Made by a program: the position numbers and the translations under genes
Notes under the pieces: generated by a model
The model's database searches: none
What the model saw: only the letters and a program-made list of their open reading frames with translations
Told to the model about the DNA's origin: nothing
Assembly (NCBI GenBank): GCA_001805055.1
Contig: MHDZ01000033.1
Location: 4,404 to 68,403 of the forward strand
From: Nitrospirae bacterium GWC2_57_13
GTDB taxonomy: Bacteria > Nitrospirota > UBA9217
Direction of reading: 5' to 3'
DNA length: 64,000 bases
Shown: positions 1 to 64,000 of the stretch, in pieces
Layout of the letters: the number at the start of each line of letters is the position of its first letter
Position numbering within the stretch: position 1 is the first letter of the stretch

Positions 1-2115
1 CAGTGGCGCGTTATGGCAGTGGCGATCACCAAGGACGACCGCTTCGGCGACGGCAAGGCGCCGGTCACGGTGTCGCTGCCGCTCACGGCACGGCCCGTAA
101 CCCCGCGGTTCACGCGGATAGGCGACAGCTTTAAGGCAGGCGTAACGGTCCAGGTGTCCGGCGACGCGGGCGGCGACGTAACGATCACGGCTACGCTGCC
201 TGACAAGAACAGCGCCGTGGCTTTCGCGGGCACGGGCGGCCTGACCACGACCATCGCCGTCAAGCCCGGAGAGACGCGCAAGGTCCTGTTCCCCTACCGG
301 GCGGCAGAAGCGGGCAGTGCTCCGCTGCGATTCACCGCCCGCTTCGAAGGCAGGGACCGCGCAGGCAACCGCATCACTCATGACGATGCCGTGCAGGTGA
401 CGCTGGCAGTGCAGGACCTGCCGCCCACAGAGACCACCGTGGCCGTGGGCGAGACGGACAAAGAGAGCAAGGAAAAGCTGAATGTTCCCAAAACCGGCAT
501 ACGGTCCGATACGGGCGGTCTGACCATCACCCTGGCGAGCACTGCCCTTGCCCAGCTCGACGAAGGCGCCCAGTACCTCGTGGCCTATCCCTACGGGTGC
601 CTTGAGCAGCGGACGAGTCTGTTGTTGCCGCTGATGCAGCTCCATGAATTGTCCTCTGTCTTCAAGTTCGACCTGACGGCCTCGAAGCCCATACCTGAAG
701 TGATAAAGGCGAACCTCGCCATGGTGCTGTCGCTCCAGAACAGCGACGGCGGCTTCCGCTACTGGTCGTCGGACAGCTCTTCGGACCGGTGGATCTCGCC
801 CTATGTTGCGAAGCTGCTGGCCCGGGCCGAAGGCATGCACTACGATATTCCGAAGGCCGCAAAGGAGAAGCTCGGCGGGTTCCTGCAGCAGAGCCTCCGG
901 GATTTTCCCTGGTACATGCGACTCTGCTCCTGGCGGTGCAAGGCCTACTACCGCCTGAACATCCTGACCGGCATGCGCGAGCTCGGCCTGTCCGACGAGT
1001 CCTACTACCAGGACTACTACAGCCGCAGAAAAGAGCTCGGCCTCGACGCCCAGATACAGCTTGCCGCGCTGCTGACGCATTTGCCGAAGTGGAAGGAGCA
1101 GTCTGCAACGCTTTTTGAAGAGATCAAAAAAGGCATGTTCATCACCGCAGCCACAGCGCATATCGAGGACCGGGCCGACCTGCCTCCGTCCTGGGGATGG
1201 ATGACCTCGCCGGTAATCAATACGGGCAGGGCGCTCAGCCTCTTCCTGCTGCGCGAACCGGACCATCCCTTCAACGCCAAGATGGCGCGCTATATCCTGC
1301 AGGCCCGGAAGAACGGCCGATGGCGCACCACCTACGAGAACGCGGCCGCGCTGGACGCCCTGCTGGACGTGCTGAAGAAAAAGGAAAAGACAGAGCCCGA
1401 CTACAGGGCAACAGTGCTGCTTGCCGGCAAGAACGTGCTCGAGGCGGACCGAAAGGGCTACGACACGAAGCTCGTGGAAGGAAGCGTTGAAGCAAAGGAC
1501 CTGCCGATAGGGAAATCTGACCTGGTGATCAAAAAGAAGGGGAAAGGCTCGCTCTATTACACGCTGCGCTATTCCTACAAGCTCACGGGTCCGCAGCCGC
1601 CGCGCCAGGAAGGGTTCTATGTGGAACGGAAGATCAGCCGTTTTGATCCCGTGAAGTCATCTGCTGCCGAGAAGGAATCGCTGCAGGAGATCCCCCTGGG
1701 CCAGGTGGCGGTCGTGGAGCTGACAATCATCGTTCCCCAGGCAGCGTACCGTTTTGTGGTGGACGACCCGCTGCCCGCGGGCCTGGAGCCTATCGACCGG
1801 AGCCTCAAGACCACTTCCCAGCGGTATCAGGTGAAGCAGGGAGAGGAAGATGAGGGTGAAGGGGAGGATAGTGAAGAAGGATATGAGGAAGAGCGCGGGT
1901 CCTACCGGTCCAATCCCTTCAACCATGTTGAACTGCATGACGAGGGCGTGAAGCTCTTTGCCGACGAGATCGCTGCAGGCGTATACCGGTACCGGTATCT
2001 GGCCCGGGCAACGACGCCGGGGATCTTCGAATTGCCGGGCACTGTGGCAACGCTCATGTACGAGCCCGAGCAGTTCGGCAGGGCCGCGGAAGGGACGTTC
2101 AAGGTGACGGAATAA
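1..2115 (+). CDS. alpha-2-macroglobulin family protein, C-terminal part (5' end lies outside the window)
   Basis: Thioester motif YPYGCLEQ at about nt 590-610. An acidic E/D-rich linker sits near the C-terminus. The frame is open to the window edge. It lies directly upstream of pbpC, the conserved A2M-PbpC pair. Confidence 0.85.
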   Translation, partial: QWRVMAVAITKDDRFGDGKAPVTVSLPLTARPVTPRFTRIGDSFKAGVTVQVSGDAGGDVTITATLPDKNSAVAFAGTGGLTTTIAVKPGETRKVLFPYRAAEAGSAPLRFTARFEGRDRAGNRITHDDAVQVTLAVQDLPPTETTVAVGETDKESKEKLNVPKTGIRSDTGGLTITLASTALAQLDEGAQYLVAYPYGCLEQRTSLLLPLMQLHELSSVFKFDLTASKPIPEVIKANLAMVLSLQNSDGGFRYWSSDSSSDRWISPYVAKLLARAEGMHYDIPKAAKEKLGGFLQQSLRDFPWYMRLCSWRCKAYYRLNILTGMRELGLSDESYYQDYYSRRKELGLDAQIQLAALLTHLPKWKEQSATLFEEIKKGMFITAATAHIEDRADLPPSWGWMTSPVINTGRALSLFLLREPDHPFNAKMARYILQARKNGRWRTTYENAAALDALLDVLKKKEKTEPDYRATVLLAGKNVLEADRKGYDTKLVEGSVEAKDLPIGKSDLVIKKKGKGSLYYTLRYSYKLTGPQPPRQEGFYVERKISRFDPVKSSAAEKESLQEIPLGQVAVVELTIIVPQAAYRFVVDDPLPAGLEPIDRSLKTTSQRYQVKQGEEDEGEGEDSEEGYEEERGSYRSNPFNHVELHDEGVKLFADEIAAGVYRYRYLARATTPGIFELPGTVATLMYEPEQFGRAAEGTFKVTE

Positions 2116-2361
2116 TGACCGTTTTTTTGGACGCAGATAACAATGGATGCTATTTGGACCACGAAGTACACGAAGGGCACGAAGGGCACGAAGAAAGATC
2201 AAGGCAGGACGGTCTCTCGCAAAGGGCGAAGTTAATGAATAGTTCGGAGCTCGGAGTACGGAGTTGGGAATGCAGAATTTGGAACGTTCCAGAACCTCGC
2301 AGTTCTCTGTGGGCTCTGTGATCTCTGTGGAAGAGGGAATGCATTTGCGTCCGTTCGTCTT

Positions 2362-4764
2362 ATGAGGGTTTTCCGGAAATATCGTGCGTTTCTCATAATC
2401 CTGGCATCGGTAGGGATCATGCTTGTCCTTGGCGTTGGCGGAATGCTCTTCGCGATGCGCTCCGAGGCGCGCAAGCACCCCATCTACGCCGCTGATGTAA
2501 AGCCGTTCCACTCTCTCCGCATCGCGGACCGGAACGGCGTGCTGCTGCAGGAGGTCCGGAGCCGGGACGGCAGGAGCGCGCCGGTGCGGCTCCGCGCCAT
2601 CTCGCCTCATTTTATTCATGCTGTTCTCGCCGCCGAGGACCGGCGGTTCCGGTCCCACAGCGGTGTGGACTGGCTTGCTGTTGGGCGGGCGGGCGCGATG
2701 AATATTCTGTCCGTCGGCCGCCGCTCAGGAGCCTCTACCATCACGCTCCAACTCGCCAAGATGCTTGATCCCGGGCCCCGCACGCTCGGCAAGAAGATCC
2801 GTGAAGTGAAGGGCGCCTGGCGCATCGAAGCGGGCATGACCAAGGACGAGATCCTGGAGCAGTACATGAGCCGTCTTCCCTTCGGCAATCAGCTCTTCGG
2901 TATCGAGAGCGCTTCCCAGGACTATTTCCGCAAGAAGGCTTCGGACCTGTCCCTTGCCCAGGCCGCTCTCCTTGCCGCTATTCCGAACGCGCCGACCCTG
3001 CTGAACCCCCGCCGGAACCTCGACCTCGTAAATAAACGCCGGACATTCATCCTGGATCGCATGCATTCCCTGGGCTATATTTCCCGGGAGGAGAAAGAGC
3101 TTGCACAGGCCGAACGGATCGAAATCCACGAGCCGGCCCGTCCGCGCAGTGCCCCTCATTTCATCGAGCGGCTGCAGACAGACCTGCCCGCACCAATAAC
3201 CCGTGTCACCGCAACGCTGAACGCGCGGCTGCAGGCAGCAGTGGAGCAGCAGGTGAAAGAGGTGATCGACGAACTGAAGGGCAGAGTGGTGACGAACGCG
3301 GCAGTGCTTGTGCTTGAGAACCGTACCGGAGAGGTGCTCGCTTACGTGGGTTCTGCGGATTTTGATGATCACGGAAATGAAGGCCAGAACGACGGCGTGC
3401 AGGCCCTGCGTCAGCCCGGCTCGGCCTTGAAACCCTTTATCTACGGGCTGGCGCTTGAAAAGGGGATGTCGCCGGCTACGATGCTGGATGATCTGGAGGT
3501 TCATTTCTCGACGCCTGTAGGAGATTTCTCTCCTCAGAACTACAGCCGCAGGTTTCACGGCCCGGTGCGGCTGCGTGAGGCCCTTGGCAATTCGCTGAAC
3601 GTGCCGGCAGTGCGCGTTATCGCCGAATTGGGCACTGATGCGGCCCTGGCGCGGCTGCGGGATTTCGGTTTCCAGACCCTTGATGCCGATGCAGAGCACT
3701 ATGGCGTGGGACTCATCCTGGGCGACGGCGAGGTGACGCTCTATGAATTGACCAGGGCCTATATGTATCTTGCGCGCGGTGGTTCGATCATTCCGGTGCG
3801 GGAGGTTCTGGTGCAGGCAACGGCGATCATGGCGAAGGGGAGACAAAGCGACGGGGAGCGTGAGAAAAGAATGAAGAGCGCCCCCCTGCGCGTATCCACG
3901 CCGGAAGCGGTCTATCTTATCACCGACATCCTGAAAGATCCCTATGCGCGTACCACTGAGTTCGGGCTCGATTCCGTGCTGCGACTGCCCTTTCCCGCTG
4001 CGGTCAAGACGGGCACGTCGCGCAACTATCGCGACAACTGGACCGTGGGATACACCCGTGAATACACGGTCGGCGTCTGGGTCGGCAATTTCAACGGCGT
4101 TCCCATGCAGCAGGTGGCTGGCGTGAGCGGCGCCGGGCCGATCTTCCGGCGGGTCATGATGCTGCTGCAGGGTAAGAAGGAGCCTAAGGACTTTGAACGG
4201 CCGTCTGGACTCATCGAGGTGGAGGTCTGCGCCCTGTCAGGGAAGCAGAAGGGTCCGGACTGTCCACACGGCGTTTCAGAGCTGTTTCTCAGGGACGAGG
4301 TTGAGGCCGGCGCAATGGAGCCCTGCGACGTTCACCGCAAACTGCCGGTGCTCGCCGGCAACGGCCAGATCGCTCCAGCAGGAGCCCGGCGCGAGGAAAC
4401 AGAGTACCGCGTTTTTGAGGACCTCCCACCGATCTATGAGTTCTGGCAGCGCGAGACAGGACGGCCTGTCATGCCCAGGGAACTGTCACGCCATGCCGAG
4501 TCGGCCCTGTTCGAGATCATCCGGCCCGCTCACCAGTCTATTTACCGCCGTCCCCTTGACCTGGCTGCCCGCTATCAGACCATTCGCTTCGAGGCTGTGG
4601 GCGCGCCGGGCAGCGCTGAAGTGGTCTGGACCCTGAACAGCGATGAGATCGGGCGCACCCGTGATGCTCATTTCCTTGATTGGCCTGTGCGCACAGGCGA
4701 ATATCGACTTCGGGCCACAGCGCCCGGTGTTCCTGCCAGCGAGATCCGTTTCACGGTGGAATGA
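2362..4764 (+). CDS. pbpC: penicillin-binding protein 1C (bifunctional GT51 transglycosylase / transpeptidase)
   Basis: N-terminal TM segment. GT51 motifs (EDRRF, RxxSGxDW, ITLQL). A transpeptidase domain and a PbpC-type C-terminal domain follow. It is paired with the A2M gene. Confidence 0.85.
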   Translation: MRVFRKYRAFLIILASVGIMLVLGVGGMLFAMRSEARKHPIYAADVKPFHSLRIADRNGVLLQEVRSRDGRSAPVRLRAISPHFIHAVLAAEDRRFRSHSGVDWLAVGRAGAMNILSVGRRSGASTITLQLAKMLDPGPRTLGKKIREVKGAWRIEAGMTKDEILEQYMSRLPFGNQLFGIESASQDYFRKKASDLSLAQAALLAAIPNAPTLLNPRRNLDLVNKRRTFILDRMHSLGYISREEKELAQAERIEIHEPARPRSAPHFIERLQTDLPAPITRVTATLNARLQAAVEQQVKEVIDELKGRVVTNAAVLVLENRTGEVLAYVGSADFDDHGNEGQNDGVQALRQPGSALKPFIYGLALEKGMSPATMLDDLEVHFSTPVGDFSPQNYSRRFHGPVRLREALGNSLNVPAVRVIAELGTDAALARLRDFGFQTLDADAEHYGVGLILGDGEVTLYELTRAYMYLARGGSIIPVREVLVQATAIMAKGRQSDGEREKRMKSAPLRVSTPEAVYLITDILKDPYARTTEFGLDSVLRLPFPAAVKTGTSRNYRDNWTVGYTREYTVGVWVGNFNGVPMQQVAGVSGAGPIFRRVMMLLQGKKEPKDFERPSGLIEVEVCALSGKQKGPDCPHGVSELFLRDEVEAGAMEPCDVHRKLPVLAGNGQIAPAGARREETEYRVFEDLPPIYEFWQRETGRPVMPRELSRHAESALFEIIRPAHQSIYRRPLDLAARYQTIRFEAVGAPGSAEVVWTLNSDEIGRTRDAHFLDWPVRTGEYRLRATAPGVPASEIRFTVE

Positions 4765-5001
4765 CCTCAACGGCGATCTTTCGCGCAGAGAAATCTATAT
4801 AATTGAAATTTTGGAACAGATTGTCCAAAGGGTCATTAAAGAACGGTTCTCTGTTCAGCGGCTCTAGAACGACTGTTTCGAGATGGAAGATTCCACAGGT
4901 AAAAAAAAGATTTATCTGCAAGAAGTTGCCACAGGCAATAACTTCTGCTACGATTACTCCTATTGTTCATTTCAATTCTTTGTTAAAGGGGGATTAAAGG
5001 T

Positions 5002-6228
5002 ATGATGCACAGATGGTTGTTATCTGCAGCACTGCTGTTCTCCTTTGTTGCAATGCCTGCAGGCGTAGGTGTTGCCGCGCAGAATGCTCCGGCTCAGAAG
5101 CCCGCGGGAGCAAAAGCCGGCGCCGTTACCGTCCAGATCGATAAGACGGAACTGAAGAACGGCGGGACCATCATGATCACAGGCAAGGCGCCGAGGGGCA
5201 AGCCCGTGTTCATCGAGGTGTTTGCCGAGCGGACAGTTCGGGCCTCGCGGTTCGATGCAGATGTGGACAAGGAAACAAAGAAGCGGCCGTACATTTTCTA
5301 TATGACCCATGAAATGCCTGCTTACTACAAAATTTTTGCTCCCAAGGACCGGAAAGAAGCGATAGACAAGGAAAAGAAAGAGGGCAAGAAGTGGTCCGTA
5401 TCGAAGGTCCTGAAGGACACGGGCGCCGACGCTGTTTATTCAGCGCCGACGAAGATCAAGATCGACCGGTATCAGGCCACGCTCGTCGGCAGCATCATAG
5501 GGTCACGGGGGTCGATCATGCCGGCCATGGACGACAAAGATAACGCCCGGCGGTCCATGCAGCTTTTGAAAGCCCGGTTCCGTTCTCTCGACAAGGTGCT
5601 GGGCGCGGCTGTTGACGTGGCCCCTGACGGCAGCTTCAAGGCCGAGGTGAAGATCCGCTCGGGTCTTGCCCCCGGCAAGTACACAATAGTCGCCGCCGTG
5701 GACAAGGCCACGAAGAGCGCTCCCGTCACCTTCGAGAACAAGATCAGCTTTCCCTTGCTGTACCTCAAGAACGGGGGCACGAGCCTGAACCTCATCGGAC
5801 CCTTCTTACTTACCCTGGCCGTGGCTATCTTCGGCGTGCTGATGGGCGCAGGCGGCGGATTTATCCTGAACCCTCTCCTCGTTTCGATCTGGCCCCTGCC
5901 GCACACCATTGTGGCCGGCACGGTCATGCCCACAGTGCTCTTCTCCCAGGGCAGCGGCATCTACAACTACTCCAAGATCAAGTTCATCAGCTGGAAGCTG
6001 GGCGTTGCCATCGGCCTTTCCATGGTCGTGGGCGGATTCATCGGGCCCAAGATGACGGAGCTGATCACCCTTGAACAGTTCAAGTTCGTGTTCGGATGGA
6101 TACTGATCATTCTTGCCGGGCTCATGTTCTGGCAGACAACGCCGAAGTACCTGGCCACGAACAAGAAGGAGCAGGCGATCCTGAAAGAGTTCAAGCGGAA
6201 GGCCGAGGAATCGGCGCGGAAGAAATAA
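5002..6228 (+). CDS. secreted/periplasmic domain protein fused to a TauE/SafE-type 4-TM half-transporter
   Basis: Signal peptide, then a ~260-aa soluble domain. The C-terminus is four TM helices with GAGGGFILNPLL (a TauE/SafE-like glycine motif). Strong RBS AAAGGGGG upstream. Confidence 0.6.
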   Translation: MMHRWLLSAALLFSFVAMPAGVGVAAQNAPAQKPAGAKAGAVTVQIDKTELKNGGTIMITGKAPRGKPVFIEVFAERTVRASRFDADVDKETKKRPYIFYMTHEMPAYYKIFAPKDRKEAIDKEKKEGKKWSVSKVLKDTGADAVYSAPTKIKIDRYQATLVGSIIGSRGSIMPAMDDKDNARRSMQLLKARFRSLDKVLGAAVDVAPDGSFKAEVKIRSGLAPGKYTIVAAVDKATKSAPVTFENKISFPLLYLKNGGTSLNLIGPFLLTLAVAIFGVLMGAGGGFILNPLLVSIWPLPHTIVAGTVMPTVLFSQGSGIYNYSKIKFISWKLGVAIGLSMVVGGFIGPKMTELITLEQFKFVFGWILIILAGLMFWQTTPKYLATNKKEQAILKEFKRKAEESARKK

Positions 6229-6348
6229 TAGGGAGCAAGTCCCGATCAAATCGGGACGTAAAAAAATTACGGCAACACGCCCCGCCCCGTTTCCAAATGG
6301 TAGAGGACGCGGGACGGGGGTTGCCTCGGTCCAAAAAGGAGAAAAAAA

Positions 6349-6738
6349 ATGATTGTTCAATTTTGGGGACAGGAGTTCAAGGTCAATATCGTCGTCGGCT
6401 GCATCGGCGGCTTTCTCATCGCGATCGTTTCGTCCATGTTCGGCTTCGGAGGCGGCCCTTTCATGGTGCCCCTGATGACCGTGGTGCTCGGCCTTCCCAT
6501 GTACGTGGTGGTGGGCAGCTCGCTGCTGGCCATCTTTTTTAATACCCTCATGGGCACCATGCGCCATTACCAGTTCGGGAACTTTGATGGCCTATTCTTT
6601 CTCATCATGTTCCCGGCGGCGATATTGGGCGGCTGGATCGCTCCGAAGATCGCTCAGCGTGTGAGCCCAACCGTAGTCAAGCGGGTGGCTGTTGCCGGCC
6701 TGCTGATCCTCGCCCTAAACCTGTTGGGAGTGTATTAA
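6349..6738 (+). CDS. TauE/SafE family membrane protein (second half-transporter)
   Basis: 129 aa with 4 TM helices and GFGGGPFMVPLM and GxxxG motifs. RBS AAAAGGAG upstream. Probably forms a split transporter with the preceding gene. Confidence 0.6.
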   Translation: MIVQFWGQEFKVNIVVGCIGGFLIAIVSSMFGFGGGPFMVPLMTVVLGLPMYVVVGSSLLAIFFNTLMGTMRHYQFGNFDGLFFLIMFPAAILGGWIAPKIAQRVSPTVVKRVAVAGLLILALNLLGVY

Positions 6739-6768
6739 CTGTTCTTGTATTTCGTGCCTGTTCTGCAG

Positions 6769-6812
6769 ACAGGCGTCTTTCCCGTTTTTTCAGGGAAGAC
6801 GCCTGTTTTCTT
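6769..6812 (+). terminator. rho-independent terminator after the TauE gene
   Basis: Inverted repeat ACAGGCGTCTTTCCC / GGGAAGACGCCTGT followed by a T-run. Confidence 0.55.
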
Positions 6813-6844
6813 CAGAGGGCAAATCGTAAGGAGGAGAGCGGATC

Positions 6845-7684
6845 ATGATGGATACCTCGCAGTTACTCGATGACGTGTCCTTTGCCAAGGCCCTTCTCGA
6901 CAAAAAAAGCCTGTCGAATGCGGACATTGTATTCGCCCTGCGGAACCTGCTGCGGATGAAGTACTATCCCGTGGCGGTAAAGTTCTTTTTTTCCCAGTCT
7001 GAGCTTGATGCGTTCAAGAAAAACACTGAATACAAGGTGTCGGCCCATCCATTTACCTTCTGCCATTATCTGGCTGCTTCGCGCCAGCGCGGCGATATCC
7101 TGCTGAGTCCAGAGAGGGGGCTCGGGTGCAGCAATGCAAAGTATATTTTCGGCTGGAAGGGGATGGACGAGGGCGAGGTCAAAAGTCATCTGAAGTACGC
7201 CAAGAACGCGAAACAGGCGGAAAAGATCGTCACGCTCAAGAAGCGTCTGCCCGAGAACCTTCTGGCCTTTGCCACGGCGCCGCTGCACAAGTCGCCCTAT
7301 GTTCCGGATGTGATCCACGGCATGAGCGACGTGCTGCAGGCATACCACCTCGGCAATGACTGGTCCACGGCCATGGACATCTTTCCCTTCCAGATGAGCA
7401 TGACCATGAACAGCTCGGCCTGCCACGGTGTGACCGAGGTTTATCTCAGCCGAAAGCCCAATATCACGCCCATGTGCAGCGGCAGCTACACAGCGGGAAA
7501 GACCGAGCAGGGTGAGATAAACTGGATCTGGCCCGGCGACCAGCTTGAACCCACGGTGCGGTGGATGCTGGAACGGACTGTGCGCGACGCCGGCCCTTCC
7601 TTCCCGCGGACGGGTGAGACCTATCCGGGGTTCAATATGTGCAAGCTCTGTCCGTTCCTGGTCTGGACAAAGCCGAAGGAGTGA
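6845..7684 (+). CDS. DUF169-like conserved hypothetical protein
   Basis: 279-aa soluble protein with MKYYPVAVKF and Cys/His-rich segments reminiscent of DUF169. RBS GGAGGAG upstream. Family assignment is from memory only. Confidence 0.4.
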   Translation: MMDTSQLLDDVSFAKALLDKKSLSNADIVFALRNLLRMKYYPVAVKFFFSQSELDAFKKNTEYKVSAHPFTFCHYLAASRQRGDILLSPERGLGCSNAKYIFGWKGMDEGEVKSHLKYAKNAKQAEKIVTLKKRLPENLLAFATAPLHKSPYVPDVIHGMSDVLQAYHLGNDWSTAMDIFPFQMSMTMNSSACHGVTEVYLSRKPNITPMCSGSYTAGKTEQGEINWIWPGDQLEPTVRWMLERTVRDAGPSFPRTGETYPGFNMCKLCPFLVWTKPKE

Positions 7685-8015
7685 GTAAGGCCGCAGAGAG
7701 GGGGGGGGGAAACGGACATCTGTTCGTCTTCCCCCGCCTGGTTGCGGCTTTTCGTCTCCGGCATTCCATCGCGGGTGCAAGCTTTCTGCTTTATTCACCT
7801 GCAGTCATGACCTGCCTGGAATACTCAAACCTGGCCGGCGCCGCCGGGATGTTGAAGGGGTCGGGCGTTGTCGGCATGATGAGAAGGATGCTCATGCTTG
7901 GCCACAGATCAGCGAAGAGGGAAAAACATGAATGGACCGCAAAGACATTGCCGGGATGATCTGTTGCATCCCCGATGATATGCTGATCTCGAAAATATTC
8001 AAGGAGGGTTGCTTT

Positions 8016-8546
8016 ATGAAAAGATTTTCAGCTGTCGTACTTGCTGTTGCAGCCACAGTTCTGCTGTTGAACGGCTGCATGAAGGTGGCGCCCTCGCCTG
8101 CGCTGCCCGGCGGCGGAAAGATCGTCATGTTTGTGATCATTGACCGTGGTGTTGAAAATGGATTTACAGACTATCAGATAAAAAACCGGCATCAGCTCGG
8201 TGCGTTCATGGACAAAGACCTTGTTGCCATGCTCTCCAAAGCGGGTTATGAACCTCGCTTGATCCAGAAGCGTTCGGAGTACAAACCGGGAAAGAACAGC
8301 TACCTGCTCCAGACAAGGATCCTGAATTACAACCCTGGCAGCAAAGCTGCGCGAATGGTCGTCGGCTTTGGTGCGGGTTCGGTCGGAATGGATCTTAAAT
8401 ATGAGCTTCATGGCGCGGGAAAAGAGCCGCTGCTTTCCGATAAGATCGGCAAGGGAACGAGCGGAGAGTGGCAGTACCTGGTAAGAAAACTTGAGCTGGC
8501 GATCCTGGAGGCCGTATCGGCAAAATTGCATCAGACGACTAAGTAA
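8016..8546 (+). CDS. lipoprotein, hypothetical
   Basis: Signal peptide ending in lipobox LLNGC. RBS AAGGAGGG 7 nt upstream of the ATG at 8016. Confidence 0.5.
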   Translation: MKRFSAVVLAVAATVLLLNGCMKVAPSPALPGGGKIVMFVIIDRGVENGFTDYQIKNRHQLGAFMDKDLVAMLSKAGYEPRLIQKRSEYKPGKNSYLLQTRILNYNPGSKAARMVVGFGAGSVGMDLKYELHGAGKEPLLSDKIGKGTSGEWQYLVRKLELAILEAVSAKLHQTTK

Positions 8547-8727
8547 TTGGAGCGCTTTGGGCGCCGAGAAGAAAGGCCAGGCTTGTCGTCTCTGACTGCG
8601 CCTGATTGAGTCGGAGGCAAGCGTCATGTAGACAGTGGCCGAGACAAGGCCGGCGATCCATGCGCCGGCCTTGTCTGTCTGCAGTCGCCTTTACAAGGAT
8701 CATCGCCATGGAATGCTTCATAAGAAC

Positions 8728-9462
8728 ATGAAGAAAAATATTGCCATTGCTATCACTATTCTGGGAGCAGCACTAAGCCTGGCTGCAGCCGCTGCTCCAT
8801 TCCGGGCCGCGGCTCTGCCGGTCAGTGCGAATAATCTGATCTCCCGCAAACCCGATGTGCCGTCCTTGCCTCAGCCCAAGCCCTTTATTCAAGGTCCGGC
8901 AAAGGGGCGATTTCTGGTGGCCGGGCGCGGCATGGGCGATCCTCGTTTCCAGGAGATGGTGATCCTGCTGATCCGCTATGACAGCCAGGGGGCGTTGGGC
9001 CTGGTCATTAATCAGCCTTCGGAGGTGAAGCTTTCCTCGATGTTTCCCGAGATCAAGGCGCTGAAGACGGATCGGCAACGATTGTTTTACGGAGGCCCCG
9101 TGGCTCCGCAGCAGATGCTGATCCTGGTGCGGTCGAATAAAAAGCGCGGCGAATCATCGAAGGTGCTGAGCGGAGTGTACGTAAGCTCAAGTCGTGAACT
9201 TTTGAAAAGCCTGGCGCGGGAACAAAAATCAGAGAAGCACTATCGGGTCTATGCAGGGTATGCCGGTTGGTCGCCGGGCCAGCTGGACCGTGAACTGGGC
9301 AGGGATGATTGGTACATCGCCCAGGCTGATGAAATGAGTATATTCGAAAAATATCCAGGTTCCCTCTGGCCGGAATTGATACGCAGAAGCGCTGTGATCC
9401 ACGTGAGGAATGAGGACGCCGCCTTTGCCGTGAAACTTGCGGGGCTGATCGAGGGGCCGTAA
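8728..9462 (+). CDS. YqgE/AlgH family (DUF179) protein with N-terminal signal peptide
   Basis: GRFLVAGRGMGDPRFQEMVILLIRYDSQGALGLVINQP matches the YqgE/AlgH signature. Start chosen at MKKNIAIA, which is followed by a hydrophobic signal-like segment. Confidence 0.6.
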   Translation: MKKNIAIAITILGAALSLAAAAAPFRAAALPVSANNLISRKPDVPSLPQPKPFIQGPAKGRFLVAGRGMGDPRFQEMVILLIRYDSQGALGLVINQPSEVKLSSMFPEIKALKTDRQRLFYGGPVAPQQMLILVRSNKKRGESSKVLSGVYVSSSRELLKSLAREQKSEKHYRVYAGYAGWSPGQLDRELGRDDWYIAQADEMSIFEKYPGSLWPELIRRSAVIHVRNEDAAFAVKLAGLIEGP

Positions 9463-9483
9463 CCGCGGCGTATGCCCGACGGT

Positions 9484-9849
9484 TCAGCAGGAACCTGCGA
9501 TACGCTCCTTTTTTGCTCCTGCCACGTGTTCAACGACGCATTCAGGATCGCATTCGATGCACATGTCGATTCCCTGAATGAGCTGCATATCAGCGCAGGC
9601 TTCATAGGCCCGCAGCAGCTCGGGATCGGTCAGCCGTTCGAGCACCGTGGATTTCGGTCTGAAATATGACCTGCCGCAGCTCATGCAGATCCAGATGAAA
9701 TTGTGCTTGGCCAGCTCAAGACACGACTCGCAAATATAGATCTCAGTTCCCGGCATTGCTTCAGTGTGGACTGACGCGATCCGTTCTCCGCAGACGCTGC
9801 ACAATCCCTTCTTCTCGTCTCCATCGAACATGGCAGTCCTCCTTTCCAT
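9484..9849 (-). CDS. cysteine-rich zinc-ribbon protein, hypothetical
   Basis: Multiple CxxC pairs (CSVCGE, CESC, CMSCG, CIECDPEC). Divergent from lexA. Start could be 9849 or 9831. Confidence 0.45.
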   Translation of the reverse strand: MERRTAMFDGDEKKGLCSVCGERIASVHTEAMPGTEIYICESCLELAKHNFIWICMSCGRSYFRPKSTVLERLTDPELLRAYEACADMQLIQGIDMCIECDPECVVEHVAGAKKERIAGSC

Positions 9850-9985
9850 CCTGCAAGACCGTTATGGGCCGGCGGCTCTCTCGATAACGGCGGTTCCGGC
9901 CCTCCTGACTGAAATTATAGCAAAATTACGCAAAAGGGATTGATAGGGAAAAGACCGGCGTCTGGCCGGCGCCTTTTTTTTGCCC

Positions 9986-10014
9986 TTGACAGTGAACGTT
10001 CGTTCACCTATAAT
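9986..10014 (+). promoter_or_regulatory. lexA promoter with a putative LexA operator in the spacer
   Basis: TTGACA (9986-9991), a 17-nt spacer, then TATAAT (10009-14). The spacer GTGAACGTTCGTTCACC contains a perfect 6-bp inverted repeat GTGAAC-N4-GTTCAC, which is a Cheo-type GAAC-N4-GTTC. Confidence 0.6.
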
Positions 10015-10116
10015 AAAAAAACGCCCTCTCCCCTGGAGGGAGAGGGCTGGCCCGCCCCGTATTCCCGCCTGTGCGGGATATCGGGGGTGAAGGGGCTGAA
10101 GGAGGGGAGCGGGAGC

Positions 10117-10710
10117 ATGGTACGGGACGTGGATAAAGACAAGCTGCGGGAGCGGGAGAAGGGCATCGCGCAGTTCTATCATGACCATGGCAGGATGCCG
10201 AGCTTTTCCGAGATCGGCGAGCTGACAGGCCTGCGCTCCAAGAATGCCGTGTCCAAGCTTGTCCGGAAGCTCGAGGACCTGCAGGTGCTGGAACGGGACA
10301 GGACCGGGCGGCTGGTGCCGGGCTCTATCGCATCTTCGGTGCGGGTGCTCGGCACGGTGGAGGCCGGCTTCCCGAGCCCTGCCGAGGAAGAGCTGGCGGA
10401 TACGCTCTCCCTTGACGACCTGCTGATCCAGAACCGGGAGGCGACCTTCCTGCTGAAGGTCTCGGGCGATTCCATGTCCGGCGCCGGCGTGCTGCCCGGC
10501 GACATGGTGATCGTGGACCGGGGGCAGACACCCAAGAGCGGGGACATCGTGATCGCCGAAGTGGACGGCGAGTGGACCATGAAATATCTCCGGAAGCGGG
10601 GGAGCAGCGTGACCCTCGTGGCCGCCAACCCGAAGTATCAGCCCATCACCCCGAAGAACGAGCTCAAGATCGCGGGCGTGGTCACGGCGGTGGTGAGGAA
10701 GTATAAATAG
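10117..10710 (+). CDS. lexA: LexA repressor (S24 peptidase)
   Basis: N-terminal winged HTH. Cleavage-region and S24 motifs (GDSM, MKYL, Ser/Lys dyad). RBS GAAGGAGGGGAG upstream. Confidence 0.9.
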   Translation: MVRDVDKDKLREREKGIAQFYHDHGRMPSFSEIGELTGLRSKNAVSKLVRKLEDLQVLERDRTGRLVPGSIASSVRVLGTVEAGFPSPAEEELADTLSLDDLLIQNREATFLLKVSGDSMSGAGVLPGDMVIVDRGQTPKSGDIVIAEVDGEWTMKYLRKRGSSVTLVAANPKYQPITPKNELKIAGVVTAVVRKYK

Positions 10711-10796
10711 GTTTGACGCGGAGATGGGGAGACAAGGGAGACGCGAAGAGAGGCAAAAAATCGTTCTCGCGCAAAGGCGCAAGAACTATATTTCCC

Positions 10797-10824
10797 TTGA
10801 ATAACATCCGGAAAATACTATAAT
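10797..10824 (+). promoter_or_regulatory. putative sigma70 promoter inside the AT-rich islet
   Basis: TTGAAT, a 16-nt spacer, then TATAAT. It points toward brnT/brnA. Confidence 0.35.
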
Positions 10825-10969
10825 AAAAACGTAACTACTCAGGTCAATTATATGTCACAGGAGGGATAAAAGGCTTTCCGCTTGCTCTATTTGAGCCCTG
10901 CTCTTTTTAAAACTCTTGCCCCCATATAAACTGTGATAAGCTGAATCGAGTAGCTTGAAAAGGTGGTAA

Positions 10970-11489
<520 letters not shown>

Positions 11490-11562
11490 CTTCGCATTAT
11501 TCCGACCCAAGATAAGAGGAAGTAAGACTGTCGCCCTTATATCAACCGGTAAGAGGTTGCTC

Positions 11563-11943
11563 ATGAAAAAAATAAAAGTGTTGGCAATCGCTTTGTTAAT
11601 GTTTGTTGGCAACATGAATATTTCTATCGCGACAACTGAGGTAGAAACAAAGGAAGAAACACTGAATTACATTCGTGTATTGTTCTCGGATAAAAAAGTA
11701 ATCGAAACATACCAAAAACTCATTTCCGAAGGATATTCGTGGCAGGACGAATATGCCAATTTTGGTTCAATGGTCGATGAAAAGCATGAAAGTTTTTACG
11801 GGCAAGTTCAGATAGTGATGGAGAAAGACAAAGGGGCGAAACGTAACAAGGTTGGCGAGAGGAGAGTGCTGGTTGTTGATTTTCTTTGGAGTAGAATAGG
11901 CAATAAAATAGAAAATATTAAAGTCGGAACGTATTCACAATAG
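11563..11943 (+). CDS. secreted hypothetical protein (AT-rich, likely foreign)
   Basis: Signal peptide MKKIKVLAIALLMFVGNMNISIA. Codon usage is low-GC, unlike the neighbouring genes. Confidence 0.45.
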   Translation: MKKIKVLAIALLMFVGNMNISIATTEVETKEETLNYIRVLFSDKKVIETYQKLISEGYSWQDEYANFGSMVDEKHESFYGQVQIVMEKDKGAKRNKVGERRVLVVDFLWSRIGNKIENIKVGTYSQ

Positions 11944-12205
11944 TACCAAAGATAGTATAGATGAAGATAAAACGGTCTATCTTCTGCCTGATATTACACC
12001 TGATGACGACCAAGAGGCACTGATTCGGGAATTCTATGAGCGTCTTTTTGAAGAACAGCTGAGTGATTGGTGCACTGATGAGTATTCCTGGCCATCGAAA
12101 CGGGACGTAAAGATGTTCAAAGAGTGGTTCGATATAGAATTTCACACCGTTGTTCTTGACCTTGCAGGTGAACCATTGGAGGATGATGAAATAGAGCCGC
12201 AATAG
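11912..12205 (+). pseudogene. gene remnant in the +1 frame relative to the preceding ORF, no ATG
   Basis: An open 97-codon frame encodes ...ALIREFYERLFEEQLSDWCTDEYSWPSKRDVKMFKEWFDIEFH... No start codon and no RBS. AT-rich. Confidence 0.3.
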
Positions 12206-12384
12206 GAACGGGTAGGCATATAATTTCTGACAAGCTGATTTCAACCTGCGGGGCTGTGCCATGGAGCCCCATCCCGGCGCGAAAACTACGCGCCGGGAGA
12301 ACCAGGGGCTTGAAACCGACCCGGAAAAACGGGCGGCTCAGCCCCGCATTCTCATCATGCTTGAACAACCCGGCTTGAAGCGAA

Positions 12385-12478
12385 GTTATCCGTTTTGATC
12401 CGTGTCCACCCCATTAGACCCCGTCAGATCGGTTCTAACGGGGTAAATCCGTGGCCAAATGTTCTTAAAGGTGGATTT
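12385..12478 (-). repeat. miniature copy of the mosaic intergenic repeat (end unit - CCCCGTYAGA..TCTAACGGGG hairpin - end unit)
   Basis: GTTATCCGTTTTGATCCGTGTCC ... CCCCGTCAGATCGGTTCTAACGGGGTAAATCCGTGGCCAAATGTTCTT. It matches both the termini and the hairpin of the full copy at 58346-58634. It abuts the dinB start codon. Confidence 0.6.
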
Positions 12479-12481
12479 CCC

Positions 12482-13795
12482 ATGACCGACCAGCCCCTCA
12501 CCATCCGCTCCTGGCCGAAGGCGATCCTGCACATCGACGCCGACGCCTTTTTTGCCTCCTGCGAGCAGGCGGTCCGTCCCGAGCTTCGCGGCAGGCCCGT
12601 GATCACCGGCAAGGAGCGAGGCATCGTGGCCGCGGCGAGCTACGAGGCCAAGGCCCGGGGCGTGGAGCGGGGCATGCGGCTCTTCGAGGCGAAGAAGGTC
12701 TGTCCCGACGCGGTCATTCTTCCCTCGGACTACGAGACCTACAGCCTTTTTTCGATGCGCATGTTCGAGATCTTCAGGCGCTTCTCGCCCGACGTGGAGG
12801 AGTACTCCATCGACGAGGCCTTCGTGGACCTTACGGGCCTGCGGCGGAGCTTCCACGGGCCCTACTGGATGATCGCGCAGCGGATTCAGGAGACGGTGGC
12901 GCAGGAACTGGGGATCACTGTGTCCGCGGGTCTGAGCCTTTCGAAGGTGCTGGCCAAGATCGGTTCGAAGCACCGCAAGCCCCACGGCCTCACGGTCATT
13001 CCCGGCCGGGAGGTCCATGTCTATCTCAGGGACCTTCCGGTGGAGAAGGTCTGGGGCATCGGGCCGAACACCACGGCCTTTCTCCGGAAGTTCGGCGTTG
13101 TCACGGCCCTCGACCTGGCCCGGAAGGACGAGAAGTTCATCGAACAACATCTCTCCAAGCCATTTCGCGAGATATGGAACGAGTTGAACGGCCGGAGCAT
13201 GTATCCCGTGGTGACGGAGCCGAAGAACAGCTACCAGTCCATCAGCAAGGCGCGGACCTTCACCCCGCCGTCGAACGACGAGGCTTTTGTCTTTGCCCAG
13301 CTTGCGAAGAACCTGGAGAATGCCTGCATCAAGGCGCGGCGCTATCAGCTTGCGGCGGCGCGGCTTGTCGTGTTCCTCAGGCGCCAGGATTTTCAGGACC
13401 GGGGCGTGGAGATCAGGCTGAGCCGCCCCACCTCCTATCCCGCCGAGCTTTTCGAGCCGTTGCGGCAAGGCTTCCGGCAGCTCTACGCGCCGGCCGACCT
13501 CTACCGCCAGACCGGCGTGGTGCTCGGAGGCCTGGTGCCCGAGGGTTCTGTTCAGTACACGCTCTTCGATGATACGGCGAAGATCGAGAAGATGGCCAGG
13601 GTCTACGGCGCGGTGGATGAGCTGTCCCGGAAGTTCGGCAAGCATGCCATTCAGCACGCGGCGAGCCTGCCGGCCAAGCTGCAGGCCCGGCACGAGGGCG
13701 AGCGGGGAGATGTTCCGGAACGGAAGGCGCAGCTCTTTCGCGGTGAGAACAGCAGGCAGCGTCTGGGTCTGCCGCTGTTGCGGGTGAAGGTGTAA
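12482..13795 (+). CDS. dinB: Y-family DNA polymerase (DinB-type; ImuB not excluded)
   Basis: ILHIDADAFFASCEQ and PVITG...RGIVAAASYEAKARGV are the canonical Y-family N-terminal motifs, followed by little-finger-like regions. It lies near lexA. Confidence 0.85.
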   Translation: MTDQPLTIRSWPKAILHIDADAFFASCEQAVRPELRGRPVITGKERGIVAAASYEAKARGVERGMRLFEAKKVCPDAVILPSDYETYSLFSMRMFEIFRRFSPDVEEYSIDEAFVDLTGLRRSFHGPYWMIAQRIQETVAQELGITVSAGLSLSKVLAKIGSKHRKPHGLTVIPGREVHVYLRDLPVEKVWGIGPNTTAFLRKFGVVTALDLARKDEKFIEQHLSKPFREIWNELNGRSMYPVVTEPKNSYQSISKARTFTPPSNDEAFVFAQLAKNLENACIKARRYQLAAARLVVFLRRQDFQDRGVEIRLSRPTSYPAELFEPLRQGFRQLYAPADLYRQTGVVLGGLVPEGSVQYTLFDDTAKIEKMARVYGAVDELSRKFGKHAIQHAASLPAKLQARHEGERGDVPERKAQLFRGENSRQRLGLPLLRVKV

Positions 13796-13802
13796 ACCTG
13801 AA

Positions 13803-14012
13803 AAAAGCTTTTTTGACGCGGATAAAATCTGGAATGGCGGATAAGGACAGAAAAAAATGTTTTTTATATTGAAAAAGAATCGTCTTTGAGGTGAAAACGC
13901 TTTCTGCATAAATTCTGGAGTGAGCGCATTCCCCGTCACGCCAAGGCGGGACTGCGGGGAGCTTCAATGCCTGGTTTTATCTGCGGGAATCTGCGTCCAA
14001 CGGCCGTTTTTA
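13803..14012 (+). repeat. truncated copy of the mosaic intergenic repeat (left terminus present, right terminus absent)
   Basis: TTTTGACGCGGATAAAATC...GATAAGGACAGAAAAAAATG...TTGAAAAAGAATCGTCTTTGAGGTGAAAACG...GAATCTGCGTCCAACGGCCGTTTTTAGG is collinear with the 58346-58540 part of the full copy. Confidence 0.6.
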
Positions 14013-14046
14013 GGATAAAAGATATGTATCGCAGCCTGGCAGGGCG

Positions 14047-14083
14047 GAAAATTAAAACGCCGGAGGGAAAGCCCCTCCGGCGT
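14047..14083 (-). terminator. rho-independent terminator of the csp-rbp operon
   Basis: CGCCGGAGGG-AAAG-CCCCTCCGGCG hairpin followed by a T-run on the minus strand. Confidence 0.6.
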
Positions 14084-14149
14084 GATGTATTCACAGTAGG
14101 TATGATCGACAAGCCTCGACAGCCGGTCTGAACCAGCGAAGGACGCCTT

Positions 14150-14506
14150 TTATTTCCAGCGGTTTCCGCCACCGCCGCCGCCGCGGTTGTCCCGGTCCCT
14201 GCCGCCGCCACCGCCACCGCCGAAGCCGCCGGACCTGCCACCGCGATCGCTTCGTTCGCGCTGCGGCCTCGCTTCGTTAACGGTGATCGCCCGCGAATCA
14301 TGCGTTGTGCCGTTCAGCGACGCGATCGCCTTCTCGCCTTCATCATCATTCGTCATTTCCACGAAGCCGAACCCTTTTGAGCGGCCCGTGGCAGCATCGG
14401 TGATGATCTTGACGGACGCCACTTCTCCGAAAGGCGTGAATAATTCCTTTATTCCGTCTTCCGTTGCCGAATACGATAAATTCCCCACGTAAAGCCTTTT
14501 TGCCAT
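14150..14506 (-). CDS. RRM-type glycine-rich RNA-binding protein
   Basis: RNP2 LYVGNL and RNP1 KGFGFVEM, then a Gly/Arg-rich tail. Confidence 0.85.
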   Translation of the reverse strand: MAKRLYVGNLSYSATEDGIKELFTPFGEVASVKIITDAATGRSKGFGFVEMTNDDEGEKAIASLNGTTHDSRAITVNEARPQRERSDRGGRSGGFGGGGGGGRDRDNRGGGGGGNRWK

Positions 14507-14561
14507 GATCTCCTCCGCGCCTGTGCGCTCTTGTTTCGGTGAAACTCCGCCTGGTGATGTA

Positions 14562-14762
14562 TCAGAGTTTTACGACGTTAACTGCCTGAAGACCCTTGGG
14601 ACCCTGTTCGAGGTCGAAGCTCACGGAATCACCCTCTGCCAGAGACTTGAAGCCCTCGCCCTTGATCGACGAAAAGTGAACGAATACGTCCTTTGCTTCG
14701 TCGGTCGTGATGAATCCAAATCCTTTTGAATCATTGAACCATTTTACCGTACCATTCGGCAT
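14562..14762 (-). CDS. cold-shock protein (CspA family)
   Basis: [18 protein letters not shown] and VFVHFSSI are canonical CSD motifs. 66 aa. RBS GGAGGAG upstream. Confidence 0.9.
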
Positions 14763-15231
14763 CTGTGAAACTCCTCCTTGAGATGAATATGCTGCTTTGC
14801 TACGAAGCAATACAGCGGAAAAAGCGCAAATCATGAGAAGGCTGCATATTATTTCATGCAATCCCTCTCCATAAGCACAGTTCCTTTTATTTGTTTCTAA
14901 TAGTATGCGCCTTTTTAAGAAATGTCAATCCGAAATTTTACCATTTCATTGAGGGGTTAGGCGCTCAGGATACGTTCCGCAGCCTGGCCCGTTGGCGTAA
15001 TTCGACAGCGCCTGTGAGTCAGTCATGCCTGAGGGCGCGCATGCCCTTTGCGGCTTGGAAGCGCTTCTGCGTACCAGCTAGGTATAGGGTACAGAGGTAT
15101 TCCGGAACGTAGCCGGAGAAAAGGTTTCTGGGAGTCCAGGCTGTCCATCGGGTCAGGGAACTCCAAAAAAACCTTGCAACCTCTTAAAAAATAAACTATA
15201 ATCCAAAATCCCATTCTGGTGGTTATATGCT

Positions 15232-16305
15232 ATGTCCACGCCTGATCTTCAGGACCTCCGCAAAAAGATAGACGAACTGGATGACAAGCTGCTCGAGCTG
15301 CTGAATGAGCGGGCGGGGATCGTCGTCGCGGTCGGCACTATCAAGAAGAAAGAGAAGCTGGATTTTCATTCCCCGGGGCGGGAGAGGGAGATCCTTGAGC
15401 GCCTTACATCGCGCAATCAGGGGCCTTTTCCCCAGGAAGCGCTCCGGGCGGTTTACCGCGAGATACTGTCTTCATCCCTCTCTCTGGAGCGGCCTATCAA
15501 GGTGGCCTATCTGGGCCCGCGCGCTACGTTCACGCATATGGCCGGCATGCAGCAGTTCGGACTGGCGGCCCAGTACGTGCCTGTCGAGACCATCCGTGAC
15601 ATCTTCAGCGAAGTAGATCGCGGCCGCGCCGATTACGGCGTCGTCCCCATAGAGAACTCCACCGAGGGGGTGGTGAACTATACCCTCGACATGTTCATCG
15701 ACTCGGACCTTCAGGTCTATGCCGAGATCATGCTTGAGGTGTCGCAAAACCTCATGAACCGTTCGGGAAAATTGGAGGACATCAGGAAAATCTACACGCA
15801 CCCCCAGGTGCCGGGACAGTGCCGGCAGTGGCTCGAGAAAAATGCATCCGGCATCCCCATATTCGATGCGCCGAGCACCGCCCGGGCCGCGGAGATGGCC
15901 AAGGATGATCCCGAAGCGGGCGCCATTGCCAGCGAGATGGCGGCCATGCTCTACGGCCTTCAGATCGTTGCCCGGAAGATCGAGGACAATCCGCACAACG
16001 TTACCCGTTTTCTCGTCGTCGCAAAACGGTCGCCGGGCAGGACGGGAAAAGACAAAACCTCCATCATGTTCTCCATCAAGGACCGTGTTGGCGCGCTGCA
16101 TGCGATGCTCCAGCCCTTTGTTGATGCAGGGATCAACCTCAACCGTCTCGATGCGCGGCCCTCGGGCCGGAAGGTCTGGGATTACGTATTTTTTCTCGAT
16201 TTGGAGGGGCATATCGAGGAAGAAAAAGTCGCCAAGGCCATCGGCGAGCTGAGAGCTGAGTGTCTGTTCCTGAAGGTGCTCGGGTCCTATTCGAAGAGCC
16301 ACTAG
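15232..16305 (+). CDS. pheA: bifunctional chorismate mutase / prephenate dehydratase
   Basis: N-terminal CM helix pair (LRKKIDELDDKLLELLNER), a PDT domain (ESTEG, TRF) and a C-terminal ACT domain. Confidence 0.9.
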   Translation: MSTPDLQDLRKKIDELDDKLLELLNERAGIVVAVGTIKKKEKLDFHSPGREREILERLTSRNQGPFPQEALRAVYREILSSSLSLERPIKVAYLGPRATFTHMAGMQQFGLAAQYVPVETIRDIFSEVDRGRADYGVVPIENSTEGVVNYTLDMFIDSDLQVYAEIMLEVSQNLMNRSGKLEDIRKIYTHPQVPGQCRQWLEKNASGIPIFDAPSTARAAEMAKDDPEAGAIASEMAAMLYGLQIVARKIEDNPHNVTRFLVVAKRSPGRTGKDKTSIMFSIKDRVGALHAMLQPFVDAGINLNRLDARPSGRKVWDYVFFLDLEGHIEEEKVAKAIGELRAECLFLKVLGSYSKSH

Positions 16306-16459
16306 CATCGATTGCAGGGTGCTGCGTCTGGAATTCGGCACTGCAGCATCAACATTTCCACACACGCTTACCGCGCCTATCGCTTGTGATTGGTTTTATC
16401 ACCTGGATAGTTTCACTAGCATGAGAAATTAAGAGAGACCGGGAGTCTACTGAAAAGCC

Positions 16460-17533
16460 ATGATTGTTTCCGAAAATATCAAGAGTATTAATCCCTACGT
16501 TCCTGGAAAGCCGATCGAGGAACTGGAGCGCGAGCTGGGCATCAGCGGGAGCATAAAGCTCGCATCGAATGAGAATCCGCTCGGGCCGTCGTCCAAGGCA
16601 GTTGCTGCGGCCAAAAAGGCGCTGGAAGGGCTGAATCGTTATCCCGACGGCAGCGGCTTTTATCTTGCAAAGGCCCTCGCCACCCGGTACGGAGTGGAGA
16701 TCGGCCAGATCATCCTGGGCAACGGGTCGAACGAACTGATCGAACTGGCGGTGCGCACCTTTGTGCAGCCCGGCGACGAGGTCGTATCGGCTGTTCCTTC
16801 CTTTGTCGTGTACAAAATGATCGTCCAGGCTGCGGGCGGCACGAACATCATCGTGCCTTGCCGGGAATACACCCACGATCTCGACGCCATGGCTGAACGG
16901 ATCACACCGCGCACCAGGATCGTTTTCATCGCGAATCCGAACAATCCCACGGGGACCATGAACACGAAGGCCGAGTTGGACCGGTTCATGGGCAGGGTGC
17001 CGGACCATGTACTCGTGGCCCTTGACGAAGCCTACGGTGAGTACGTGACGAGAGTCGACTATCCCGACGCCCTGGATTATCTGAGAGAGGGCAATAACGT
17101 GCTCGCGCTCCGCACCTTTTCGAAGATCTACGGCCTTGCGGGGCTTCGTATCGGCTACGGCATCACCACTGCCGAGATCGCCGGTCTGTTGAACAACGTG
17201 AGGCAGCCATTCAATACGAACTCCCTCGGCCAGGCAGCCGCCCTTGCGGCCCTGGCGGACCGAAAGCACGTGGAGAGATCGATCGCCGTTAACAACGAAG
17301 GCAAAAAGTATCTGTACCAGGCCTTCGAGCAGCTCGGCGTCTCCTATGTCCCCACGGAAACCAATTTCATTTTTTTTGAGACGGGCCGCGATTGCGGCGA
17401 CATCTATGACACGCTCCTGCGAAAGGGCGTTATCATCCGTCCCATGGGAGGGAAGCGCCTTCGCGTTACCATCGGGCTCGACGAAGAGAACAAACGGTTC
17501 ATTGCGGAGCTCGATGCGGCGCTGAAGAGCTGA
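16460..17533 (+). CDS. hisC: histidinol-phosphate/aromatic aminotransferase (class II PLP, HisC family)
   Basis: [12 protein letters not shown] and NPNNPTG motifs. Embedded in the aromatic-amino-acid block. Confidence 0.8.
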
Positions 17534-17603
17534 TGGTCGTCCGCAGGCGCTGTGTGGTGGACCGTCAGTTTGCAGAGGGACGCATGCCGGAGAGAGAACA
17601 TTT

Positions 17604-18617
17604 ATGATCATCGTTCTGAAGCCAGATACCACCCGGGAGCAGATGGATCATATCATCGAGAAGCTCACGGGGCTCGGGTTGAAGGCGCACGTGTCGGCCG
17701 GAACAGAGCGCACCGTTATCGGGGCCATCGGCGATGAACGTATTCTGCGGACCATTCCCCTCGAGGCTTTTCCTGGCGTAGAAAAGGTATTGCCCATCCT
17801 GAAACCCTTCAAGCTTGCGAGCCGGGATTTCAAACAGGAGAATTCGGTCATCCGTATCGGGGGGGCGGAGATCGGCGGAAGGAAGCTGGTCGTCATGGCG
17901 GGACCCTGCGCCGTGGAGAGCAGAGAGCAGCTGCTGGAGATCGCCGGGGAAGTGAAAGGAGCGGGGGCCGCCTTCATTCGCGGAGGGGCATTCAAACCGC
18001 GCACCTCGCCCTACAGTTTTCAGGGGTTGGAAGAGGAGGGCCTCAAGTACCTCGCCGAGGCCCGGCAGAAAACAGGCCTTCCCGTTGTCACCGAGGTGAT
18101 GGATCCCCGGGACATTGAGCTGATCGTGAAGTATGCAGATGTGCTGCAGATAGGCGCCCGGAACATGCAGAATTTTCGTCTCTTGAAGGAAGTGGGAACC
18201 TATCGGAAGCCGGTGCTGCTGAAACGCGGCATCTCGGCCACGATCAAGGAATGGCTGATGTCGGCCGAGTACATCATGTCGGAAGGGAATCATGACGTGA
18301 TACTGTGCGAACGGGGCATACGCACCTATGAAACGGAAACGCGAAACACGCTCGATCTTTCGGCTGTGCCGGTGCTGAAGCAGCTCACCCATCTTCCGGT
18401 AATCGTTGACCCAAGCCATGCCGTGGGTAAATGGGAACTGGTGCCGCCCATGGCCAGAGCGGCCGTAGCCGCGGGAGCGGACGGACTGCTCATCGAGGTG
18501 CACTCAAATCCTGAAGAAGCGCTTTGCGACGGCGAGCAGTCGCTCAAGCCCAAGATGTTCCGCCAGCTGATGAGCGAAATGCGGGTGATCGCGCAGGCCG
18601 TAGGGAGAGATCTCTAG
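17604..18617 (+). CDS. 3-deoxy-7-phosphoheptulonate (DAHP) synthase, type I-beta with N-terminal regulatory domain
   Basis: N-terminal ferredoxin-like domain, then a KDO8PS-like barrel (GPCAVES, GARNMQN, KRG). Confidence 0.85.
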
Positions 18618-18639
18618 GGTAGAATTCCCCATTTCAATG

Positions 18640-18838
18640 ATCCTAGAAACGGCAGTTGGCCGCAGATTCACCCCGTTAGAAATAAGAATCTGCTAACGGG
18701 GTAAACGCAGATTTTTGCAGATTAAACCAGGCATTCGGACAGAAAGGGCATTCACCCCAAAGGGGATTCTTTTTCAACAGCAATTTTTTTGTCTGTTTTT
18801 ATCTGATCTTATCGGATGTTATCCGCGTCCAAATGTTC
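18640..18838 (-). repeat. truncated inverted copy of the mosaic intergenic repeat between the DAHP synthase gene and tyrA
   Basis: The reverse complement matches 58346-58540 almost base for base (AAGAACATTTGGACGCGGATAACATCCGATAAGATCAGATAAAAACAG...CCCCGTTAGCAGATTCTTATTTCTAACGGGGTGAATCTGCGGCCAACTGCCGTTTCTAGG). Confidence 0.7.
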
Positions 18839-18926
18839 TTTTCAGGATGATCGAAAGTGTTTTGGATTTTGGTTGTTGAAAAATTTTGTCGTTTGATTCT
18901 TGGACCCTGGAATATATAAAAAAGCT

Positions 18927-19787
18927 ATGATCCATTTTAACAATGTTACCATTATCGGCGTCGGTCTGATCGGCGGCTCTCTGGCCCGGGTCATGAAAAC
19001 GGGGAAGCTTGCGGGAACCATCACGGGCGCTGGCAGGAGCAAAGCCACCCTGGAAGAGGCGCTTGGGCTGGGAGTGGTCGACCGGATCGCCGAAAATCTG
19101 GGTGAGGCTGTCGAGGGCGCCGACCTGGTGGTCCTCGCAACGCCCGTGGCAACCTTCGAAGCGATCGCCCGTGAGATCGGCCCGCGCATGAAAGAGGGCG
19201 CCATCGTCACCGATGTAGGAAGCGTAAAGGGCAGGTTCGTTAAAGCGCTCGAGAAGCTGTTGCCGAAAAACATCCGCTATGTTCCCGGTCATCCCATAGC
19301 TGGCAAGGAGAAGTCGGGCGTCTCCGAATCTACGGAAGTGCTGTTCCAGGGGGCGCGGTGGATCCTGACGCCTACGGAGCGGACCGATCCCGAAGCGCTT
19401 GCAGCGGTGGAAACGCTGTGCCGGGCGGCAGGTGCGCAGGTGCGGCGCATGGATGCTGATCTGCACGATCGGGTCTTTGCTGCTGTTAGCCACCTTCCGC
19501 ATGTGGCGGCCTATGCCATGGTCTGCACTGTGGCCGAACTGAACACGGGCAGCGAAGAATACATTGATTTTTCCGGCGGAGGGTTCAGGGACTTCACGCG
19601 CATCGCGGCCAGTTCTCCCGAAATGTGGCGGGATATTTGCCTTCTGAACGGGAATAACATCATCGAAATGATCGATCGGTACCAGTTCTCGTTGAATATG
19701 ATGAAGCGCGCCATTCGAACGAAGGACAGCAACAAGCTTGAAGGGCTGTTCCGGTCGGCCAGCGACGTACGGAAGGGATTGAAGTGA
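18927..19787 (+). CDS. tyrA: prephenate dehydrogenase
   Basis: Rossmann motif VTIIGVGLIGGS followed by a PDH C-terminal domain. Confidence 0.8.
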   Translation: MIHFNNVTIIGVGLIGGSLARVMKTGKLAGTITGAGRSKATLEEALGLGVVDRIAENLGEAVEGADLVVLATPVATFEAIAREIGPRMKEGAIVTDVGSVKGRFVKALEKLLPKNIRYVPGHPIAGKEKSGVSESTEVLFQGARWILTPTERTDPEALAAVETLCRAAGAQVRRMDADLHDRVFAAVSHLPHVAAYAMVCTVAELNTGSEEYIDFSGGGFRDFTRIAASSPEMWRDICLLNGNNIIEMIDRYQFSLNMMKRAIRTKDSNKLEGLFRSASDVRKGLK

Positions 19788-19833
19788 CGTCCTGAGGCCG
19801 TTGCCGTTCGGCGCGGCGGGATGATTGGAAACC

Positions 19834-21132
19834 ATGGCTGACCTTCTCATACAACCTTCGCGCGGCCTTCACGGAGCGATCACCACACCCGGAGACAAGT
19901 CCCTGTCCCACCGTGCCGTGATGTTCGCGGCCATAGCCGAAGGTACCACGGAGATATCCGGTTTTCTTACTGCCGAGGACACGCTGAACACGGCCAAGGC
20001 CGTGCAGCAGCTCGGGATCACCGTCGAGGGACTCGGCACGGACCGCATGCTGGTGCACGGCAAGGGGCTGGACGGCCTGTCTGAGCCTGCCGGCGTGCTC
20101 GACCTGGGCAACTCGGGAACAGGCATGCGGCTGCTGGCCGGTCTTTTGGCCGGGCAGAATTTTTTTTCCGTCCTGACGGGCGATCAGTATCTGAGAAAGC
20201 GCCCCATGGCGCGCATTGTGGAGCCCCTTCGCCGGATGGGATCCATGATCGACGGCCGCAGCAATGGGAAGCTCGCGCCGCTGGCGATCCGGGGCGGGGG
20301 GGCGGCGCTGAAGGCAGTCGAATTCGCTTCCCCGGTGGCGAGCGCCCAGGTGAAATCAGCACTGCTGCTGTGCGGTCTCTATGCCGACGGCGTAACCACG
20401 GTGAGCGAGCCGCACAAATCGCGTGACCATACGGAGCGTATGCTTCGTTATTTCGGCGCTGACGTGGCCGAATCAGGGCTCTCTGTGAGCGTGCGCGGGA
20501 GGCGTCCCCTCACGGCAGGCGGTCCGGTCGTCATTCCAGCTGATATCTCTTCGGCAGCTTTCTTCATGGTAGCCGCCGCCGTGGTCCCCGGCTCTGATCT
20601 CCTGATCACGAACGTGGGTGTCAACCCGACGCGCACGGGAATCATCGATATTCTCCTCCAGATGGGAGCGGACATAACGCTCGAAAAAGAGCGCGATCAG
20701 GCAGGGGAACCCGTGGCCGATGTGCGGATCAGGCACCGGCCGCTCAAATCCGTTCAGATCAGCGGCGGTGTAGTACCTCGGGCCATCGACGAGATCCCCG
20801 TGCTGAGCGTTGCTGCGGCATATGCGGCCGGTACGACTGTGATCCGCGATGCCGCTGAGCTCAGGGTAAAGGAATCCGACCGCATAGCGACGATTGCCGC
20901 GGAACTGCGGAAGATGGGTGTGCAGATCAAAGAGCATTCCGACGGGATGGAGATAACGGGCGGCAGCGCCCTTACAGGCACCCGGTGCGAGAGCCACGGC
21001 GACCACCGCATCGCCATGTCTCTTGCCGTGGCCGGGCTGGCGGCGCGGGGAGAGACAACCATCGCCGGCAAGGAGTGGATCGATACGTCCTTTCCGGGAT
21101 TCGAAGGGTTGCTGAGGAAAACGGCTTCATGA
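19834..21132 (+). CDS. aroA: 3-phosphoshikimate 1-carboxyvinyltransferase (EPSP synthase)
   Basis: LDLGNSGTGMRLLAG and other EPSPS motifs. A TTG at 19825 is the alternative start. Confidence 0.9.
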   Translation: MADLLIQPSRGLHGAITTPGDKSLSHRAVMFAAIAEGTTEISGFLTAEDTLNTAKAVQQLGITVEGLGTDRMLVHGKGLDGLSEPAGVLDLGNSGTGMRLLAGLLAGQNFFSVLTGDQYLRKRPMARIVEPLRRMGSMIDGRSNGKLAPLAIRGGGAALKAVEFASPVASAQVKSALLLCGLYADGVTTVSEPHKSRDHTERMLRYFGADVAESGLSVSVRGRRPLTAGGPVVIPADISSAAFFMVAAAVVPGSDLLITNVGVNPTRTGIIDILLQMGADITLEKERDQAGEPVADVRIRHRPLKSVQISGGVVPRAIDEIPVLSVAAAYAAGTTVIRDAAELRVKESDRIATIAAELRKMGVQIKEHSDGMEITGGSALTGTRCESHGDHRIAMSLAVAGLAARGETTIAGKEWIDTSFPGFEGLLRKTAS

Positions 21133-21193
21133 CTCTCGGCAGCCGCTTCTTCCGGATCGGCTCAAAACAACTCCAGAAACGCGAGGTGGATGC

Positions 21194-22459
21194 ATGAAGG
21201 CCGTCAATATACTAGTGATCCTGTTCGTTGCAGTGATTGCGGCGCCCCTGTCCTGGGCGGCCGATGAGAAGCCGGTCTTCGGCCCGAAGACCTATGAGGT
21301 TCGGGAGAGGTTCGGGCTGGAAAACCGCTCCAGCGATGTCGTCAAGGTCCGTGAAGGCAGATATATGCTGAAGCTCCAGAACGGGACTGTTCCGCTCGAG
21401 CGGCCGGACTTTCTGGAGGTCATGGTGAACGGCGAAAAGGTCCTGCAGGAGAACCCCTATCTGCACGCGGTGATCGCCTGCTATGTAACGCTGAAGAAAG
21501 AGAATACGCTGACGGTCATGGTGCGGGACGCGAAACCGTCGGGCATGCGCAGGCCCGCGCCGACCCCGAAATCCCTGCTGCTTACGGTGACGCCGGCGCG
21601 TCTTGCCGATTTCGCAGGCGCCTATGGCGCAGCATCAGGGAACGACCTGCAGGTTCTGCTGAAAAGCATCCTAAGCATCAGGGACCCCGAAGCGCGCTCC
21701 CGTGCCGAGGAAGGGGCGAACCTGCGGAATGATCTCACTCATCGAACAACATCGCTCGGAAAGCTGGCTGCTTTGAAAGAGCGCACGGCCCGGGATTTCC
21801 TGCTGTTCCTGTATACGGACATGTCCGGACAACCCGAGGTCAGGGCCGAGGCCGCGACAGCGCTCGGCGTTCTGGGAGACAACACGGTCATACCAACGCT
21901 GATGCGCGAGATCGTGAACCCGAACGACCTGATCCGGACAGCCACGGCGCGGGCGCTTTCCCTCTATCCGGAAGAGGAAACCGCCGGACCGCTCACGCGG
22001 ACCTTGACGGCCCTGGACTCCATGAGAATGGGGGCGCTCATCCGGTCTCTCACGGCGGCAGGATGGAAACCGGTAGGTGTTGTCCTGCAGCTTGCCGACT
22101 CATCTGATCCTTATGTGGTCGGCATTGCCGTGGAGATCCTGGGCGGCCTGCAGGAATCGCGGGCCACGGACCGCTTGCTGGCGCTTTTCGCAGATCCCGG
22201 CAGTCGTGATCTGCGACCGATCATCTCCGCGCTCGGACAGTCCAGGGATCTGCGAGCCCTTGATCCGCTCCTGAAGCTTGCGGCCGATCCGAAGCGTCGC
22301 GCAGGAAAAGAAGCGGTCGTCGGTGAAGCGCTGGCCGATCTTGGCGATCAGCGGGGGGCTGCAGGAATCACCGAGATGATCAGGAAAAGCCCGTCCGATG
22401 CGGTGACTTCGCAGTTAAAGGCTTCGTGCAGAAAACTGACGGGCAGGGAATGCCGGTAG
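21194..22459 (+). CDS. secreted HEAT/PBS-lyase-like repeat protein
   Basis: Signal peptide. Repeated AxxALGxxGD / RxxAxxALG HEAT-like units. Confidence 0.55.
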   Translation: MKAVNILVILFVAVIAAPLSWAADEKPVFGPKTYEVRERFGLENRSSDVVKVREGRYMLKLQNGTVPLERPDFLEVMVNGEKVLQENPYLHAVIACYVTLKKENTLTVMVRDAKPSGMRRPAPTPKSLLLTVTPARLADFAGAYGAASGNDLQVLLKSILSIRDPEARSRAEEGANLRNDLTHRTTSLGKLAALKERTARDFLLFLYTDMSGQPEVRAEAATALGVLGDNTVIPTLMREIVNPNDLIRTATARALSLYPEEETAGPLTRTLTALDSMRMGALIRSLTAAGWKPVGVVLQLADSSDPYVVGIAVEILGGLQESRATDRLLALFADPGSRDLRPIISALGQSRDLRALDPLLKLAADPKRRAGKEAVVGEALADLGDQRGAAGITEMIRKSPSDAVTSQLKASCRKLTGRECR

Positions 22460-22493
22460 GATAGGAGCGTGAAGCAGCGAGGCTGCAGACATT

Positions 22494-23186
22494 ATGATCA
22501 AACGAGCACAGGGGCCGGTCATAGCCATTGATGGGCCCTCAGGGGCGGGGAAGAGCACGATCGCTAAGCTGCTGGCCCGCCGTCTGAAATATGCCTATAT
22601 CGACACGGGCGCCATGTACCGTGCCATCGGTTGGAAGGCAACGCGCGAGGGGATCGACCTTGCCGACGAACATGCCCTGGCGGAGCTGGTCAGCAGGACC
22701 AAGGTGACCTTCAATGGAGGCAGCGCTGATCCGAAGGTTTCTGTGGACGGCAGGGACGTGAGCGGAGAGATCCGTACGCCTGAAATGGGCATGGCCGCGT
22801 CTGCAGTCTCACGGTCTAAGACCGTGCGCGCCCGCCTGCTGGAACTGCAGCGGGAACTCGGGGCGGATGGAGGCGTGGTGATGGACGGGCGGGACATCGG
22901 CACGGTGGTCTTTCCCGACGCAGAGGTAAAGTTCTATCTCGACGCTACCGCGGAAGAGCGGGGCCGAAGACGCTACCAGGAACTGAAAGAGAAGGGACTG
23001 GACGTTGAACTCGCCCGTATCACCGGAGAGATTGCGATGCGCGACCTGCAGGACAGCCGGCGCGATATCGCCCCCCTTCGGAAGGCCGATGATGCGATCC
23101 TTATCGATTCGAGCAGGCTGACGGTCGAGGAAGTGCTTGAGCGAATGCTCGGTGAGATAGGATCAAGAAGGGCCGGCAGGGTATGA
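22494..23186 (+). CDS. cmk: cytidylate kinase
   Basis: IAIDGPSGAGKST P-loop and YIDTGAMYR. Confidence 0.9.
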   Translation: MIKRAQGPVIAIDGPSGAGKSTIAKLLARRLKYAYIDTGAMYRAIGWKATREGIDLADEHALAELVSRTKVTFNGGSADPKVSVDGRDVSGEIRTPEMGMAASAVSRSKTVRARLLELQRELGADGGVVMDGRDIGTVVFPDAEVKFYLDATAEERGRRRYQELKEKGLDVELARITGEIAMRDLQDSRRDIAPLRKADDAILIDSSRLTVEEVLERMLGEIGSRRAGRV

Positions 23187-24025
23187 AGATCATTCTGGCG
23201 GAAAAAGCCGGATTCTGTTTCGGCGTCAAACGGGCCATCGAGACGGCCTTCAAGGCGGCATCGAAAGGCAGGGGCTATTGCCTGGGGCCGCTCATTCATA
23301 ATCCCCAGGAGGTCGATCGGCTCCGGCGGGAAGGGGTCGAGACCGTTGAGAGCCTTGACGTCCTGTCAACGGGCGATGCCGTCATTATCCGCTCCCATGG
23401 CGTGCCTCCCTCCGTCCTTGCCAGGGCGCGGGACAAGGGTCTCACGATCATAGATCTGACCTGCCCCTTTGTGGGCAAGGCCCAGCGGCATGCGGCTTTG
23501 CTGCGCGAAGAGGGGTATCAGGTCGTGGTAGTGGGGGAGAAGAAGCATCCCGAAGTGCACAGCATTCTGGGTCATGCCGGACCCGATGCCCTGGTCGTGG
23601 AGACTCCTGAGGCGGTAGCGGGTACGCAGTTTCAGCAGCGGATCGGCGTGGTGGCCCAGACCACACAGGCATATAGCAATTTTTCCGGAGTTGTGCTAAA
23701 ATTACTTGAACTTTCAAAGGAATTGAAGATATTCAACACCATCTGCACCTCAACGGCTGAACGGCAGGAATCAACGCAAACCCTTGCCGGGAAGGTTGAC
23801 GTCATGATCGTGGTGGGCGGTAGGAACAGCGCCAACACGACGCGTCTTGTTTCCCTGTGCCGCGAGGAAGGCAAGCAGACCTATCACATCGAAACGGCCG
23901 ATGAGATACAATCGGACTGGGTGAAGGACGCAGGGACGGTGGGCATCACTGCAGGCGCATCCACACCCGACTGGATCATCGATGATGTGCTCAGAAGGCT
24001 GCAGGCAGAGAACACCGGGCAGTAG
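23183..24025 (+). CDS. ispH: 4-hydroxy-3-methylbut-2-enyl diphosphate reductase
   Basis: MKIILAEKAGFCFGVKRAIE N-terminus, conserved Cys ligands and HNPQEV motifs. Confidence 0.9.
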   Translation: MKIILAEKAGFCFGVKRAIETAFKAASKGRGYCLGPLIHNPQEVDRLRREGVETVESLDVLSTGDAVIIRSHGVPPSVLARARDKGLTIIDLTCPFVGKAQRHAALLREEGYQVVVVGEKKHPEVHSILGHAGPDALVVETPEAVAGTQFQQRIGVVAQTTQAYSNFSGVVLKLLELSKELKIFNTICTSTAERQESTQTLAGKVDVMIVVGGRNSANTTRLVSLCREEGKQTYHIETADEIQSDWVKDAGTVGITAGASTPDWIIDDVLRRLQAENTGQ

Positions 24026-24067
24026 CGCGACCTTTGATCTAAACCACGGGGGAGGGGAATCCTTTTC

Positions 24068-25762
24068 ATGATCGACAAGGAACAAGACTTCGAATACGAA
24101 GGCGAAGAAAGGACCGGCGAGCAGGGGCAGAATGAGTTCGAAAACCTGTATAACCAGTCCTTGAAAAGTTTCAAACAAGGGTCGGTCGTGAAAGGTACGA
24201 TTGCGCAGGTTCTGGCCGGTTCGGTGATGGTCGACGTGGGCTACAAGTCCGACGGTATGATTCCTGTTGATCAGTTCACGGCTGATGAGCTTGCCAGCCT
24301 TCAGCCCGGTGATGAGATCGAGGTCTTTCTTGAATCGGGTGAGGACTCCCACGGAAATCTGAGGCTGTCCCGGGAAAAAGCGAAGCGGATGCAGGCCTGG
24401 GACCATTTGAACAATGCCTACCAGAGCGGTTCTCCGATCAAGAGCAAAGTCCTCGCGAAGGTCAAGGGCGGGCTGTCCGTCGATATCGGCGTGAGCGCCT
24501 TTCTGCCCGGTTCGCAGATCGATATGCGGCCCCTGCGGAACCTGGACCAGTATCTCGGCAAAGTCCTTGATGTGAAGATAATCAAGATGAACCCCGGCAG
24601 GGGGAATATCGTCGTCTCCCGCAGGGCCATCCTGGAACAGCAGAGCGCTTCGCAGAAAGAGGAGACGCTGGCGAAATTGGCCGACGGACAGACCGTGAAG
24701 GGCATTGTCAAGAACATCACGGATTATGGTGCATTCATAGATCTGGGCGGCATCGACGGCCTGCTGCACATCACCGACATGTCCTGGGGGCGGATCGGCC
24801 ATCCCTCGGACCTGCTCAGCACGGGTCAGTCCATCGACGTAGTGGTGTTGAAATTTGATACCGAGCGGCAGAAGGTCTCACTGGGTCTTAAGCAGCAGAC
24901 GGAAGACCCCTGGCTCCGGGTGGCAGATCGTTTTCCCGTCAACGGGCGGGTGCGCGGCAAAGTCGTGAATCTTGCCGAGTACGGCGCTTTTATCGAGCTC
25001 GAGCCCGGCGTGGAGGGGCTCGTGCATGTCTCGGAAATGTCCTGGACCCAGAAGGTCAAGCATCCCTCCAGAGTCGTGTCCCTGGACGACGAGATCGAGG
25101 TGCAGGTGTTGTCCGTGGACCCGTCGGCCAAGCGCATCTCACTCGGGATGAAGCAGGTGGAGCCCAATCCGTGGCAGACCATCGCCGACCGCTATCCTGC
25201 AGGGACGGTCGTGGAGGGCAAGATCAAGACGATCACCGATTTCGGCGCTTTCGTCGGGATCGAAGAGGGCATCGACGGCTTGATCCATGTGTCTGACCTG
25301 TCCTGGACCAGGCACATCAAGCATCCTTCGGAGTTGCTGAAAAAGGGCCAGACTGTGAAGTCTATGGTGCTGAACATCGACGCTCAGAAGGAGCGCATCT
25401 CCCTGGGACTGAAGCAGCTCGATGCCGATCCCTGGGATAAGGGGATACCCGAACGCTATGCCATGGGCAGGGACGAGACGGTGAAAGTCGTCAAAGCCGC
25501 CGAATTCGGGCTCTTCGTCGGACTTGAGTTCGGCATCGAGGGCCTGATCCCCGCCTCGGAGATCCCGCGGGAATCAGAGGGGATCAAGGAAGGCGACGAA
25601 GTGACGGCCCGGGTGATCAAGGTGGACAGGGGAGAGCGAAAGGTCGCGCTCTCGATCAAGGCGCTTGTGAAGGGGAAGGACCGCGAGAGTGTGAAGGACT
25701 ACCTGGGACAGCAGGACAAGTTCGATACCACTATCGGTGCGCTTCTGAAAGGCAGGAACTGA
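24068..25762 (+). CDS. rpsA: 30S ribosomal protein S1
   Basis: Six S1 repeats (GxVxGxVxxIxxFGAFVxL). Canonical cmk-ispH-rpsA order. Confidence 0.9.
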   Translation: MIDKEQDFEYEGEERTGEQGQNEFENLYNQSLKSFKQGSVVKGTIAQVLAGSVMVDVGYKSDGMIPVDQFTADELASLQPGDEIEVFLESGEDSHGNLRLSREKAKRMQAWDHLNNAYQSGSPIKSKVLAKVKGGLSVDIGVSAFLPGSQIDMRPLRNLDQYLGKVLDVKIIKMNPGRGNIVVSRRAILEQQSASQKEETLAKLADGQTVKGIVKNITDYGAFIDLGGIDGLLHITDMSWGRIGHPSDLLSTGQSIDVVVLKFDTERQKVSLGLKQQTEDPWLRVADRFPVNGRVRGKVVNLAEYGAFIELEPGVEGLVHVSEMSWTQKVKHPSRVVSLDDEIEVQVLSVDPSAKRISLGMKQVEPNPWQTIADRYPAGTVVEGKIKTITDFGAFVGIEEGIDGLIHVSDLSWTRHIKHPSELLKKGQTVKSMVLNIDAQKERISLGLKQLDADPWDKGIPERYAMGRDETVKVVKAAEFGLFVGLEFGIEGLIPASEIPRESEGIKEGDEVTARVIKVDRGERKVALSIKALVKGKDRESVKDYLGQQDKFDTTIGALLKGRN

Positions 25763-25769
25763 AACCCCT

Positions 25770-26675
25770 ATGAAAAAGAACAGTGTCATCATGGTGTTCA
25801 TGACCGTCATCGCGCTCGGTGTGGCTTTTTTTATCGTGCTGTCGCTGGCCTCCTTTCTGATCCGCGGCAAGGCCCTTTCACCGATGAAGCCCCTGCCCGG
25901 CCTGGACAGGATAGCCCTGGTCAAGGTAGAGGGTGTGCTGATCTCGTCGGAACGCATCGTCGACGAGGTGAAAAATTATACCGAGGATTCGTCGATCAAG
26001 GCCATCGTGGTAAGGGTGGATTCTCCCGGCGGGGCCGTGGTTCCGGCGCAGGAGATCTATGAGGCGCTGAAGAACGCCCGGACAGAAGGGAAGAAGGTAG
26101 TTGTTTCCATGGGGTCCGTTGCCGCGTCAGGAGGCTACTATATCGCCGCTGCCGCGGACCGGATCGTGGCGAACCCGGGGACGCTCACCGGAAGCATCGG
26201 CGTCAAGATGGAGTTCGCAAATCTTGAACGTCTCCTGGAGAAGATCGGCGTCAAGGGCATGGTCCTGAAGGCCGGCAAGTACAAGGACGTGGGTTCTCCC
26301 TATCGCGAGATGACGGCACAGGAGAAGGAACTCCTTCAGAACGTGATCGATGATGTTCATAGCCAGTTCATTGAAGCCGTGGCAGAAGGAAGAAACATCC
26401 CTCTACAGGACATCAGGGCTATTGCCGACGGCCGCATCTTCACAGGACGCCAGGCTTACGAGTTGAAGCTCGTTGACCAGCTTGGCGACCTCTCCGCCAG
26501 CATCCAGGCTGCTGCCGATCTTGCGGGCATCAAGGGAAAACCCCGGATGGTCAGCAGGGAGCGAAAGACCCAGTTTTTTGATTATTTGAAGCAGGAGACC
26601 GCATCATGGATCGCCGATGTGCTGAGCGATGCCATGGGAAGAAATCATACGCGTCTGCAGTATCTCTACCAGTAA
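25770..26675 (+). CDS. sppA: signal peptide peptidase SppA (S49, 36K type)
   Basis: N-terminal TM. S49 motifs (SPGG, GSVAASGGYYIA). Confidence 0.85.
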   Translation: MKKNSVIMVFMTVIALGVAFFIVLSLASFLIRGKALSPMKPLPGLDRIALVKVEGVLISSERIVDEVKNYTEDSSIKAIVVRVDSPGGAVVPAQEIYEALKNARTEGKKVVVSMGSVAASGGYYIAAAADRIVANPGTLTGSIGVKMEFANLERLLEKIGVKGMVLKAGKYKDVGSPYREMTAQEKELLQNVIDDVHSQFIEAVAEGRNIPLQDIRAIADGRIFTGRQAYELKLVDQLGDLSASIQAAADLAGIKGKPRMVSRERKTQFFDYLKQETASWIADVLSDAMGRNHTRLQYLYQ

Positions 26676-26690
26676 GCTCAAGGAGGAGCT

Positions 26691-26975
26691 ATGACGAAAG
26701 CGGAGCTCATTGACAGAATTGCCGAAAAGAGGCCCAGCCTGACGCGAAAACAGGTGGAGGTTGTCGTCAATACGGTGCTCGACAGCATCAAGGACGCCCT
26801 CTCAAGGGAGGATAAGGTCGAGATCAGGGGCTTCGGGAGCTTTCGAATTCGCCATCGCCGGGCAAAAGAGGGCCGGAATCCCAAGACCGGCGACACGGTC
26901 CATGTTCCGCCGAAGAAGGTGCCTTTCTTCAAAGCCGGCAAGGAAATGCGGGAAATGGTCGACGGGAAAGAATGA
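26691..26975 (+). CDS. ihfB: integration host factor beta subunit (HU/IHF family)
   Basis: MTKAELIDRIA...GFGSFRIRHRRAKEGRNPKTGDTV with DNA-binding arm motifs. Confidence 0.7.
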   Translation: MTKAELIDRIAEKRPSLTRKQVEVVVNTVLDSIKDALSREDKVEIRGFGSFRIRHRRAKEGRNPKTGDTVHVPPKKVPFFKAGKEMREMVDGKE

Positions 26976-27122
26976 ATCTTTCCTGAACTGCACCGACACC
27001 TTTCCCGCCTCCCCGCAGCCGGTCGGCAGGCAGGCTTCACTAACCTTCAGCCTCTCGATCCTCGACAGGACCGGCATTCTTCATTCTCCTGCCGATTCCC
27101 TTTGACCATTTCCCCTTGATCC

Positions 27123-27773
27123 ATGAGCGAACCGAAGGAATATATCGACGTACTGGACTGCGCCGGCAAAAAAACAGGGCAGGCTATGCTGCGGGCCGAC
27201 GTCCATCACCAGGGGCAATGGCACGGCGCCTTTCATTGTCTGATCGTGCATCGAAGGTCAGGAAATTTTCACGCTTTCTTTCAGCTTCGCTCCCGCCAAA
27301 AGCTCCTTGCGCCCGGGCGGTTCGACGTCACGGTCGGCGGACATTACAGCACGGGAGAAGAGGCCGGCACGGCCGGACCCCGCGAATGCAGGGAGGAACT
27401 GGGGATAACAACGGATTTCAGCGATTTTATGCCTGTCGGGCGAAGGGTCTTTGTATACTGTTTTGACGGCGGTCTGCGAGAATTCGAATTCCAGGACGTG
27501 TTCCTGCTTGAGCGGGAGCTCGATCCGGGAGAGCTAGCACTCCAGCATAGTGAAGTGGACGGTCTGCTCGAGCTCGAGGTCAGCGTGGGGATTGCCCTTT
27601 TTTCCCATGCTGTCCCATCCGCCGAGGGGGCATTTTTTCATCCCCGCGGAACGAAAGAGCGCAGGACCGTTGCTGCCTCCGACTTCGTCCCTTGTTTAGA
27701 CAACTACTATCTCAAGCTTCTCCTGCTGGCGCGGCGCTTCTTGCTGGGAGAACGTGATCTGCTTATAATCTGA
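27123..27773 (+). CDS. Nudix hydrolase, IPP-isomerase (Idi type 1)-like
   Basis: HGAFHCLIV...GRFDVTVGGH...GE...RECREELGI resembles the Nudix/IDI box. The C-terminal ~70 aa is low complexity. Confidence 0.5.
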   Translation: MSEPKEYIDVLDCAGKKTGQAMLRADVHHQGQWHGAFHCLIVHRRSGNFHAFFQLRSRQKLLAPGRFDVTVGGHYSTGEEAGTAGPRECREELGITTDFSDFMPVGRRVFVYCFDGGLREFEFQDVFLLERELDPGELALQHSEVDGLLELEVSVGIALFSHAVPSAEGAFFHPRGTKERRTVAASDFVPCLDNYYLKLLLLARRFLLGERDLLII

Positions 27774-27820
27774 TCCAGCGGCTGTCCCGAGCCTCGGGGG
27801 ACACAAGGAGGGGCTCAACC

Positions 27821-27848
27821 TTGACAATTCGGCTGGTTCCGATAGAAT
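27821..27848 (+). promoter_or_regulatory. putative sigma70 promoter of the Rieske/cytochrome b operon
   Basis: TTGACA, a 16-nt spacer, then TAGAAT. Confidence 0.45.
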
Positions 27849-28038
27849 AAAAAGTAGTCTTCTGCAGACAGGTTCGCGCCAGCCGCGAGTTCAGAAAAAC
27901 ATCTTCTCCCGGGTGGCTTCTCGGGCCACTATCTCTATCCATAAGTATCAGGGTGGCATTGCGTCAGCGGGGTCCGTCAGCGGCGGATTTCGTTTTCCTC
28001 CCCTGCAATGCAGGGCGAGGAACTGAAGGGAGGCAGGA

Positions 28039-28578
28039 ATGAGCGAAGAGGGTATTACGCGACGAAATTTCATGATACGGACGATGGTTTCCATTTTCGC
28101 CTTCATCGGTGCGGCGCTGGCTGTCCCCCTCGGGGGGTTCAGCATCTTTCCGGCGTTGAAGCGCCGCGAGAGCGGATGGAGCGATGCCGGCACCGCTCGG
28201 GACCTGAGAGTGAATGTTCCTCAGGAACGCCGTTTTTACGAGGTCGTCAAAAAGGGCTGGCGGGAGGAAAAGGTCGAGCGGGCAGCCTGGTTCGTGAAGC
28301 AGGAGACTGGAATCATAGTCGTCTTCTCTCCGAGTTGTCCGCATCTGGGATGCGGATACCGGTGGCTTGCGGCAACGCAGCGCTTTGAATGCCCCTGCCA
28401 CGCCAGTGTTTTCGATATAAACGGCAAAGTGCTTTCCGGCCCTGCGCCGAGGGCGCTTGATGTCATGGAGTCGAGACTGGACAACGGACGGGTCCTGGTA
28501 AAATTCGAGATATTTCAACTGGGCACGCCGAAGAAGGTGCTTGCTTGGAGGAGGCGTCATGCTGAAACGGGTGCTTGA
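28039..28578 (+). CDS. Rieske [2Fe-2S] protein of a cytochrome bc-type complex (Tat substrate)
   Basis: RRNFMIR twin-arginine motif. CPHLGC...CPCHASVF Rieske boxes. Confidence 0.85.
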   Translation: MSEEGITRRNFMIRTMVSIFAFIGAALAVPLGGFSIFPALKRRESGWSDAGTARDLRVNVPQERRFYEVVKKGWREEKVERAAWFVKQETGIIVVFSPSCPHLGCGYRWLAATQRFECPCHASVFDINGKVLSGPAPRALDVMESRLDNGRVLVKFEIFQLGTPKKVLAWRRRHAETGA

Positions 28579-29884
28579 CTGGCTTGATGAACGGATCGAG
28601 GTGCGAAATCTTTGGGAGACCATGACGAACCGGCCCATCCCGGGAGGGTCGAGTTGGTTCTACGTACTTGGGTCCTCGCTGCTCTTTGTGTTCGCGCTCC
28701 AGATGGTGACCGGCATTCTGCTGACGCTGTACTATGCGCCCGTGCCGGACCACGCCTACCAGAGCGTCAAGTACATTCAGGAGGAAGCCCTGTTCGGAAG
28801 CTTTGTCCGCGGGTTGCATCACTGGGGCGCAACATTCATGGTGGTGCTCGTGTCACTGCATATGCTGCGCGTCTTCGTGTTCGGGGCCTACAAGAAGCCG
28901 CGGGAGGTCGTTTGGCTCGTCGGCACCGGTCTCTTTCTGATCGTATTCGGATTCGCCTTTACAGGCTATCTGCTGCCCTGGGACCAGAAGGCCTATTGGG
29001 CCACCGTAGTCGGGACGAACGTGGCCGGGACGGTGCCCGTCGTGGGCGGATTTCTGCTGCGGATCATTCGCGGCGGAGCCGAACTCGGAGATTTTGCTCT
29101 GAGCCGGTTCTTCACGATCCATACCTATATCCTGCCCTGGAGCCTTGCGCTACTTGCAGGTCTTCATGTGTTCCTGCTTGAGCGGGCCGGGGCCGGCGGC
29201 ACATGGAATGCTGCGGAGCGCACGCCCTATCGATCGGAGCCGCTCTTCCCGCACCAGATATTCAAGGACAGTATTTTCATCCTGCTGCTGGTTCTCGCCC
29301 TTTCGTCATTTGCCCATTTCTTCCCGGCCCCTCTGGAGCCCCAGGCAGATCCGACTGACAGCACCTATAATCCCCGGCCGGAATGGTACTTCTATGCCGT
29401 GTTCCAGATGCTGCGCATCTTCGAGGGGCCCTTTGAATTGATCGGGACCGTGGTCCTGCCTACGGTGGTGATCACACTGCTGCTGCTCGTACCGTTCATA
29501 GATCGCAGGCCGGAAAGGGATCCCTGGCGCAGGAAGGCCATGATGACCGCGGCAGCACTGGCCGTTGCTGGTGTTATGGCGCTGACCATTGCCGGGGCCC
29601 GGGCCCCGATCGTAGGCGTCCCTGCCGTGACGGAAGAATCGGCCCTGGCGGGCCGCCAGGTATATGCGCGGTCCGGGTGCGTTGCCTGCCACAGCATCCA
29701 TGGCAAAGGCGGGACCATCGGCCCTGACCTGACCGGCGTGGGTGCGCGGAAGGACCGTGCGTGGCTCGACAAATTCCTTGCCGATCCGCAGGCGGTCAAG
29801 CCGGGCGTCCTGATGCCGAAGCCTGATGTCACTGATTCGGAGCGGCAGGAACTGGTTGATTATCTGCTGAGCCTGAAGCAATAA
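28559..29884 (+). CDS. cytochrome b fused to a C-terminal monoheme cytochrome c domain
   Basis: Cytochrome b N-terminal motifs (conserved His in TM helices, PEW-like EWY). C-terminal CVACH heme c site. Confidence 0.85.
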   Translation: MLKRVLDWLDERIEVRNLWETMTNRPIPGGSSWFYVLGSSLLFVFALQMVTGILLTLYYAPVPDHAYQSVKYIQEEALFGSFVRGLHHWGATFMVVLVSLHMLRVFVFGAYKKPREVVWLVGTGLFLIVFGFAFTGYLLPWDQKAYWATVVGTNVAGTVPVVGGFLLRIIRGGAELGDFALSRFFTIHTYILPWSLALLAGLHVFLLERAGAGGTWNAAERTPYRSEPLFPHQIFKDSIFILLLVLALSSFAHFFPAPLEPQADPTDSTYNPRPEWYFYAVFQMLRIFEGPFELIGTVVLPTVVITLLLLVPFIDRRPERDPWRRKAMMTAAALAVAGVMALTIAGARAPIVGVPAVTEESALAGRQVYARSGCVACHSIHGKGGTIGPDLTGVGARKDRAWLDKFLADPQAVKPGVLMPKPDVTDSERQELVDYLLSLKQ

Positions 29885-29940
29885 CGAGATAAATCCAGTT
29901 GCGTGATCTCGACGCCGATATCGTCTGCCCCGGAGGGATC

Positions 29941-29980
29941 AAAATAAAAACCCTTCCCCTGATGTAAGGGGAAGGGTTGA
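29941..29980 (-). terminator. terminator for the mrp operon on the minus strand, possibly bidirectional
   Basis: CCCTTCCCC-loop-GGGGAAGGG hairpin flanked by A/T runs. Confidence 0.5.
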
Positions 29981-30019
29981 ATAAGCGCGTGTGACTCTTC
30001 AGCCGCGAACCTGTTACTG

Positions 30020-31807
30020 CTAGTATTTCAGGAGGAGATAGGCGAATAGGAACAATGTTGCCCAGAGGACGCTCTGGCCGATGGGCCGGTTCTTTACAAT
30101 GTCTCCGGGAAAAGCCGCCTTCTCCGCCTTCAGTCTTTGCCCAATGCCTGCCTTCTGTTCTTCTCTGCTGAACCTCAACAACAGGGTGTCCGCACCGATT
30201 TTTACCGCCGAAAGCGGATTTTTACTGAACCATGACAGGGAAGAAGGGATCGCGTCAAAAGCGACTCTGTTTATCCATACCCCTAACCTCGCCATCGGAT
30301 TATTTACAACCCACATGAATGCCCTGGCGCCCTTCCGGTAAAACCAGTCGGCATCGAGGTTTGTCGCCCTGATCTCAGCAGGATATATTCCAGACAGCAA
30401 CAGTAGGGTGAAAGCCAGAGCCGAGAAGAACAGCAACTGCAGCTGGTCAATAACATGGGCGCCCGTGTACGGCGCATAGTCAACAGGATGCGGCAGTATG
30501 CTGTATAGATATCCGGGGAATACGCCGATGAAAATGCAAAGGAAGGCGGCGATCCCCATGGCGAGAAGCATGTTGAGCGGGGCCTCTTTTGTTCGGATTC
30601 CCGAGTCGTGAGAGAAGAACGCAAAATACGGGATTTTAATTCCGGAATGGTGAAAAACACCTGCAGAGGCGAAAATAAGGACAAACCATATGAAAGTCAG
30701 GCCCTCGTGACCGGACGCACTCACGATCATGGATTTGCTCACGAATCCACTAAAGAGAGGGAAACCTGATATTGATGCGGCGCCAATGATGCAGAATAGG
30801 GTCGTAAGCGGCATACTCTTGTACAGTCCGCCGAGGTCGGTGGCGTTTATTTTACCTGTTTGGTGCAGAACCGCGCCCATTGACATGAAGAGCAGGGCCT
30901 TGTACAGGATATGGGCAAAGGCATGGGCGACCGTACCGTTCAGCGAAAGCGCTGTGCCAATCCCGATGCCCGTCACCATGAACCCGACCTGGTTGATCAG
31001 GCTGTAGGATAGCACCTTTCTCAAATCGTTTTCAATGACCGCGTAAAAGATGGGGAAAGCAGTCATTGCGACGCCGATCCAGATCAACAGGTCGGTGCCG
31101 GGAAAAGACCTCGCAAGAACATAGACGGCGGTCTTGGTGGTAAAGGCGCTCAAAAAAACCGTGCCGGAAAAAGTCGACTCCGGATAAGCATCCGGAAGCC
31201 ACGCATGGAGAAGCGGGAAGGCGCCGTTTATTCCGAATCCGATCAGGATAAAATAAGACGCAAGGCTGTTTAAGCCCAGATACCCGAATTCGATTGACCC
31301 GGTGGTATGCACATGGATGAGTATGCCCACAAGGAGACAGAGCCCGCCGAAGATATGGACCAGAAGATACCTGAAACCGGCCGCCTGGGATCCGGCCCTC
31401 TTGCCTGCCCAGACAAGATACGCCGCCGCGAACGCCATGACTTCCCAGAATACGAACAACGAGAGCATGTCTCCGGCGAATACCGCGCCTAATGCGCTTC
31501 CCGCATACAGAAAGGCCGCCACATGCTGGCCTGCTTCCTTGACACGAACGGCATAGAGCGCCCCGATAAAGGACACAATCGTGAAGATATATCCAAAGGC
31601 CATGCTGAGCCTGTCAACCCTGCCGAACACCATCTGATAGTCCAGGAATGGAACGGACCAGTGCGTACCCACCTGTATGTTAAGGAGGTTTATAAAAGCG
31701 AAAACGGGCAGGATGAGCATGTACGCAGCCCGGACCCGGCCCTTGAAAAGAGGGATCAAAAGCGCTCCGAGGATGAATATCGCAGACGGGGGGAGCGCAT
31801 TATTCAT
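30020..31807 (-). CDS. Mrp antiporter large subunit (MrpA/NuoL-like)
   Basis: ~595 aa with many TM helices and NuoL/MnhA-type motifs (WLPDA, GxxFxxSK). Start at MNNALPP with RBS GGAGAAGGG. Confidence 0.8.
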   Translation of the reverse strand: MNNALPPSAIFILGALLIPLFKGRVRAAYMLILPVFAFINLLNIQVGTHWSVPFLDYQMVFGRVDRLSMAFGYIFTIVSFIGALYAVRVKEAGQHVAAFLYAGSALGAVFAGDMLSLFVFWEVMAFAAAYLVWAGKRAGSQAAGFRYLLVHIFGGLCLLVGILIHVHTTGSIEFGYLGLNSLASYFILIGFGINGAFPLLHAWLPDAYPESTFSGTVFLSAFTTKTAVYVLARSFPGTDLLIWIGVAMTAFPIFYAVIENDLRKVLSYSLINQVGFMVTGIGIGTALSLNGTVAHAFAHILYKALLFMSMGAVLHQTGKINATDLGGLYKSMPLTTLFCIIGAASISGFPLFSGFVSKSMIVSASGHEGLTFIWFVLIFASAGVFHHSGIKIPYFAFFSHDSGIRTKEAPLNMLLAMGIAAFLCIFIGVFPGYLYSILPHPVDYAPYTGAHVIDQLQLLFFSALAFTLLLLSGIYPAEIRATNLDADWFYRKGARAFMWVVNNPMARLGVWINRVAFDAIPSSLSWFSKNPLSAVKIGADTLLLRFSREEQKAGIGQRLKAEKAAFPGDIVKNRPIGQSVLWATLFLFAYLLLKY

Positions 31808-32042
31808 AATATTTTTCCCTTCTCCTGACAAGGGGGCGAAGAATATATTTTGCCACCAATACGAGAAGGACGCATGCCACAAACCCGTAGGTGGCGTAAA
31901 AAGAGGGGTATTCTTCCCACGTGAAATAAGGATGCTTGGGTATAAACAGATCAACAACTACCAGCAGAACAAGGGAGATATAAAAAACCTTTAAGAATCG
32001 TTTTAAATTCTCCGGCTTATCAAATAGATGCTTTTTCTTCAT
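31800..32042 (-). CDS. small membrane protein (80 aa) within the mrp cluster
   Basis: One or two TM helices. RBS AAAGGAG. Stop and start overlap the neighbouring genes. Confidence 0.4.
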   Translation of the reverse strand: MKKKHLFDKPENLKRFLKVFYISLVLLVVVDLFIPKHPYFTWEEYPSFYATYGFVACVLLVLVAKYILRPLVRRREKYYE

Positions 32043-32056
32043 GAGAGCGCTCCTTT

Positions 32057-32182
32057 TCAGGCAGATAAAAAAATGGCGACTAAATATAAGATGCCGATTG
32101 AAACGGCAATGAAGAAAGTCCGCAGGTATCCCGGCTCAGGCTCGTGTTTGAGCTCCATGATCTCCTGATGGTCATTATGCAT
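32057..32182 (-). CDS. small membrane protein (41 aa), not in the supplied ORF track
   Basis: MHNDHQEIMELKHEPEPGYLRTFFIAVSIGILYLVAIFLSA. RBS GGAGGGAA 7 nt upstream. 1-nt gap to the upstream gene. Confidence 0.35.
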   Translation of the reverse strand: MHNDHQEIMELKHEPEPGYLRTFFIAVSIGILYLVAIFLSA

Positions 32183-32183
32183 C

Positions 32184-33713
32184 TTAATTCCCTCCGGTTA
32201 CGGACGTTACCGCAATCCGCGCAAGATCAAAAACTAGTGACGGCATGAAAAATAATGCGACCGCCCCGATCGCGGTAAGAACCAGCGGCACGACCATCAG
32301 GGCAGGGGCCTCGTGTATTTTCAGTTCGGAGTTCGGAGTGTGGAGTTCGGAGCGAACGCCATGATACTGCCTATGCTCGGCAGCGGGCTCCTTGAAATAC
32401 GCAGCATACACTATCGGCAGAAAATAGCTGGAATTCAGGATCGTGCTCGCTGCAATAACCGCGAGAATGGGCCATTGGCCTGCCTCGATTGAGCCGAGTG
32501 CAATGTACCATTTGCTCAGAAACCCTCCGAGCGGCGGCATCCCGATCATGGAGAGCGCGCCCAGGGTGAACGCGGCCATGGTGAATGGCATTTTTTTGCC
32601 GATTCCGCTAAGCTGGCTGATATCGGACTTGTGGGCCGCCACATAGATCGCACCGGCGGCAAAGAAGAGGGTTATTTTTCCGAAGGCATGCAGAACGATG
32701 TGCATGACGCCGCCAATGATGCCCGACGGGGTGAGAAGAGCGACGCCGAGGATAACGTAGGAGAGCTGGCTCACAGTTGAGTAGGCAAGCCGGGCTTTGA
32801 GGTTGTCCTTTCTGAGGGCGATGATCGACGCCACGATGATCGTGAATGAAGCGAAATACGCAAGGGCTGTGCCGAGTCCGAGGTCTTTCAGCAGGTTCAC
32901 ACCGAATATATGCAGCACGACCTTTACTACGACGAAGACCCCGGTCTTCACCACGGCCACGGCGTGCAGGAGGGCGCTCACCGGAGTAGGGGCGACCATG
33001 GCAGCGGGCAGCCATGAGTGGAACGGCATCATTGCAGCCTTTCCTATGCCGGCCATGAAAAGGACAAAGATCACGATGAGCATGGAGTCCGACGCTTTTC
33101 CCGCAAGGATCCCCTGAGGGGAGAAGTCGAGTGTGCCGGCCGCGTTGTAGGTGAGGAAAATCGCAAAGAGCAGGAACGCTACGGATGTTCCGAGCAGATA
33201 GGCTATGTATCTCCGCGCACCTTTTCGGGCCTCCGGTGTTTCCTTGTGTGCAACGAGCGGATATGTGCAGATGGTGATGATCTCATAGAACAGGAAGGTC
33301 GTGAACAGGTTAGCGGAAAAGGCCACTCCCATTGTTGCTGAAAGCGCGATCGCGAAGCTGGCGAAATATCTCGTCTGGTTGTGCTCTTTCAACGACCTCA
33401 CATAACCGATGGAATAAAATGACGTGATGATCCATAAAAATGACGCGGTGAGGCCGAATAACATCCCGAGAGCGTCCACCCGGAACTGGATCAAAAGACC
33501 CGGGGCAATGGTCAGAACCGTGTATTCAAGCACCTTTCCATCGAGGATAAAGGGAACCATGGATGCAACGAGCGAAAACTTGATTACGCCCGCGAGAATG
33601 GTCCAGGTCTCTCTGAGGTTTTTGTGCCGTTCTCCCGAAAGCAGTATCAGAAACGCGGCAACAAGGGAAACCAGTACTGCCTGCAATGGTCTTGCGGAAC
33701 AAAGAACTTCCAT
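32184..33713 (-). CDS. Mrp antiporter subunit D-like (NuoN/NuoM family)
   Basis: 14-TM proton-pumping subunit family (WLPAAM, HAF motifs). RBS GGAGGAAGG. Confidence 0.8.
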   Translation of the reverse strand: MEVLCSARPLQAVLVSLVAAFLILLSGERHKNLRETWTILAGVIKFSLVASMVPFILDGKVLEYTVLTIAPGLLIQFRVDALGMLFGLTASFLWIITSFYSIGYVRSLKEHNQTRYFASFAIALSATMGVAFSANLFTTFLFYEIITICTYPLVAHKETPEARKGARRYIAYLLGTSVAFLLFAIFLTYNAAGTLDFSPQGILAGKASDSMLIVIFVLFMAGIGKAAMMPFHSWLPAAMVAPTPVSALLHAVAVVKTGVFVVVKVVLHIFGVNLLKDLGLGTALAYFASFTIIVASIIALRKDNLKARLAYSTVSQLSYVILGVALLTPSGIIGGVMHIVLHAFGKITLFFAAGAIYVAAHKSDISQLSGIGKKMPFTMAAFTLGALSMIGMPPLGGFLSKWYIALGSIEAGQWPILAVIAASTILNSSYFLPIVYAAYFKEPAAEHRQYHGVRSELHTPNSELKIHEAPALMVVPLVLTAIGAVALFFMPSLVFDLARIAVTSVTGGN

Positions 33714-33721
33714 CCTTCCTC

Positions 33722-35209
33722 CTAGAAAACCGATGGAACGGCGAACTGTATCACGGTTGTGATGATCCTGCCGCTGAATAACCCGAGGATCAGGACCCCA
33801 ACAGCCATGACAAGGACCGGGACAAGCATGCCGAGTGGCGCCTCATCCATTACAGCTCTCGCGCTCTTTCCATGACCGGGGTCTGCCGCGGTGAAGTACA
33901 CTCGCTCGATGATCCTGAAGAAGACGATGGCGGTCATCAGGCTGCTGATCAAAAGCACTGCTGCAAACACCCATTTTCCCGCCTCTATCGCTCCGAGCAC
34001 CAGATACCACTTGCTGAAAAAACCGGCTGTCGGCGGAATGCCCACTACCGAGATGCCTCCCACGACAAAGGCGGCCATGGTAATGGGCATGGTTTTGTGG
34101 ATATGCGATAATGAAGCAATGTTCGTATTTTTTGTCTTATAGGCGATCGCACCGACGGCAAGGAACAGGCATGCCATCATGAACGAGTCGTTGAGGATAT
34201 GCAGGATCGAGCCGGTGAGGCCGGTCCTGTTCGCGAAGCTAACGCCCAATACGATGTAACCAACCTCGGCGATCAGGATATAGGCAAGCATCCTCTTGAG
34301 CTCTGTCTGGGCGATTGCGTACCCAGAACCGAAGATCACTGCCGCTGCAGCCACCCAGCCCACGAGGTTCATCACCGGCAGGACCTCGATGGAAAAAAAC
34401 GGCTGGAACACCGTGAAGATGATCCGTATCATCAGATAGGCGCCCACTTTTGTCATGGTGGATGCGACCAGCGCGCTCACTGCAGAGGGAGCAAGCGTAT
34501 AAGCGTCGGGAAGCCATCGGTGCAGAGGGAAAAGGGCGATCTTGAGCGCTATTCCCACCATAAAAAAGGCGAAGGCGACCTGTATCACCGGGGAATGGTA
34601 CAGGCCGGGCAGAAGCCTCGACAGGTCCGCGATATTAAGGGTGCCTGTCATGATATAGAGGTAGCCCACGCCGAGGAGATAAAAACAGGCCCCGATGGTG
34701 CCCATGATCACATAGTTGAAGGCCGCGAGCGGTGCCCGCTTGTCCGGTCCGATGGCCACGAGGGCGTAACTCGCCAGGGAGGTTATCTCAAGGAATACGT
34801 AGATATTGAAGATGTCGCCCGTCACGACAATGCCGAGCAGGCCGGTAACGAGCAGCAGGAAGATGGAGTGGAAATATACGGTCTTGCCGGGAAACTCCCG
34901 TTCAATGCTTTTTCTTGTATAAACGGCGATGACAAGACTGACGAACGATACGATCACGGCCACGAAGCCGCTTAAATGGTCTATCACATACTCAATGCCC
35001 CAGGGCGGCGCCCATCCGCCGAGACGGTAGTGAATGGTCCCGGAGTCAATCACGGTGTTGAGTGCAATGAAACTCGATGCTGCGCTCACGGAAAGGGCCG
35101 CCAGCATCAGGGGGAAGCTGAGCGCTCTCCAGCGCAGCCCCAGGATGATGTTGATCAGAGATGCCAGGAGCGGCACTACGATGATAAGAACAGGAGCGTT
35201 TTTTATCAT
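33722..35209 (-). CDS. Mrp antiporter subunit D-like (NuoM/MbhH family), second paralogue
   Basis: WLPDAY and HILNDSFMM motifs. 495 aa. Confidence 0.8.
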   Translation of the reverse strand: MIKNAPVLIIVVPLLASLINIILGLRWRALSFPLMLAALSVSAASSFIALNTVIDSGTIHYRLGGWAPPWGIEYVIDHLSGFVAVIVSFVSLVIAVYTRKSIEREFPGKTVYFHSIFLLLVTGLLGIVVTGDIFNIYVFLEITSLASYALVAIGPDKRAPLAAFNYVIMGTIGACFYLLGVGYLYIMTGTLNIADLSRLLPGLYHSPVIQVAFAFFMVGIALKIALFPLHRWLPDAYTLAPSAVSALVASTMTKVGAYLMIRIIFTVFQPFFSIEVLPVMNLVGWVAAAAVIFGSGYAIAQTELKRMLAYILIAEVGYIVLGVSFANRTGLTGSILHILNDSFMMACLFLAVGAIAYKTKNTNIASLSHIHKTMPITMAAFVVGGISVVGIPPTAGFFSKWYLVLGAIEAGKWVFAAVLLISSLMTAIVFFRIIERVYFTAADPGHGKSARAVMDEAPLGMLVPVLVMAVGVLILGLFSGRIITTVIQFAVPSVF

Positions 35210-35556
35210 TGCATTTCATCCTCTTCCAGGGTCTTGAACCGCTTGTAAATCAGTATGGCAAGGGCGAGGGCCACGCCGAATGTGCTCACCATGACCACGA
35301 TGGCCGTCAGCATGAGCACGTGCGGCAGCGGGTTCATGTAGTGGGCCGCGTCAACAGCCTGGCCGGCCTGTATGATCGGTATAGTCGCGCCTTTTTTGGA
35401 ACCCATGGATACGAAAAAGAGTATTATCGCGGTCTGGAATATGTTCATCCCCACGAGCTTTTTGATGAGGTTCTTCTTGGCTATCATGGCATATAAGCCG
35501 ATCATCATCAGGAAGATATAGAACCAGTAATTATATTTTCCGATCACGAATTCCAT
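35206..35556 (-). CDS. Mrp antiporter subunit C (NuoK-like)
   Basis: MEFVIGKYNYWFYIFLMMIGLYAMIAKKNLIKKLVGMNIFQTAIILFF is the MnhC/MrpC signature. ATGA overlap with the upstream gene. Confidence 0.8.
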   Translation of the reverse strand: MEFVIGKYNYWFYIFLMMIGLYAMIAKKNLIKKLVGMNIFQTAIILFFVSMGSKKGATIPIIQAGQAVDAAHYMNPLPHVLMLTAIVVMVSTFGVALALAILIYKRFKTLEEDEMQ

Positions 35557-35557
35557 G

Positions 35558-36016
35558 TTATTCCACCGACCCTTCCTCGTGCTCGCCTCCGGAGGCGAGA
35601 TTGAGGAATATGGAGACCATGACCGCCATGACCGTGATCCCCACACCGATCTCTATGCCGAAGGTGCCGAGGGCCCTTGCTTTTGCAGTTCCCACCGGCA
35701 GGATCTCCGCAAGGACGCCGTAGTCAAGATAGTTTGCCCCGAGCAGCAGGCAGATAAACCCGATCCCTGCGTATATCAGCACGCCCACGCCCGTCAGGAC
35801 CGTGTTCATTTTTTCCGTCATTCTTCTTTTGACCTCAGCAATATCGTACGCGATCATACTGAGTATGAAGCTCGCCCCGAGTATGCAGCCGCCCTGGAAT
35901 CCTCCGCCGGGGCTGTAGTGGCCGTGGGCGATCACGTACAGGGCAAAAAGAAGGATAAACGGCGTCAGAAACCTGCTTACACTCTGGACTATCACATTGT
36001 CGCATTGCTTGATCAT
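35558..36016 (-). CDS. Mrp antiporter subunit B (MnhB domain)
   Basis: HGHYSPGGGFQGG MnhB motif. ATGA start/stop overlap at 36013-36016. Confidence 0.7.
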   Translation of the reverse strand: MIKQCDNVIVQSVSRFLTPFILLFALYVIAHGHYSPGGGFQGGCILGASFILSMIAYDIAEVKRRMTEKMNTVLTGVGVLIYAGIGFICLLLGANYLDYGVLAEILPVGTAKARALGTFGIEIGVGITVMAVMVSIFLNLASGGEHEEGSVE

Positions 36017-36289
36017 GATTTCTTCCCCCGTCGCAGCAGAAGTATGCACACGATCCCTGCGGTGAATATGACCGTGGTTTCTCCGAGGGTGTCATAGCCC
36101 CTGTAGTCGGCAAGCACGGACGTGACCGCATTGGGTGTCGCCGTTTCTTCAATGGTTTTTTCCAGATACCGGGGCGAAACATGGGTAGTGGCCGGAGACG
36201 CAAGGGATCCCCAGTCGGGCATCTCGTTGGTGCTGAACACGAGCAGGCCGCCGGTGATGATGACCGCAATCAGCGCGAAGATCTTCAAT
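36013..36289 (-). CDS. MnhB-N/MbhE-like small membrane subunit
   Basis: ...ADYRGYDTLGETTVIFTAGIV... is the MnhB N-terminal-domain signature. Probable TTG start at 36289 with RBS GGAGGA. Confidence 0.45.
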
Positions 36290-36530
36290 CGTTGGTCCTC
36301 CTGGTCGTCTGGAATATGGCGCCGATAAAGAAGGCGGTGCTTATGCCGGCGCCGACCGCGGCCTCGGTAAAGGCCACGTCCACGGCCCCCATTCCCGTCC
36401 AGAGCAGGCACATGAGAAAACTGTAGGCCCCGAGGATGATGGCAGAACTCAGCAGGTCCTTCACGTTAATGGCGGCTACAGCGCAGATAACGACCATGAT
36501 GAGAATGATGAAATCGAGTTGCCAGATCAT
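36285..36530 (-). CDS. DUF4040/MbhD-like small membrane subunit
   Basis: 81 aa, 3 TM. Its position in the cluster matches MbhD of Mbh-type modules. Confidence 0.5.
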   Translation of the reverse strand: MIWQLDFIILIMVVICAVAAINVKDLLSSAIILGAYSFLMCLLWTGMGAVDVAFTEAAVGAGISTAFFIGAIFQTTRRTND

Positions 36531-36865
36531 TTCTTCCCCTCCTTCATCGTCCAGGGCGCCACGCCAGCGTCGAGCGCGGCCTTGGTGATCGCATGACAGG
36601 CCGTGGGATTCGCGATAAAGATAAAAAATGCGATCAGCATGATCTTCACGCTCACCAGGAAGGCGACAAGCGTGAATCCCGCATGCAGGTTGTAAAGCGC
36701 CATGCCCGAGAGCATAAGGAACGCGCCGAGGGTGTCGCCCTTGCCCGCAGCGTGCATTCTTGTGTAGAAATCCGGAAACCGCAACATGCCTATGCTCGCT
36801 GTGAAGAAGAAAAAAGCTCCCACGATCATCAAAACCGCCGATAGGATCGATAGTGTGGTCGTCAT
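36527..36865 (-). CDS. Mrp antiporter subunit G
   Basis: FFFFTASIGMLRFPDFYTRMHAAGKGDTLG is the MnhG/PhaG signature. Confidence 0.75.
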   Translation of the reverse strand: MTTTLSILSAVLMIVGAFFFFTASIGMLRFPDFYTRMHAAGKGDTLGAFLMLSGMALYNLHAGFTLVAFLVSVKIMLIAFFIFIANPTACHAITKAALDAGVAPWTMKEGKK

Positions 36866-37170
36866 CTGCCCATCTCCCTGTCCTTAAAGGATTTCGCGCC
36901 CGGCATGATGCTTTTCCTCACCCGGAAGAATTTCGCGGCGGCAAGTGTGGCGATAAAGTTCAAGAGGGCGTAGGCCAGGGCAATATCCACGAACATGTCG
37001 ATCCGCTTGTAGATAAGCCCCATGAGGCAGAGCAGTATAGTTGTCTTGGTGCCGATGACCCCCGCGCCCACGATCCTGTCCAGTACGGTCGGGCCGTACA
37101 CCACCCGGTACAGGACTACCATGGCCAGAAGGGCCATAACAATGCTGATGCCGAGAATGAAGTCTTCCAT
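36862..37170 (-). CDS. Mrp antiporter subunit F
   Basis: VVYGPTVLDRIVGAGVIGTKTT is the MnhF signature. Confidence 0.75.
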   Translation of the reverse strand: MEDFILGISIVMALLAMVVLYRVVYGPTVLDRIVGAGVIGTKTTILLCLMGLIYKRIDMFVDIALAYALLNFIATLAAAKFFRVRKSIMPGAKSFKDREMGR

Positions 37171-37647
37171 CTACTCCTCCCCAAAGATATGGGCGATCCT
37201 CTGTTCCATATCGCTGTTCAACAGGTCCTCAGCGGTCTTTTTGCTCAGGGCATGGACATAGTATTCTCCATCCCTTATGTCCGCCGTTATCGTGCCCGGA
37301 GTGAGGGTGATGGAGTTGCCAAAAACCACGTGCGAGACATCTTTTTTAAGCGTACTTTTAAATTTCACCAGCTGGGGGTCAATGGGCATCTTTGGGTTCA
37401 GGGCAAGCTGAGCCACATGCAGGTTGGACAAGACGATCTGGTACAGGAGCCAGGGGATGTATTTCAGGAACCTGATAATCTCTTGAAACGCATAGGGATG
37501 GATTTCGCGCCTGAATATGAGGTCGTGGGTCATAAAAGTCACTAGTGCGGACGAGATGATCCCCAGCGAGAGATGAAAGGCGTCGAATATACCTGACCAG
37601 ACCATCCAAAGCGTAAAAAGCGCGGCAAAGAGAATGAGGTATTTCAT
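37171..37647 (-). CDS. Mrp antiporter subunit E
   Basis: MnhE motifs including ITLTPGT. Start at MKYLILF. Confidence 0.7.
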   Translation of the reverse strand: MKYLILFAALFTLWMVWSGIFDAFHLSLGIISSALVTFMTHDLIFRREIHPYAFQEIIRFLKYIPWLLYQIVLSNLHVAQLALNPKMPIDPQLVKFKSTLKKDVSHVVFGNSITLTPGTITADIRDGEYYVHALSKKTAEDLLNSDMEQRIAHIFGEE

Positions 37648-37728
37648 GTTTGTTTCTCCTGATCGGGCCTTCCTGGATTCCCCTTCCCTGTATGAGAGGG
37701 CCATAAAAGACAAGGCTAAGCCATGACG

Positions 37729-38118
37729 TTATCCCCAACAACGGCAGGGTCGGGGACCCGTGAGCGGTCGGTAAATGGAGGCGCCCAGCAGCACAATGAT
37801 GAGACAGACGATGGCCCAGGGCTCCGCAACCGTGATGAAGTCAAACAGGCTGAAATACCCGATGTCAAAGGCGATGCTCGTGATCGGTGGACACCCGATC
37901 ACGAGCATGGTAAATGAGGTCAAGATGGGCGCTGAGAGCGCGATCGCTGCCTCGGGGATGCCCATGGTCCGGGCATGAGCATCGTAAATGAGCAGAATCG
38001 GGTCGGCGAGCCGCTTGCCCGCTCCGGTGTCGAGCATGTCCATTCTTGTGGACACGCTTGCTCCGAATACGACCCGGGTCTCCCAGGGAACTTTCTTGAT
38101 CACTTCATTGAAGCCCAC
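37729..38118 (-). CDS. hypothetical membrane protein upstream of mrpE
   Basis: Open frame with a C-terminal TM pair. No family recognised. Confidence 0.3.
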   Translation of the reverse strand: MGFNEVIKKVPWETRVVFGASVSTRMDMLDTGAGKRLADPILLIYDAHARTMGIPEAAIALSAPILTSFTMLVIGCPPITSIAFDIGYFSLFDFITVAEPWAIVCLIIVLLGASIYRPLTGPRPCRCWG

Positions 38119-38403
38119 GAGCCGGAAACCGATGATCTATCAGCCTCTATCGGGTTGCTTTTGGCGCGCGCGGGGAGCGGGCGACGAAATGTCCGATTTT
38201 GCCAGCAGATATGCAGTATTGTACCTGAACAGGTTTTTTTTATCAAGCATAGTCATCGCGGTATCGGCATCACCACCGGATCAGACGGGTGTGACAGGCA
38301 ATTAGCGCTCTCTCCAGGGAATATGATGAGGATAACGGTCATGCAGGCACGGTTGTCAGCTGATCTCTCGTGCTGATTTGAAGGTCAGCGCCGGGGTTTT
38401 CTG

Positions 38404-38432
38404 TTGACATTTTTTTGTGATTCAACATAATA
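38404..38432 (+). promoter_or_regulatory. putative sigma70 promoter of hemL
   Basis: TTGACA, a 17-nt spacer, then ATAATA. Confidence 0.45.
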
Positions 38433-38510
38433 GGTCATACAGCGTATCCATCGAGCGTTCGAGAGTTGCAGGAACTCTGTACCGTTCACCAGAGCAGGAA
38501 AGGAGCAGTT

Positions 38511-39794
38511 ATGGCAGGGCCCAGGTCAAAAAAGCTTTTTGCAGAGGCGAAAAAGCATATTCCCGGTGGCGTGAACAGCCCGGTACGGGCCTTCCGTTCC
38601 GTCGGCGGTGAGCCGCTCTTCATCAAGAAGGCAAAGGGTTCCAAGATAACCGACGCGGACGGGAAGGAATACATCGATTACGTTCTGTCCTGGGGGCCCA
38701 TGATCGTGGGCCATGCCCATCCCGCGGTGACAGCGGCCCTTCGGAAGGCCGTTGCCGACGGTACGAGCTTTGGCGCGCCGACCGAGCTTGAGGTGACGCT
38801 GGCGAAGCTGGTCAAAAAGGCGTATCCGTCCGTTGAGATGCTGCGCATGGTCAGCTCGGGAACGGAAGCGACCATGAGCGCGATCCGCGCGGCACGGGGG
38901 TATACGGGCAGGGACAAGATCCTGAAGTTCGACGGCTGCTACCACGGCCATGCCGACAGCCTGCTCGTGAAGGCAGGCAGCGGCGTCGCCACCTTCGGAC
39001 TTCCTGACAGCCCCGGCGTGCCGGCTGACCTGGCAAAGCTTACCCTCACGGTTGCCTTCAACGATCTGGCCGCCGTGCAGGAAATCACGGCCCGCGAGGG
39101 AGCACAGATCGCCTGCATCATTGTCGAACCCGTTGCCGGCAATATGGGGTGCGTACCCCCGGAGGCTGGTTTTCTCGAAGGCCTTCGCGAGGTATGCGAC
39201 CGGCACGGCATCGTGCTCATCTTTGACGAGGTCATGACGGGCTTCCGCGTGGCCTTTGGCGGCGCCCAGCAACGGTACAATATCACGCCTGACCTTACCT
39301 GTCTGGGGAAAGTGATCGGCGGAGGCCTGCCTGTGGGCGCCTATGGCGGCAAACATGCGATCATGGAAAGGATCGCTCCGATCGGTCCCGTCTACCAGGC
39401 CGGGACCCTGTCGGGCAATCCCATCGCCATGACAGCGGGGATCGAGACACTTAAACTGCTCTCCAGGCCCGGCGTATACCGGACCCTGGAGACGCTTTCG
39501 GCCGAGCTTGAAGAGGGGCTGACGCAGGCGGCCAGGGGTGCAGGCCTGCCGGTCACGATCAATCGCGTGGGATCCATGTTCACGGCCTTTTTCACGGACC
39601 GGAAGGTGCGGGATTTTGCCAGCGCCAAGACGTCCGATGCGGCGCGTTTCGGCAGGTTCTTCCAGTCCATGCTGAAGCAGGGTGTGAACCTTGCCCCTTC
39701 CCAGTTCGAGGCCGCCTTCCTGTCCCTGGCCCATACGCGGGCGGACATCGCAAAGACGATCGAAGCGGCCCGGAAGAGCATGCGGGGGCTTTAG
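38511..39794 (+). CDS. hemL: glutamate-1-semialdehyde 2,1-aminomutase
   Basis: [17 protein letters not shown]-terminus. Class III aminotransferase PLP site. Confidence 0.9.
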
Positions 39795-39921
39795 TTTTTT
39801 ATCACAGGGGTTGCAGGTAGACTCTGGAAGGTGAGGCGCTATGAAGTTGAGAAGTTGGGAGGATAGGAAGATGAGAATCAAGACCTCCCATCTTCATACC
39901 TTCTTATCTTCTTAACTTCGT

Positions 39922-40173
39922 GTGTTTTCTATGGAAGAGAAGGATAGAAAGGTATGGCGCCTTATCGGCGCGCTGAGCACCGTGGGTATCACGCTTGTGG
40001 CCGCCCTGGTGATCGGTTTTTACATAGGGCTCAAGCTTGATGAATATTTCGGCACCTCACCGTGGCTGACGATCGTATTCCTCATTCTTGGCATCATCGC
40101 GGGCTTCAAGAACCTCGTCACCCTGTCGAGAAGGATCGAGGAATTGGACAACGACAAGGATAAAAAGGACTGA
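39922..40173 (+). CDS. AtpZ-like small membrane protein (ATP-synthase gene-1 family)
   Basis: Two TM helices with LGxxxxGxxLD...SPWLTIVFLILG, typical of AtpZ. No ATP synthase genes are adjacent. Confidence 0.5.
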   Translation: MFSMEEKDRKVWRLIGALSTVGITLVAALVIGFYIGLKLDEYFGTSPWLTIVFLILGIIAGFKNLVTLSRRIEELDNDKDKKD

Positions 40174-40607
40174 TGGAGACGGACAAGGGTTCTCTGCATG
40201 CAACAGCAACGGCCATCGTCCGAAAGATGGCGTTTAAAACAGGGGGGCTTACCGCCCTGGCGGCTCTGGGAGTCGCGGTGTTCAGCGCTGTTGCCGGCGA
40301 AACCGAACGTTGGTGGTTCATTCCGGCAAGCATCCTCTTCGGCGGAGCGCTGGGAGTACTGAATTTCCGCTGGCTTGCCCAGACCGTCGAACGGATCTAT
40401 GTCAAGCCGGGGATGACGCGGACAGCGGCACAGATCGCCGGCATGGTGCTGACAGTGCTGAAGCTTTCCGCTATTTTCCTTATTCTCTTCGTCGTGATCA
40501 AATGGCGGCTGCTGCATCTCTTCGGCCTCGTAGCCGGCCTGTCGCTCAGCTTTGTCGCTATTTTGTGGGATGGATTTCTGACGATGCTCGGCCTGCGCCG
40601 GACCTAG
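40173..40607 (+). CDS. AtpI-like 4-TM membrane protein
   Basis: 144 aa, four TM helices. It follows the AtpZ-like gene with an overlapping stop/start, as in atpZ-atpI pairs. Confidence 0.4.
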   Translation: METDKGSLHATATAIVRKMAFKTGGLTALAALGVAVFSAVAGETERWWFIPASILFGGALGVLNFRWLAQTVERIYVKPGMTRTAAQIAGMVLTVLKLSAIFLILFVVIKWRLLHLFGLVAGLSLSFVAILWDGFLTMLGLRRT

Positions 40608-40678
40608 GAACTGTGCAGGTCCGTAGCCGGCGTGGCCTCGATCATCGCGCGCACTCATTTCAGGGGAGGAAGTGGCAC

Positions 40679-41152
40679 ATGAAAAATCACGTTCTGCGGC
40701 CGCTGTACGCCGTGCTCATGATCGTGACGCTCATCCTGGCGGCCAGGATCTTCCTGGTTCCGAAGGACTTCGGCATACAAGAACGGGGGTACATGTATGG
40801 CTGGCACCGCAAGTCCAATGAAGAGGACTGGAAAAAGGTTTCCGTGAAATACCAGGGCAAGGAATACTGCAAGGACTGCCACGGAGCGAATTACGACAGC
40901 ATCGCCAAAACCCCCCACAAGAACATCCAGTGCGAGAATTGCCACGGCCCGGCAATAGAGCATCCCAGCGATCCCCCAAAGCTTACTATCGACCGCAGCA
41001 GACAGCAGTGCCTTCGATGCCATTTTCCGCTTCCTTACCCCACGAGCGGACGATCGAAGATCCGGGGCATCGATCCGGAGACGCACAATCCCGACATGGA
41101 ATGCTCCATGTGCCACAATCCCCACCATCCCAGTCTGGAGGGCATGCGATGA
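40679..41152 (+). CDS. membrane-anchored tetraheme cytochrome c (module 1)
   Basis: N-terminal TM. CKDCH, CENCH, CLRCH and CSMCH heme sites. Confidence 0.8.
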   Translation: MKNHVLRPLYAVLMIVTLILAARIFLVPKDFGIQERGYMYGWHRKSNEEDWKKVSVKYQGKEYCKDCHGANYDSIAKTPHKNIQCENCHGPAIEHPSDPPKLTIDRSRQQCLRCHFPLPYPTSGRSKIRGIDPETHNPDMECSMCHNPHHPSLEGMR

Positions 41153-41937
41153 CTACTCGACGGGACTTTATCAAGAAAACCATCATTACCGTCGCCGGTG
41201 CGGCCCTGCCCCTGACGGCCTTCGAGCTCCTCGATCCGAAGAAGCTTTTTGCCCAGGTTGCGGCGGAGAAGACCAGAGTGCGGTGGGCGTTCCTTATCGA
41301 CACCTATAAATGCGTGGGCTGCGGCTACTGCGTCAAGGCCTGCAAGCTCGAGAACGAGGTGCCCTACGAGGCAAATGCAACCCGCACCTGGGTCGAGCGC
41401 TACGTGCTGACCAAGGACGGCAAGTTCCTGGCCGACAGCCCCAAGGGCGCCCGCGACGGCTATACGACCTCGAAGATCGACCTCGGACTCGGCAACTACG
41501 AAGAAGTGAAGAACAACAACATCGAGAAGGCCTACTTCGTGCCGAAGCTCTGCAACCAGTGTGAGAATCCGCCCTGCGTGCAGGTCTGCCCTGTTGGCGC
41601 CACCTACCAGGCGCCCGACGGCGTAGTGCTCGTTGACCGCTCGTGGTGCATCGGCTGCGGCTACTGCATCATGGCATGCCCCTACGGCGTGCGATTTTTC
41701 CACCCCGTGCACCACACGGCGGAGAAATGCAACTACTGCTACCACCGCATCACCAAGGGCATGAAGACGGCCTGCGTGGACGCCTGCCCCTTCGGCGCAC
41801 GCCAGATAGGAAATATCAAGGACCCCAACGACCCGGTCACGAAGATCATCAGGACCCAGCGCGTCGCCGTGCTGAAGAGCGAATACGGGACGAAACCCCA
41901 GGCCTTCTACATCGGCCTGGACGAGGAGGTGCGGTAA
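41149..41937 (+). CDS. Tat-exported 4x[4Fe-4S] ferredoxin subunit (NrfC/PsrB/DsrO-like) (module 1)
   Basis: RRDF twin-arginine motif. Four CxxCxxC...CP cluster motifs. ATGA overlap with the cytochrome gene. Confidence 0.85.
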   Translation: MTTRRDFIKKTIITVAGAALPLTAFELLDPKKLFAQVAAEKTRVRWAFLIDTYKCVGCGYCVKACKLENEVPYEANATRTWVERYVLTKDGKFLADSPKGARDGYTTSKIDLGLGNYEEVKNNNIEKAYFVPKLCNQCENPPCVQVCPVGATYQAPDGVVLVDRSWCIGCGYCIMACPYGVRFFHPVHHTAEKCNYCYHRITKGMKTACVDACPFGARQIGNIKDPNDPVTKIIRTQRVAVLKSEYGTKPQAFYIGLDEEVR

Positions 41938-43190
41938 TGGTACATGGCGAGCTCTGGACCCTGAAGGAACTGTTCGTCCTGCCCAACGAGTACATCTACT
42001 GGAGCGTCCAGATCGTGATGTATCCCTTCATGACCGGTCTCGTGGCCGGGGCCTTCGTGCTCTCGTCGCTCTACCACGTCTTCGGCATCGAGAAGCTCAA
42101 GGACATGGCGCGGTTCGCCCTGGTGTTCTCGTTCGCGCTCCTGTTTGCGGCGCCGATGCCCATTGTGCTCCATTTGCAGTTTCCCTTCCGGGGCATTAAT
42201 GTATTCATGACGCCGCACTTCACCTCGGCCATCGCGGCTTTCGGCATTGTGTTCTTCACCTACGGCGCCATCGTCGCCTCGGAGCTCTGGTTCCTGTACC
42301 GGAAGCATTTCGTTGAGGTCGCTCTCAGGCTTCGCGAGAAGCAGGACAAGACGATGATGGAGTGGTTCTCGTATCTCATTTTCTGTTCCCTTACCCTGGG
42401 CGTCTATGACGTGAGCGAGGAATCCCTGCATCGCGACGAGAAAGCCATCAAGTTCCTGGCCGCACTCGGCATCCCCGTGGCCTGTTTCCTCCACGGCTAC
42501 GCCGGGTTCATTTTCGGGTCCGTGAAGGCGAATGCGCTCTGGATGACGCCGCTCATGCCGGTCATCTTCATCATGTCCGCGATCGTGTCGGGCATCGCAC
42601 TCTGCATGCTCACCTACATCGTGACCATGGAGATCCGCAAGTTCCTGGCCAAGCGGAAGCGCACCACCTATGGTGTCTACCAGACAACGGATCAGATCCG
42701 GAGCGTCGAGATCAACGTGATCCAGATGACCGCCAAGTACCTGCTGTACTTCATGGTCTTCGCCATCAGCCTCGAGGTGCTGGACCTCATCTTCCGCGGA
42801 TATACGGCCGTCAAGTCATGGGACGTGCTGCGCAGCGTTATCTACGGCAAGGACTTCACGAGCATCTTCATCCTGCAGTACGCCATCGGGAACCTGATCC
42901 CGCTCATCCTGCTCCTGACGCCGGGGCTGACCCTGCGCAGGACCCTGCTCGGCGTGCTGCTCGTGCTCTTCGGTGTGTTCATGATGCGTTGGAACGTGGT
43001 GATCGGCGGACAGGCTTTCTCCCTCACCTTTGCGGGATACATGCACTATCACTTGCCGATCGTGCCGCACTCCATGGAGACGTTCAAGGAAGGGCTCTTC
43101 GGCGCGCTCAGCATCTTCATCATGCCCTTTGTGCTGTTCTATTTCATCAGCAAGATATTTCCGGTCTTCGAGTACAAGGAAGCCCATTGA
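41937..43190 (+). CDS. NrfD/PsrC-family integral membrane quinone-interacting subunit (module 1)
   Basis: ~417 aa with about 10 TM helices. TAATG overlap with the FeS gene. Confidence 0.8.
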   Translation: MVHGELWTLKELFVLPNEYIYWSVQIVMYPFMTGLVAGAFVLSSLYHVFGIEKLKDMARFALVFSFALLFAAPMPIVLHLQFPFRGINVFMTPHFTSAIAAFGIVFFTYGAIVASELWFLYRKHFVEVALRLREKQDKTMMEWFSYLIFCSLTLGVYDVSEESLHRDEKAIKFLAALGIPVACFLHGYAGFIFGSVKANALWMTPLMPVIFIMSAIVSGIALCMLTYIVTMEIRKFLAKRKRTTYGVYQTTDQIRSVEINVIQMTAKYLLYFMVFAISLEVLDLIFRGYTAVKSWDVLRSVIYGKDFTSIFILQYAIGNLIPLILLLTPGLTLRRTLLGVLLVLFGVFMMRWNVVIGGQAFSLTFAGYMHYHLPIVPHSMETFKEGLFGALSIFIMPFVLFYFISKIFPVFEYKEAH

Positions 43191-43221
43191 CGGCCGCGCT
43201 TCCCAGGGAGGTGGTGATCCC

Positions 43222-43737
43222 ATGAAGAAGACGATCATGACGCTCCTGATGCTCTTCGGGCTGCTCCTCTCCGCTGCTACGGCTGCGGTTCGCGCCGATA
43301 CGCACGAACCCGACGTCCCGAAGAAGTTATTTGTTCCTCCCCCGCCTTTCACGCCGGGGATCTATCCCTGCTCCCAATGCCACGCAGGCATGCCTGTAGA
43401 CCGTAATCCACGGAAGCTCCAGGGCATGCATGACAACATTGCGTTGAAGCACATGCCGGGAGGCTGGTGCTTCGACTGCCACAACCCGAACAACCGTGAC
43501 ACCCTCCGGCTGGCGAACGGCAAGATCGTACGCTTCGAAGAGTCCTATAACCTCTGCGGCCAGTGCCACGGCACCATTCTTCGCGAATGGAAGGCCGGCC
43601 TGCACGGCAAGCGCACGGGCATGTGGAACGGCGAGAAGCAGTACCTGCTCTGTGTGCACTGCCACTGGCCCCATGATCCGAAGTTCAAGCCAATTCAGCC
43701 ACTGCCGCCCCCGGTGCGGCCGTCGGACATCAAGTAG
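43222..43737 (+). CDS. secreted tetraheme cytochrome c (module 2)
   Basis: Signal peptide. CSQCH, CFDCH, CGQCH and CVHCH heme sites. Confidence 0.8.
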   Translation: MKKTIMTLLMLFGLLLSAATAAVRADTHEPDVPKKLFVPPPPFTPGIYPCSQCHAGMPVDRNPRKLQGMHDNIALKHMPGGWCFDCHNPNNRDTLRLANGKIVRFEESYNLCGQCHGTILREWKAGLHGKRTGMWNGEKQYLLCVHCHWPHDPKFKPIQPLPPPVRPSDIK

Positions 43738-43761
43738 CGTCCTGACGCAGCGAGGTACGCC

Positions 43762-44688
43762 ATGCAAGACAAAAAGACACCAGAACGCAGCATTCAGCGG
43801 AGGACCTTTCTGAAAGGCGCGGCGCTCGGCCTGGCCGCCACGGCGCTTCCCTCGCGGGACGCCGAGGCCTCGATCTGGGAGGCCTTTTTTCAGAAGCACT
43901 TCCGAGAGATGAGCGAGGCAGAGATCAGGAAGGTGATCGGGAGGCTTGAGCAGGAATACGAGCAAAAGTACAAAAAAAAGATAACCGTCGGCATTGAGAA
44001 GCCCCTGCCCGGCGTGCTCTTCGGCTACGGTCTCGACCTTTCCCGGTGCATCGGCTGCCGCCGGTGCGTCTACGGATGCGTTGACGAGAACAACCAGTCC
44101 AAGGACCCGCAGATCCACTGGATCACCGTGCTCCGGTTCAAGAAGGGCGAGAAGTGGGTGGACCTGGAAGAATCGGAGAAGTACTACAATCCCTCTGCGG
44201 TCCCGGAGGAGGAGTATTTTTACATGCCGGTCCAGTGCCAGCAGTGCGAGAATCCGCCCTGCGTGCGTGTCTGCCCCACCCAGGCCACATGGAAGGACGA
44301 GGACGGCATCGTGGTGATCGACTACAACTGGTGCATCGGCTGCCGATACTGCATGGCGGCCTGCCCCTACGGCGCACGCCGGTTCAACTGGACCGACCCC
44401 GGACGGAAGACCGAGGAGCTCAACACCGAGACCCACTACCTGGGCAATCGCCCCCGGTTCAAGGGCGTGGTCGAAAAATGCACCTTCTGCATCCAGAGAA
44501 CGCGCAAGGAACCCGGACGGTATCCGGCCTGCGTGGAGGCATGCCCCGTGGGTGCGCGGAAATTCGGCAACCTGCTCGACCCCATGAGCGAGATCCGGTA
44601 CGCGATCGAGCATAAACGGGTCTTCCGCCTGAAGGAGGACCTGAACACCAATCCCAAGTTCTATTACTTCTTTGCCTACGGCGGGTGA
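43762..44688 (+). CDS. Tat-exported 4x[4Fe-4S] ferredoxin subunit (NrfC/DsrO-like) (module 2)
   Basis: RRTFLKG twin-arginine motif. Four Cys clusters, including CQQCENPPCVRVCP. Confidence 0.85.
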   Translation: MQDKKTPERSIQRRTFLKGAALGLAATALPSRDAEASIWEAFFQKHFREMSEAEIRKVIGRLEQEYEQKYKKKITVGIEKPLPGVLFGYGLDLSRCIGCRRCVYGCVDENNQSKDPQIHWITVLRFKKGEKWVDLEESEKYYNPSAVPEEEYFYMPVQCQQCENPPCVRVCPTQATWKDEDGIVVIDYNWCIGCRYCMAACPYGARRFNWTDPGRKTEELNTETHYLGNRPRFKGVVEKCTFCIQRTRKEPGRYPACVEACPVGARKFGNLLDPMSEIRYAIEHKRVFRLKEDLNTNPKFYYFFAYGG

Positions 44689-44702
44689 GGGGGAGGACGG
44701 TC

Positions 44703-45944
44703 ATGAAAAACCTGATCAGGAACTTTTTCATCGCCGGCAGGCAGGTATTGATCGGCGACAAGACCTATTATGCGTGGATCGCCTTCCTGTCGGTCTTCAT
44801 CCTGCTCGGCCTGAGCGCCTATGTGGACCAGTTGCACCGCGGCCTTATCACCACGGCCATGCGCGACCAGGCCTCGTGGGGCCTCTATATCTCTAATTTT
44901 ACCTTTCTGGTGGGTGTGGCCGCAGCGGCCGTGCTGCTCGTGATCCCGGCGTACCTGTACAATTTCAAGCCTATCAAGGAGATCGTGCTCTTCGGCGAGC
45001 TGCTGGCAATCACGGCCATTATCATGTGCATCCTCTTTATCATGGTGGACATGGGCCGGCCCCTGCGGGTCTGGCATATCCTTCCGTTCATCGGTTCCAT
45101 GCACTTTCCCTCGTCCCTCCTGGCCTGGGACGTGGTGGTGCTGAACGGGTACCTGGCGATCAACACGATCATCGTGTTCTACGTGCTCTACCAGCTCTCC
45201 ATCGGAAAGGAGTACAAGATGTCGGTCATCGGGCCGCTCATCATCCTTTCGATTCCCTGGGCGGTCAGCATCCATACGGTGACGGCCTTCCTCTACAACG
45301 GCCTGTCCGCCCGGCCCTTCTGGAACGCATCGATCCTGGCGCCTCGCTTTCTGGCCTCGGCATTCTGCTCAGGACCGGCCATCATGCTGATCCTGTTCCA
45401 ACTCATCCGGAAGAAGTCCGACGTGGAGATCGACGACCGCGCCATCTTCAAGATCGCCGAGCTGATCGCCTACGCCATGGGGCTCAATCTGTTCCTGCTC
45501 GGCGCCGAAGCCTTCAAGGAGTTTTATTCCGGTACCATCCATTCCTACCCCATCGAGTATCTCTACTTCGGCCTGCACGGAAAGACCGCCCTCGTTCCGT
45601 GGATCTGGTCGGCGACGATCCTGAACATCACCGCATTTTTCCTGTTCCTGTTCCCCCGGACGCGGGAGAACTTTACGACTCTGAACATTGGATGCATTTT
45701 CGTCATCATCGGTGTCTACATCGAAAAGGGCATGGGGCTGATCGTTCCCGGGTTCGTACCCGATACGCTCGGCGAGATATACGAATACATTCCCACGACG
45801 TCCGAGATAGTGATCACCATGGGCATCTGGGCTTTGGGTGCGATGCTCTATACAGTTCTGCTGAAATTCGCCGTCCCCATATATACGGGTAAGCTTCGGT
45901 TCGAGATGAAGGAACAGAAGAGCTATAAAGCATCCCCGTCGTGA
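44703..45944 (+). CDS. NrfD-family integral membrane subunit (module 2)
   Basis: ~413 aa polytopic membrane protein, a paralogue of the 41937 gene. RBS GGGGGAGGA upstream. Confidence 0.8.
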   Translation: MKNLIRNFFIAGRQVLIGDKTYYAWIAFLSVFILLGLSAYVDQLHRGLITTAMRDQASWGLYISNFTFLVGVAAAAVLLVIPAYLYNFKPIKEIVLFGELLAITAIIMCILFIMVDMGRPLRVWHILPFIGSMHFPSSLLAWDVVVLNGYLAINTIIVFYVLYQLSIGKEYKMSVIGPLIILSIPWAVSIHTVTAFLYNGLSARPFWNASILAPRFLASAFCSGPAIMLILFQLIRKKSDVEIDDRAIFKIAELIAYAMGLNLFLLGAEAFKEFYSGTIHSYPIEYLYFGLHGKTALVPWIWSATILNITAFFLFLFPRTRENFTTLNIGCIFVIIGVYIEKGMGLIVPGFVPDTLGEIYEYIPTTSEIVITMGIWALGAMLYTVLLKFAVPIYTGKLRFEMKEQKSYKASPS

Positions 45945-45983
45945 TCGCGCCGGCGGTCGCTCCGGGAAAAGGGGATCGAGCAT

Positions 45984-46021
45984 AAAAAAAGGAGCAACGG
46001 CCAGCCGTTGCTCCTTTTTTC
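45984..46021. terminator. bidirectional rho-independent terminator
   Basis: A-run, then GGAGCAACGG-CCAG-CCGTTGCTCC, then T-run. It lies between convergent genes. Confidence 0.65.
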
Positions 46022-46039
46022 TGAACGTAAAACGGACAC

Positions 46040-46894
46040 TTACTCTTTTGGCGTCTTGGACAGCAGCAGCATGACTACGCCCATGCCGCTTACCAGCAAC
46101 ATCAGGAAACCTGAGAAGTTTTTCCGCGAGCGAAGGTCCGCGAAGGTCCCTGAGATCCCCTTCTCGATATCGTCAAGCTTACGCGTGTACTCGCCGGTAC
46201 GCTCCTTGACGAGGTTTACATCCACGGTGTGAAAGAGCGTCCGGAACTCGGCCTGGGTGCTGAAGAACGCCTGTTCCTGCTCTTCCGGATAGATGCCCGC
46301 CCGGCGGAGCGCCTTGATGCCGTCCTCGATCTCGGTGATCTTCTTTTCAACGAGGAACATGGCCTGTTTCATATCTTGTGCCCTGCCATAGGTATGGCAC
46401 TTTGAGCAGCGCTGTTCGCTGATGATCTCGATGTTCGCCTTCTGGATATTATGGGAGCCGTGGCAAACAACGCAGTGCGGGCCCTTCCCCGATGTTCTGA
46501 GGGCCTTTCCATGACCGCTTTCATTGAAGTACCTCAAAATGCCGACGTGGCACCTGCCGCACAGATCGGGGATCTTGGCGTAGGGCGGGACTCCGATGAA
46601 GCCGCGCTGCTGATGGGACATGGCCAAAGACGGGTCTTTCGGATCACCGCCGTGGCAGTCGTGGCAGGTAATATCGTTCTGCGCGTGCCAGCTTTTTCTC
46701 CATTCATCGACGATCTCACGGAACACAGGCTTCATTCGCTCCGACGCGTGGCAGTCGATGCAGGCATTCTCCTCGATCCGTTCCCCCGACCAGGTCTTTG
46801 ACATGAACTCGCGGGCGAAATCCTCCCGATAACCGGCGGAGGAGATGCCCGGGAGACCGGCGATCAGCAGCAGGGACAGTACCAGTGAACGCAT
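46040..46894 (-). CDS. pentaheme cytochrome c with C-terminal membrane anchor (bc-complex associated)
   Basis: Signal peptide. CIDCH, CHDCH, CGRCH, CVVCH and CSKCH heme sites. C-terminal TM. Start overlaps the cytochrome b stop (ATGA). Confidence 0.8.
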   Translation of the reverse strand: MRSLVLSLLLIAGLPGISSAGYREDFAREFMSKTWSGERIEENACIDCHASERMKPVFREIVDEWRKSWHAQNDITCHDCHGGDPKDPSLAMSHQQRGFIGVPPYAKIPDLCGRCHVGILRYFNESGHGKALRTSGKGPHCVVCHGSHNIQKANIEIISEQRCSKCHTYGRAQDMKQAMFLVEKKITEIEDGIKALRRAGIYPEEQEQAFFSTQAEFRTLFHTVDVNLVKERTGEYTRKLDDIEKGISGTFADLRSRKNFSGFLMLLVSGMGVVMLLLSKTPKE

Positions 46895-47994
46895 CACGAC
46901 CTCCCCCAGAACATGAGGATCACCCATAGCGCGAAAGCGGCGAGGAACATGCCGCGCAGGAACGGCCTCTTCATGATGTTCTTTTCTTTTTCCGTGTCGA
47001 AGAAGGGCCAGAACAGGAACAGAACGAAGAGTGCGACCTGGATGATCACACCCAGGAACTTGTTGGGAATGATCTTGAGCATCTGGTACGGCGCGAGCAG
47101 ATACCACTCGGGCCGAATGCTCGCCGGCGTCCGGTAGGGGTCCGCCGGCATCGTCGCATCCCCGGGGAAGAAGAGGTTCGGCGCAAAGGTTATCAGGAAG
47201 AACATAACGGCCAGATAGACCATCACCATGAAAAGGTCCTTCTGGAAGAACCGGGGATAGTACGGATAGCCGTCGGGATGGTTCTTCTTGTGGTACTCTG
47301 TCCACGGCCGCTTCTCTTCCGCGGACAGTCCAAAGGGTGTCCCCGAGATGCCGATACGCTTGGTCAGGAACAGGTGGAGCCCCAGGAGCATCAGGAAAAT
47401 GGGGGGGAGGATCGAAATATGGAAGGCAAAGAACCTGCTGAGCGTCGCTCCCGTAACCGACTCGCCGCCCCGCAGGACGTTGGCGACGAGATCACCCATA
47501 TAAGGTACGGCTGTCGGAATGGCGGTCGCAACGGTCGTCGCCCAGTAGCTCAACTGGGTCCAGGGAAGCAGATACCCGCTGAACCCGAAGGCGACGGATA
47601 CGAAGAGGAGAAGCGCGCCGACGATCCAGGTAAGCTCCCGCGGCCGCTTGTAGTTTCCCATGAGGAAAACCGTCAGCATGTGCGCGAAGACGACCCCGAT
47701 CAGCAGGTTGCTGCCCATGACGTGCATCTGGCGGAACAGCCAGCCGAAGGGAACCTTGTTCATGATGCCCTGCACGCTCTGGAAGGCGTGGTCAGGATGG
47801 GGAACATAGTAGATGAGAAGGAGGATGCCCGTGATCACCTGGATCAGATACCCCGCGATGGTGACGACTCCCAGGGTATAGAAGATATTGATATTTTTCG
47901 GCACCCGGTATGCGCGGACCTCCTCTTCAACAAGGTCATTGATTCCGATCCGGACGTCGAGCCAGTTCCTCACACGATCCCACATAGTTTTCAC
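46894..47994 (-). CDS. cytochrome b of a second Rieske/cytochrome b complex
   Basis: Cytochrome b N- and C-terminal motifs (conserved bis-His helices, PEWY-like). 366 aa. Confidence 0.85.
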   Translation of the reverse strand: MKTMWDRVRNWLDVRIGINDLVEEEVRAYRVPKNINIFYTLGVVTIAGYLIQVITGILLLIYYVPHPDHAFQSVQGIMNKVPFGWLFRQMHVMGSNLLIGVVFAHMLTVFLMGNYKRPRELTWIVGALLLFVSVAFGFSGYLLPWTQLSYWATTVATAIPTAVPYMGDLVANVLRGGESVTGATLSRFFAFHISILPPIFLMLLGLHLFLTKRIGISGTPFGLSAEEKRPWTEYHKKNHPDGYPYYPRFFQKDLFMVMVYLAVMFFLITFAPNLFFPGDATMPADPYRTPASIRPEWYLLAPYQMLKIIPNKFLGVIIQVALFVLFLFWPFFDTEKEKNIMKRPFLRGMFLAAFALWVILMFWGRS

Positions 47995-48404
47995 CCGATC
48001 ACGATATTTTCGCCGTCGACCCTGAGCGGCAGGACCGGAAGGGGTTTCGGCGGTGGTCCGGAGATAACATGCCCATCAAGATCGAAGGTGCCCGCATGGC
48101 ATGGACAGAGTAGTTGACGGTTCTCTTTATCATAGTGGACGAGACAGCCGAGATGGGTACAGACGCGCGAGAGGGCGATCAGCCCCTTCCCGGGACGGTT
48201 TACGACGACCGCGGGGACATCGTTGAACACGATCTCCTTCGCGTATCCCAGGGGGATGTCGCGTTTCGCAATGACGAGTGTCCGGGCCTTTTCAGCCGTT
48301 CCGGGCGGGACGAGATAGCGGACGAGAGGGTAGAGCAGGGAGGCCAGCGTGGTGATGCCAAGGGCCGACAGTAACAATTGGAGAAAGCTGCGCCTCTTCA
48401 TCAC
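47991..48404 (-). CDS. Rieske [2Fe-2S] protein (second copy)
   Basis: RRSFLQ Tat motif. CTHLGC...CPCHAGTF Rieske boxes. Confidence 0.85.
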   Translation of the reverse strand: MMKRRSFLQLLLSALGITTLASLLYPLVRYLVPPGTAEKARTLVIAKRDIPLGYAKEIVFNDVPAVVVNRPGKGLIALSRVCTHLGCLVHYDKENRQLLCPCHAGTFDLDGHVISGPPPKPLPVLPLRVDGENIVIG

Positions 48405-48818
48405 ACCTCCCCAGTTTGCTGAAGAGAAACTTACTATAGTGAAGTTTCGAATTGCTGCTGATCATCGTATGATAGATCAGCTTTCGTTGTCAAGGGGAAA
48501 ATGGTACAGTTGCAATGTCCAATATGTTTCATTGCATCAGGGGCAGGAACGGATCAAATCGTTCCCGCCGAATCCTGATCAGGACAGGAGAATTGAGGCA
48601 TTCCGGAGCGCGGCTTGTCAGAAGCGCCCTTTAATCCTCTGTATGTCGTTTTTGACCGGATATTCCGCATCTTCGGCCCGAACAAGGGACCGGGGAGCTG
48701 AAGGGCGGCAGACAGGAAAATGTTGTCTGCGGTATTGACATCCATACTGCTCCTGTGATATAAAAACAGGTCTTCATAAAATTCTGTTTTAGAATTTGGA
48801 AGACTTCAGGGGGGGAAT

Positions 48819-49847
48819 ATGAAATTCATTCGCAGGCTGTGGGAGAAGGGACGTGGTGCGTTCAGCGCGGTCCTGGAAAAGCTCCGCGGGCCGCTTTCGC
48901 TCAAGGCGAAGCTGCTCATTCTGACGCTATTGACGGTGATCGTCGCGGGCGGCGGCACCATCTCGTATCTGTTCTATGATTTTACCCAGAACAACCCGAA
49001 ATTCTGCGTCAGCTGTCACTTGATGCAGCCGGCCTATGACACCTGGGCGAAGAGCGAACACAAAGGCCTGAACTGCCACGACTGTCACCATCTGTCGATC
49101 CCGGAGCAGAACCAGCTGCTGATCAGTTTCGTTCTGCGCCGTCCGGACGACGTTCCGGACCGTCACGGGAAGGTCATCGCCGGACTGTCGAAGTTCTGCA
49201 ACGAGTGCCACACGGAAGGGAAGGGGAAGAAGATCAACAGATCACTCTTCCACGCGAAGCACGTGTACATGGAACAGCTTGAATGCACCATGTGCCATGG
49301 CGAGGTCAAGACGGACAAGTCGGGGCTGCATTCATTTCTCCCGACGGAAAAGTTCTGTGTCAAGTGCCACAGCGGCAAGCAAGTGCATGGCGAGGGCATG
49401 GGCGGCCTGGCCTGCCTGAATTGCCATACGGACCGCACCAAGGACCTGAAGCCGGGCAGGAGAAAATGCCTCTACTGCCACAGCTCGGACCAGGGCGTTC
49501 GCGAGATTCTTGAAGAGGGCGGGACCATTGACGTCCGGCATTTCACGCCTGATCCGTCCGTGGTCAAGCGGGCCACGAAGATCGTCTATTCCGATAAGGC
49601 GCCCATGCAGTTCTACTGCTATGAATGCCATCAGGCGCATACGCCGGGCAAGGCCCGGCCGACAACGACGGACTGCCTGAAATGCCACAGCAAGATCCGG
49701 TCAGTCGGGAAGCACAAAATGCACTTGAACATGGACATGAAATGCCAGGATTGCCACAAGCCGCACATCTGGACGGTGACGGAAGCGTCGGCCCGCAAGG
49801 ACTGCGTTGCTTGCCACGAGTATAAAAGTCCGAAGGCGTTCCTTTAG
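48819..49847 (+). CDS. membrane-anchored multiheme cytochrome c with 11 CxxCH motifs
   Basis: N-terminal TM. Heme sites CVSCH, CHDCH, CNECH, CTMCH, CVKCH, CLNCH, CLYCH, CYECH, CLKCH, CQDCH and CVACH. Possible promoter TTGACA at 48735. Confidence 0.8.
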   Translation: MKFIRRLWEKGRGAFSAVLEKLRGPLSLKAKLLILTLLTVIVAGGGTISYLFYDFTQNNPKFCVSCHLMQPAYDTWAKSEHKGLNCHDCHHLSIPEQNQLLISFVLRRPDDVPDRHGKVIAGLSKFCNECHTEGKGKKINRSLFHAKHVYMEQLECTMCHGEVKTDKSGLHSFLPTEKFCVKCHSGKQVHGEGMGGLACLNCHTDRTKDLKPGRRKCLYCHSSDQGVREILEEGGTIDVRHFTPDPSVVKRATKIVYSDKAPMQFYCYECHQAHTPGKARPTTTDCLKCHSKIRSVGKHKMHLNMDMKCQDCHKPHIWTVTEASARKDCVACHEYKSPKAFL

Positions 49848-49984
49848 TGTCGTAAGGGCGACCATGGTCGCCCTTCTTGAGGGGGTGGGCATGCCCCCCC
49901 TGATCGTTCGGCGCGTCTTTTTGCCGGTGATAGCGTTTAGTACAGGAGAATTGCATTCCATCGACGAAAGGAGGTGAATCCTGA

Positions 49985-50308
49985 ATGAAGAAATTTTTTG
50001 TGATCGCGTTGGTTGTTGCAGTAACGGTAGTCCTGGCAGCGTCGGCGTTCGCGGTTGGTCCGGGCAAGACTGTTGAATGGGACGGCAAGGGCGCGGGCAA
50101 GGTCGTGTTCGACGGCAAGGTCCATGCTGATAAGGGCTCCAAATGCGCGGATTGCCATCAGTCCGGTCTCTTCAAGATGAAGAAGGGTAGCGATACCCTG
50201 ACCATGAAGGACATGGAAGCTGGCAAGAACTGCGGTGCCTGCCACAACGGCACCAAGGCTTTCGGCGTGAAGGACGCAGCTACCTGCGCCAAGTGCCACA
50301 CGAAGTAG
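49985..50308 (+). CDS. periplasmic triheme cytochrome c7 (PpcA-like)
   Basis: Signal peptide, then a ~83-aa mature protein with CADCH, CGACH and CAKCH and a Lys-rich sequence typical of the c7 family. Confidence 0.75.
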   Translation: MKKFFVIALVVAVTVVLAASAFAVGPGKTVEWDGKGAGKVVFDGKVHADKGSKCADCHQSGLFKMKKGSDTLTMKDMEAGKNCGACHNGTKAFGVKDAATCAKCHTK

Positions 50309-50330
50309 ATCTGTTATTATTGTGCAGTAA

Positions 50331-50367
50331 AAAACCCTCACGGGTCATTCCGTGAGGGTTTTTTTTG
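50331..50367 (+). terminator. rho-independent terminator (also borders selC)
   Basis: CCCTCACGG-GTCATTC-CGTGAGGG followed by T8. Confidence 0.7.
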
Positions 50368-50368
50368 T

Positions 50369-50467
50369 TGGCGGGAGAGCATGAGAATCGAACTCACCTT
50401 CCCCAGCGCAGGCTGAGGAACAACGGATTTGAAGTCCGGGACGGGCACCAGCTCCGTACGCTCTCCC
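50369..50467 (-). tRNA. selC: tRNA-Sec (anticodon UCA), CCA encoded
   Basis: Folded by hand from GGGAGAGCGTACGGAGCTGGTGCCCGTCCCGGACTTCAAATCCGTTGTTCCTCAGCCTGCGCTGGGGAAGGTGAGTTCGATTCTCATGCTCTCCCGCCA. It has an 8-bp acceptor stem, the anticodon arm GGACUUCAAAUCC shared with E. coli selC, a long variable arm and a GTTCGATTC T-loop. Confidence 0.85.
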
Positions 50468-50607
50468 GTTCTGTAGAGGGCCGAGGGATGAAGGAAAACC
50501 GCGGATCAATGCAGAACGGCTATGAACGGATTATACTTGAGACATTGTCAGCGTGCAACGGTTTTTTCCCGGCGCCTGAAGCAGGCAGAGAAACTGTCCC
50601 TCTGTTG

Positions 50608-52590
50608 TCACGCGTCTTTACCGCTCATGAGATTGTGCGCCGCATCCAGTTCGTTGTGCGCGCCGAGCAGAACAAGAATGTCCCCTGCTTTGAGCCGAAA
50701 GTCCGGGCCGGGATTTGTGATGGCCTTTCCATTTCTCGCCACGGCGATGATGGTCGCCCCCGTGGCGTTCCGGATATCAAGCTCCCGCAGGCTTCTGTCA
50801 GCGGACGGTGATCCTTCCGGGACCTGAAAATTATCAACCGTGGAGCCTCCGAAAAGGGCGGCAATGCGTCCGATATTCTCCTGTTCCAGCGATATGCCGC
50901 GCAGCATTTTATACCCCTCGAAGCGGATCAGGCTTATCTGGTTCGCGATCACGTTTGCGGGGATGTGATATTGGTGCAGGACGCGCGAGAAAATCTCGAT
51001 CGATGTTTCGAACTCCTCGGGGATCACCTGGTCGGCGCCGAGCTTGTAGAGGCCATCGACCTCCAGGGAGTACCGCGTGCGGACCAGGATGAAGATCGTG
51101 CCGTTGAGCTGCCGGGCCAGCCGCACGGAGATGCGCGTGGCCGCATAATCGGAGATGGCGAATACGATGGCCTTGGCGCAGTCGATCCCCGCACGCCTGA
51201 GCACATCTGGCCGGGTGATGTCGCCGTAAATGATCGGCTCTCCCTCGCTTCGCGCCGTCCGGATGGTATCGGCATTCACTTCAAGGATCACATAGGGGAT
51301 GTGTGTGGCCTTCAGCGTTCTGGCCAGATTTCGGCCGTTGATGCCGTAGCCCGCAATGATGGTGTGTCCTGCCAGAGAGCAGGTATCGCCCTGAGGCTGG
51401 ACCGGCCGCAGGCCGAAGGGCAGACGGTCGACAAGCCAGGGGCTGAACTGGATGACAAAGGGCGTTGCCAGCATGCTCATGATGGACGCAGTGATAAAGG
51501 TCTGGAACAGGTCGCCGCTGATCAGCCCCTTCGCCTGCCCCTGCTGTGCCAGCAGGAAGGCGAATTCTCCGATCTGCGCCAGGCCGAGTCCGGCGAGCAG
51601 GGCGCTGCGGATAGGATAGCGGAGCGCCTTCGCGGTGATGATGACGATAGCGGCCTTGACGAAGACAAGCAGGGCTGTCAGGGTCAGCAGCCACACCCAG
51701 TGAGCGACGAAATAGTTGATCACCAGCAGCATGCCGATGGAGATGAAAAAAATGCTCGAAAAATAGTCCCGGAAGGGGATGATGTCAGCCACGACATGAT
51801 GGCTGTATTCGGATTCTGATATGATCAGCCCCGCCAGAAAGGCGCCCAGGGCAAGGGACAGGCCGAGACGATAGGTGACCCAGGCGGTACCCAGGCAGAT
51901 CAGTACGATCAGCAGAAAGAACATCTCCCGGTTCTTGAGGCGGATCACCTGGTGCAGGAGCGAGGGGACAACCTTGCGGGCGATAAAAAAGACGGCAACA
52001 ACACCGGCAGCCGAGGTTCCGAGCGTGGTCAGAACTGAGACGGCCGTAACGGTTCCGGCGGCGCTTGCCTGGCCCAGCACAGGAAGCAGAAGCATCATCG
52101 GCACAACGGCAATGTCCTGGAACAGAAGTATCCCCGTGGCAAGCCTGCCGTGGGCCGAGTCGATCTCGACGCGGTCAGCGTACATTTTGAGGACAATGGC
52201 CGTGCTGCTGAGAGAGGCAAGAAAGCCGAAGAACACGGCCTGCGGGACGGGAAAACCAAGAAAGAGGGAGATGCCGGTGGCGACAGCGATGGTCATGAGC
52301 ACCTGGACGGCGCCGCCGATCAGAAACTGCCTGCCTGAGCGGATGATGTCGGTCAGAGAGAATTCGATGCCCACCGTGAACAGCAGCAGCACCACGCCGA
52401 TCTCGGCGAGGCGTTCAACTATGCTCATTTCGGTGATGAAAGCCGCGCCGTGGGGGCCGATGACCACGCCGGTGATCAGGAATCCCACAATGGCCGGTAG
52501 CTTCATCTTATGAAAAATGAAGGTGATGGGGAGCGATACAGCCAGCAGGATAATAAGTTCCCGTAGTATGATTATCTCGTGTTCGGGCAT
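50608..52590 (-). CDS. CPA2-family K+/H+ (monovalent cation:proton) antiporter with TrkA-N/TrkA-C (RCK) domains
   Basis: ~13 TM Na_H exchanger domain, then IIAGYGINGRNLA-type Rossmann RCK domains. 660 aa. Confidence 0.85.
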   Translation of the reverse strand: MPEHEIIILRELIILLAVSLPITFIFHKMKLPAIVGFLITGVVIGPHGAAFITEMSIVERLAEIGVVLLLFTVGIEFSLTDIIRSGRQFLIGGAVQVLMTIAVATGISLFLGFPVPQAVFFGFLASLSSTAIVLKMYADRVEIDSAHGRLATGILLFQDIAVVPMMLLLPVLGQASAAGTVTAVSVLTTLGTSAAGVVAVFFIARKVVPSLLHQVIRLKNREMFFLLIVLICLGTAWVTYRLGLSLALGAFLAGLIISESEYSHHVVADIIPFRDYFSSIFFISIGMLLVINYFVAHWVWLLTLTALLVFVKAAIVIITAKALRYPIRSALLAGLGLAQIGEFAFLLAQQGQAKGLISGDLFQTFITASIMSMLATPFVIQFSPWLVDRLPFGLRPVQPQGDTCSLAGHTIIAGYGINGRNLARTLKATHIPYVILEVNADTIRTARSEGEPIIYGDITRPDVLRRAGIDCAKAIVFAISDYAATRISVRLARQLNGTIFILVRTRYSLEVDGLYKLGADQVIPEEFETSIEIFSRVLHQYHIPANVIANQISLIRFEGYKMLRGISLEQENIGRIAALFGGSTVDNFQVPEGSPSADRSLRELDIRNATGATIIAVARNGKAITNPGPDFRLKAGDILVLLGAHNELDAAHNLMSGKDA

Positions 52591-52640
52591 TGGCTCCCCT
52601 TGCAGCTTCGACAGAAAAAAAAGAGGGCACGGGGTTCGCT

Positions 52641-54539
52641 TCAGCGCAACACGCGTTTATCCCCGATGCGTTGCGTCACCTTCTGCGTGTCGAAATATTC
52701 CAGTATCGGGACGGCAAACTTGCGCGACGTTTTCGCGAGGTCCCGAAATTCGGCCACGGTGATCTCTTTCTTATCCTTCAGATGGCTGAGAAGATCGGCG
52801 CGCATCTTCTCGACCACGCCCCTGTGCAGGTGGAGTGAATCATTGATGCGTACGGTCCTGCCTTCATCGGCGAGCAGTTTCAGGAGGTCGCGGGCGTCCT
52901 TGTCGGTGATCTTGAGCAGCGCCGGGAGCTCCTCCCGGAGGGGGGGCTGTGCTCCGCCTTTTTGGATGGCGTCCACGATGCTGTTTTTGATCTCGCCGGG
53001 AGCCTGGCCGCTGCCTGGCTTGAAGGAGGGGAGCCGCAGCTTCGAACCTTCGGCGTCGAGCAGCTTCCGCTTAACCAGCCCGTCAACGCTCATGGCCAGG
53101 ACCCGGGGATGCAGCCGGATCCTGAGCATGCCCTTCAGTTCCTCCTTGTCGATACCCGGCTTGAGGGGGTTGTTCTTATGAAAGGCTTCGATCAATGCCA
53201 GGATGCGCGCGTCCAGATCGGTAAGATGGCTGCTGTGCACATAGAGGGAGTCAGTGCGCAGGATCGCTTTTTTCTGGGTTGCTGTTGCGAGCGCGTCCAT
53301 GACGACCTGTTTCTCCGCAGCCGTGGAGCCAACGATGTCCGCCTCCTCCATCCCGGCGACGCCTTTTCCTGCGATCAAGACCGGTAGTTTTTCCTCGAGC
53401 CCGCCCTGCAAGAGAGTCTCAAGGTTCTTGAGAGACGCGGCCATGGTGCTCTTCCGGTGCCTGCGGGGCTGGGGATCGAGCACCACACCGCCGCCAAGCG
53501 TTTCCAGGGGGGAGTAGAACCGGATGATGAACCGATCTCCGTGCTGGATGATCACAGGATCTTCCAGCCGGAACTGAACAAAGCCCTCATCTCCAGGCTG
53601 GAGCTCATTGCTGCCGATCAGTGCTGCCCTGCCGATAGCCTCCTGGGTCGAATTATAAAAGCGGATGCGTGATCCGGTCTTGAGCACTCGCGACGCCTGC
53701 TTCAGCAGTGACAGCCGGACGTCAACGTTCCGTGTAGGCTTGAAGAAACCCTTGCTCACGATGGTGTCGCCGCGCGACAGATCGTCCTTCTCAACGCCTT
53801 GCAGGTTCACGGCGGTGCGCTGGCCCGCAACGGCGCGCGTCACCGGTTTGTTGTGGGACTGGACGCCGCGCACCTTTGTTTTGACGCCCGCCGGCAGGAT
53901 CTCCACTTCCTGTTCAAGGCTGATGGCGCCGGAAAGGATCGTTCCCGTAATGACCGTGCCGAAGCCCTTCATGGTGAATACGCGGTCGATGGGCAGCCGG
54001 AGAATGCCATCCGCAGACTTTGGCGAAACGTCCCGTGAAAGTTTGTCGAGCTCCGCAACGAGCTGCGGAAGGTTCTCTCCGGTGAGCGAGGAGACAGGGA
54101 CCAGGGGCGACTTTTCCAGGAAGGTGCCCTTTACGAACTGCCGCACCTCGTCCTTGACCAGATCGAGCCAGTCCTTCTCGACGGCGTCCATCTTGGTCAG
54201 CGCTATGATGCCCTTTTTGACCGCCAGGAGGTCGCAGATGGCAAGATGCTCGCGCGTCTGGGGCATGATGCCTTCGTCCGCTGCGATGACGAGCATCACC
54301 ACGTCGATGCCGCCCACGCCGGCTAGCATGTTCTTGATCAATCCTTCGTGGCCGGGCACGTCCACGATGCCGAGACGGCTGCCGCCCGGCAGGTCAAGGG
54401 AAGCGAAGCCGAGGTCCAGGGTGATGCCCCGTGCCTTTTCTTCTTTCAGACGGTCCGGGTCCGTGCCCGTCAACGCCTTGACGAGGCTCGATTTTCCGTG
54501 GTCTATATGTCCGGCAGTGCCGAGGATGACGTATTTCAT
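52641..54539 (-). CDS. selB: selenocysteine-specific translation elongation factor
   Basis: GTAGHIDHGKSSL G-domain, EF-Tu-like domains II/III and a C-terminal winged-helix extension (632 aa). Confidence 0.9.
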   Translation of the reverse strand: MKYVILGTAGHIDHGKSSLVKALTGTDPDRLKEEKARGITLDLGFASLDLPGGSRLGIVDVPGHEGLIKNMLAGVGGIDVVMLVIAADEGIMPQTREHLAICDLLAVKKGIIALTKMDAVEKDWLDLVKDEVRQFVKGTFLEKSPLVPVSSLTGENLPQLVAELDKLSRDVSPKSADGILRLPIDRVFTMKGFGTVITGTILSGAISLEQEVEILPAGVKTKVRGVQSHNKPVTRAVAGQRTAVNLQGVEKDDLSRGDTIVSKGFFKPTRNVDVRLSLLKQASRVLKTGSRIRFYNSTQEAIGRAALIGSNELQPGDEGFVQFRLEDPVIIQHGDRFIIRFYSPLETLGGGVVLDPQPRRHRKSTMAASLKNLETLLQGGLEEKLPVLIAGKGVAGMEEADIVGSTAAEKQVVMDALATATQKKAILRTDSLYVHSSHLTDLDARILALIEAFHKNNPLKPGIDKEELKGMLRIRLHPRVLAMSVDGLVKRKLLDAEGSKLRLPSFKPGSGQAPGEIKNSIVDAIQKGGAQPPLREELPALLKITDKDARDLLKLLADEGRTVRINDSLHLHRGVVEKMRADLLSHLKDKKEITVAEFRDLAKTSRKFAVPILEYFDTQKVTQRIGDKRVLR

Positions 54540-54699
54540 AAGTAGTGCGGTAGACAGTAGTCAGCAATCAGTAGACAGCAGACCGTGAACAGTAAACAGC
54601 TGACAGTACATAGTAAAGAGTATACAGCAGACTGAAAGTAAAGAGAGAAGCAGAAAAGGTTTTTGAATTCAACCCTGCATGCTGTTTACGGCATGCAGT

Positions 54700-56109
54700 C
54701 TACGTTAGAATCTTTTTCACCGCTTCAACGATCTTTCCGATCTCGCCGTCATTCAGCGTCCGGGGGTCGAAGAGGACCATCCCTTCCTTTATGCGTGTGA
54801 TGACGTGGGGTTTGTCGATCCGCAGGCGCGATTCGATCTGGTTCGCACTGAGGCGGTCATGGGCCAGGGCAATGACCCTGGTCGGAAGATTGCCCATCGG
54901 GAGGGCCCCGCCGCCGGTCTGGGACTGCTCATCCTGCACTGTGGCTGCCAGTCCCGTGATGCCGAGAGCGCGAAGGCCCCCGGCCAGGAGCGAAGCCTTG
55001 CGTTCGATCTCCTGCAGCGGCTGTGTGAGCATCCAGAGCGTGGGGATATCGCGCGCCGCCTTTTTCATGTCCAGGTACTGAGCAAGGGTCGCTTCGAGGG
55101 CAGCCAGCGTGAGCTTGTCGATGCGCAGGGCACGGGCGAGGGGATTCGCCCGTATGGGATCGAGAAAGGACGTTCTCCCGAGTACCATGCCGGCCTGAGG
55201 GCCGCCCAGCAGCTTGTCGCCGCTGAAGGTCAGAATGTCCACGCCAGCGTCCATGGCCTGCTTTACCGTGGGCTCGTCGCCGACGCCGTAGGATGCCAGG
55301 TCAAGGAAACTGCCGCTTCCCAGGTCCCACATAACCGGGATGTTGTGCTTTTTTCCGAGTCCGGCCAGCTCCTGGGCCGAGACCTCCTTGGTGAAGCCGA
55401 CGATCTTGTAGTTGCTCGTATGGACCTTCAGCAGCAGCCCCGTATTCTCGGTGATCGATTTTTCATAGTCCTTCAGGTGGGTCTTGTTCGTCGTGCCCAC
55501 CTCGCGAAGTTTCGCACCGCTCCGCTCCATCACCTCGGGAACACGGAAGGAGCCGCCGATCTCGACAAGTTCACCGCGTGAGACGATCACTTCCTTCCCC
55601 CGCGCCAGGGTATTCAGGCAGAGCAGCACGGCAGAGGCGTTGTTGTTCACTGCCGTGGCGGCTTCCGCACCGGTCAGGCGCCTGAGTATGTTCTCGACAT
55701 GGATATACCGCTTGCCCCGATCACCGGCAGGGATGTCGTACTCAAGGTTCGAATAGCTGCCGCTCACCTCGATCATTCGCCGTATAGCAGTCTCGCTCAG
55801 GAGGGACCGGCCGAGATTGGTGTGGACCACCACGCCCGTGGCGTTGATGACGGAACAAAGGCTCGGCTCATTCAGTTCGAAAAGGATCCGCTCTGCTTCG
55901 ATGAGGATCTGCTCAGCCGAAAGGCCTGCTTCGCTTCCTGCAGGCGGTCCGGCGAGGATCCTTTTGCGCGTACGGTCCAGGGCGGTCCTGAGCGCTTCCA
56001 GCACCAGGACCCGGGGATGTGAGTCAAGCCACTGCTGAGTCTTGTTCTCTTTCAGCAGTTCGTCCACAGCAGGAAGCTTTTTGAGCAATTCTTTCATAGA
56101 ATTTACCAT
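54700..56109 (-). CDS. selA: L-seryl-tRNA(Sec) selenium transferase
   Basis: SelA N-terminus (LPAVDELL) and PLP-fold motifs (GSF..., K in FSGDKLLGGPQAG). Start at 56109 or 56133. Confidence 0.9.
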   Translation of the reverse strand: MVNSMKELLKKLPAVDELLKENKTQQWLDSHPRVLVLEALRTALDRTRKRILAGPPAGSEAGLSAEQILIEAERILFELNEPSLCSVINATGVVVHTNLGRSLLSETAIRRMIEVSGSYSNLEYDIPAGDRGKRYIHVENILRRLTGAEAATAVNNNASAVLLCLNTLARGKEVIVSRGELVEIGGSFRVPEVMERSGAKLREVGTTNKTHLKDYEKSITENTGLLLKVHTSNYKIVGFTKEVSAQELAGLGKKHNIPVMWDLGSGSFLDLASYGVGDEPTVKQAMDAGVDILTFSGDKLLGGPQAGMVLGRTSFLDPIRANPLARALRIDKLTLAALEATLAQYLDMKKAARDIPTLWMLTQPLQEIERKASLLAGGLRALGITGLAATVQDEQSQTGGGALPMGNLPTRVIALAHDRLSANQIESRLRIDKPHVITRIKEGMVLFDPRTLNDGEIGKIVEAVKKILT

Positions 56110-56269
56110 AGCATAGTTATACGGGAATATCAACAGTAAGGGGACAGTCCCCTTCGCCCAGGGGGGACTGTCCCCTTGCCGGATTTTATTGCTTGCCCTT
56201 TTCCTCGGTACTAGAGTATAATATTTTTCTACCGAACAGTTCTACCAAATATGATAAGGAGTCAGGTGC

Positions 56270-56881
56270 ATGGCGGAAGAAGATCAGGCCAAGGCGGCGG
56301 AGGCCGGCCCGCAAGGGAGCGGGTCCCGCAGCGCGATCAAACAGTGGAAAGAATGGACGCTTCTCGCCATCCTTGTTCTATTTGTTTTGGTCCTGGCAGC
56401 GGTCTTTCTTACCCGCGAAGGGAAGAAGGGCCCGCGGCCAGGAGCAATTCGGGAAGGCAGCACCGCTCCGGACTTTGCTCTGCCGGCCCTTAACGGAACG
56501 TACGTCAGCCTGTCGGACCAGAAGGGCAAAGTCGTACTGGTCCATTTCTGGGCTACCTGGTGCCCGCCCTGCGTTGAGGAAATGCCTGATCTGGAGCGGC
56601 TCTATCAGGAATTCCGGGGCCCCGATTTCGAGGTGCTGGCCATCAGCGTGGACGAGGAAGGTCCGGGCAAGGTGCGGGCCTTCATGCAGAAGAACCGCCT
56701 CTCCTTCCCGGCGCTGATGGATCCGGGACGGTCCGTCGCATCGAGCTACGGCACGTTAAAATATCCTGAAACATTCATCGTGGACCGTTCGGGCGTGGTC
56801 CGGCACCGGGCGATCGGATCATGGGACTGGAACGAGCCGGTGAACAGGGAAAAGATACGGAAACTGCTCGGGACAAGGTGA
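56270..56881 (+). CDS. TlpA/ResA-like thiol-disulfide oxidoreductase (membrane-anchored thioredoxin fold)
   Basis: TM anchor, then WATWCPPC active site. Confidence 0.8.
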   Translation: MAEEDQAKAAEAGPQGSGSRSAIKQWKEWTLLAILVLFVLVLAAVFLTREGKKGPRPGAIREGSTAPDFALPALNGTYVSLSDQKGKVVLVHFWATWCPPCVEEMPDLERLYQEFRGPDFEVLAISVDEEGPGKVRAFMQKNRLSFPALMDPGRSVASSYGTLKYPETFIVDRSGVVRHRAIGSWDWNEPVNREKIRKLLGTR

Positions 56882-57050
56882 TAAAATGTCGGATCTCTTG
56901 ATAACCATTGCTGTGCTGTTCCTTATGCTCTGCGCTGTCATCAGGTTCAATCGGGGCCTCGGCTGGTGCTGAGGAGCAGAACCTGGTCCCTTCTGTAGAG
57001 GGGAGAACAAGTCCACCGACCGCACGGACGGTGAACAGTAGTAACAGCTC

Positions 57051-58250
57051 ATGAAAAAGAACCTTCTTGTCTTCCTGGGAGCGCTTGCAGCGTGCTGTCT
57101 TGCCGTTCTCGCCTGGATACTCATTGTCATCAACAGCCTTCCTGATGTTTCTCTCCTGAAACAGTACCGTCCTGATGCGGCGGCCGAGGTGTTCGACCGT
57201 GAGGACCGCATACTCACGCAGTACTACGAGCGGAAGTTCCGTATCCGTATTCCGATAACCAACCTGCCCGACATGGTCATTCATGCTGTCACTACCGCAG
57301 AGGACGATACCTTCTTCGATCATGGGGGGGTGAATTACCGGGCGACCTGGGAGGCACTGCTGCATGACGTAAGGCAGCGCCGGTTCGCGCGGGGCGGCAG
57401 CACAATCACGCAGCAGATGATCAAGAATGTATTCCTCTCACGGGAAAAGACCATTAACCGCAAGATCAGGGAGTACGTTCTTGCCCGCAGGGCCGAAGAG
57501 ATCCTGTCCAAGCGCAGGATCCTGGAGATCTATCTGAACGAGGTGGAGTGGGGCGAGAACATCTACGGCATCGAGGCGGCAAGCCGGGCCTATTTTGACA
57601 AGCATGCATCGGAGCTGAGCGCCGCCGAGGCCGCGCTGCTTGCCGGCATGCTGCCCAACCCCCGGTTCTTCGATCCCCTCAAACGTCTGGACAAGGCTAA
57701 GGCCCGGCAGGATCGGGTGCTGTTCAATATGTTTCAGGCCAAGTTGCTTACTGAGGACGAATATGGTGCCGCGCAGACCGCCCCTTTGGCGCTCAGGACC
57801 GGATCGTCAGGGAGGTTCGATCTTTCGGCCCTGGCCGGCAGGAACGGCCGCCCTTGCTATCAGAAGATCCTGGAGCAGATCCTCCTCGACAGCTACTCGG
57901 ACCACGCGCTGTACCGCCAGGGGATCAAAGTGCGCACCACGCTCGACAAGGACTTGCAGGAGCGGTTGTGCTCCTGGATGCGCGAGGAACATGACAACGG
58001 CGGAACAGCGGCGGACCATGTTGCTGCTGCGGTGCGGCCTCCGATCCTGGTCGTGAAGGAGGGTGGTCAGATCCGGGCGATCGTCTGTGTCAGGAATGCG
58101 GAGGCAGCCCGATTACTGCTCGATTCGCTCAATCCCCGGGAGCGGGAATACGAGGTCGAGGAGGTCTTGTTCAGTTCTATCATGATGGACGATATCATCG
58201 TGTCCGTGGAAACGGTCGGCGACGGGCAGGAACTTCAGACAGGCCGGTGA
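57051..58250 (+). CDS. monofunctional peptidoglycan glycosyltransferase (GT51) with C-terminal extension
   Basis: N-terminal TM. GT51 motifs EDDTFFDHGG, GGSTITQQ and RKIRE. No transpeptidase domain. Confidence 0.8.
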   Translation: MKKNLLVFLGALAACCLAVLAWILIVINSLPDVSLLKQYRPDAAAEVFDREDRILTQYYERKFRIRIPITNLPDMVIHAVTTAEDDTFFDHGGVNYRATWEALLHDVRQRRFARGGSTITQQMIKNVFLSREKTINRKIREYVLARRAEEILSKRRILEIYLNEVEWGENIYGIEAASRAYFDKHASELSAAEAALLAGMLPNPRFFDPLKRLDKAKARQDRVLFNMFQAKLLTEDEYGAAQTAPLALRTGSSGRFDLSALAGRNGRPCYQKILEQILLDSYSDHALYRQGIKVRTTLDKDLQERLCSWMREEHDNGGTAADHVAAAVRPPILVVKEGGQIRAIVCVRNAEAARLLLDSLNPREREYEVEEVLFSSIMMDDIIVSVETVGDGQELQTGR

Positions 58251-58345
58251 TTCTGCAAAACCGAGAAAGGGCAGTTGGAACCACGGATGAACACTGTCAA
58301 GGCCGTAAGGCAAGGCTTATATCGGACGCTTCATCATGAAAAGAG

Positions 58346-58634
58346 CATTTGGACGCGGATAAAATCCGATAAGATCGGATAAAAAAAGACAAACAACTCT
58401 TTTGCTGTTGAAAATGAATCACCTTTGGGGTGAAGGCCCTTTCTGTCCGAATGCTGGGTTTTACCCAAGAAAAGCTGCGTTCACCCCGTTAGAAGATTCG
58501 TATTTCTAACGGGGTGAATCTGCGGCCAACTGCCGTTTTCAGGTGCATTCGTTCGGTGATGTTGTTTATTCGGAGAACGTTTTGCACTATCCGTCCTTAT
58601 CCGCTGTTTTCGATTTTATCCGTGTCCAATAACG
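58346..58634 (+). repeat. full-length mosaic MITE-like intergenic element with ~34-bp imperfect terminal inverted repeats
   Basis: Left TIR TTGGACGCGGATAAAATCCGATAAGATCGGATAA. Right TIR (reverse complement) TTGGACACGGATAAAATCGAAAACAGCGGATAA. Internal hairpin CCCCGTTAGAAGATTCGTATTTCTAACGGGG. It lies between convergent genes, and three related copies are elsewhere in the window. Confidence 0.7.
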
Positions 58635-58658
58635 TTTTTCCGGTTTTACTGCTTCCGA

Positions 58659-59699
58659 TCAGAACTCGATGTTCGGCCTGAGGATGAACTGGAACTCATC
58701 GTTCTGCCGGTTCGTCCCGAGGCTGCCTGTGTATTTCTTCGCCGACTCCCAGACGAAACCGACCGCAAGGGCGGGAGCCATCTTCCGGCTCTCGAGGGGC
58801 CATTTCTTCTCAATGAAAAAATAGTGGCGAATGGCGCTGAAAGTCCTGCGGTCCATGTCGAAGGTGTATTCGAATCCGCTGTTATCGAGGAACGAGGACC
58901 GTGACGGCTTGTAGTCGAGCCTGCTCCGGCGCATGGACAGGAACAGGATGTCCGTGATCTCAGGATGTTCATGAAGCTTCAGGCCGAGACGGAAACTCCA
59001 GCTCAGCTTCCGTTCCGGCGATTTCCGGTCTCCCTTGACCTTCCATTCGAATTCCCGCCAGTTGTCCCGTATCAGCACGTTGTCCTTGATGTGGCGATCT
59101 CCAACGCTCATCAGGAGGCCCGAGTAGCCCTTGCCTTTCACATCCGGCTTTTCCGGAATATCGAAATCCACCACGTTCCCAAAAAAGAGCGAGACTGCGT
59201 AGGGCTCCTGGAACCCGGCGGTCACCGCCTTCACCCAGTTGAAGCTCCCTGAAACCTCGGCATTGTCATAGAACCGGGTGTGGTTCTTGCGTATATACGC
59301 GCCCGCGTAAGGCAGAGGGTTCACACTGGCTTCGAGCACCATGAAGCGGGGGATAAGGGACCCCGATAGGAGCGCCTGGTAGATCTCCGCCTCTTTTTTC
59401 TCGCCGAGCTGGGGGATGGGCTTGCTGGTGAGCGCCAGGAAAAGAGCGACGTTTGAATAGTAGGCGTCCGTTTCAATTTCCAGGTCGAACCATCGCTCGC
59501 GGCCTTTTTCGTTTGTTGCTGCTCGGTCTGTCTGCTGTTCGTCAGAGTGTTCTGCAGAGACGGGAAAGGGAAGGAAAAGTACCAGGAGCAACAGAAGGAG
59601 GGCAGGGTAAGAATATCGTCTGGGCATTACTGCGACTGACTGGGCCATGGAAGTAGTATAGCATACCGCGACACGAAGGCCGCAACCAAAATCCGCCAC
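58659..59699 (-). CDS. outer-membrane beta-barrel protein, hypothetical
   Basis: Signal peptide. Alternating amphipathic beta-strand pattern. C-terminal Phe (...RPNIEF). The start may lie at an internal Met. Confidence 0.5.
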   Translation of the reverse strand: MADFGCGLRVAVCYTTSMAQSVAVMPRRYSYPALLLLLLVLFLPFPVSAEHSDEQQTDRAATNEKGRERWFDLEIETDAYYSNVALFLALTSKPIPQLGEKKEAEIYQALLSGSLIPRFMVLEASVNPLPYAGAYIRKNHTRFYDNAEVSGSFNWVKAVTAGFQEPYAVSLFFGNVVDFDIPEKPDVKGKGYSGLLMSVGDRHIKDNVLIRDNWREFEWKVKGDRKSPERKLSWSFRLGLKLHEHPEITDILFLSMRRSRLDYKPSRSSFLDNSGFEYTFDMDRRTFSAIRHYFFIEKKWPLESRKMAPALAVGFVWESAKKYTGSLGTNRQNDEFQFILRPNIEF

Positions 59700-59959
59700 C
59701 CCCGCTCCGTGTCATACATCTTATTGCTGCGGGACGGAGACGGAGGAAGACTCGCCCCGCCCGTCTCATATAAAATAGGACGCGGGACGGGGAAGGCGCG
59801 AAGAAAGACAATAAACAGATGAAGATCTTGCCTTGTGAAATGATTTCAGCTCTTACTTCGTGCCTTAGCGCCTTTGTGACAAGTTTTGGTTTAAAGAAAA
59901 GCCGGCGAGCTTATCACGTTTTGAGGATAAGCAGCATACACGGTCGGGCCAGAACAGCC

Positions 59960-62900
59960 TCAGGCCATAACAGCCTCGCGCAGCTTCACGGACATGATGC
60001 GCGAGCAGCCCGGCTCCTCCATGGTGATCCCGTAGAGCGCGTCGGCCGTCTCCATGGTCCGTTTGTTGTGGGTGATCAGGATGAACTGGGAGCGGCTGCT
60101 CATTTCCCTCAGCAGGCGCGTGAAGCGCGTCACGTTCGATTCGTCGAGAGGCGCGTCCACTTCGTCGAGCATGCAGAAGGGGCTCGGCTTCACCAGGAAG
60201 GCCGCGAAGAGCAGCGCGATGGCTGTGAGCGCCCGTTCTCCGCCCGACAGGAGTGTGATGCTCTGGAACTTCTTGCCCCGGGGCTGGGCCACGATCTCGA
60301 TGCCCGACTCAAGAATATTGGCCTCGTCCAGCAGGACCAGCTCGGCCTTGCCGCCCTCGAAGAGCAAGGAGAAGACCTCCTTGAACTTTTCGTGAATGGC
60401 GTTGTAGGCCTCGAGGAAGAGCTCCCGCGTTTCGCCGTCGAGTTTCGCGATGGTCTTCCGCAGGTTCTCCATGGATTCAGTGATGTCCTGCTGCTGCGCG
60501 CTCAGGAGATCGTGTCGTTCCTTCAGGTCAGCGTACTCCTGCAGCGCGTCCACGTTGATGGGGCCCATCTGGTCGATCTTCTGGCGCAGTTCGTCGACGC
60601 GGGCCTTCGCCTCGTCCACATTCAGTTCGAACTGTCCGAGCTCGCGTACAACGGCCTCGAGCTCCACATGGTAGCCCGTCCAGATAGCGTCCTTCAAATG
60701 TTCGATCTTCATACGGAGCTCGGTCCGCTTCACTTCGTTCGCTGAGAGCCGCTTCTGGGCCGCCTCGATGTCGTGCCGGACCTCCTTTGCCTGCTCCTCA
60801 ATGCCCCGGAGACCGTCGGCGGATTCGCGGTACGCCTCCTGCCTGGCAACGAGCACCTCCCGGTCCGCGTCGCGGACCACGATGCGATCCTTGATCTCCG
60901 CTTCGGCCTCGGTGATCGCCTTTTCAGACTCCTGCAGTTTCACGACGATATCGGCCAGTTCCTTCTCTCGGCCGTCCAGCCGATTCTGAAGCTCCCTGCC
61001 TGAGTGCTCAAGCTGCGCGGCGTTCGCGGCGGCAGCATCCTGCTTTTCCTGGAGCGACGCGACGGCCATGCGCAGCTCGGTGATCTCGGCGCGGGCCGAT
61101 TCGAGCGATTCCTTCTGGTCGGTCAGATCTTTCTGGAGGGATTCGATGGCGGCCTGGGCCGAGGATTTACCGTCCTCGAGACCTTGGAGCAGGACCGTTG
61201 ATCGCTCGATACTCGCGGCCAGTTCTGTCCGGCGCTCCGCGCGGCCTGCTGCTTCATCGGCAAGGGCAGCAACGCGCTGGCTTGTACGCGCCGTCTCATC
61301 GCGAAGTGAAGCTGCGTCCTTCTCCCTGTTCACAAGTTCGATCTCGGTCTGGTGGATCTCACGGGAAAGCTCCGCCTCCCGCGCCTTGTTGTCGTCATGA
61401 GAGCGTTCCAGCTCCCGGACCCCGGCCACGAGCTCTTCAACGCGGCGGGAGAGAGCGGCTGTTTCCTGCTCCAGGTCCTTGATCTCTCGCCGCTTCGCCA
61501 GGATGCCCCGTCCGCCTGCGTCTGCGGTGGTGCCGCCGGTGACCGCGCCCCAGGGGTCCACGATCTCGCCGTCGAGGGTCACGAGGGTCTTGTGGAACCC
61601 GTTGTGCTCCCAGAGATGCAGGGCGGTCTGCATGGTGTCCACGACCACCACGTCGCCCAGCAGGTACTGGGCCAGGTCGTTGAAGTTATCTTTGCAGCGC
61701 ACCACCTGCAGCGCCGGTCCGATCACGCCGCTGTGGCCGTTCTTCACAAAGGCCTCGGTCTTGATCTCCCGGGGCGATCGGGGCACGAAGGTGCTGCGGC
61801 CGCCGCTTTTGCTCTTCAGAAAGTCGATTGCCTTGAGGGAATCGGTCTGGGAATCGACCACCACATACTGCAGCCGGTCGCCCAGCACCGCCTCGATGGC
61901 CGCTTCGTACCGTGGTTCCGTCTCGAGCATGTCCGCCACGAGGCCGTGGATCTTTCCCAACCGCTCGCCGTTGCCGTTCTCTTTCCGGGCCGACATGACG
62001 GTCTGCACGCCTTTCTGGTAGCCTTCCAGGCTCTGCTCCAGCTCCAGGAGCGAACGGAGCCGGGAGTTCCTGTCCGACAGCCGGTCCTTGGCCTCGCCGA
62101 GGTTCGTTTCGGCCGTCTTTTTATTTGCCGTGGTCTCTTCGATGCGAGCGATGATGCTGCGGCGCTCTTCCTGCAGCGCGTCCCCGCGCTCCGCTATCTC
62201 GGCGAGTTCGCGCTCTCTCGTCTGGAGCGCGAGAGTGCTTTCCTGAAGGCGTTGTTCGAGCTCACCAGTCTCTTTGCGGCCCCGCTCCGATTCCTCGTCG
62301 AGCTGGCTAAGGCGGGCCTGAAAAGTGGTGATCCGCGAGTGTTCAGCCGCTGACTCGGTCACGGCCGAGTATACTCCTGCCCGGGTCTCTTCCAGCTGCT
62401 GCTCCTTGCTGCGCAGGTTCTCTGCAAGGCCTTCGATGACCGTGGTCCGCTGTTTCAGCCGGCCGTTCTTCTCCTCCATGGCCGAGGCCATGGTCCGCTG
62501 TTCTTCCGCGCCCCGGGACCGGGCCTCGGCAACGCGCGCGATCTCCTGGGTGAGATATTCCCGGTCGGCAAGATCGCGGGCCCGTTGGTCCGTAAGGGAC
62601 GCGATCTGGCTTTTCGACATCTCAACGCGGTGTTCGGCGCGGGCCAGGGCGCTCTCGGTCTCGTGGATCCTGTTCTGGAGCGTCGTAAGCTCCCGTTCAG
62701 CGGCCAGGGCGTCGGCGCGCGCCTCTTCAATGGCCGACTCGGCCTTGCTGAGGGAAGCGTGCAGTTCCGTTGATCCGTTCTCGAGGCTGCGGAACTCCTC
62801 GGTTGCAGCGTTCCATCCGAGCCCGAGGTTCGAGTACTCCACGGCGGACAGGCGATAATCCAGGTCCTTCATCTCGGACCGCAGTTTCTGGTACCGTTCG

Positions 62901-63544
62901 GCCTTCTTGGCCTGGCGGTCGAGAGAATTGACCTGCCGCTTCACCTCGCTCAAAATATCGTTCACGCGGACCTGGTTCTGCTGGGTTGATTCGAGCTTGC
63001 TCAGGGCCTCCTGCCGCCGGGCCTTGTACTTCATCACGCCCGCCGCTTCCTCAAAGAGGAACCGCCGGTCCTGGGGCTTGGACGACAGGATCTGGTCGAC
63101 GCGGTCCTGCTCGATGATGGCATGGACCTTGGCGCCCACGCCGGCGTCCATCATCAGGTCGCGGATGTCCTTCAGACGGCAGGGGATCTTGTTGATGTGA
63201 TATTCGCTCTCGCCGGAGCGGAAGAGCCGGCGGGTGATCTCGATCTCGTTGTAGTCGCCGAATCCCGGAGGAAGCTGGCCCGCCATATCGGTCAGCGTCA
63301 GGGTGACCTCGGCCATGCCCGTGGGCTTGCGGCTCTCTGTCCCGTTGAAGATGACGTCCTCCATCTTGTCGCCCCGCAGGTGCTTGGCGCTCTGTTCGCC
63401 CAGTACCCAGCGGATGCCGTCGGAAATATTGCTCTTTCCGCACCCGTTGGGGCCGACCACGGCGGTTATGCCGGGCTGGAACACGACGGAGGTCTTGTCG
63501 GCAAAGGATTTGAAGCCGGTCATCGTGAGGGACTTGAGCTGCAT
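59960..63544 (-). CDS. smc: chromosome segregation protein SMC
   Basis: Walker A GPNGCGKSN at the N-terminus, long coiled coils, a hinge, and a C-terminal signature LSGGE + Walker B. 1194 aa. Confidence 0.9.
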   Translation of the reverse strand: MQLKSLTMTGFKSFADKTSVVFQPGITAVVGPNGCGKSNISDGIRWVLGEQSAKHLRGDKMEDVIFNGTESRKPTGMAEVTLTLTDMAGQLPPGFGDYNEIEITRRLFRSGESEYHINKIPCRLKDIRDLMMDAGVGAKVHAIIEQDRVDQILSSKPQDRRFLFEEAAGVMKYKARRQEALSKLESTQQNQVRVNDILSEVKRQVNSLDRQAKKAERYQKLRSEMKDLDYRLSAVEYSNLGLGWNAATEEFRSLENGSTELHASLSKAESAIEEARADALAAERELTTLQNRIHETESALARAEHRVEMSKSQIASLTDQRARDLADREYLTQEIARVAEARSRGAEEQRTMASAMEEKNGRLKQRTTVIEGLAENLRSKEQQLEETRAGVYSAVTESAAEHSRITTFQARLSQLDEESERGRKETGELEQRLQESTLALQTRERELAEIAERGDALQEERRSIIARIEETTANKKTAETNLGEAKDRLSDRNSRLRSLLELEQSLEGYQKGVQTVMSARKENGNGERLGKIHGLVADMLETEPRYEAAIEAVLGDRLQYVVVDSQTDSLKAIDFLKSKSGGRSTFVPRSPREIKTEAFVKNGHSGVIGPALQVVRCKDNFNDLAQYLLGDVVVVDTMQTALHLWEHNGFHKTLVTLDGEIVDPWGAVTGGTTADAGGRGILAKRREIKDLEQETAALSRRVEELVAGVRELERSHDDNKAREAELSREIHQTEIELVNREKDAASLRDETARTSQRVAALADEAAGRAERRTELAASIERSTVLLQGLEDGKSSAQAAIESLQKDLTDQKESLESARAEITELRMAVASLQEKQDAAAANAAQLEHSGRELQNRLDGREKELADIVVKLQESEKAITEAEAEIKDRIVVRDADREVLVARQEAYRESADGLRGIEEQAKEVRHDIEAAQKRLSANEVKRTELRMKIEHLKDAIWTGYHVELEAVVRELGQFELNVDEAKARVDELRQKIDQMGPINVDALQEYADLKERHDLLSAQQQDITESMENLRKTIAKLDGETRELFLEAYNAIHEKFKEVFSLLFEGGKAELVLLDEANILESGIEIVAQPRGKKFQSITLLSGGERALTAIALLFAAFLVKPSPFCMLDEVDAPLDESNVTRFTRLLREMSSRSQFILITHNKRTMETADALYGITMEEPGCSRIMSVKLREAVMA

Positions 63545-63821
63545 AGGTCTCCTTAATAAAGGCAGAGGGCAGGGTGCAAGGGGCCGGTGAACAAAAAAAG
63601 CTTAAGAAACAGATCGCAAGGCTGTACAGAGCGCCCTGTGCGCCATGCTCTTTGCTCTATGCTTGTTTGACGATGGTATATAGCACAAGAAACGGGGTTT
63701 GTAAAGATTAAAATATCAAGGTAAGGTATTGATTTTCGGCTCCTATACTACATATTGTGGTTTTTGGCGGTTTCTTTTGGGGGGAAAGGACCCCGGAAAA
63801 GGCCTGATCAGCGCTGGAATA

Positions 63822-64000
63822 TCATATTTCCCGCTCCTCCAGGCGGCGCAGGCCCATGCGCAGAGGCAGCAGCAGGGCCAGCAGGTTCAGGACCAGCACC
63901 AGCACAAAGGAGAGGGTGATCCAGGCCCAGCCCGAGGCAGGAATGGTCCGGCCCATCGTCTGGGCCGTAAAGATGCGGTACACGGGCCAGGCCTCGAGGG
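63822..64000 (-). CDS. membrane protein, C-terminal fragment (gene continues beyond the window)
   Basis: Open frame on the minus strand ending at a TGA at 63822. It encodes a hydrophobic C-terminus ...LSFVLVLVLNLLALLLPLRMGLRRLEEREI. Confidence 0.35.
   Translation of the reverse strand, partial: LEAWPVYRIFTAQTMGRTIPASGWAWITLSFVLVLVLNLLALLLPLRMGLRRLEEREI

Follow-up and report, generated by a model that had tools for sequence, protein, structure and literature searches.

The dinB gene of a groundwater Nitrospirota bacterium is located between two members of a dispersed repeat family. This arrangement raises the question whether the gene is carried by the repeats, is controlled by them or has merely been neighboured by them. 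The original prediction had read it as a composite mobile cassette formed by two copies in opposite orientations. The stretch analysed here, referred to as the window, comprises 64 kb; its features relevant to the question are compiled in Table 1. The gene belongs to 5659 homologues, which are labelled DNA polymerase IV by their sources.

Table 1. Features of the lexA-dinB region and family members in the 64-kb window.
Feature	Position	Strand	Evidence or remark
lexA promoter TTGACA-17-TATAAT with Cheo-type LexA box (GTGAACGTTCGTTCAC)	9986-10014	+	sequence scan
lexA, Peptidase_S24, 197 aa	10117-10710	+	gene calls on identical contigs
AT-rich foreign island, ~1.7 kb	10711-12384	+	G+C 37-46% versus 64-67% in lexA and dinB
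Island: brnT	10976-11248		Pfam BrnT_toxin
Island: brnA-like	11235-11489		
Island: orf126	11563-11943		
Island: truncated gene fragment	11930-12205		
Island: GC-rich structured segment	12247-12350		fold z = -5.7
MITE fragment, solo B-type end	12385-12471	-	blastn to 18k/58k copies; local alignment
Shine-Dalgarno AAGGTGGA	12468-12475	+	straddles MITE/native junction
dinB, DNA polymerase IV, 437 aa	12482-13795 (ATG 12482, stop 13793-13795)	+	Pfam PF00817 IMS and PF11799 IMS_C
Complete MITE, 218 nt	13797-14014	-	A-type end 13797, B-type end 14014
MITE, reference copy	18642-18846	+	between DAHP-synthase gene and tyrA; blastn, terminus profile
MITE	58335-58543	-	86% identical to 18.6-kb copy; duplication TTCAT / TGCAT (4/5)
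Solo A-type end, older family copy	58549-58643	-	abuts 58-kb MITE; inverted-repeat and blastn matches

As predicted, a dispersed family exists in the window, with four loci and one member on each side of dinB. Six ends were recovered by a terminus profile derived from other genomes (nhmmer, E 2e-10 to 2e-3). The reference copy is framed by the perfect target duplication ATGAT (18637-18641 and 18847-18851) and is located 80 nt upstream of the tyrA start codon (18927). The terminus reported before tyrA is present (TCCGCGTCCAAATGTTCTTTTCAGG) at 18822-18846. Approximately 4 of the approximately 65 intergenic gaps carry repeats, and by our estimate the probability that two adjacent gaps do so by chance is about 0.18, so that the bracketing of dinB is unremarkable in itself.

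The family consists of non-coding elements that measure approximately 145-350 nt and are bounded by terminal inverted repeats (TIRs), which are imperfect and span about 30 nt (CCTGAAAAAAGCATTTGGACGCGGATAAAATC). Neither the 30 complete copies (145-352 nt, mode 176 nt) nor those of the window (205, 209, and 218 nt) are long enough to encode a transposase. In the terminus profile alignment, A and B ends can be aligned over about 30 nt (CCTnAAAA-N5-6-TTGGnC-RCRGA). A subterminal RCRGAT(A/T)A motif occurs in 2-4 copies at each end, and the middle is a mosaic of variable hairpin modules, among which a small CACC-loop-GGTG hairpin is conserved inside many copies. The target duplication comprises 5 bp with the consensus WTNAW. 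The flanking 5-mers are identical at all five positions in 17 of the 30 complete copies and at four positions in 8, compared to 3% and 19%, respectively, in mismatched-pair controls. A short, non-coding sequence with TIRs, a fixed 5-bp duplication and many dispersed copies supports a mobile element of the MITE kind. Rfam contained no relevant match, neither at gathering thresholds over the window, tRNA-Sec excepted, nor for the repeat at E<=10 on positions 11900-14150 and on the metagenome loci.

An exact-19-mer scan across 185,579 genomes returned 88 stretches, of which about 60 belong to Nitrospirota MAGs, with up to about 36 of these stretches in one such MAG and 13 in another. Related ends also occur in MAGs of the Desulfuromonadales and Ratteibacteria. 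Family copies are found in either orientation at non-orthologous sites, and many of them are situated at contig ends, where the assemblies break. Orthologous insertions have been kept across species at 85-90% identity (L033/L045 and L044/L099). In the search for an autonomous partner, blastn against plasmids was negative, and a scan of viral contigs gave no more than one chance match within a coding region.

In the 758 kb of family loci compared, no autonomous element with matching ends was detected, and for this reason we can only infer mobilisation in trans. TIR pairs 0.45-7 kb apart did not reveal such a partner, nor did an all-versus-all megablast of the loci for repeats of at least 400 nt. 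The ORFs inside L080 2863-5136 and beside unpaired ends represent ordinary genes (DNA polymerase I, a chromate-transporter-like protein, thioredoxin, and others) and no transposase partner. A 4.9-kb TIR pair with equal flanks in L045 was rejected, as it resolves into clustered, separate MITEs. The insertion sequence upstream of dinB in L013, which encodes the only PF13701 transposase in the compared loci (L013 4421-5884), was rejected as well due to its ends (GTAGGTCGGGTAGAGCG...), which are unrelated to the family; a tblastn search with its transposase found no relatives in the other loci.

The copy downstream of dinB had been described as truncated, on the plus strand and 8 nt away from the stop codon. 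It is instead complete with both termini, is located on the minus strand and begins 1 nt past the stop. The terminus profile from other genomes detects both of its ends (E 1.6e-6 at 14014 and 2e-3 at 13797-13856), and it aligns to the reference copies only as reverse complement (69-108 versus 19-22; shuffle maximum 28). Its termini pair in the predicted fold of the element. The duplication is preserved at four of five positions (GTAAA, 13792-13796, and ATAAA, 14015-14019), and the stop codon TAA of dinB is part of the GTAAA sequence.

In case of the upstream copy, the minus strand was correctly predicted, but its end is located at 12471 (...CTTAAAGG), 10 nt and not 3 nt before the ATG. Local alignment scores amount to 38-40 as a minus copy versus 26-30 as a plus copy, with a shuffle maximum of 27. 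Since both flanking copies align best as minus, they are in direct and not in opposite orientation. The fragment comprises a terminal repeat (...GGCCAAATGTTCTTAAAGG) with its outer end at 12471, a hairpin module (12418-12444) and a second, inner TIR-like core (12386-12409). Only the dinB-proximal end is present, and an outer terminus on the left is lacking. Against the 18k and 58k copies, blastn matches cover 29 nt (86%, E 1e-4) and 20 nt (90%, E 0.02). The whole-window search with the terminus profile from other genomes missed the fragment, and in a restricted profile search the inner TIR-like core alone scored, with a weak 6.5 bits. The 24-mer GGCCRCRGATTYACCCCGTTAGAA was found in only 10 metagenome stretches, of which 7 (4 distinct insertions) are family MITEs. 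The fragment is the weakest member of the family, its membership being suggested by the similarity to the window copies and this one shared 24-mer.

The proposed comparison with related genomes proved informative: relatives with 76-83% identity keep lexA upstream of dinB and lack the two insertions. As in the window, dinB is located downstream of lexA in L011, L012, L103, and L104, i.e., in five lineages, and the lexA gene of the window shares 80% nucleotide identity with those of L011 and L103. In L012 and L104, both genes are adjacent at a distance of 117-119 nt, and L010/L011 show the order lexA...dinB...pheA; neither insertion of the window is present in these loci. The neighbours downstream of dinB vary between the relatives. 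The G+C content of dinB and lexA is alike, and dinB is a resident gene, not cargo. The relative L102 (DinB 95% identical in amino acids; 93% in nucleotides over window positions 12447-13812), possesses terminus remnants at both insertion sites, so both insertions are old. For L011 and L103 (81-83% relatives), an empty-site reconstruction was precluded by flanks that are not alignable beyond the genes.

We therefore regard it as highly probable that dinB is flanked by two old, independent MITE insertions, which constitute ordinary genome litter and not a mobile dinB cassette. Presumably, a DDE-type transposase acts in trans, cuts at the CC...GG termini, inserts the element at WTNAW sites and duplicates 5 bp, and each of the two intergenic regions of dinB would have received a separate insertion. 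The downstream element would have inserted exactly on the stop codon, which was kept owing to the duplication of the target T(G/A)AA. The upstream element would have arrived approximately 10 nt before the ATG, where the AGG at its end and the native TGGA would jointly have kept a Shine-Dalgarno sequence. According to this order of events, both insertions predate the split from the relative with the 95% identical DinB, and the distal half of the upstream copy disappeared later, probably in the course of the insertions and rearrangements that brought the 1.7-kb AT-rich island with brnTA and other genes between lexA and dinB. We assume the present copies to be largely neutral passengers that are transcribed as part of UTRs.

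A scan of the region agrees with the original prediction that no Cheo-type box (GAAC-N4-GTTC) precedes dinB directly. Across the lexA-dinB region a single such box was detected, with its core at 9994-10005 within the lexA promoter, and this combination of promoter and box recurs in front of lexA in L011, L012, L103, and L104. The suggestion that the repeat displaced a LexA box is hence contradicted, since in each of the five lineages the box forms part of the lexA promoter, and the stretch from lexA to dinB is free of such boxes whether repeats are present or not. dinB is best viewed as the resident gene in second place of an ancestral SOS operon, lexA-dinB, with its LexA box in the lexA promoter. 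Approximately 100 nt of hairpin-rich DNA separate this promoter from the lexA ATG. An imperfect terminator-like hairpin with a T-run was noted after lexA (10763-10786) by scan and our own reading.

A regulatory role, in which the upstream end would give dinB a promoter, a 5'UTR structure or a ribosome-binding site and thereby uncouple it from SOS control or modulate this control, with a similar effect on tyrA, is unlikely. It is favoured by the position of the element end, which does abut the ribosome-binding site and contributes its terminal AGG to the 5' part of AAGGTGGA, as the original prediction implied; the core and spacer are not supplied by the repeat. Only the terminal (A)AGG derives from the element, and TGGA and the spacer TTTCCC are native, because GGTG(G/A)A(T/C)TT(C/A)CC-ATG is common to the window and the 81% orthologue of L011, which is devoid of the repeat. 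The corresponding starts read TTGGTGAACTTACC-ATG in L011 and AAGGTGAATTCCCC-ATG in L102, and blastn homology to L010/L011 begins at 12470. About one third of the complete family copies precede a plausible start codon by no more than 100 nt according to a noisy ORF heuristic, and promoters within MITEs are known elsewhere (Correia; reviewed in PMC10969869). However, neither scan nor inspection by eye revealed a sigma-70-like site on the plus strand between 10825 and 12482 or at the tyrA-proximal end. Moreover, dinB is faced by a B-type and tyrA by an A-type end, which speaks against the proposal that the element end donates a promoter. The minimum free energy fold pairs UCCACC of the fragment with GGUGGA of the Shine-Dalgarno sequence, but the fold of 12385-12500 is no better than that of shuffled sequences (z = -0.76), and in the 95% relative L102 the same terminus is preceded by another internal module. 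In favour of a regulatory role, transcription coming from the lexA promoter could be stopped by the hairpin and T-run at 10763-10786.

The island itself allows for a further scenario. Its gene fragment is homologous to L013 843-1178, and the lexA-dinB spacer harbours different inserts in the various genomes: a further family copy (L103), a PDDEXK_3 gene (L011), an insertion sequence (L013), and the toxin-antitoxin island (window). These observations support the view that foreign DNA has repeatedly entered this spacer in related genomes. Of the insertion hotspot near lexA-regulated loci, which had been offered as an alternative, the recurrent invasion is thus retained and the link to LexA regulation is not, as the targets are WTNAW sites genome-wide. 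Quite improbably, the island (1.76 kb) arrived as the cargo of an element with family ends or was inserted into a MITE already present. Its right border is formed by the B-type end (12471), and directly after the lexA stop, at 10712, a 12-mer that agrees with the A-end core at 11/12 positions (TTTGACGCGGAG) is found inverted relative to this B-type end, which is the configuration expected for the two termini of one element. The terminator-like hairpin after lexA would also suit this scenario. As proof of a split or cargo-bearing element this A-end remnant was rejected: 3 such 12-mers occur outside the known copies versus about 2 expected, so the match is not significant. If the scenario were true, MITE-associated DNA would have broken the physical link, and perhaps the transcriptional one, between dinB and its LexA-controlled promoter in this lineage.

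It is very improbable that the family represents, in place of a transposon, a REP/BIME-like repeat encoded by the host or a conserved cis-regulatory or small-RNA motif maintained at these sites. The mosaic, modular structure with hairpins, the CACC-loop-GGTG hairpin conserved in many copies and the retention of copies at orthologous sites in species with 85-93% identity would suit it, but not the 5-bp duplications (5/5 or 4/5) at 25 of the 30 complete copies, the long TIRs, the occurrence in both orientations at non-orthologous sites, the assembly breaks at the copies or the lack of an Rfam match; REP/BIME are furthermore defined as palindromes of 20-40 nt without target duplication, as compared to elements of 145-350 nt. 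The two copies as transposon ends carrying dinB, like TIME-COMP or IS-flanked composites, are extremely improbable: a family member is indeed situated on each side, elsewhere intervening DNA can be mobilised by MITE pairs (TIMEs, PMC4133298) and the downstream neighbours of dinB differ among relatives. Against this, both copies point the same way, an outer (left) terminus is missing from the upstream copy, and a separate duplication (GTAAA/ATAAA) frames the downstream copy. The sequences at the outer borders, GCGAA (12380-12384) and ATAAA (14015-14019), are mismatched. Furthermore, dinB follows lexA in all five lineages and equals it in G+C content, and the 758 kb of family loci contained no TIR pair that encloses cargo and is flanked by a clean duplication.

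Two independent insertions, as favoured here, are mainly of value for annotation. The repeats break Nitrospirota MAG assemblies, with many copies at contig ends, and may be misread as regulatory motifs or as the borders of a cassette. They can insert precisely on stop codons and beside ribosome-binding sites and leave the genes undestroyed. The recorded termini and the 5-bp WTNAW duplication facilitate masking and provide a marker for the comparison of strains and lineages. In addition, a clade is documented with a lexA-dinB operon and a Cheo-type box, the spacer of which repeatedly gathers foreign DNA.

The family belongs to the known kind of elements termed MITEs and implies no new mechanism. 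Correia elements duplicate TA. In common with bacterial MITEs (Correia/CREE of Neisseria, RUP, ERIC, and Nezha; PMC10969869, PMC3184786), the copies are small, non-coding and multi-copy, possess TIRs and a duplication, occupy intergenic sites beside gene starts and stops, and show size variants, truncated copies, nesting, and RNA fold-back. They differ by an unrelated sequence, the 5-bp WTNAW duplication, several subterminal RCRGAT(A/T)A repeats and the Nitrospirota host. No promoter or IHF site was identified in the family elements. Chunjie was reportedly described by Chen et al. 2008. This MITE of Geobacter uraniireducens Rf4 (178-235 bp, 21-bp TIRs, 9-bp direct repeats; PMC3184786, PMC10969869) resembles the family in its size range, its many full and partial copies and its insertion into an operon without destroying it. 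Compared by description, it was rejected as the same family due to its 21-bp TIRs and 9-bp direct repeats versus TIRs of about 30 nt and a 5-bp duplication.

The inverted repeats of the Tn3 family start with GGGG. TIMEs derive from this family, have 38-bp inverted repeats and 5-6-bp duplications in AT-rich targets, and form TIME-COMP composites that in principle can mobilise the intervening DNA (PMC4133298); the 5-bp duplication in AT-rich targets is shared, and TIME-COMP is the precedent for the cassette idea. In contrast, the present ends start with CCTG, which would set them apart from Tn3-family inverted repeats by description, and the dinB pair fails the tests for a composite given above. 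Ends of the IS1380 family begin with CC (ISfinder family table). ISEcp1, a member of this family, generates 5-bp duplications in AT-rich targets such as TATGA (PMC2887853). The 5-bp duplication and the CC ends are thus compatible, although an IS1380-type transposase with family ends is absent from the 758 kb of loci. Finally, the locus resembles lexA-dinB SOS operons with a Cheo-type box in that the box is situated between the -35 and -10 elements and dinB directly follows lexA in the relatives; unlike in these operons, lexA and dinB of the window are separated by the 1.7-kb AT-rich island and the MITE fragment.

On each side of the window's dinB lies an old insertion of one repeat family; the two arose independently, and the gene is not part of a composite cassette. 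Self-comparison revealed this single family at four places, confirming that dinB has a member on either side.

Coordinates of features in the window
Feature	Position	Strand	Remarks
AT-rich island	10711-12205		set in the ancestral lexA-dinB spacer
GC-rich structured segment	12247-12350	+	just upstream of the MITE fragment
Family copy before dinB	12385-12471	- (best alignment)	self-comparison; fragment
dinB	12482-13795	+	437 aa; IMS and IMS_C domains; DNA polymerase IV in the sources
Family copy after dinB	13797-14014	-	self-comparison; orientation from local alignment
Family copy	18642-18846	+	self-comparison
Family copy	58335-58543	-	self-comparison; solo end adjoins at 58549-58643
tRNA-Sec (anticodon TCA)	50369-50467	-	Rfam and ARAGORN

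A scan for the exact terminus 19-mer TTTGGACGCGGATAANATC over one genome per species matched 88 stretches, about 60 of them in Nitrospirota MAGs (about 36 in one, 13 in another), with contig ends frequent; the remaining matches look mostly like chance occurrences within coding DNA. The 30 complete elements extracted from these loci measure 145-352 nt (modal length 176 nt). Their two ends, A (CCTGAAAAAAGCATTTGGACGCGGATAAAATC) and B (CCTAAAAACGGCAGTTGGGACACGGAAAA), are mutually imperfect inverted repeats with recurring RCRGAT(A/T)A motifs and enclose variable hairpin modules. The 5 nt outside both termini are identical in 17 of the 30 elements and match at four of five positions in 8 more, compared to 3% and 19%, respectively, for control flanks paired across different elements; the duplicated target site has the consensus W-T-N-A-W. 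Due to the small size, the terminal inverted repeats (TIRs), the fixed 5-bp target duplication and the many dispersed copies, we define the family as a MITE. It is undescribed yet typical; no description of MITEs in Nitrospirota was found in the literature searched. Insertions are kept at orthologous sites across species with 85-93% nucleotide identity (L033/L045, L044/L099, window/L102), and since the internal modules of these pairs diverge past the first 25-45 nt, module exchange or conversion among copies is suggested.

Within the window, a terminus profile built solely from other genomes' termini recognized six ends (58337, 18846, 14014, 58543, 18642, and 13797-13856; E 2e-10 to 2e-3). Target duplications are perfect for the 18.6-kb copy (ATGAT/ATGAT) and read TTCAT/TGCAT for the 58-kb copy and GTAAA/ATAAA for the copy after dinB, where the left duplicate includes the dinB stop TAA. 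Targets of the family such as TTGAA, CTGAA, TTAAA, and ATAAT carry stop codons naturally, and several copies in other genomes lie at most 1 nt from the stop of a long ORF. The downstream copy, described in the original prediction as truncated and plus-strand, is complete (218 nt, starting 1 nt past the dinB stop) and aligns to the reference copies only in reverse complement (local scores 69-108, in the other direction 19-22; highest shuffle 28); its termini pair with each other in the predicted fold.

Of the upstream copy, about 87 nt are present, with one terminus (...GGCCAAATGTTCTTAAAGG) ending at 12471, thus 10 nt and not 3 nt before the dinB ATG, a hairpin module (ACCCCGTCAGATCGGTTCTAACGGGGT) and a second, inner TIR-like core; the opposite terminus is absent. 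It was undetected by the independent terminus profile in the whole-window search, and with the profile restricted to 10650-12500 only the inner core appeared, weakly (6.5 bits, E 0.022). Its probable family membership is based on its similarity to the other copies in the window (E 1e-4 and 0.02) and on the shared 24-mer GGCCRCRGATTYACCCCGTTAGAA, which occurs in just 10 metagenome stretches, 7 of them (four distinct insertions) family MITEs with the same module. The fragment aligns best as minus (38-40); plus scores of 26-30 still exceed shuffles because of the TIR. Since both flanking copies align best as minus, they share one orientation, contrary to the opposite orientations proposed.

A composite cassette carrying dinB is contradicted by the relatives L011, L012, L103, and L104/L105, where dinB lies downstream of lexA, with no copy at either of the window's two positions in these or in L010 and L013, and by the G+C content of dinB, which equals that of lexA (64-67%). 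The lexA-dinB distance is 117-119 nt in L012 and L104/L105 and 295 nt in L103, where the end of a different family copy lies about 50 nt ahead of the ATG. L011 has a PDDEXK_3 gene in between, and a segment of about 100 nt including the dinB start is duplicated around this gene's end (1600-1700 and 1850-1950). L013, another Nitrospirota MAG, has an IS whose ends are unrelated situated 57 nt upstream of dinB (4294-5944; 487-aa DDE_Tnp_1_4/DDE_Tnp_1 transposase, own inverted repeats GTAGGTCGGGTAGAGCG...); a 155-nt family MITE follows about 4 kb downstream (11272-11426). The closest relative, L102, shares 93% of its nucleotides with window 12447-13812, and since it retains terminus remnants at both dinB positions, both insertions would predate the split; its module upstream of the terminus differs from that of the window, a swap similar to that in L033/L045. 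By our estimate, with about 4 of the window's roughly 65 intergenic gaps carrying repeats, two of them would be neighbours by chance with a probability of ~0.18, so the bracketing requires no special explanation.

The gene order is lexA (10117-10710), brnT/brnA, orf126, dinB, convergent RRM and CSD, pheA, aminotransferase, DAHP synthase, tyrA, and aroA, of which dinB...pheA-aminotransferase-DAHP synthase-tyrA is kept in L010/L011. Identical DinB proteins occur on 12 groundwater-metagenome contigs and in one UBA MAG (GCA_003483085.1), all essentially identical to the window over 11900-14600, and among the named homologues the best come from Nitrospirota. dinB is resident; it is the island of 37-46% G+C at 10.7-12.2 kb that is foreign. 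The island carries a BrnT toxin gene/brnA-like gene, orf126 (with a signal peptide) and, at 11930-12205, the C-terminal part of a gene that lacks its start here and is intact in L013 (843-1178). The GC-rich structured segment has an outer stem (GCGGGGCUG/CAGCCCCGC) around two or three hairpins (fold of 12200-12484: -117.7 kcal/mol, z = -5.7). Rfam gives no match to it even at E<=10, and none of the fetched loci contains a copy. A perfect TATAAT without -35 hexamer is found at 12219-12224. An 11/12 match to the A-end core (TTTGACGCGGAG) at 10712-10723, right after the lexA stop and facing the B end at 12471, is not significant by itself (3 such singletons in the window, about 2 expected).

As noted originally, no Cheo-type LexA box precedes dinB. 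GAAC-N4-GTTC is lacking between lexA and dinB in all five lineages with lexA upstream, which share CTTGACA-GTGAAC-NNNN-GTTCAC-CTATAAT, a perfect sigma-70 lexA promoter with the operator between its hexamers. Since the box occurs only there, dinB is presumably the downstream member of a lexA-dinB SOS operon. Its missing box is ancestral, and the repeat, contrary to an earlier suggestion, displaced nothing. No plus-strand terminator passes the scan in 10014-12482. By eye, lexA is followed by an imperfect hairpin and a T-rich tail (10763-10786), which could be a terminator; a second promoter-like site lies ahead of brnT (10797-10824). About 100 nt of hairpin-rich DNA (10015-10116; e.g., GCCCTCTCCCCTGGAGGGAGAGGGC) separate the lexA -10 hexamer and ATG. 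In L011, L012, L103, and L104, lexA looks leaderless, since its ATG follows about 6 nt after TATAAT.

Of the proposed supply of the dinB ribosome-binding site by the repeat, only the terminal AGG is left to the element. The sequence before the start is ...CCAAATGTTCTTAAAGGTGGATTTCCC-ATG in the window, ...CCCAATGTTCTTAAGGTGAATTCCCC-ATG in L102 (95% DinB identity) and TTGGTGAACTTACC-ATG in L011 (81%), and since L011 lacks the repeat there and homology to L010/L011 starts at 12470, the Shine-Dalgarno core and spacer are native and may represent the target duplicate TGRAT. In the fold of 12385-12500, UCCACC of the fragment pairs with the Shine-Dalgarno sequence, but this fold scores no better than shuffles (z = -0.76). 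Promoter donation to dinB and tyrA is not borne out: the scan found no plus-strand sigma-70-like site in or near the fragment and none in the tyrA-proximal end, and the ends facing the two genes differ (B-type and A-type). The 80 nt between element and tyrA ATG could hold tyrA's own promoter. A regulatory effect, as described for Correia elements (PMC10969869), is possible, with nothing here supporting it.

Transposition would involve a DDE transposase, cut-and-paste or replicative, that binds terminal and subterminal repeats and makes 5-bp staggered cuts at WTNAW. Among the fetched loci and plasmids no transposase partner with matching ends was found. MAGs of Desulfuromonadales and Ratteibacteria as well as AT-rich contigs also contain related ends, so the transposase family is probably widespread. 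The AT-rich contigs L107 (1-1065) and L112 (219-280), evidently from different organisms, carry GGCCRCRGATTYACCCCGTTAGAA and further TIR-core-like sequences (GGCCACGGATTTACACGG and a small palindrome, CCGCAGATTCACCCCC...GGGGGATCTGTGG), which in L107 are arranged around two small ORFs. The superfamily of the element apparently extends across phyla. The CC termini would fit IS1380. The Geobacter MITE Chunjie differs from the present family by 21-bp TIRs and 9-bp repeats (PMC3184786). Duplications of 5 bp in AT-rich targets are made by, among others, IS1380/ISEcp1 (PMC2887853) and Tn3-derived TIMEs (PMC4133298).

Follow-up and report, generated by a model that had tools for sequence, protein, structure and literature searches.

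In Geobacter, ImcH, CbcL and CbcBA are proposed to serve acceptors that differ in potential or energy yield. For Cbc4, a further Geobacter complex, a role in PpcA reduction as a quinol:cytochrome c oxidoreductase has been proposed (10.1101/2025.04.14.648717). DsrP reportedly holds the site of quinol oxidation, supplying DsrO and, through it, DsrJ (preprint 10.64898/2026.08.25.746951). NrfD-type complexes run in both directions, with Qrc reducing menaquinone (PMC6303296, PMC8076601). A "DsrOhPh-tetrahaem" locus in other phyla is found apart from DsrMKJ and occurs in genomes without sulfur metabolism (PMC13047784).

The DNA analyzed here is a 64-kb window from the Rifle aquifer metagenome-assembled genome (MAG) Nitrospirae bacterium GWC2_57_13, whose lineage is Nitrospirota, Thermodesulfovibrionia-like, and not Geobacter. 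Within it, housekeeping genes flank a 22-kb block (Table 1) that the original prediction described as a single respiratory supercluster. Pfam and NCBIfam searches recovered every module it had named. Two Rieske and cytochrome b sets account for the two bc-type complexes, and Pfam domains together with CxxCH counts establish both tetraheme-c/FeS/NrfD modules, as well as an 11-heme, NapC/NirT-like membrane cytochrome. The expected 28 heme c sites were also borne out: they fall in six open reading frames (1 in the cyt b-c fusion, then 4, 4, 5, 11 and 3), and none was found outside these among all six-frame ORFs of at least 60 aa in the window, an enrichment in the block that is far beyond chance.

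Table 1. Features of the 22-kb block and its borders
Feature	Position	Strand	Evidence
Rieske1 [2Fe-2S] protein, 179 aa, RR leader, one TM helix	28039..28578	+	PF00355
Cytochrome b (b6 + subunit IV parts) with fused C-terminal monoheme class-I cytochrome c (cyt b-c), 441 aa	28559..29884	+	PF00033, PF00032, PF00034; 1 CxxCH
Mrp antiporter-like subunit D, third, 595 aa	30020..31807	-	PF00361; NF009310 755 bits (cutoff 564)
Small ORF, within Mrp stretch	31800-32042	-	
Small ORF, within Mrp stretch	32057-32182	-	
Mrp antiporter-like subunit D, second, 509 aa	32184..33713	-	PF00361; NF006236 667 bits (cutoff 663)
Mrp antiporter-like subunit D, first, 495 aa	33722..35209	-	PF00361
MrpC/NuoK-like subunit	35206..35556	-	PF00420
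MnhB-domain subunit	35558..36016	-	PF04039
MbhE-like subunit	36013..36288	-	PF20501
MbhD-like subunit	36285..36530	-	PF13244
MrpG	36527..36865	-	PF03334
MrpF	36862..37170	-	PF04066
MrpE, first gene of Mrp operon	37171..37647	-	PF01899; NCBIfam MrpE models below cutoff
Small ORF, between MrpE and hemL	37729-38118	-	
hemL, glutamate-1-semialdehyde aminomutase, left anchor of island	38511..39794	+	PF00202
AtpZ-like small membrane protein, 80 aa	39931..40173	+	PF09527; TIGR02230 below cutoff
AtpI-like small membrane protein, 144 aa	40173..40607	+	PF03899, weak match
c4a, membrane-anchored tetraheme cytochrome c, 157 aa	40679..41152	+	4 CxxCH, one N-terminal TM helix; PF14537, PF09699
FeSa, Tat-exported 4x[4Fe-4S] protein, 262 aa	41149..41937	+	PF13247 (Fer4_11-type), 16 Cys, RR leader
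NrfDa, cofactor-less NrfD-family membrane subunit, 417 aa	41937..43190	+	PF03916 117 bits; about 9-10 TM helices
c4b, tetraheme cytochrome c, 171 aa, signal/anchor	43222..43737	+	4 CxxCH; PF09699, PF14522
FeSb, Tat-exported 4x[4Fe-4S] protein, DsrO-like, 308 aa	43762..44688	+	Fer4_11-type; PF10518 TAT signal; 16 Cys
NrfDb, DsrP-like NrfD-family membrane subunit, 413 aa	44703..45944	+	10 TM helices; NF045798 DsrP 426 bits (cutoff 350)
c5, pentaheme cytochrome c, signal peptide and C-terminal TM anchor, 284 aa	46040..46894	-	5 CxxCH, TM-like segments at both ends
Cytochrome b2, b6 + subunit IV parts in one chain, 366 aa	46894..47994	-	PF00033, PF00032
Rieske2 [2Fe-2S] protein, 137 aa	47991..48404	-	PF00355, PF25471; CTHLGC...CPCHAGTF
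Divergent intergenic region, Rieske2 to c11	48405..48818	.	Promoter-like sites 48493-48464(-) and 48755-48782(+), consensus matches only; no Rfam family match
Small ORF, between Rieske2 and c11	48554-48745	-	
c11, membrane-anchored undecaheme cytochrome, 342 aa	48819..49847	+	11 CxxCH; N-terminal NapC/NirT/NrfH-like tetraheme part and seven further hemes
c7-type triheme periplasmic cytochrome, 107 aa, signal peptide	49985..50308	+	PF14522 E 3e-19; TIGR04257 83 bits (cutoff 40)
tRNA-Sec (selC), right border of island	50369..50467	-	ARAGORN; Rfam RF01852 66 bits

Two systems side by side

The block is not one operon but contains no fewer than five transcription units, whose strands alternate. 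At its left end, Rieske1 (motif CPHLGC...CPCH; below every NCBIfam equivalog cutoff) and the PEWY-containing cyt b-c fusion constitute an ordinary two-gene menaquinol:cytochrome c oxidoreductase that is placed independently of the rest. In four relatives (L092, L093, L174 and L178) the two genes form a stand-alone pair that retains its upstream housekeeping neighbors and has no Mrp; downstream lie sensor kinases, heme-copper oxidase genes, a molybdoenzyme or a flavoprotein.

The adjacent 10-gene Mrp operon (minus strand, 30020-37647) runs E-F-G-MbhD-MbhE-MnhB-C-D-D-D, and its Pfam domains uphold the proposed Mbh-ordered antiporter. It is a stand-alone cation/proton antiporter with an Mbh-like gene order and without a hydrogenase module. 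None of approximately 80 c11-centered loci gave an Mrp hit, and upstream of hemL in the long-form relatives L176 and L177 there is tatA-tatC-mobB, not Mrp. With the neighbors of Rieske1/cyt b-c varying and hemL lacking an adjoining Mrp in relatives, the idea of one 22-kb supercluster was not sustained: ordinary systems on the left and a conserved island on the right happen to be adjacent in GWC2_57_13.

Nor is hemL the only interruption of the block, as had been supposed; the AtpZ-like and AtpI-like genes follow it, and unassigned small ORFs are also present. The closest GTDB relatives of hemL are Nitrospirota (66-73% identity), and a promoter-like site precedes it at 38404-38431. The presence of hemL is positional; hemL-atpZ-atpI is an ancient block that occurs in Geobacteraceae as well. 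There it is followed by atpB-atpE, whereas in the window these two genes do not follow and the AtpZ-like gene is an orphan that adjoins module 1 (c4a-FeSa-NrfDa) in both the long and short forms of the island.

Conservation of the Nitrospirota island

The 12 kb from hemL to c7 (~38.5-50.3 kb) form a respiratory island that is conserved in Nitrospirota, occurring in dozens of contigs from uncultured members of the phylum. All forms share a core of c4a-FeSa-NrfDa, c11 and one or two soluble c7-type trihemes. The long-form order, hemL-atpZ-atpI-c4a-FeSa-NrfDa-c4b-FeSb-NrfDb-(c5-cytb2-Rieske2)-c11-c7, is the same in one 3.08-Mb genome and 12 other contigs; a short form occurs in 21 contigs, and a distant form reads hemL-c11-c4a-FeSa-NrfDa. 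The short form lacks an optional ~5.2-kb cassette between NrfDa and c11, consisting of module 2 (c4b-FeSb-NrfDb) and Rieske2/cyt b2/c5, which is present in about 40% of related loci, the window included. This cassette behaves as a unit: both halves are present in 13 loci, neither in 21, and one alone in none. Long and short forms are interspersed in neighbor-joining trees of NrfDa and c11 (drawn without support values), which implies at least about three gain or loss events.

Co-location and co-occurrence of this kind constitute linkage, not proof of physical or functional coupling. The island itself has no fewer than three transcription units, again alternating in strand, and a few insertion or deletion events could explain the co-occurrence, as would be expected if the complexes were functionally independent and kept together by inheritance alone. 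We consider this very unlikely, since dozens of contigs, of soil, wetland, sediment and aquifer origin, keep the gene order while their proteins are 60-85% identical. Moreover, in the distant form c11 has moved to a position immediately 5' of c4a, and in locus L142 an inversion that places all six cassette genes on one strand leaves module 2 beside the Rieske2 operon. The anticipated uncharacterized combination of modules applies to the right-hand part, conserved in many Nitrospirota contigs, and not to the ordinary bc complex and Mrp on the left.

Island modules and the direction of electron flow

Module 1, which belongs to an unassigned clade, probably represents a minimal ACIII-like complex. 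NrfDa reached no NCBIfam equivalog, and by family profile the nearest solved structure is ACIII ActC (6f0k_C, E 1.6e-20). Among the matches listed, the best 120 Nitrospirota homologs of NrfDa are 83-100% identical. Outside this phylum, relatives of module 1 occur in Gallionellaceae and Ferroglobus, the closest being Fe(II)-oxidizing Gallionellaceae (FeSa is 50% identical to its Ferrigenium homolog), which differ in that two class-I c domains are joined to the tetraheme. Such a fusion would be consistent with electrons entering the quinone pool, counter to the direction proposed below. Identity is 27% over 51 aa between NrfDa and NrfDb and 33% between FeSa and FeSb; modules 1 and 2 are not duplicates or paralogous copies.

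Module 2 is similar to the DsrOhPh-tetrahaem locus found in cable bacteria, and the nearest PDB chain to NrfDb is again ActC (6f0k_C, E 2e-11). We considered c4b as a DsrJ and rejected this assignment, as it has no NCBIfam match and carries four CxxCH motifs versus the triheme DsrJ with its His/Cys heme. Thermodesulfovibrionia include sulfate reducers, and with NrfDb passing the DsrP equivalog and FeSb approaching that of DsrO (NF045797, 189.8 bits; cutoff 200), module 2 could be the DsrJOP half of a split DsrMKJOP for dissimilatory sulfite or sulfate reduction, the rest being unrelated. This is highly improbable: c4b is not DsrJ, neither DsrM nor DsrK lies nearby in the window or any related locus, Rieske2/cyt b2/c5 always accompanies module 2, and the equivalent locus elsewhere stands apart from DsrMKJ in genomes without sulfur metabolism (PMC13047784). 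Cytochrome b2 of the accompanying operon is 38% identical to the cytochrome b part of the cyt b-c fusion.

The undecaheme c11 (first motif CVSCHLM) matches PF03264 at 25.1 bits (cutoff 24.1) and PDB NrfH (2j7a_C, E 1.9e-6) but falls below the NrfH cutoff (TIGR03153, 47.6 versus 134); source-named sequences among its 426 homologs are from Nitrospirota/Thermodesulfovibrionales MAGs. The description of the last gene as a PpcA-like c7 stands with respect to fold family (PF14522, TIGR04257) and fails with respect to the Geobacter c7 equivalog (32 bits, cutoff 120), and the protein has only four His for three hemes.

In every module a membrane subunit that interacts with quinone carries redox subunits facing the periplasm, namely Tat-exported FeS or Rieske proteins and c-type cytochromes with a signal or anchor, making the predicted quinone-pool-to-periplasm hub a fair reading of domain content. 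To this we would add, at about an even chance, that next to an ordinary bc complex and Mrp the island represents a set of parallel menaquinol:periplasmic-cytochrome oxidoreductases. In module 1, the cofactor-less NrfDa would provide the quinol site, FeSa four periplasmic [4Fe-4S] clusters, and c4a a membrane-anchored tetraheme, while c11 would be a quinol dehydrogenase of the NapC/NirT/NrfH type, enlarged to 11 hemes. Menaquinol may be oxidized at periplasm-side sites in NrfDa, NrfDb, the NrfH-like head of c11 and the Qo site of cytochrome b2, with protons released to the periplasm. Electrons would pass through FeS or Rieske centers to mostly bis-His multiheme cytochromes, converge on c7, and presumably continue to terminal reductases encoded elsewhere; the acceptor could be soluble or extracellular. 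The parallel entry points probably serve differing acceptor potentials or energy yields.

By analogy, the quinol-to-periplasm direction is the most likely one, given the NrfH-type head of c11, the match of NrfDb to the DsrP model, and Geobacter Cbc4, which has the same three-subunit make-up as the tetraheme/FeS/NrfD module. In the opposite arrangement, hydrogenase, formate dehydrogenase, Fe(II) or reduced sulfur in the periplasm would donate electrons, which Qrc-like NrfD modules would pass via c7 and the tetrahemes to menaquinone, with the bc complexes and c11 redistributing them or running in reverse. Qrc, which is related to NrfD-type complexes, acts as an electrogenic cytochrome c3:menaquinone oxidoreductase (PMC6303296), Fe(II) oxidizers carry the module 1 family with a high-potential di-c-domain fusion, and the His residues of c7, too few for three bis-His hemes, suggest higher-potential His/Met hemes. 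Nonetheless, we regard an input hub as unlikely: NrfH/NapC-type heads and Rieske/cytochrome b complexes normally oxidize quinol, DsrP is reported as a quinol oxidation site (preprint 10.64898/2026.08.25.746951), and neither the island nor about 35 related loci contain hydrogenase or formate dehydrogenase genes.

On the original view, the whole block would be a dedicated hub for Fe(III), Mn(IV) or electrode respiration, supplying the inner-membrane and periplasmic steps of a pathway like that of Geobacter. We find this distinctly unlikely. No outer-membrane porin-cytochrome, OmcS-type polymer cytochrome or further CxxCH protein lies within the 64-kb window; models for decaheme MtrA/DmsE and OmcA/MtrC gave only matches far below cutoff; Rieske1/cyt b-c and Mrp are outside the conserved unit, and the former adjoins a heme-copper oxidase in one relative, which points to oxygen, not metals. 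In Geobacter, deletion of cbcS gave no Fe(III) or Mn(IV) phenotype (10.1101/2025.04.14.648717). The appeal of this view lies in parallels with Geobacter, in that the NapC/NirT-like multiheme is comparable to ImcH and the tetraheme/FeS/membrane-subunit complex to Cbc4, with b-type complexes and a c7-type carrier as further counterparts, together with the iron-metabolizing Gallionellaceae and Ferroglobus relatives of module 1, the iron-rich source aquifer (PRJNA268031), and a match of c7 to the "nanowire_3heme" domain model.

Conserved and lineage-specific parts of the 22-kb block

Profile searches with Pfam and NCBIfam bore out every module that the original prediction had named in the 22-kb block: two Rieske proteins, two long cytochromes b, an Mrp antiporter, two sets of a tetraheme cytochrome c, an iron-sulfur (FeS) protein and an NrfD subunit, a pentaheme and an 11-heme cytochrome, and a triheme cytochrome of the c7 type. 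Its count of 28 heme-c sites was exact, with 1, 4, 4, 5, 11, and 3 CxxCH motifs in the translated open reading frames (ORFs). When every ORF of 60 aa or longer in the six frames of the 64-kb window was scanned, no CxxCH turned up outside these six; this internal control shows that the heme enrichment is not due to chance. hemL was thought to be the sole interruption of the block, but two small membrane-protein genes (AtpZ-like and AtpI-like) follow it, and several small ORFs without family assignment also lie inside. The genes of the block fall into at least five transcription units that alternate in strand. At the expected unit boundaries lie promoter-like sites, which are consensus matches only; a terminator scan gave no excess over shuffled expectation, and Rfam detected no riboswitch or regulatory RNA, a tRNA-Sec being its sole match.

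Positions of features in the window and in related loci
Sequence	Feature	Coordinates	Strand
Window	LexA-like S24 peptidase to Y-family polymerase (IMS)	9940-13795	+
Window	22-kb block	28039-50308	
Window	Low-G+C Mrp stretch	30000-38000	
Window	129-aa ORF between Mrp and hemL	37729-38118	-
Window	AtpZ/AtpI-like genes	39931-40607	+
Window	Module 1 (c4a-FeSa-NrfDa)	40679-43190	+
Window	Module 2 (c4b-FeSb-NrfDb)	43222-45944	+
Window	c5/cyt b2/Rieske2 operon	46040-48404	-
Window	63-aa ORF in the Rieske2/c11 divergent region	48554-48745	-
Window	c11, 11-heme cytochrome	48819-49847	+
Window	c7, triheme cytochrome	49985-50308	+
Window	tRNA-Sec	50369-50467	-
Window	selB and selA, past a Kef-type exchanger	52641-54539; 54700-56133	-
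L002	Fused NrfDa and c4b frames	3109-4920	
L014	Comparison locus for the AtpZ/AtpI-like genes	11346-12999	
L017	Comparison locus for the AtpZ/AtpI-like genes	11315-13224	
L093	Rieske1/cyt b-c with oxidase genes	11662-18014	
L174	b cytochrome and multiheme cytochrome	4388-6607	-
L175	6-heme cytochrome/FeS/NrfD operon and flanking hemE and hemL-like genes	1953-3017; 5871-9215; 14188-15516	
L176	tatA, tatC, mobB	4515-6326	
L177	tatA, tatC, mobB	4513-6331	

Using tblastn of all cluster proteins against loci taken around homologs of the 11-heme cytochrome (c11), we distinguished three architectures of the right-hand ~12 kb, from hemL to the triheme cytochrome (c7). The long form, that of the window, reads hemL-atpZ-atpI-c4a-FeSa-NrfDa-c4b-FeSb-NrfDb-(c5-cytb2-Rieske2, opposite strand)-c11-c7(-c7), and its proteins are 60-88% identical. 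The short form is hemL-atpZ-atpI-c4a-FeSa-NrfDa-c11-c7, and the distant form hemL-c11-c4a-FeSa-NrfDa(-atpZ-atpI). Module 1, c11, and c7 are present through all three architectures and thus define an invariant core. Tandem c7 pairs after c11, where the window has one gene, occur in L100, L103, L108-L111, L116, L128, L134, L139, L142, and L161.

Where both NrfDa and c11 are visible in a locus, module 2 and the Rieske2 operon lie between them in 13 cases, neither does in 21, and none has one alone. The one apparent exception, L134, carries bc-like genes of 31% identity 5.7 kb past c7, and these belong to a different cluster. Module 2 is inverted in L142, with Rieske2-cytb2-c5-c4b-FeSb-NrfDb all on one strand. 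Long and short forms are interspersed in neighbor-joining trees of NrfDa and c11 (trees without support values): long-form L126 groups with the short-form L162 and L101, and L165/L139 with the short-form L124 and L153. The interspersion calls for about three or more gains or losses, involving both halves each time. Together, the counts, the L142 inversion, and the trees argue that module 2 and Rieske2/cyt b2/c5 constitute a single ~5.2-kb cassette.

NrfDa matches a protein of Nitrospirae bacterium GWC2_57_13 at 100% identity, and contigs bearing proteins identical to those of the window derive from Rifle aquifer metagenomes. The closest hemL genes among GTDB representatives belong to Nitrospirota/Thermodesulfovibrionia MAGs; a hemL-centered scan of GTDB genomes returned mostly unrelated taxa, with part of the island in L010 alone.

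The original prediction treated the 22 kb as one unit, and this did not hold for the left-hand part, which comprises the Rieske1/cytochrome b-c fusion pair (bc-1) and Mrp. We compared the bc-1 context in four relatives (L092, L093, L174, and L178) whose cyt b-c fusion homologs are 64-76% identical. A NUDIX gene lies upstream in three of the four, and L174 also keeps an rpsA-like S1 gene, an S49 peptidase, and HU there. Downstream, the neighbors are sensor kinases (L092), the heme-copper oxidase genes COX1/COX2/SCO1/UbiA (L093), a molybdopterin oxidoreductase (L174), or a flavoprotein (L178). Mrp is absent beside bc-1 in all four, and about 80 c11-centered metagenome loci contain no homologs of Mrp or Rieske1; L176 (from a 3.08-Mb contig) and L177, both with the full right-hand island, have GH57-queF-tatA-tatC-mobB, not Mrp, upstream of hemL. 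The Mrp stretch has a G+C content of 0.52-0.55 versus 0.57-0.60 in its surroundings, which could reflect acquisition or membrane-protein composition. From the varying neighbors, the absence of Mrp, and its G+C content, the left third of the proposed supercluster is a lineage-specific juxtaposition of ordinary systems.

The bc-1 pair is probably a conventional complex, and its neighbors in L093 hint that it feeds an oxidase: there, a 64%-identical Rieske1/cyt b-c pair adjoins COX1, COX2, SCO1, and heme O synthase genes. Near the bc-1 homolog of L174, a Ni_hydr_CYTB-type b cytochrome sits beside a 479-aa multiheme cytochrome, a pairing that recalls Geobacter CbcL/CbcBA.

The Mrp operon has ten genes in the order E-F-G-MbhD-MbhE-MnhB-C-D-D-D, which encode homologs of MrpA/D, B, C, E, F, and G and include two MrpD equivalogs over cutoff. 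Its E-F-G-MbhD-MbhE-MnhB-C-D order is that of the Mbh membrane arm, from which it differs in its three antiporter-like subunits and its lack of an MbhJKLMN hydrogenase module. The interval from 28 to 38.5 kb contains no NiFe or FeS peripheral module (MbhJ-N), and relatives do not conserve the position of Mrp; on these grounds we rejected Mrp as part of an Mbh hydrogenase-type complex or as a partner of the cytochrome modules.

Relatives of the redox modules

Modules 1 and 2 each combine a cytochrome with four CxxCH motifs, an FeS protein with 16 Cys, and an NrfD subunit with 9-10 transmembrane (TM) segments, encoded by overlapping or tightly spaced genes. At the level of subunit description, they share this make-up with Geobacter sulfurreducens Cbc4 (CbcS-CbcT-CbcU, GSU0068-0070), which consists of an anchored tetraheme cytochrome c, a periplasmic 4x[4Fe-4S] protein, and an integral membrane subunit. 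For Cbc4, menaquinol:cytochrome c oxidoreductase activity has been proposed, with the c7 cytochrome PpcA as electron acceptor (10.1101/2025.04.14.648717). Unlike Cbc4, the modules described here belong to an island of Nitrospirota that also encodes an 11-heme NapC/NirT-like protein and, where the form is long, a Rieske/cyt b complex. A second parallel is alternative complex III (ACIII; ActABCDEF): among solved structures, its ActC comes nearest to both NrfDa (family profile, 6f0k_C, E 1.6e-20) and NrfDb. ACIII and both modules have a periplasmic FeS protein and a multiheme cytochrome c on a cofactor-less NrfD, and would share the logic of a quinol:cytochrome c oxidoreductase. In contrast to ACIII, the FeS subunits (262 and 308 aa) contain Fer4 domains only, without the molybdopterin-like domain of ActB; the cytochromes are tetraheme instead of pentaheme like ActA; and ActD, the monoheme ActE, and ActF, the second NrfD subunit, are absent.

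An origin of the two modules by tandem duplication was rejected, with NrfDa and NrfDb sharing 27% identity over 51 aa and c4a and c4b no significant similarity. The NrfCD-type modules are both old, and distinct from each other. NrfDa reaches no NCBIfam equivalog model and scores 26 bits against the DsrP model (cutoff 350). It has 1232 relatives among the representatives of a protein library clustered at 50%. Across the best 120 homologs listed, identity is 83-100%, which marks NrfDa as highly constrained. Full-length relatives are found in Gallionellaceae/Ca. Ferrigenium (36-46% identity), with a single one, at 32%, in Ferroglobus. The Ferrigenium operon encodes a c4a-like tetraheme domain fused to two class-I cytochrome c domains, followed by FeS and NrfD. 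In L175, from the Fe(II) oxidizer Ca. Ferrigenium, hemE and a gene for a hemL-like aminotransferase flank the corresponding 6-heme cytochrome/FeS/NrfD operon, a second case of heme-biosynthesis genes near a module-1-type operon.

PDB sequence searches with c4a, c5, and single-sequence NrfDa returned nothing significant, and an AlphaFold2 model of NrfDa (27 homologs, 82-93% identity) had a mean pLDDT of 51.6, too poor for fold comparison. Gene calling in L002, which comes from a Rifle sample, joins the NrfDa and c4b frames into one product of 603 aa; the 31-bp spacer is probably altered there by misassembly or a frameshift.

Module 2 has clearer relatives. At 426 bits, NrfDb exceeds the cutoff of the NCBIfam DsrP equivalog (350), and FeSb falls just under the DsrO cutoff (189.8 bits versus 200). 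The cytochrome c4b, with four CxxCH motifs and no NCBIfam hit, is not a triheme DsrJ with a His/Cys heme, and no DsrM/DsrK-like genes were found in the window or related loci. By gene content and Dsr model scores, module 2 matches the DsrOhPh-tetrahaem locus, in which a DsrO homolog, a DsrP homolog, and a tetraheme cytochrome c likewise occur apart from dsrMK. That locus is found in cable bacteria, some Desulfobulbales, and Gamma-/Betaproteobacteria (PMC13047784; preprint 10.64898/2026.08.25.746951); it was earlier named "candidate alternative complex III", and some genomes that carry it have no sulfur metabolism (PMC13047784). Module 2 differs in its Nitrospirota host, in having no TMH1 gene, and in its strict linkage to the Rieske/cyt b/pentaheme operon, a linkage absent from accounts of the cable-bacteria locus.

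Both Rieske proteins match PF00355 and carry [2Fe-2S] motifs (CPHLGC..CPCH and CTHLGC..CPCH). Both cytochromes b match PF00033 and PF00032 and contain RPEWY in their translations; the first has a C-terminal class-I cytochrome c domain. The PetC, cytochrome b6, and QcrA/B equivalog cutoffs are all missed widely (b6, 235 and 217 bits versus 325; PetC, 59 and 79 versus 250), and the ExtP/ExtQ models for Geobacter b cytochromes gave partial hits, ExtP below cutoff. The heme ci cysteine of the "FYCLGG" type is absent from both cytochromes b (FYTLG and FYVLG). As in the bc complexes of Geobacter (Cbc/Ext), anammox bacteria, and Nitrospirota, a Rieske protein and a PEWY cytochrome b are joined by a multiheme or fused cytochrome c replacing c1 or f; the pentaheme c5 has a C-terminal anchor. 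Ser and Tyr residues at a Rieske cluster raise its potential. Rieske2 reads CPCHAGTF, without the Ser and Tyr of high-potential Rieske proteins, and Rieske1 reads CPCHASVF.

c11 has one N-terminal TM helix (residues 26-44) and a tetraheme head like that of the NapC/NirT/NrfH family; its first motif, CVSCHLM, is of the CxxCHxM type characteristic of that family. The match to PF03264 is marginal (25.1 bits versus 24.1), and NrfH (2j7a_C) is hit at E 1.9e-6. NrfH, NapC, CymA, and ImcH share the helix, the motif type, and the PF03264 match with c11. Heme number sets it apart: NrfH and CymA have four hemes, ImcH seven, and c11 eleven. It also scores under the NrfH equivalog TIGR03153 (47.6 bits versus 134.2), and no nitrite, nitrate, or TMAO reductase is encoded next to it. 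The family comprises 426 proteins, of which those with a named source come from Nitrospirota/Thermodesulfovibrionales MAGs.

The terminal cytochrome had been described as a PpcA-like c7. The c7 fold domain is indeed present (PF14522, E 3e-19; TIGR04257, 83 bits versus 40), but the protein is not a PpcA ortholog: it falls short of the Geobacter c7 equivalog NF043011 (32 bits versus 120) and contains four His in total, which does not provide for three bis-His hemes. Two of its hemes therefore probably have another distal ligand. His counts permit bis-His ligation in c4a, c4b, c5, and for most c11 hemes.

Direction of electron flow

We infer that all five quinone-interacting devices face the periplasm. 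By analogy, we favor a set of parallel menaquinol:cytochrome c oxidoreductases, which would converge on c7. Quinol oxidation is favored because the closest characterized analogs mostly work in this direction: NrfH, NapC, CymA, and Rieske/cyt b complexes oxidize quinol. DsrP is likewise a quinol oxidizer according to a cryo-EM preprint (10.64898/2026.08.25.746951), and Cbc4 has been proposed to be one. Flow in the opposite direction, with the modules reducing menaquinone as Qrc does, competes seriously with this preference for quinol oxidation, given that Qrc, a menaquinone reductase, is itself a relative (PMC6303296) and that relatives of module 1 occur in Fe(II) oxidizers.

The original prediction framed the island and its neighbors as a supercluster for extracellular electron transfer, which is only partly right. 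The 64-kb window encodes no outer-membrane component; it holds no further CxxCH ORFs that could form an MtrCAB/Pcc-type conduit, and the DmsE and OmcA models score far below cutoff. For extracellular respiration as such, the evidence points neither way. These results urge caution against taking heme-rich neighborhoods as evidence of extracellular electron transfer.

A bolder possibility, which we consider unlikely, is that the cassette encodes one new respiratory supercomplex, in which multihemes wire a Q-cycle bc complex to an NrfD-type quinone module. Acting on top of the core (module 1, c11, and c7), it would tune the proton yield of quinone-pool turnover or drive that turnover backward. 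If true, it would give a function to the cable-bacteria DsrOhPh-tetrahaem ("candidate ACIII") family and to orphan Geobacter Cbc complexes.

The combination of modules had been suspected to be uncharacterized. Literature searches turned up no account of the conserved right-hand island, either under the MAG name or as Nitrospirota multiheme/Rieske/NrfD clusters. We found no prior description of the polymorphism between core alone and core plus cassette, and the searches brought up no earlier report of a strict link between Rieske/cyt b-pentaheme genes and a tetraheme module of the DsrOP-like type. All parts of the island come from known families, and the island does not represent a novel type of system. 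Thermodesulfovibrionia-like Nitrospirota abound in aquifers, wetlands, and sediments, yet nearly all that is said of their respiratory chains has been inferred from genomes. In these organisms, a widespread island unites three quinone-pool interfaces whose relatives (Geobacter Cbc3-6, DsrOhPh-tetrahaem, and minimal ACIII-like complexes) are open problems. The presence or absence of the cassette in close relatives offers a natural comparison for what the pair of Rieske/cyt b and DsrOP-like complexes adds.

Borders of the island

A Geobacteraceae genome has the order hemL-atpZ-atpI-atpB-atpE, and another Thermodesulfovibrionales MAG has hemL-atpZ-atpI-pgi. By these orders, the hemL-atpZ-atpI block is ancient, and the island sits in place of atpBE in this lineage. 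On the same grounds, hemL is a positional neighbor, and a role as a functional heme-supply partner was set aside. In the window, the AtpZ/AtpI-like genes stand as orphans: neither atpB nor atpE follows. They accompany module 1 in all three architectures and might encode accessory membrane subunits of it.

The FeS and Rieske subunits must be exported by the Tat translocase. In L176 and L177, tatA, tatC, and mobB immediately precede hemL, so that the translocase genes adjoin the island there; this is not so in the window. On the other side, 60 bp past c7, the tRNA-Sec gene shares its strand with the genes that come next, a Kef-type exchanger and then selB and selA, and selenocysteine machinery thus borders the island.

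Two small ORFs may not be real genes: that between Mrp and hemL has no family match, and that in the Rieske2/c11 divergent region, although called as a gene, has no recorded Pfam hit. Elsewhere in the window and unrelated to the island, a LexA-like S24 peptidase is encoded a few genes upstream of a Y-family polymerase, likely an SOS mutagenesis pair.

Follow-up and report, generated by a model that had tools for sequence, protein, structure and literature searches.

A groundwater Nitrospirota locus with two distinct tetrahaem cytochrome/ferredoxin/NrfD modules and a probable atpZIBE operon remnant

A 64,000-nucleotide stretch of a Nitrospirota genome from groundwater (contig MHDZ01000033.1; the window) carries on its + strand an atpZ-like and an atpI-like gene followed by two three-gene modules, and gene calling recovered all eight genes at the coordinates given below. 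In our preferred reading, to which we assign a probability of about 0.6, the modules encode two distinct quinone-interacting electron-transfer complexes, and atpZ and atpI are left from a broken atpZIBE operon. Both complexes would face the periplasm and be built from a tetrahaem cytochrome c, a Tat-exported four-cluster ferredoxin and an NrfD-family subunit. Module 1 would be a Cbc4/CbcSTU-type complex, and module 2, with DsrO/DsrP-like subunits, an independently acquired cassette that moves with a Rieske/cytochrome b/pentahaem cytochrome c operon. The ancestral gene order would have been hemL-atpZ-atpI-atpB-atpE, which would explain why atpZ and atpI are present here; atpB-atpE would have left the locus in this Thermodesulfovibrionia lineage, the cytochrome genes now lying in or beside the operon remnant.

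The atpZ-like gene (39931..40173, from an ATG, with an alternative GTG at 39922) codes for a protein of 80 residues with two transmembrane helices, the motif LGxxxGxxLD...SPWLT and a match to PF09527 (67 bits, E = 1.5e-18; gathering score 26.6). It overlaps, through TGATG, the atpI-like gene (40173..40607), whose 144-residue product has four hydrophobic segments and narrowly passes PF03899 (31.2 bits; gathering score 25.1). The latter protein gave no match in NCBIfam; it has 128 homologues, most of them with PF03899 and at least 44% identical among the matches listed. Judged by sequence, both are genuine members of their families. The original prediction, which had described an AtpZ-like protein and a four-helix AtpI-like protein and proposed the Pfam profiles as a check, was thus borne out, as was its claim that ATP synthase genes are absent here: no a- or c-subunit motif (atpB/atpE) was found in the window or in the 95 related loci searched.

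Upstream lies hemL (38511..39794, + strand), coding for a glutamate-1-semialdehyde aminomutase of 427 residues (PF00202), and 5' of hemL is the top promoter-like site of the region (38404-38431, an 11/12 match). The hemL-atpZ spacer (39795..39935, + strand) can fold into a long imperfect hairpin with a purine-rich and a pyrimidine-rich arm (MFE -48.3 kcal/mol, z = -3.2; 0 of 200 shuffles equally stable). Several relatives with the gene order of the window (type A, see below) have hairpins of like composition in this spacer.

Published work describes the atpZIBE operon in Geobacteraceae and Pelobacter. In all five outgroup contexts compared here the order is atpZ-atpI-atpB-atpE, with hemL immediately upstream in three of them, from which we infer that hemL-atpZ-atpI of the window is probably a remnant of that operon. 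The window HemL shares 59-60% identity with the HemL of L096 and L097, where hemL precedes a canonical atpZIBE operon, and the window AtpZ is 49-50% identical to canonical AtpZ from atpZIBE operons. Most simply, the three genes would be the operon head from which atpB-atpE have been removed, and AtpZ and AtpI would continue to act in trans for the ATP synthase.

Synteny was compared, with the proteins of the window only, in 80 Thermodesulfovibrionia species genomes, giving about 66 informative species-level loci. The co-occurrence across genomes that the original prediction had put forward as a check was found: atpZ-atpI adjoin module 1 in 49 of these loci, and none of the 49 contains atpB or atpE. 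In one clade the pair precedes module 1, the order seen in the window (type A, in which the cytochrome, FeS and NrfD genes follow atpI); in the other loci it comes downstream of module 1, frequently behind a TorD-like chaperone gene (type B, in which those genes precede atpZ). In type B, atpZ starts between -13 and +27 nt from the NrfD1 stop codon, or at most about 20 nt past the chaperone gene. For instance, it overlaps NrfD1 or follows it within 27 nt in L045, L073, L076, L080 and L088, and of the 15 loci with the PF02613 chaperone gene, 13 have atpZ as the very next gene, the other two stopping at a contig edge. Such spacing looks like co-transcription with module 1. The genes past atpI in type B are unrelated, variable housekeeping genes, and directly 5' of cyt1 there is an 11-haem cytochrome gene. 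In type A, atpI and cyt1 are separated by a median of 60 nt, in which no terminator is predicted.

The occurrence of the pair beside module 1 across 49 species genomes in two gene orders, between which AtpI has diverged to about 30% identity, the operon-like spacing in type B and the short terminator-free gap in type A stand against a remnant. They could mean that AtpZ and AtpI have been recruited to, or moonlight for, a Cbc4-type module 1, either as small structural subunits or as factors of membrane insertion or assembly working alongside the TorD-like Tat chaperone, much as AtpI has been proposed to function in ATP synthase stability and assembly. The lack of atpB/atpE motifs and the variability of the type B genes that follow atpI also favour this possibility, and a literature search found no paper with "AtpZ" and "NrfD" together. 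However, we consider it unlikely. Conservation beside the cluster is about as strong for hemL, a gene not specifically linked to module 1, as for atpZ/atpI, so that this synteny seems to be of a general kind and not peculiar to the pair, and hemL-atpZ-atpI is most simply explained as synteny inherited from canonical atpZIBE operons. Moreover, module 1 lacks the pair nearby in 17 informative genomes, as well as in stand-alone triplets, and in type B loci with an inserted module 2 and bc operon, the latter, on the opposite strand, parts atpZ/atpI from module 1. Type A forms one clade in the NJ tree save for one outlier (L068), so that a single rearrangement may account for both gene orders. Finally, AtpZ of these loci falls within the ordinary range of its family and forms no divergent subfamily: AtpZ of the window is 44% identical to that of type B relatives, slightly below its identity of about 50% to canonical AtpZ.

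The first gene of module 1, cyt1 (40679..41152, + strand), codes for a CbcS-like tetrahaem cytochrome c with four CxxCH motifs, an N-terminal transmembrane anchor at residues 9-27 and Pfam matches to cytochrome c3/c7/paired-CXXCH families. It overlaps FeS1 (41149..41937) through ATGA, and FeS1 overlaps NrfD1 (41937..43190) through TAATG, the two start/stop overlaps that had been predicted. FeS1 is an NrfC/TtrB/DsrO-like ferredoxin with a twin-arginine motif (RRDF), 16 Cys in four cluster motifs and a PF13247 match of 86 bits. NrfD1 matches PF03916 (117 bits) and has, like NrfD2, 9-10 hydrophobic helices; it reaches no named equivalog over cut-off in NCBIfam, its sequence search of the PDB gave no match, and it is 73-94% identical across the 80 species genomes. 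Module 1 is present without module 2 in L013 and L015, and stands alone amid unrelated genes in L083, L085, L087 and L095.

In module 1, NrfD1 would trade electrons with menaquinone or menaquinol and the four clusters of FeS1 would wire it to the anchored cyt1, which in turn would exchange electrons with periplasmic multihaem cytochromes. Possible partners are encoded downstream on the + strand: a NapC/NirT-like membrane-anchored cytochrome with 11 CxxCH (48819..49847) and a PpcA-like trihaem cytochrome c7 with three (49985..50308), the pair matching PF03264, PF14537 and PF14522. We infer both the direction and the partners of this electron flow. As cyt1 would stand in for the catalytic subunit, none would be missing from module 1.

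Both modules had been predicted to lack a catalytic partner, and indeed gene calling shows nothing of a molybdopterin, Hdr or reductase type up to about 10 kb from the cluster, nor did the comparison of the related loci with the proteins of the window reveal a partner catalytic subunit there; the absence is, however, no anomaly, since Cbc4 (CbcSTU) has the same architecture as module 1. It is very unlikely that the modules are instead the beta/gamma subunits of Psr/Ttr/Nrf/Mcc-type reductases whose catalytic subunit is encoded elsewhere. NrfD-family subunits usually anchor catalytic subunits, according to PMC8076601, and the best NCBIfam match of FeS1 is TtrB (202 bits, followed by DsrO at 187 bits, both under cut-off), while FeS2 resembles DsrO, QrcC and ArrB. 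Nevertheless, all named equivalogs but DsrP remain under cut-off, the triplet is also found by itself as a compact unit, the FeS gene of each module is translationally coupled to, or closely preceded by, a cytochrome gene belonging to that module, as in Cbc4, and no catalytic gene is called within 8-10 kb on either side in the window, in near-identical strains or in three relatives.

Module 2 begins with cyt2 (43222..43737, + strand), whose product has four CxxCH motifs and a hydrophobic N-terminal stretch resembling, as judged by eye, a signal peptide. FeS2 (43762..44688, + strand) has a twin-arginine RRTF (PF10518 just under cut-off, 22.6 against 22.7 bits) and a PF13247 match. Its 16 Cys are assumed to bind four clusters, of which a motif scan resolved three. 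NrfD2 (44703..45944, + strand), a 10-helix subunit, scores 129 bits on PF03916 and 426 bits on the NCBIfam DsrP model NF045798 (cut-off 350), with weak PDB matches to ActC of ACIII. The expected subunit types, a small tetrahaem cytochrome, a Tat-exported ferredoxin and an NrfD-family membrane protein, were therefore recovered in both modules, the four-cluster assignment being more complete for FeS1.

Module 2 is found in some relatives only. Convergent to it lies the operon for a Rieske protein, a cytochrome b and a cytochrome c with five CxxCH (46040..48404, - strand; PF00355, PF00033/PF00032 and cytochrome c matches), which accompanies most complete module-2 loci in both gene orders but is missing beside module 2 in L041 and L086. 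Judged by gene neighbourhoods, module 2 and this divergent Rieske/cytochrome b operon thus form one optional cassette. Between them, at 45991-46021, is a GC-rich hairpin with an A-run on one side and a T-run on the other, read directly as GGAGCAACGG-CCAG-CCGTTGCTCC followed by TTTTTT, with no strand assigned; it is likely a bidirectional terminator that ends both the + strand operon and the bc operon converging on it.

That module 2 is a DsrJOP variant of dissimilatory sulfur metabolism, with DsrMK elsewhere and a tetrahaem cytochrome in place of trihaem DsrJ, is improbable: NrfD2 passes the DsrP model, FeS2 approaches that of DsrO (189.8 bits, cut-off 200) and some cluster-bearing MAGs go under the names Candidatus Sulfobium (L053) or Dissulfurispiraceae (L094), which are associated with sulfur metabolism, but dsrM/dsrK adjoin module 2 neither here nor in any related module-2 locus, cyt2 has four CxxCH rather than three and no DsrJ-type match in NCBIfam, and in most complete module-2 loci the linked genes are those of the Rieske/cytochrome b operon instead of dsr.

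The original prediction regarded the modules as duplicated in tandem. Their coordinates and shared architecture hold, but "duplicated" was an overstatement, and they are neither recent nor tandem duplicates: cyt1 and cyt2 are 21% identical, FeS1 and FeS2 33%, and NrfD1 and NrfD2 are barely alignable, with one 51-residue segment at 27%. At the sequence level, the two modules have a common architecture and an ancient divergence.

Among known systems, module 1 is closest to Cbc4 of Geobacter sulfurreducens (CbcS/CbcT/CbcU, GSU0068-GSU0070), a proposed quinone:cytochrome c oxidoreductase that would oxidize menaquinol and pass electrons to trihaem PpcA-type cytochromes. Cbc4 comprises an anchored tetrahaem CbcS (N-terminal membrane anchor of about 29 residues), CbcT with 4x[4Fe-4S] and the membrane subunit CbcU, which has no cofactors; as in module 1, there is no catalytic subunit. 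Homology to CbcSTU is suggested by this architecture and by two short primer-derived CbcS fragments, to which the comparison is limited, that are collinear with cyt1 (DFG at residue 30, KxYC at residues 61-64). A PpcA-like c7 gene also lies near module 1, whose flanks here are atpZ/atpI, hemL and the 11-haem cytochrome gene. Module 2 shares with DsrMKJOP a periplasmic cytochrome c, a DsrO-like Tat ferredoxin and a DsrP-like 10-helix NrfD subunit, and differs in having no adjacent DsrM/DsrK, four haems instead of three, an FeS protein just under the DsrO cut-off and linkage to a Rieske/cytochrome b operon. NrfABCD/NrfBCD, Psr/Ttr (CISM) and ACIII/Qrc have in common with both modules a quinone-interacting core of an NrfC-type ferredoxin and an NrfD-family subunit. 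However, the modules have no NrfA, molybdopterin or ActB-type subunit, score far under the equivalog cut-offs of these systems in NCBIfam, and possess tetrahaem cytochromes where NrfB and ActA are pentahaem and QrcA is hexahaem. Finally, the atpZ-atpI-atpB-atpE operons of Desulfobacterota/Geobacteraceae and others show the same Pfam families, the same gene overlap and the same hemL neighbour as the locus described here, in which atpB and atpE are missing and the cytochrome, FeS and NrfD genes stand after atpI (type A) or before atpZ (type B).

Eight genes between 39.9 and 45.9 kb of the window, from an atpZ-like gene to that of an NrfD-family protein, share one orientation and are joined by short or overlapping junctions. 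The series opens with the atpZ-like (39931-40173, +) and atpI-like (40173-40607, +) genes. Two triplets follow, module 1 being composed of cyt1 (40679-41152, +), FeS1 (41149-41937, +) and NrfD1 (41937-43190, +), and module 2 of cyt2 (43222-43737, +), FeS2 (43762-44688, +) and NrfD2 (44703-45944, +). The series ends in a hairpin (45991-46021) that is rich in GC and has a T-run. The hemL gene (38511-39794, +) lies directly 5' of the atpZ-like gene, and the region's best promoter-like site is found 5' of hemL. The spacer between hemL and atpZ (39795-39935, 141 nt) contains a hairpin of about 45 bp (-48.3 kcal/mol, z = -3.2) whose 5' arm is rich in purines and whose 3' arm is rich in pyrimidines. 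Hairpins of similar composition, whose sequence is not conserved, occupy the same spacer in the related loci L014, L024, L035, L043, L047, L049 and L063; this element may act as a terminator, a processing site or a stabiliser. An Rfam scan of the whole window detected no riboswitch in the cluster, the sole match being a tRNA-Sec gene (RF01852, 66 bits; 50373-50467, -) that adjoins selB and selA (52641-56133, -). Divergent from hemL and upstream of it, a complete operon for an Mrp/Mnh-type multisubunit cation/proton antiporter (30020-37713, -) is present in this species only. Its relatives carry tatA/tatC/mobB at that position, and therefore the proximity of Mrp/Mnh to atpZ/atpI is not conserved.

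The original prediction assigned the two small membrane proteins that head the series to the AtpZ and AtpI families, and profile searches bear this out, since both pass the Pfam models. The AtpZ-like protein scores 67 bits with PF09527 (threshold 26.6), has transmembrane helices at residues 11-29 and 40-58, and carries the motif G..LD....T.PW as IGFYIGLKLDEYFGTSPWLT; with TIGR02230, an NCBIfam hypothetical equivalog, it stays below the cut-off (26.7 vs 46.7). The AtpI-like protein has four hydrophobic segments and narrowly passes PF03899 (31.2 bits, gathering score 25.1), a model that its relatives in the second gene order (type B, see below) match at 27.1-27.7 bits; no NCBIfam model matched it. 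The next gene is cyt1, where members of the AtpI family normally precede atpB. A contribution of AtpZ to Mg2+ acquisition or to ATP synthase function is, in the cited literature, supported by the genetics of Bacillus pseudofirmus alone. A search of 1.84 billion representative proteins with the window AtpZ returned 2877 matches over a continuous range of similarity, many of them 40-55% identical to it. These form no separate clade, which speaks against a distinct subfamily of module-linked AtpZ proteins. In one representative protein, P0170 (231 aa), AtpZ and AtpI are fused, and in a near-identical strain NrfD1 and cyt2 were called as a single ORF of 603 aa (L008:8165-9976); both are probably assembly or frameshift artefacts.

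The prediction also held that no ATP synthase genes accompany the pair, and none are called within about 10 kb of it. atpB and atpE are absent from the window, from the 10 kb beyond its right end and from 95 related loci. Hidden copies nearby were ruled out by a six-frame search of the window and the 95 loci for the arginine motif of the a subunit and the RQPE loop of the c subunit, which gave nothing credible. Outside the clade, AtpZ contexts were examined in MAGs labelled Deltaproteobacteria, Methylomirabilota and Terriglobia and in unlabelled metagenome contigs. All five of these outgroup contexts, the nearest relatives outside the clade, show the order atpZ-atpI-atpB-atpE, an operon already known from Geobacteraceae and Pelobacter, and in three of the five a NirDL-like gene and hemL immediately precede atpZ. 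The hemL of the window is 59-60% identical to the outgroup hemL genes. In four of the five (L096, L097, L098 and L101) a Rex-like gene with Put_DNA-bind_N and CoA_binding domains lies 3' of atpE, and in L096 the atpE call appears to be fused to it (282 aa). On this synteny, the simplest history of the window pair is an ancestral hemL-atpZ-atpI-atpB-atpE locus from which atpB-atpE were lost and in which the cytochrome modules are now found. If so, the dismantling of an atpZIBE operon would be documented within one lineage.

Near-identical strains keep the gene order of the window, whose sequence comes from Nitrospirota MAGs of Rifle groundwater. Species-representative genomes were scanned with an NrfD1 alignment and the best 80 of 565 relatives were retained (at least 73% identity); nearly all of these 80 are labelled Nitrospirota or Thermodesulfovibrionia. 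Loci were mapped by targeted tblastn and jackhmmer, all-against-all clustering of ORFs having been swamped by conserved shadow ORFs. Two gene orders keep atpZ-atpI near module 1, so that the expected co-occurrence across genomes was recovered. Type A (22 loci and the window) reads hemL-atpZ-atpI-cyt1-FeS1-NrfD1-[module 2 + bc operon]-11-haem cytochrome-c7, the bc operon being a minus-strand group of Rieske, cytochrome b and pentahaem cytochrome c genes (46040-48404 in the window). Type B (27 loci) reads hemL-11-haem cytochrome-cyt1-FeS1-NrfD1-[module 2 + bc operon]-(TorD-like)-atpZ-atpI. In five type B loci atpZ starts between -13 and +27 nt from the NrfD1 stop codon, and in 13 a chaperone gene of the NarJ/TorD family (PF02613) precedes it by no more than about 20 nt. 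This chaperone gene (73-80 bits) was found in 15 type B loci, L039:1624-2142 and L023:9371-9910 among them; besides the 13 just mentioned, these comprise two loci that end at a contig edge. Neither the window nor the type A loci contain it. In the NrfD1 tree the type A sequences group together except for L068, and the identity of hemL to that of the window is clearly higher in type A (79-87% against 63-68%); therefore, one rearrangement can explain type A. No pair was detected in 31 loci. About half of these end at contig edges, and 17 with adequate flanks truly lack it, distributed over at least two clades of the midpoint-rooted neighbour-joining tree of NrfD1.

The alternative is that AtpZ and AtpI of Thermodesulfovibrionia, with or without the TorD-like chaperone, have been co-opted by a Cbc4-type respiratory complex, either as its dedicated assembly factors or as small subunits, which we consider unlikely. 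Several features speak for such recruitment: the adjacency to module 1 is kept in two gene orders across a class-level radiation, the spacing between pair and module is operon-like, a Tat chaperone gene precedes the type B pair, and no atpB-atpE is found anywhere near it. The genes 3' of the pair are variable as well; in type B they are housekeeping genes only, which disposes of a conserved gene 3' of atpI as the real partner. However, the order hemL-atpZ-atpI is inherited synteny, hemL has been kept next to the cluster just as well as the pair, and the difference between the two gene orders may come from a single event. The pair is missing from a quarter of the informative genomes and from stand-alone triplets, and in many genomes of type B it is parted from module 1 by the inserted module 2 and bc operon; even there, the PF02613 gene stays with atpZ-atpI. 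The AtpZ sequences are those of ordinary family members too: type A AtpZ is 49% identical to AtpZ of the canonical order and 44% to type B AtpZ, and the closest AtpZ representative (61% identity) again has a type A context. If recruitment were true, the AtpZ/AtpI "ATP synthase" helpers would for the first time be seen to serve another membrane complex. Both proteins would then be implied to be general helpers for the insertion of polytopic ion-translocating subunits, and a second client complex and a genetic handle would be gained for proteins so far poorly defined in function. By sequence, atpZ and atpI are regular members of their families; it is their location that is uncommon. No publication in the literature library searched mentions AtpZ together with NrfD, so their association with the modules seems to be undescribed, its explanation being mundane.

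As for the modules themselves, several features proposed for them were recovered. Motif counts give four CxxCH in both cytochromes, both membrane subunits match PF03916, and the gene calls up to about 10 kb away include no molybdopterin, Hdr or other reductase gene. Both ferredoxins carry twin-arginine signals and 16 Cys, a number sufficient for the proposed four clusters; the motif scan resolved four motifs in FeS1 and three in FeS2. The view of the modules as tandem paralogues did not survive: cyt1 and cyt2 are 21% identical, FeS1 and FeS2 33%, and NrfD1 and NrfD2 can be aligned over 51 residues only. These values, together with the absence of module 2 from many relatives, rule out a recent tandem duplication. 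Relatives either carry module 2 as one unit or lack it entirely, and in most complete loci this unit also takes in the opposite-strand bc operon; therefore, these are two different complexes of similar design. A second pair of Rieske (179 aa) and cytochrome b (447 aa) genes lies at 28039-29884 (+), so that the window encodes two separate complexes of this kind. A gene for a KefB-like cation/H+ exchanger (50608-52590) is placed between the cytochrome genes and selB.

The original prediction compared the modules with DsrJOP and NrfBCD, a resemblance that stands only in part. Like the DsrMKJOP complex, module 2 has a DsrP-like subunit, NrfD2 passing NF045798 with 426 bits (cut-off 350; NrfD1, 26 bits). 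However, FeS2 (189.8 bits) and also FeS1 (187 bits) narrowly miss the DsrO cut-off of 200. Cyt2, whose N-terminal hydrophobic segment resembles a signal peptide, is tetrahaem whereas DsrJ is trihaem, and it had no DsrJ-type match at E < 0.01. Genes for DsrM (dihaem b) or DsrK (HdrD-like) are not called within about 10 kb of the window cluster or of related module 2 loci. NrfABCD systems possess a pentahaem NrfB and the catalytic NrfA, whereas the window modules have tetrahaem cytochromes and no NrfA gene; with the NrfC model the scores are 159 and 130 bits (cut-off 378), and with the NrfD model 30 and 27 bits (cut-off 348). The TtrB model gave 202 bits (cut-off 416). CISM reductases of the Psr/Ttr/Arr type encode a molybdopterin subunit together with FeS and NrfD proteins, whereas no such catalytic subunit is called in the window region or in the annotated loci of three relatives and of the near-identical strains; for the 80 species loci, the comparison was with the window proteins only. 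Searches of PDB sequences returned no match for NrfD1, nothing significant for the cytochromes and only weak matches of NrfD2 to ActC of ACIII, none of which aided the assignment. Module 2 is most likely a second quinone:cytochrome c unit, DsrOP-like in origin, whose function is coupled to the Rieske/cytochrome b complex.

Module 1 is closer to Cbc4 of Geobacter sulfurreducens, in which CbcS is a tetrahaem cytochrome anchored by a stretch of 29 residues, CbcT carries four [4Fe-4S] clusters and CbcU is an integral membrane protein, and for which a route from menaquinol to PpcA-type trihaem cytochromes has been proposed. Similarly, cyt1 has an N-terminal transmembrane anchor (residues 9-27) and its four CxxCH, FeS1 arranges its 16 Cys as four cluster motifs behind a Tat signal, and NrfD1, the third of the triplet, contains no CxxCH; no named NCBIfam equivalog matched NrfD1. 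Two CbcS fragments, derived from primers in a preprint supplement, match cyt1 by position: DFGVHE (from residue 30) corresponds to DFGIQE (30-35), and RTKAYC (59-64) to QGKEYC (59-64), which supports homology, short of proof. Next to module 1, both gene orders encode a NapC/NirT-like anchored cytochrome with 11 haems as well as a PpcA-like c7. From this composition and these neighbours, module 1 would, by analogy, most likely be a quinone:cytochrome c oxidoreductase for which a catalytic subunit is unnecessary. Which way the electrons flow is a matter of inference, as is any translocation of ions by the NrfD subunits, an activity proposed for this family (PMC8076601). Bare cyt1-FeS1-NrfD1 triplets occur amid unrelated genes in L083, L085, L087 and L095; two of them (L087 and L095) are on different contigs of MAG MFD05942.bin.2.29, labelled Actinomycetes, which suggests either that the triplet is mobile as a self-contained unit or that this is a mixed bin.

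If the ordinary reading is true, groundwater Thermodesulfovibrionia carry Cbc4-like quinone-cytochrome modules accompanied by the 11-haem anchored cytochrome, the PpcA-like c7 and, optionally, the DsrOP-like module with its Rieske/cytochrome b cassette. This would help to predict electron transfer, be it periplasmic or extracellular, across a class that is widespread, and Geobacter Cbc4 would gain a large comparison set through its link to a large gene family of Thermodesulfovibrionia. Compared with known systems, the modules are predicted NrfC/NrfD-based, cytochrome-terminated complexes of a known sort, with Cbc4 as the nearest relative and, for module 2, DsrOP.
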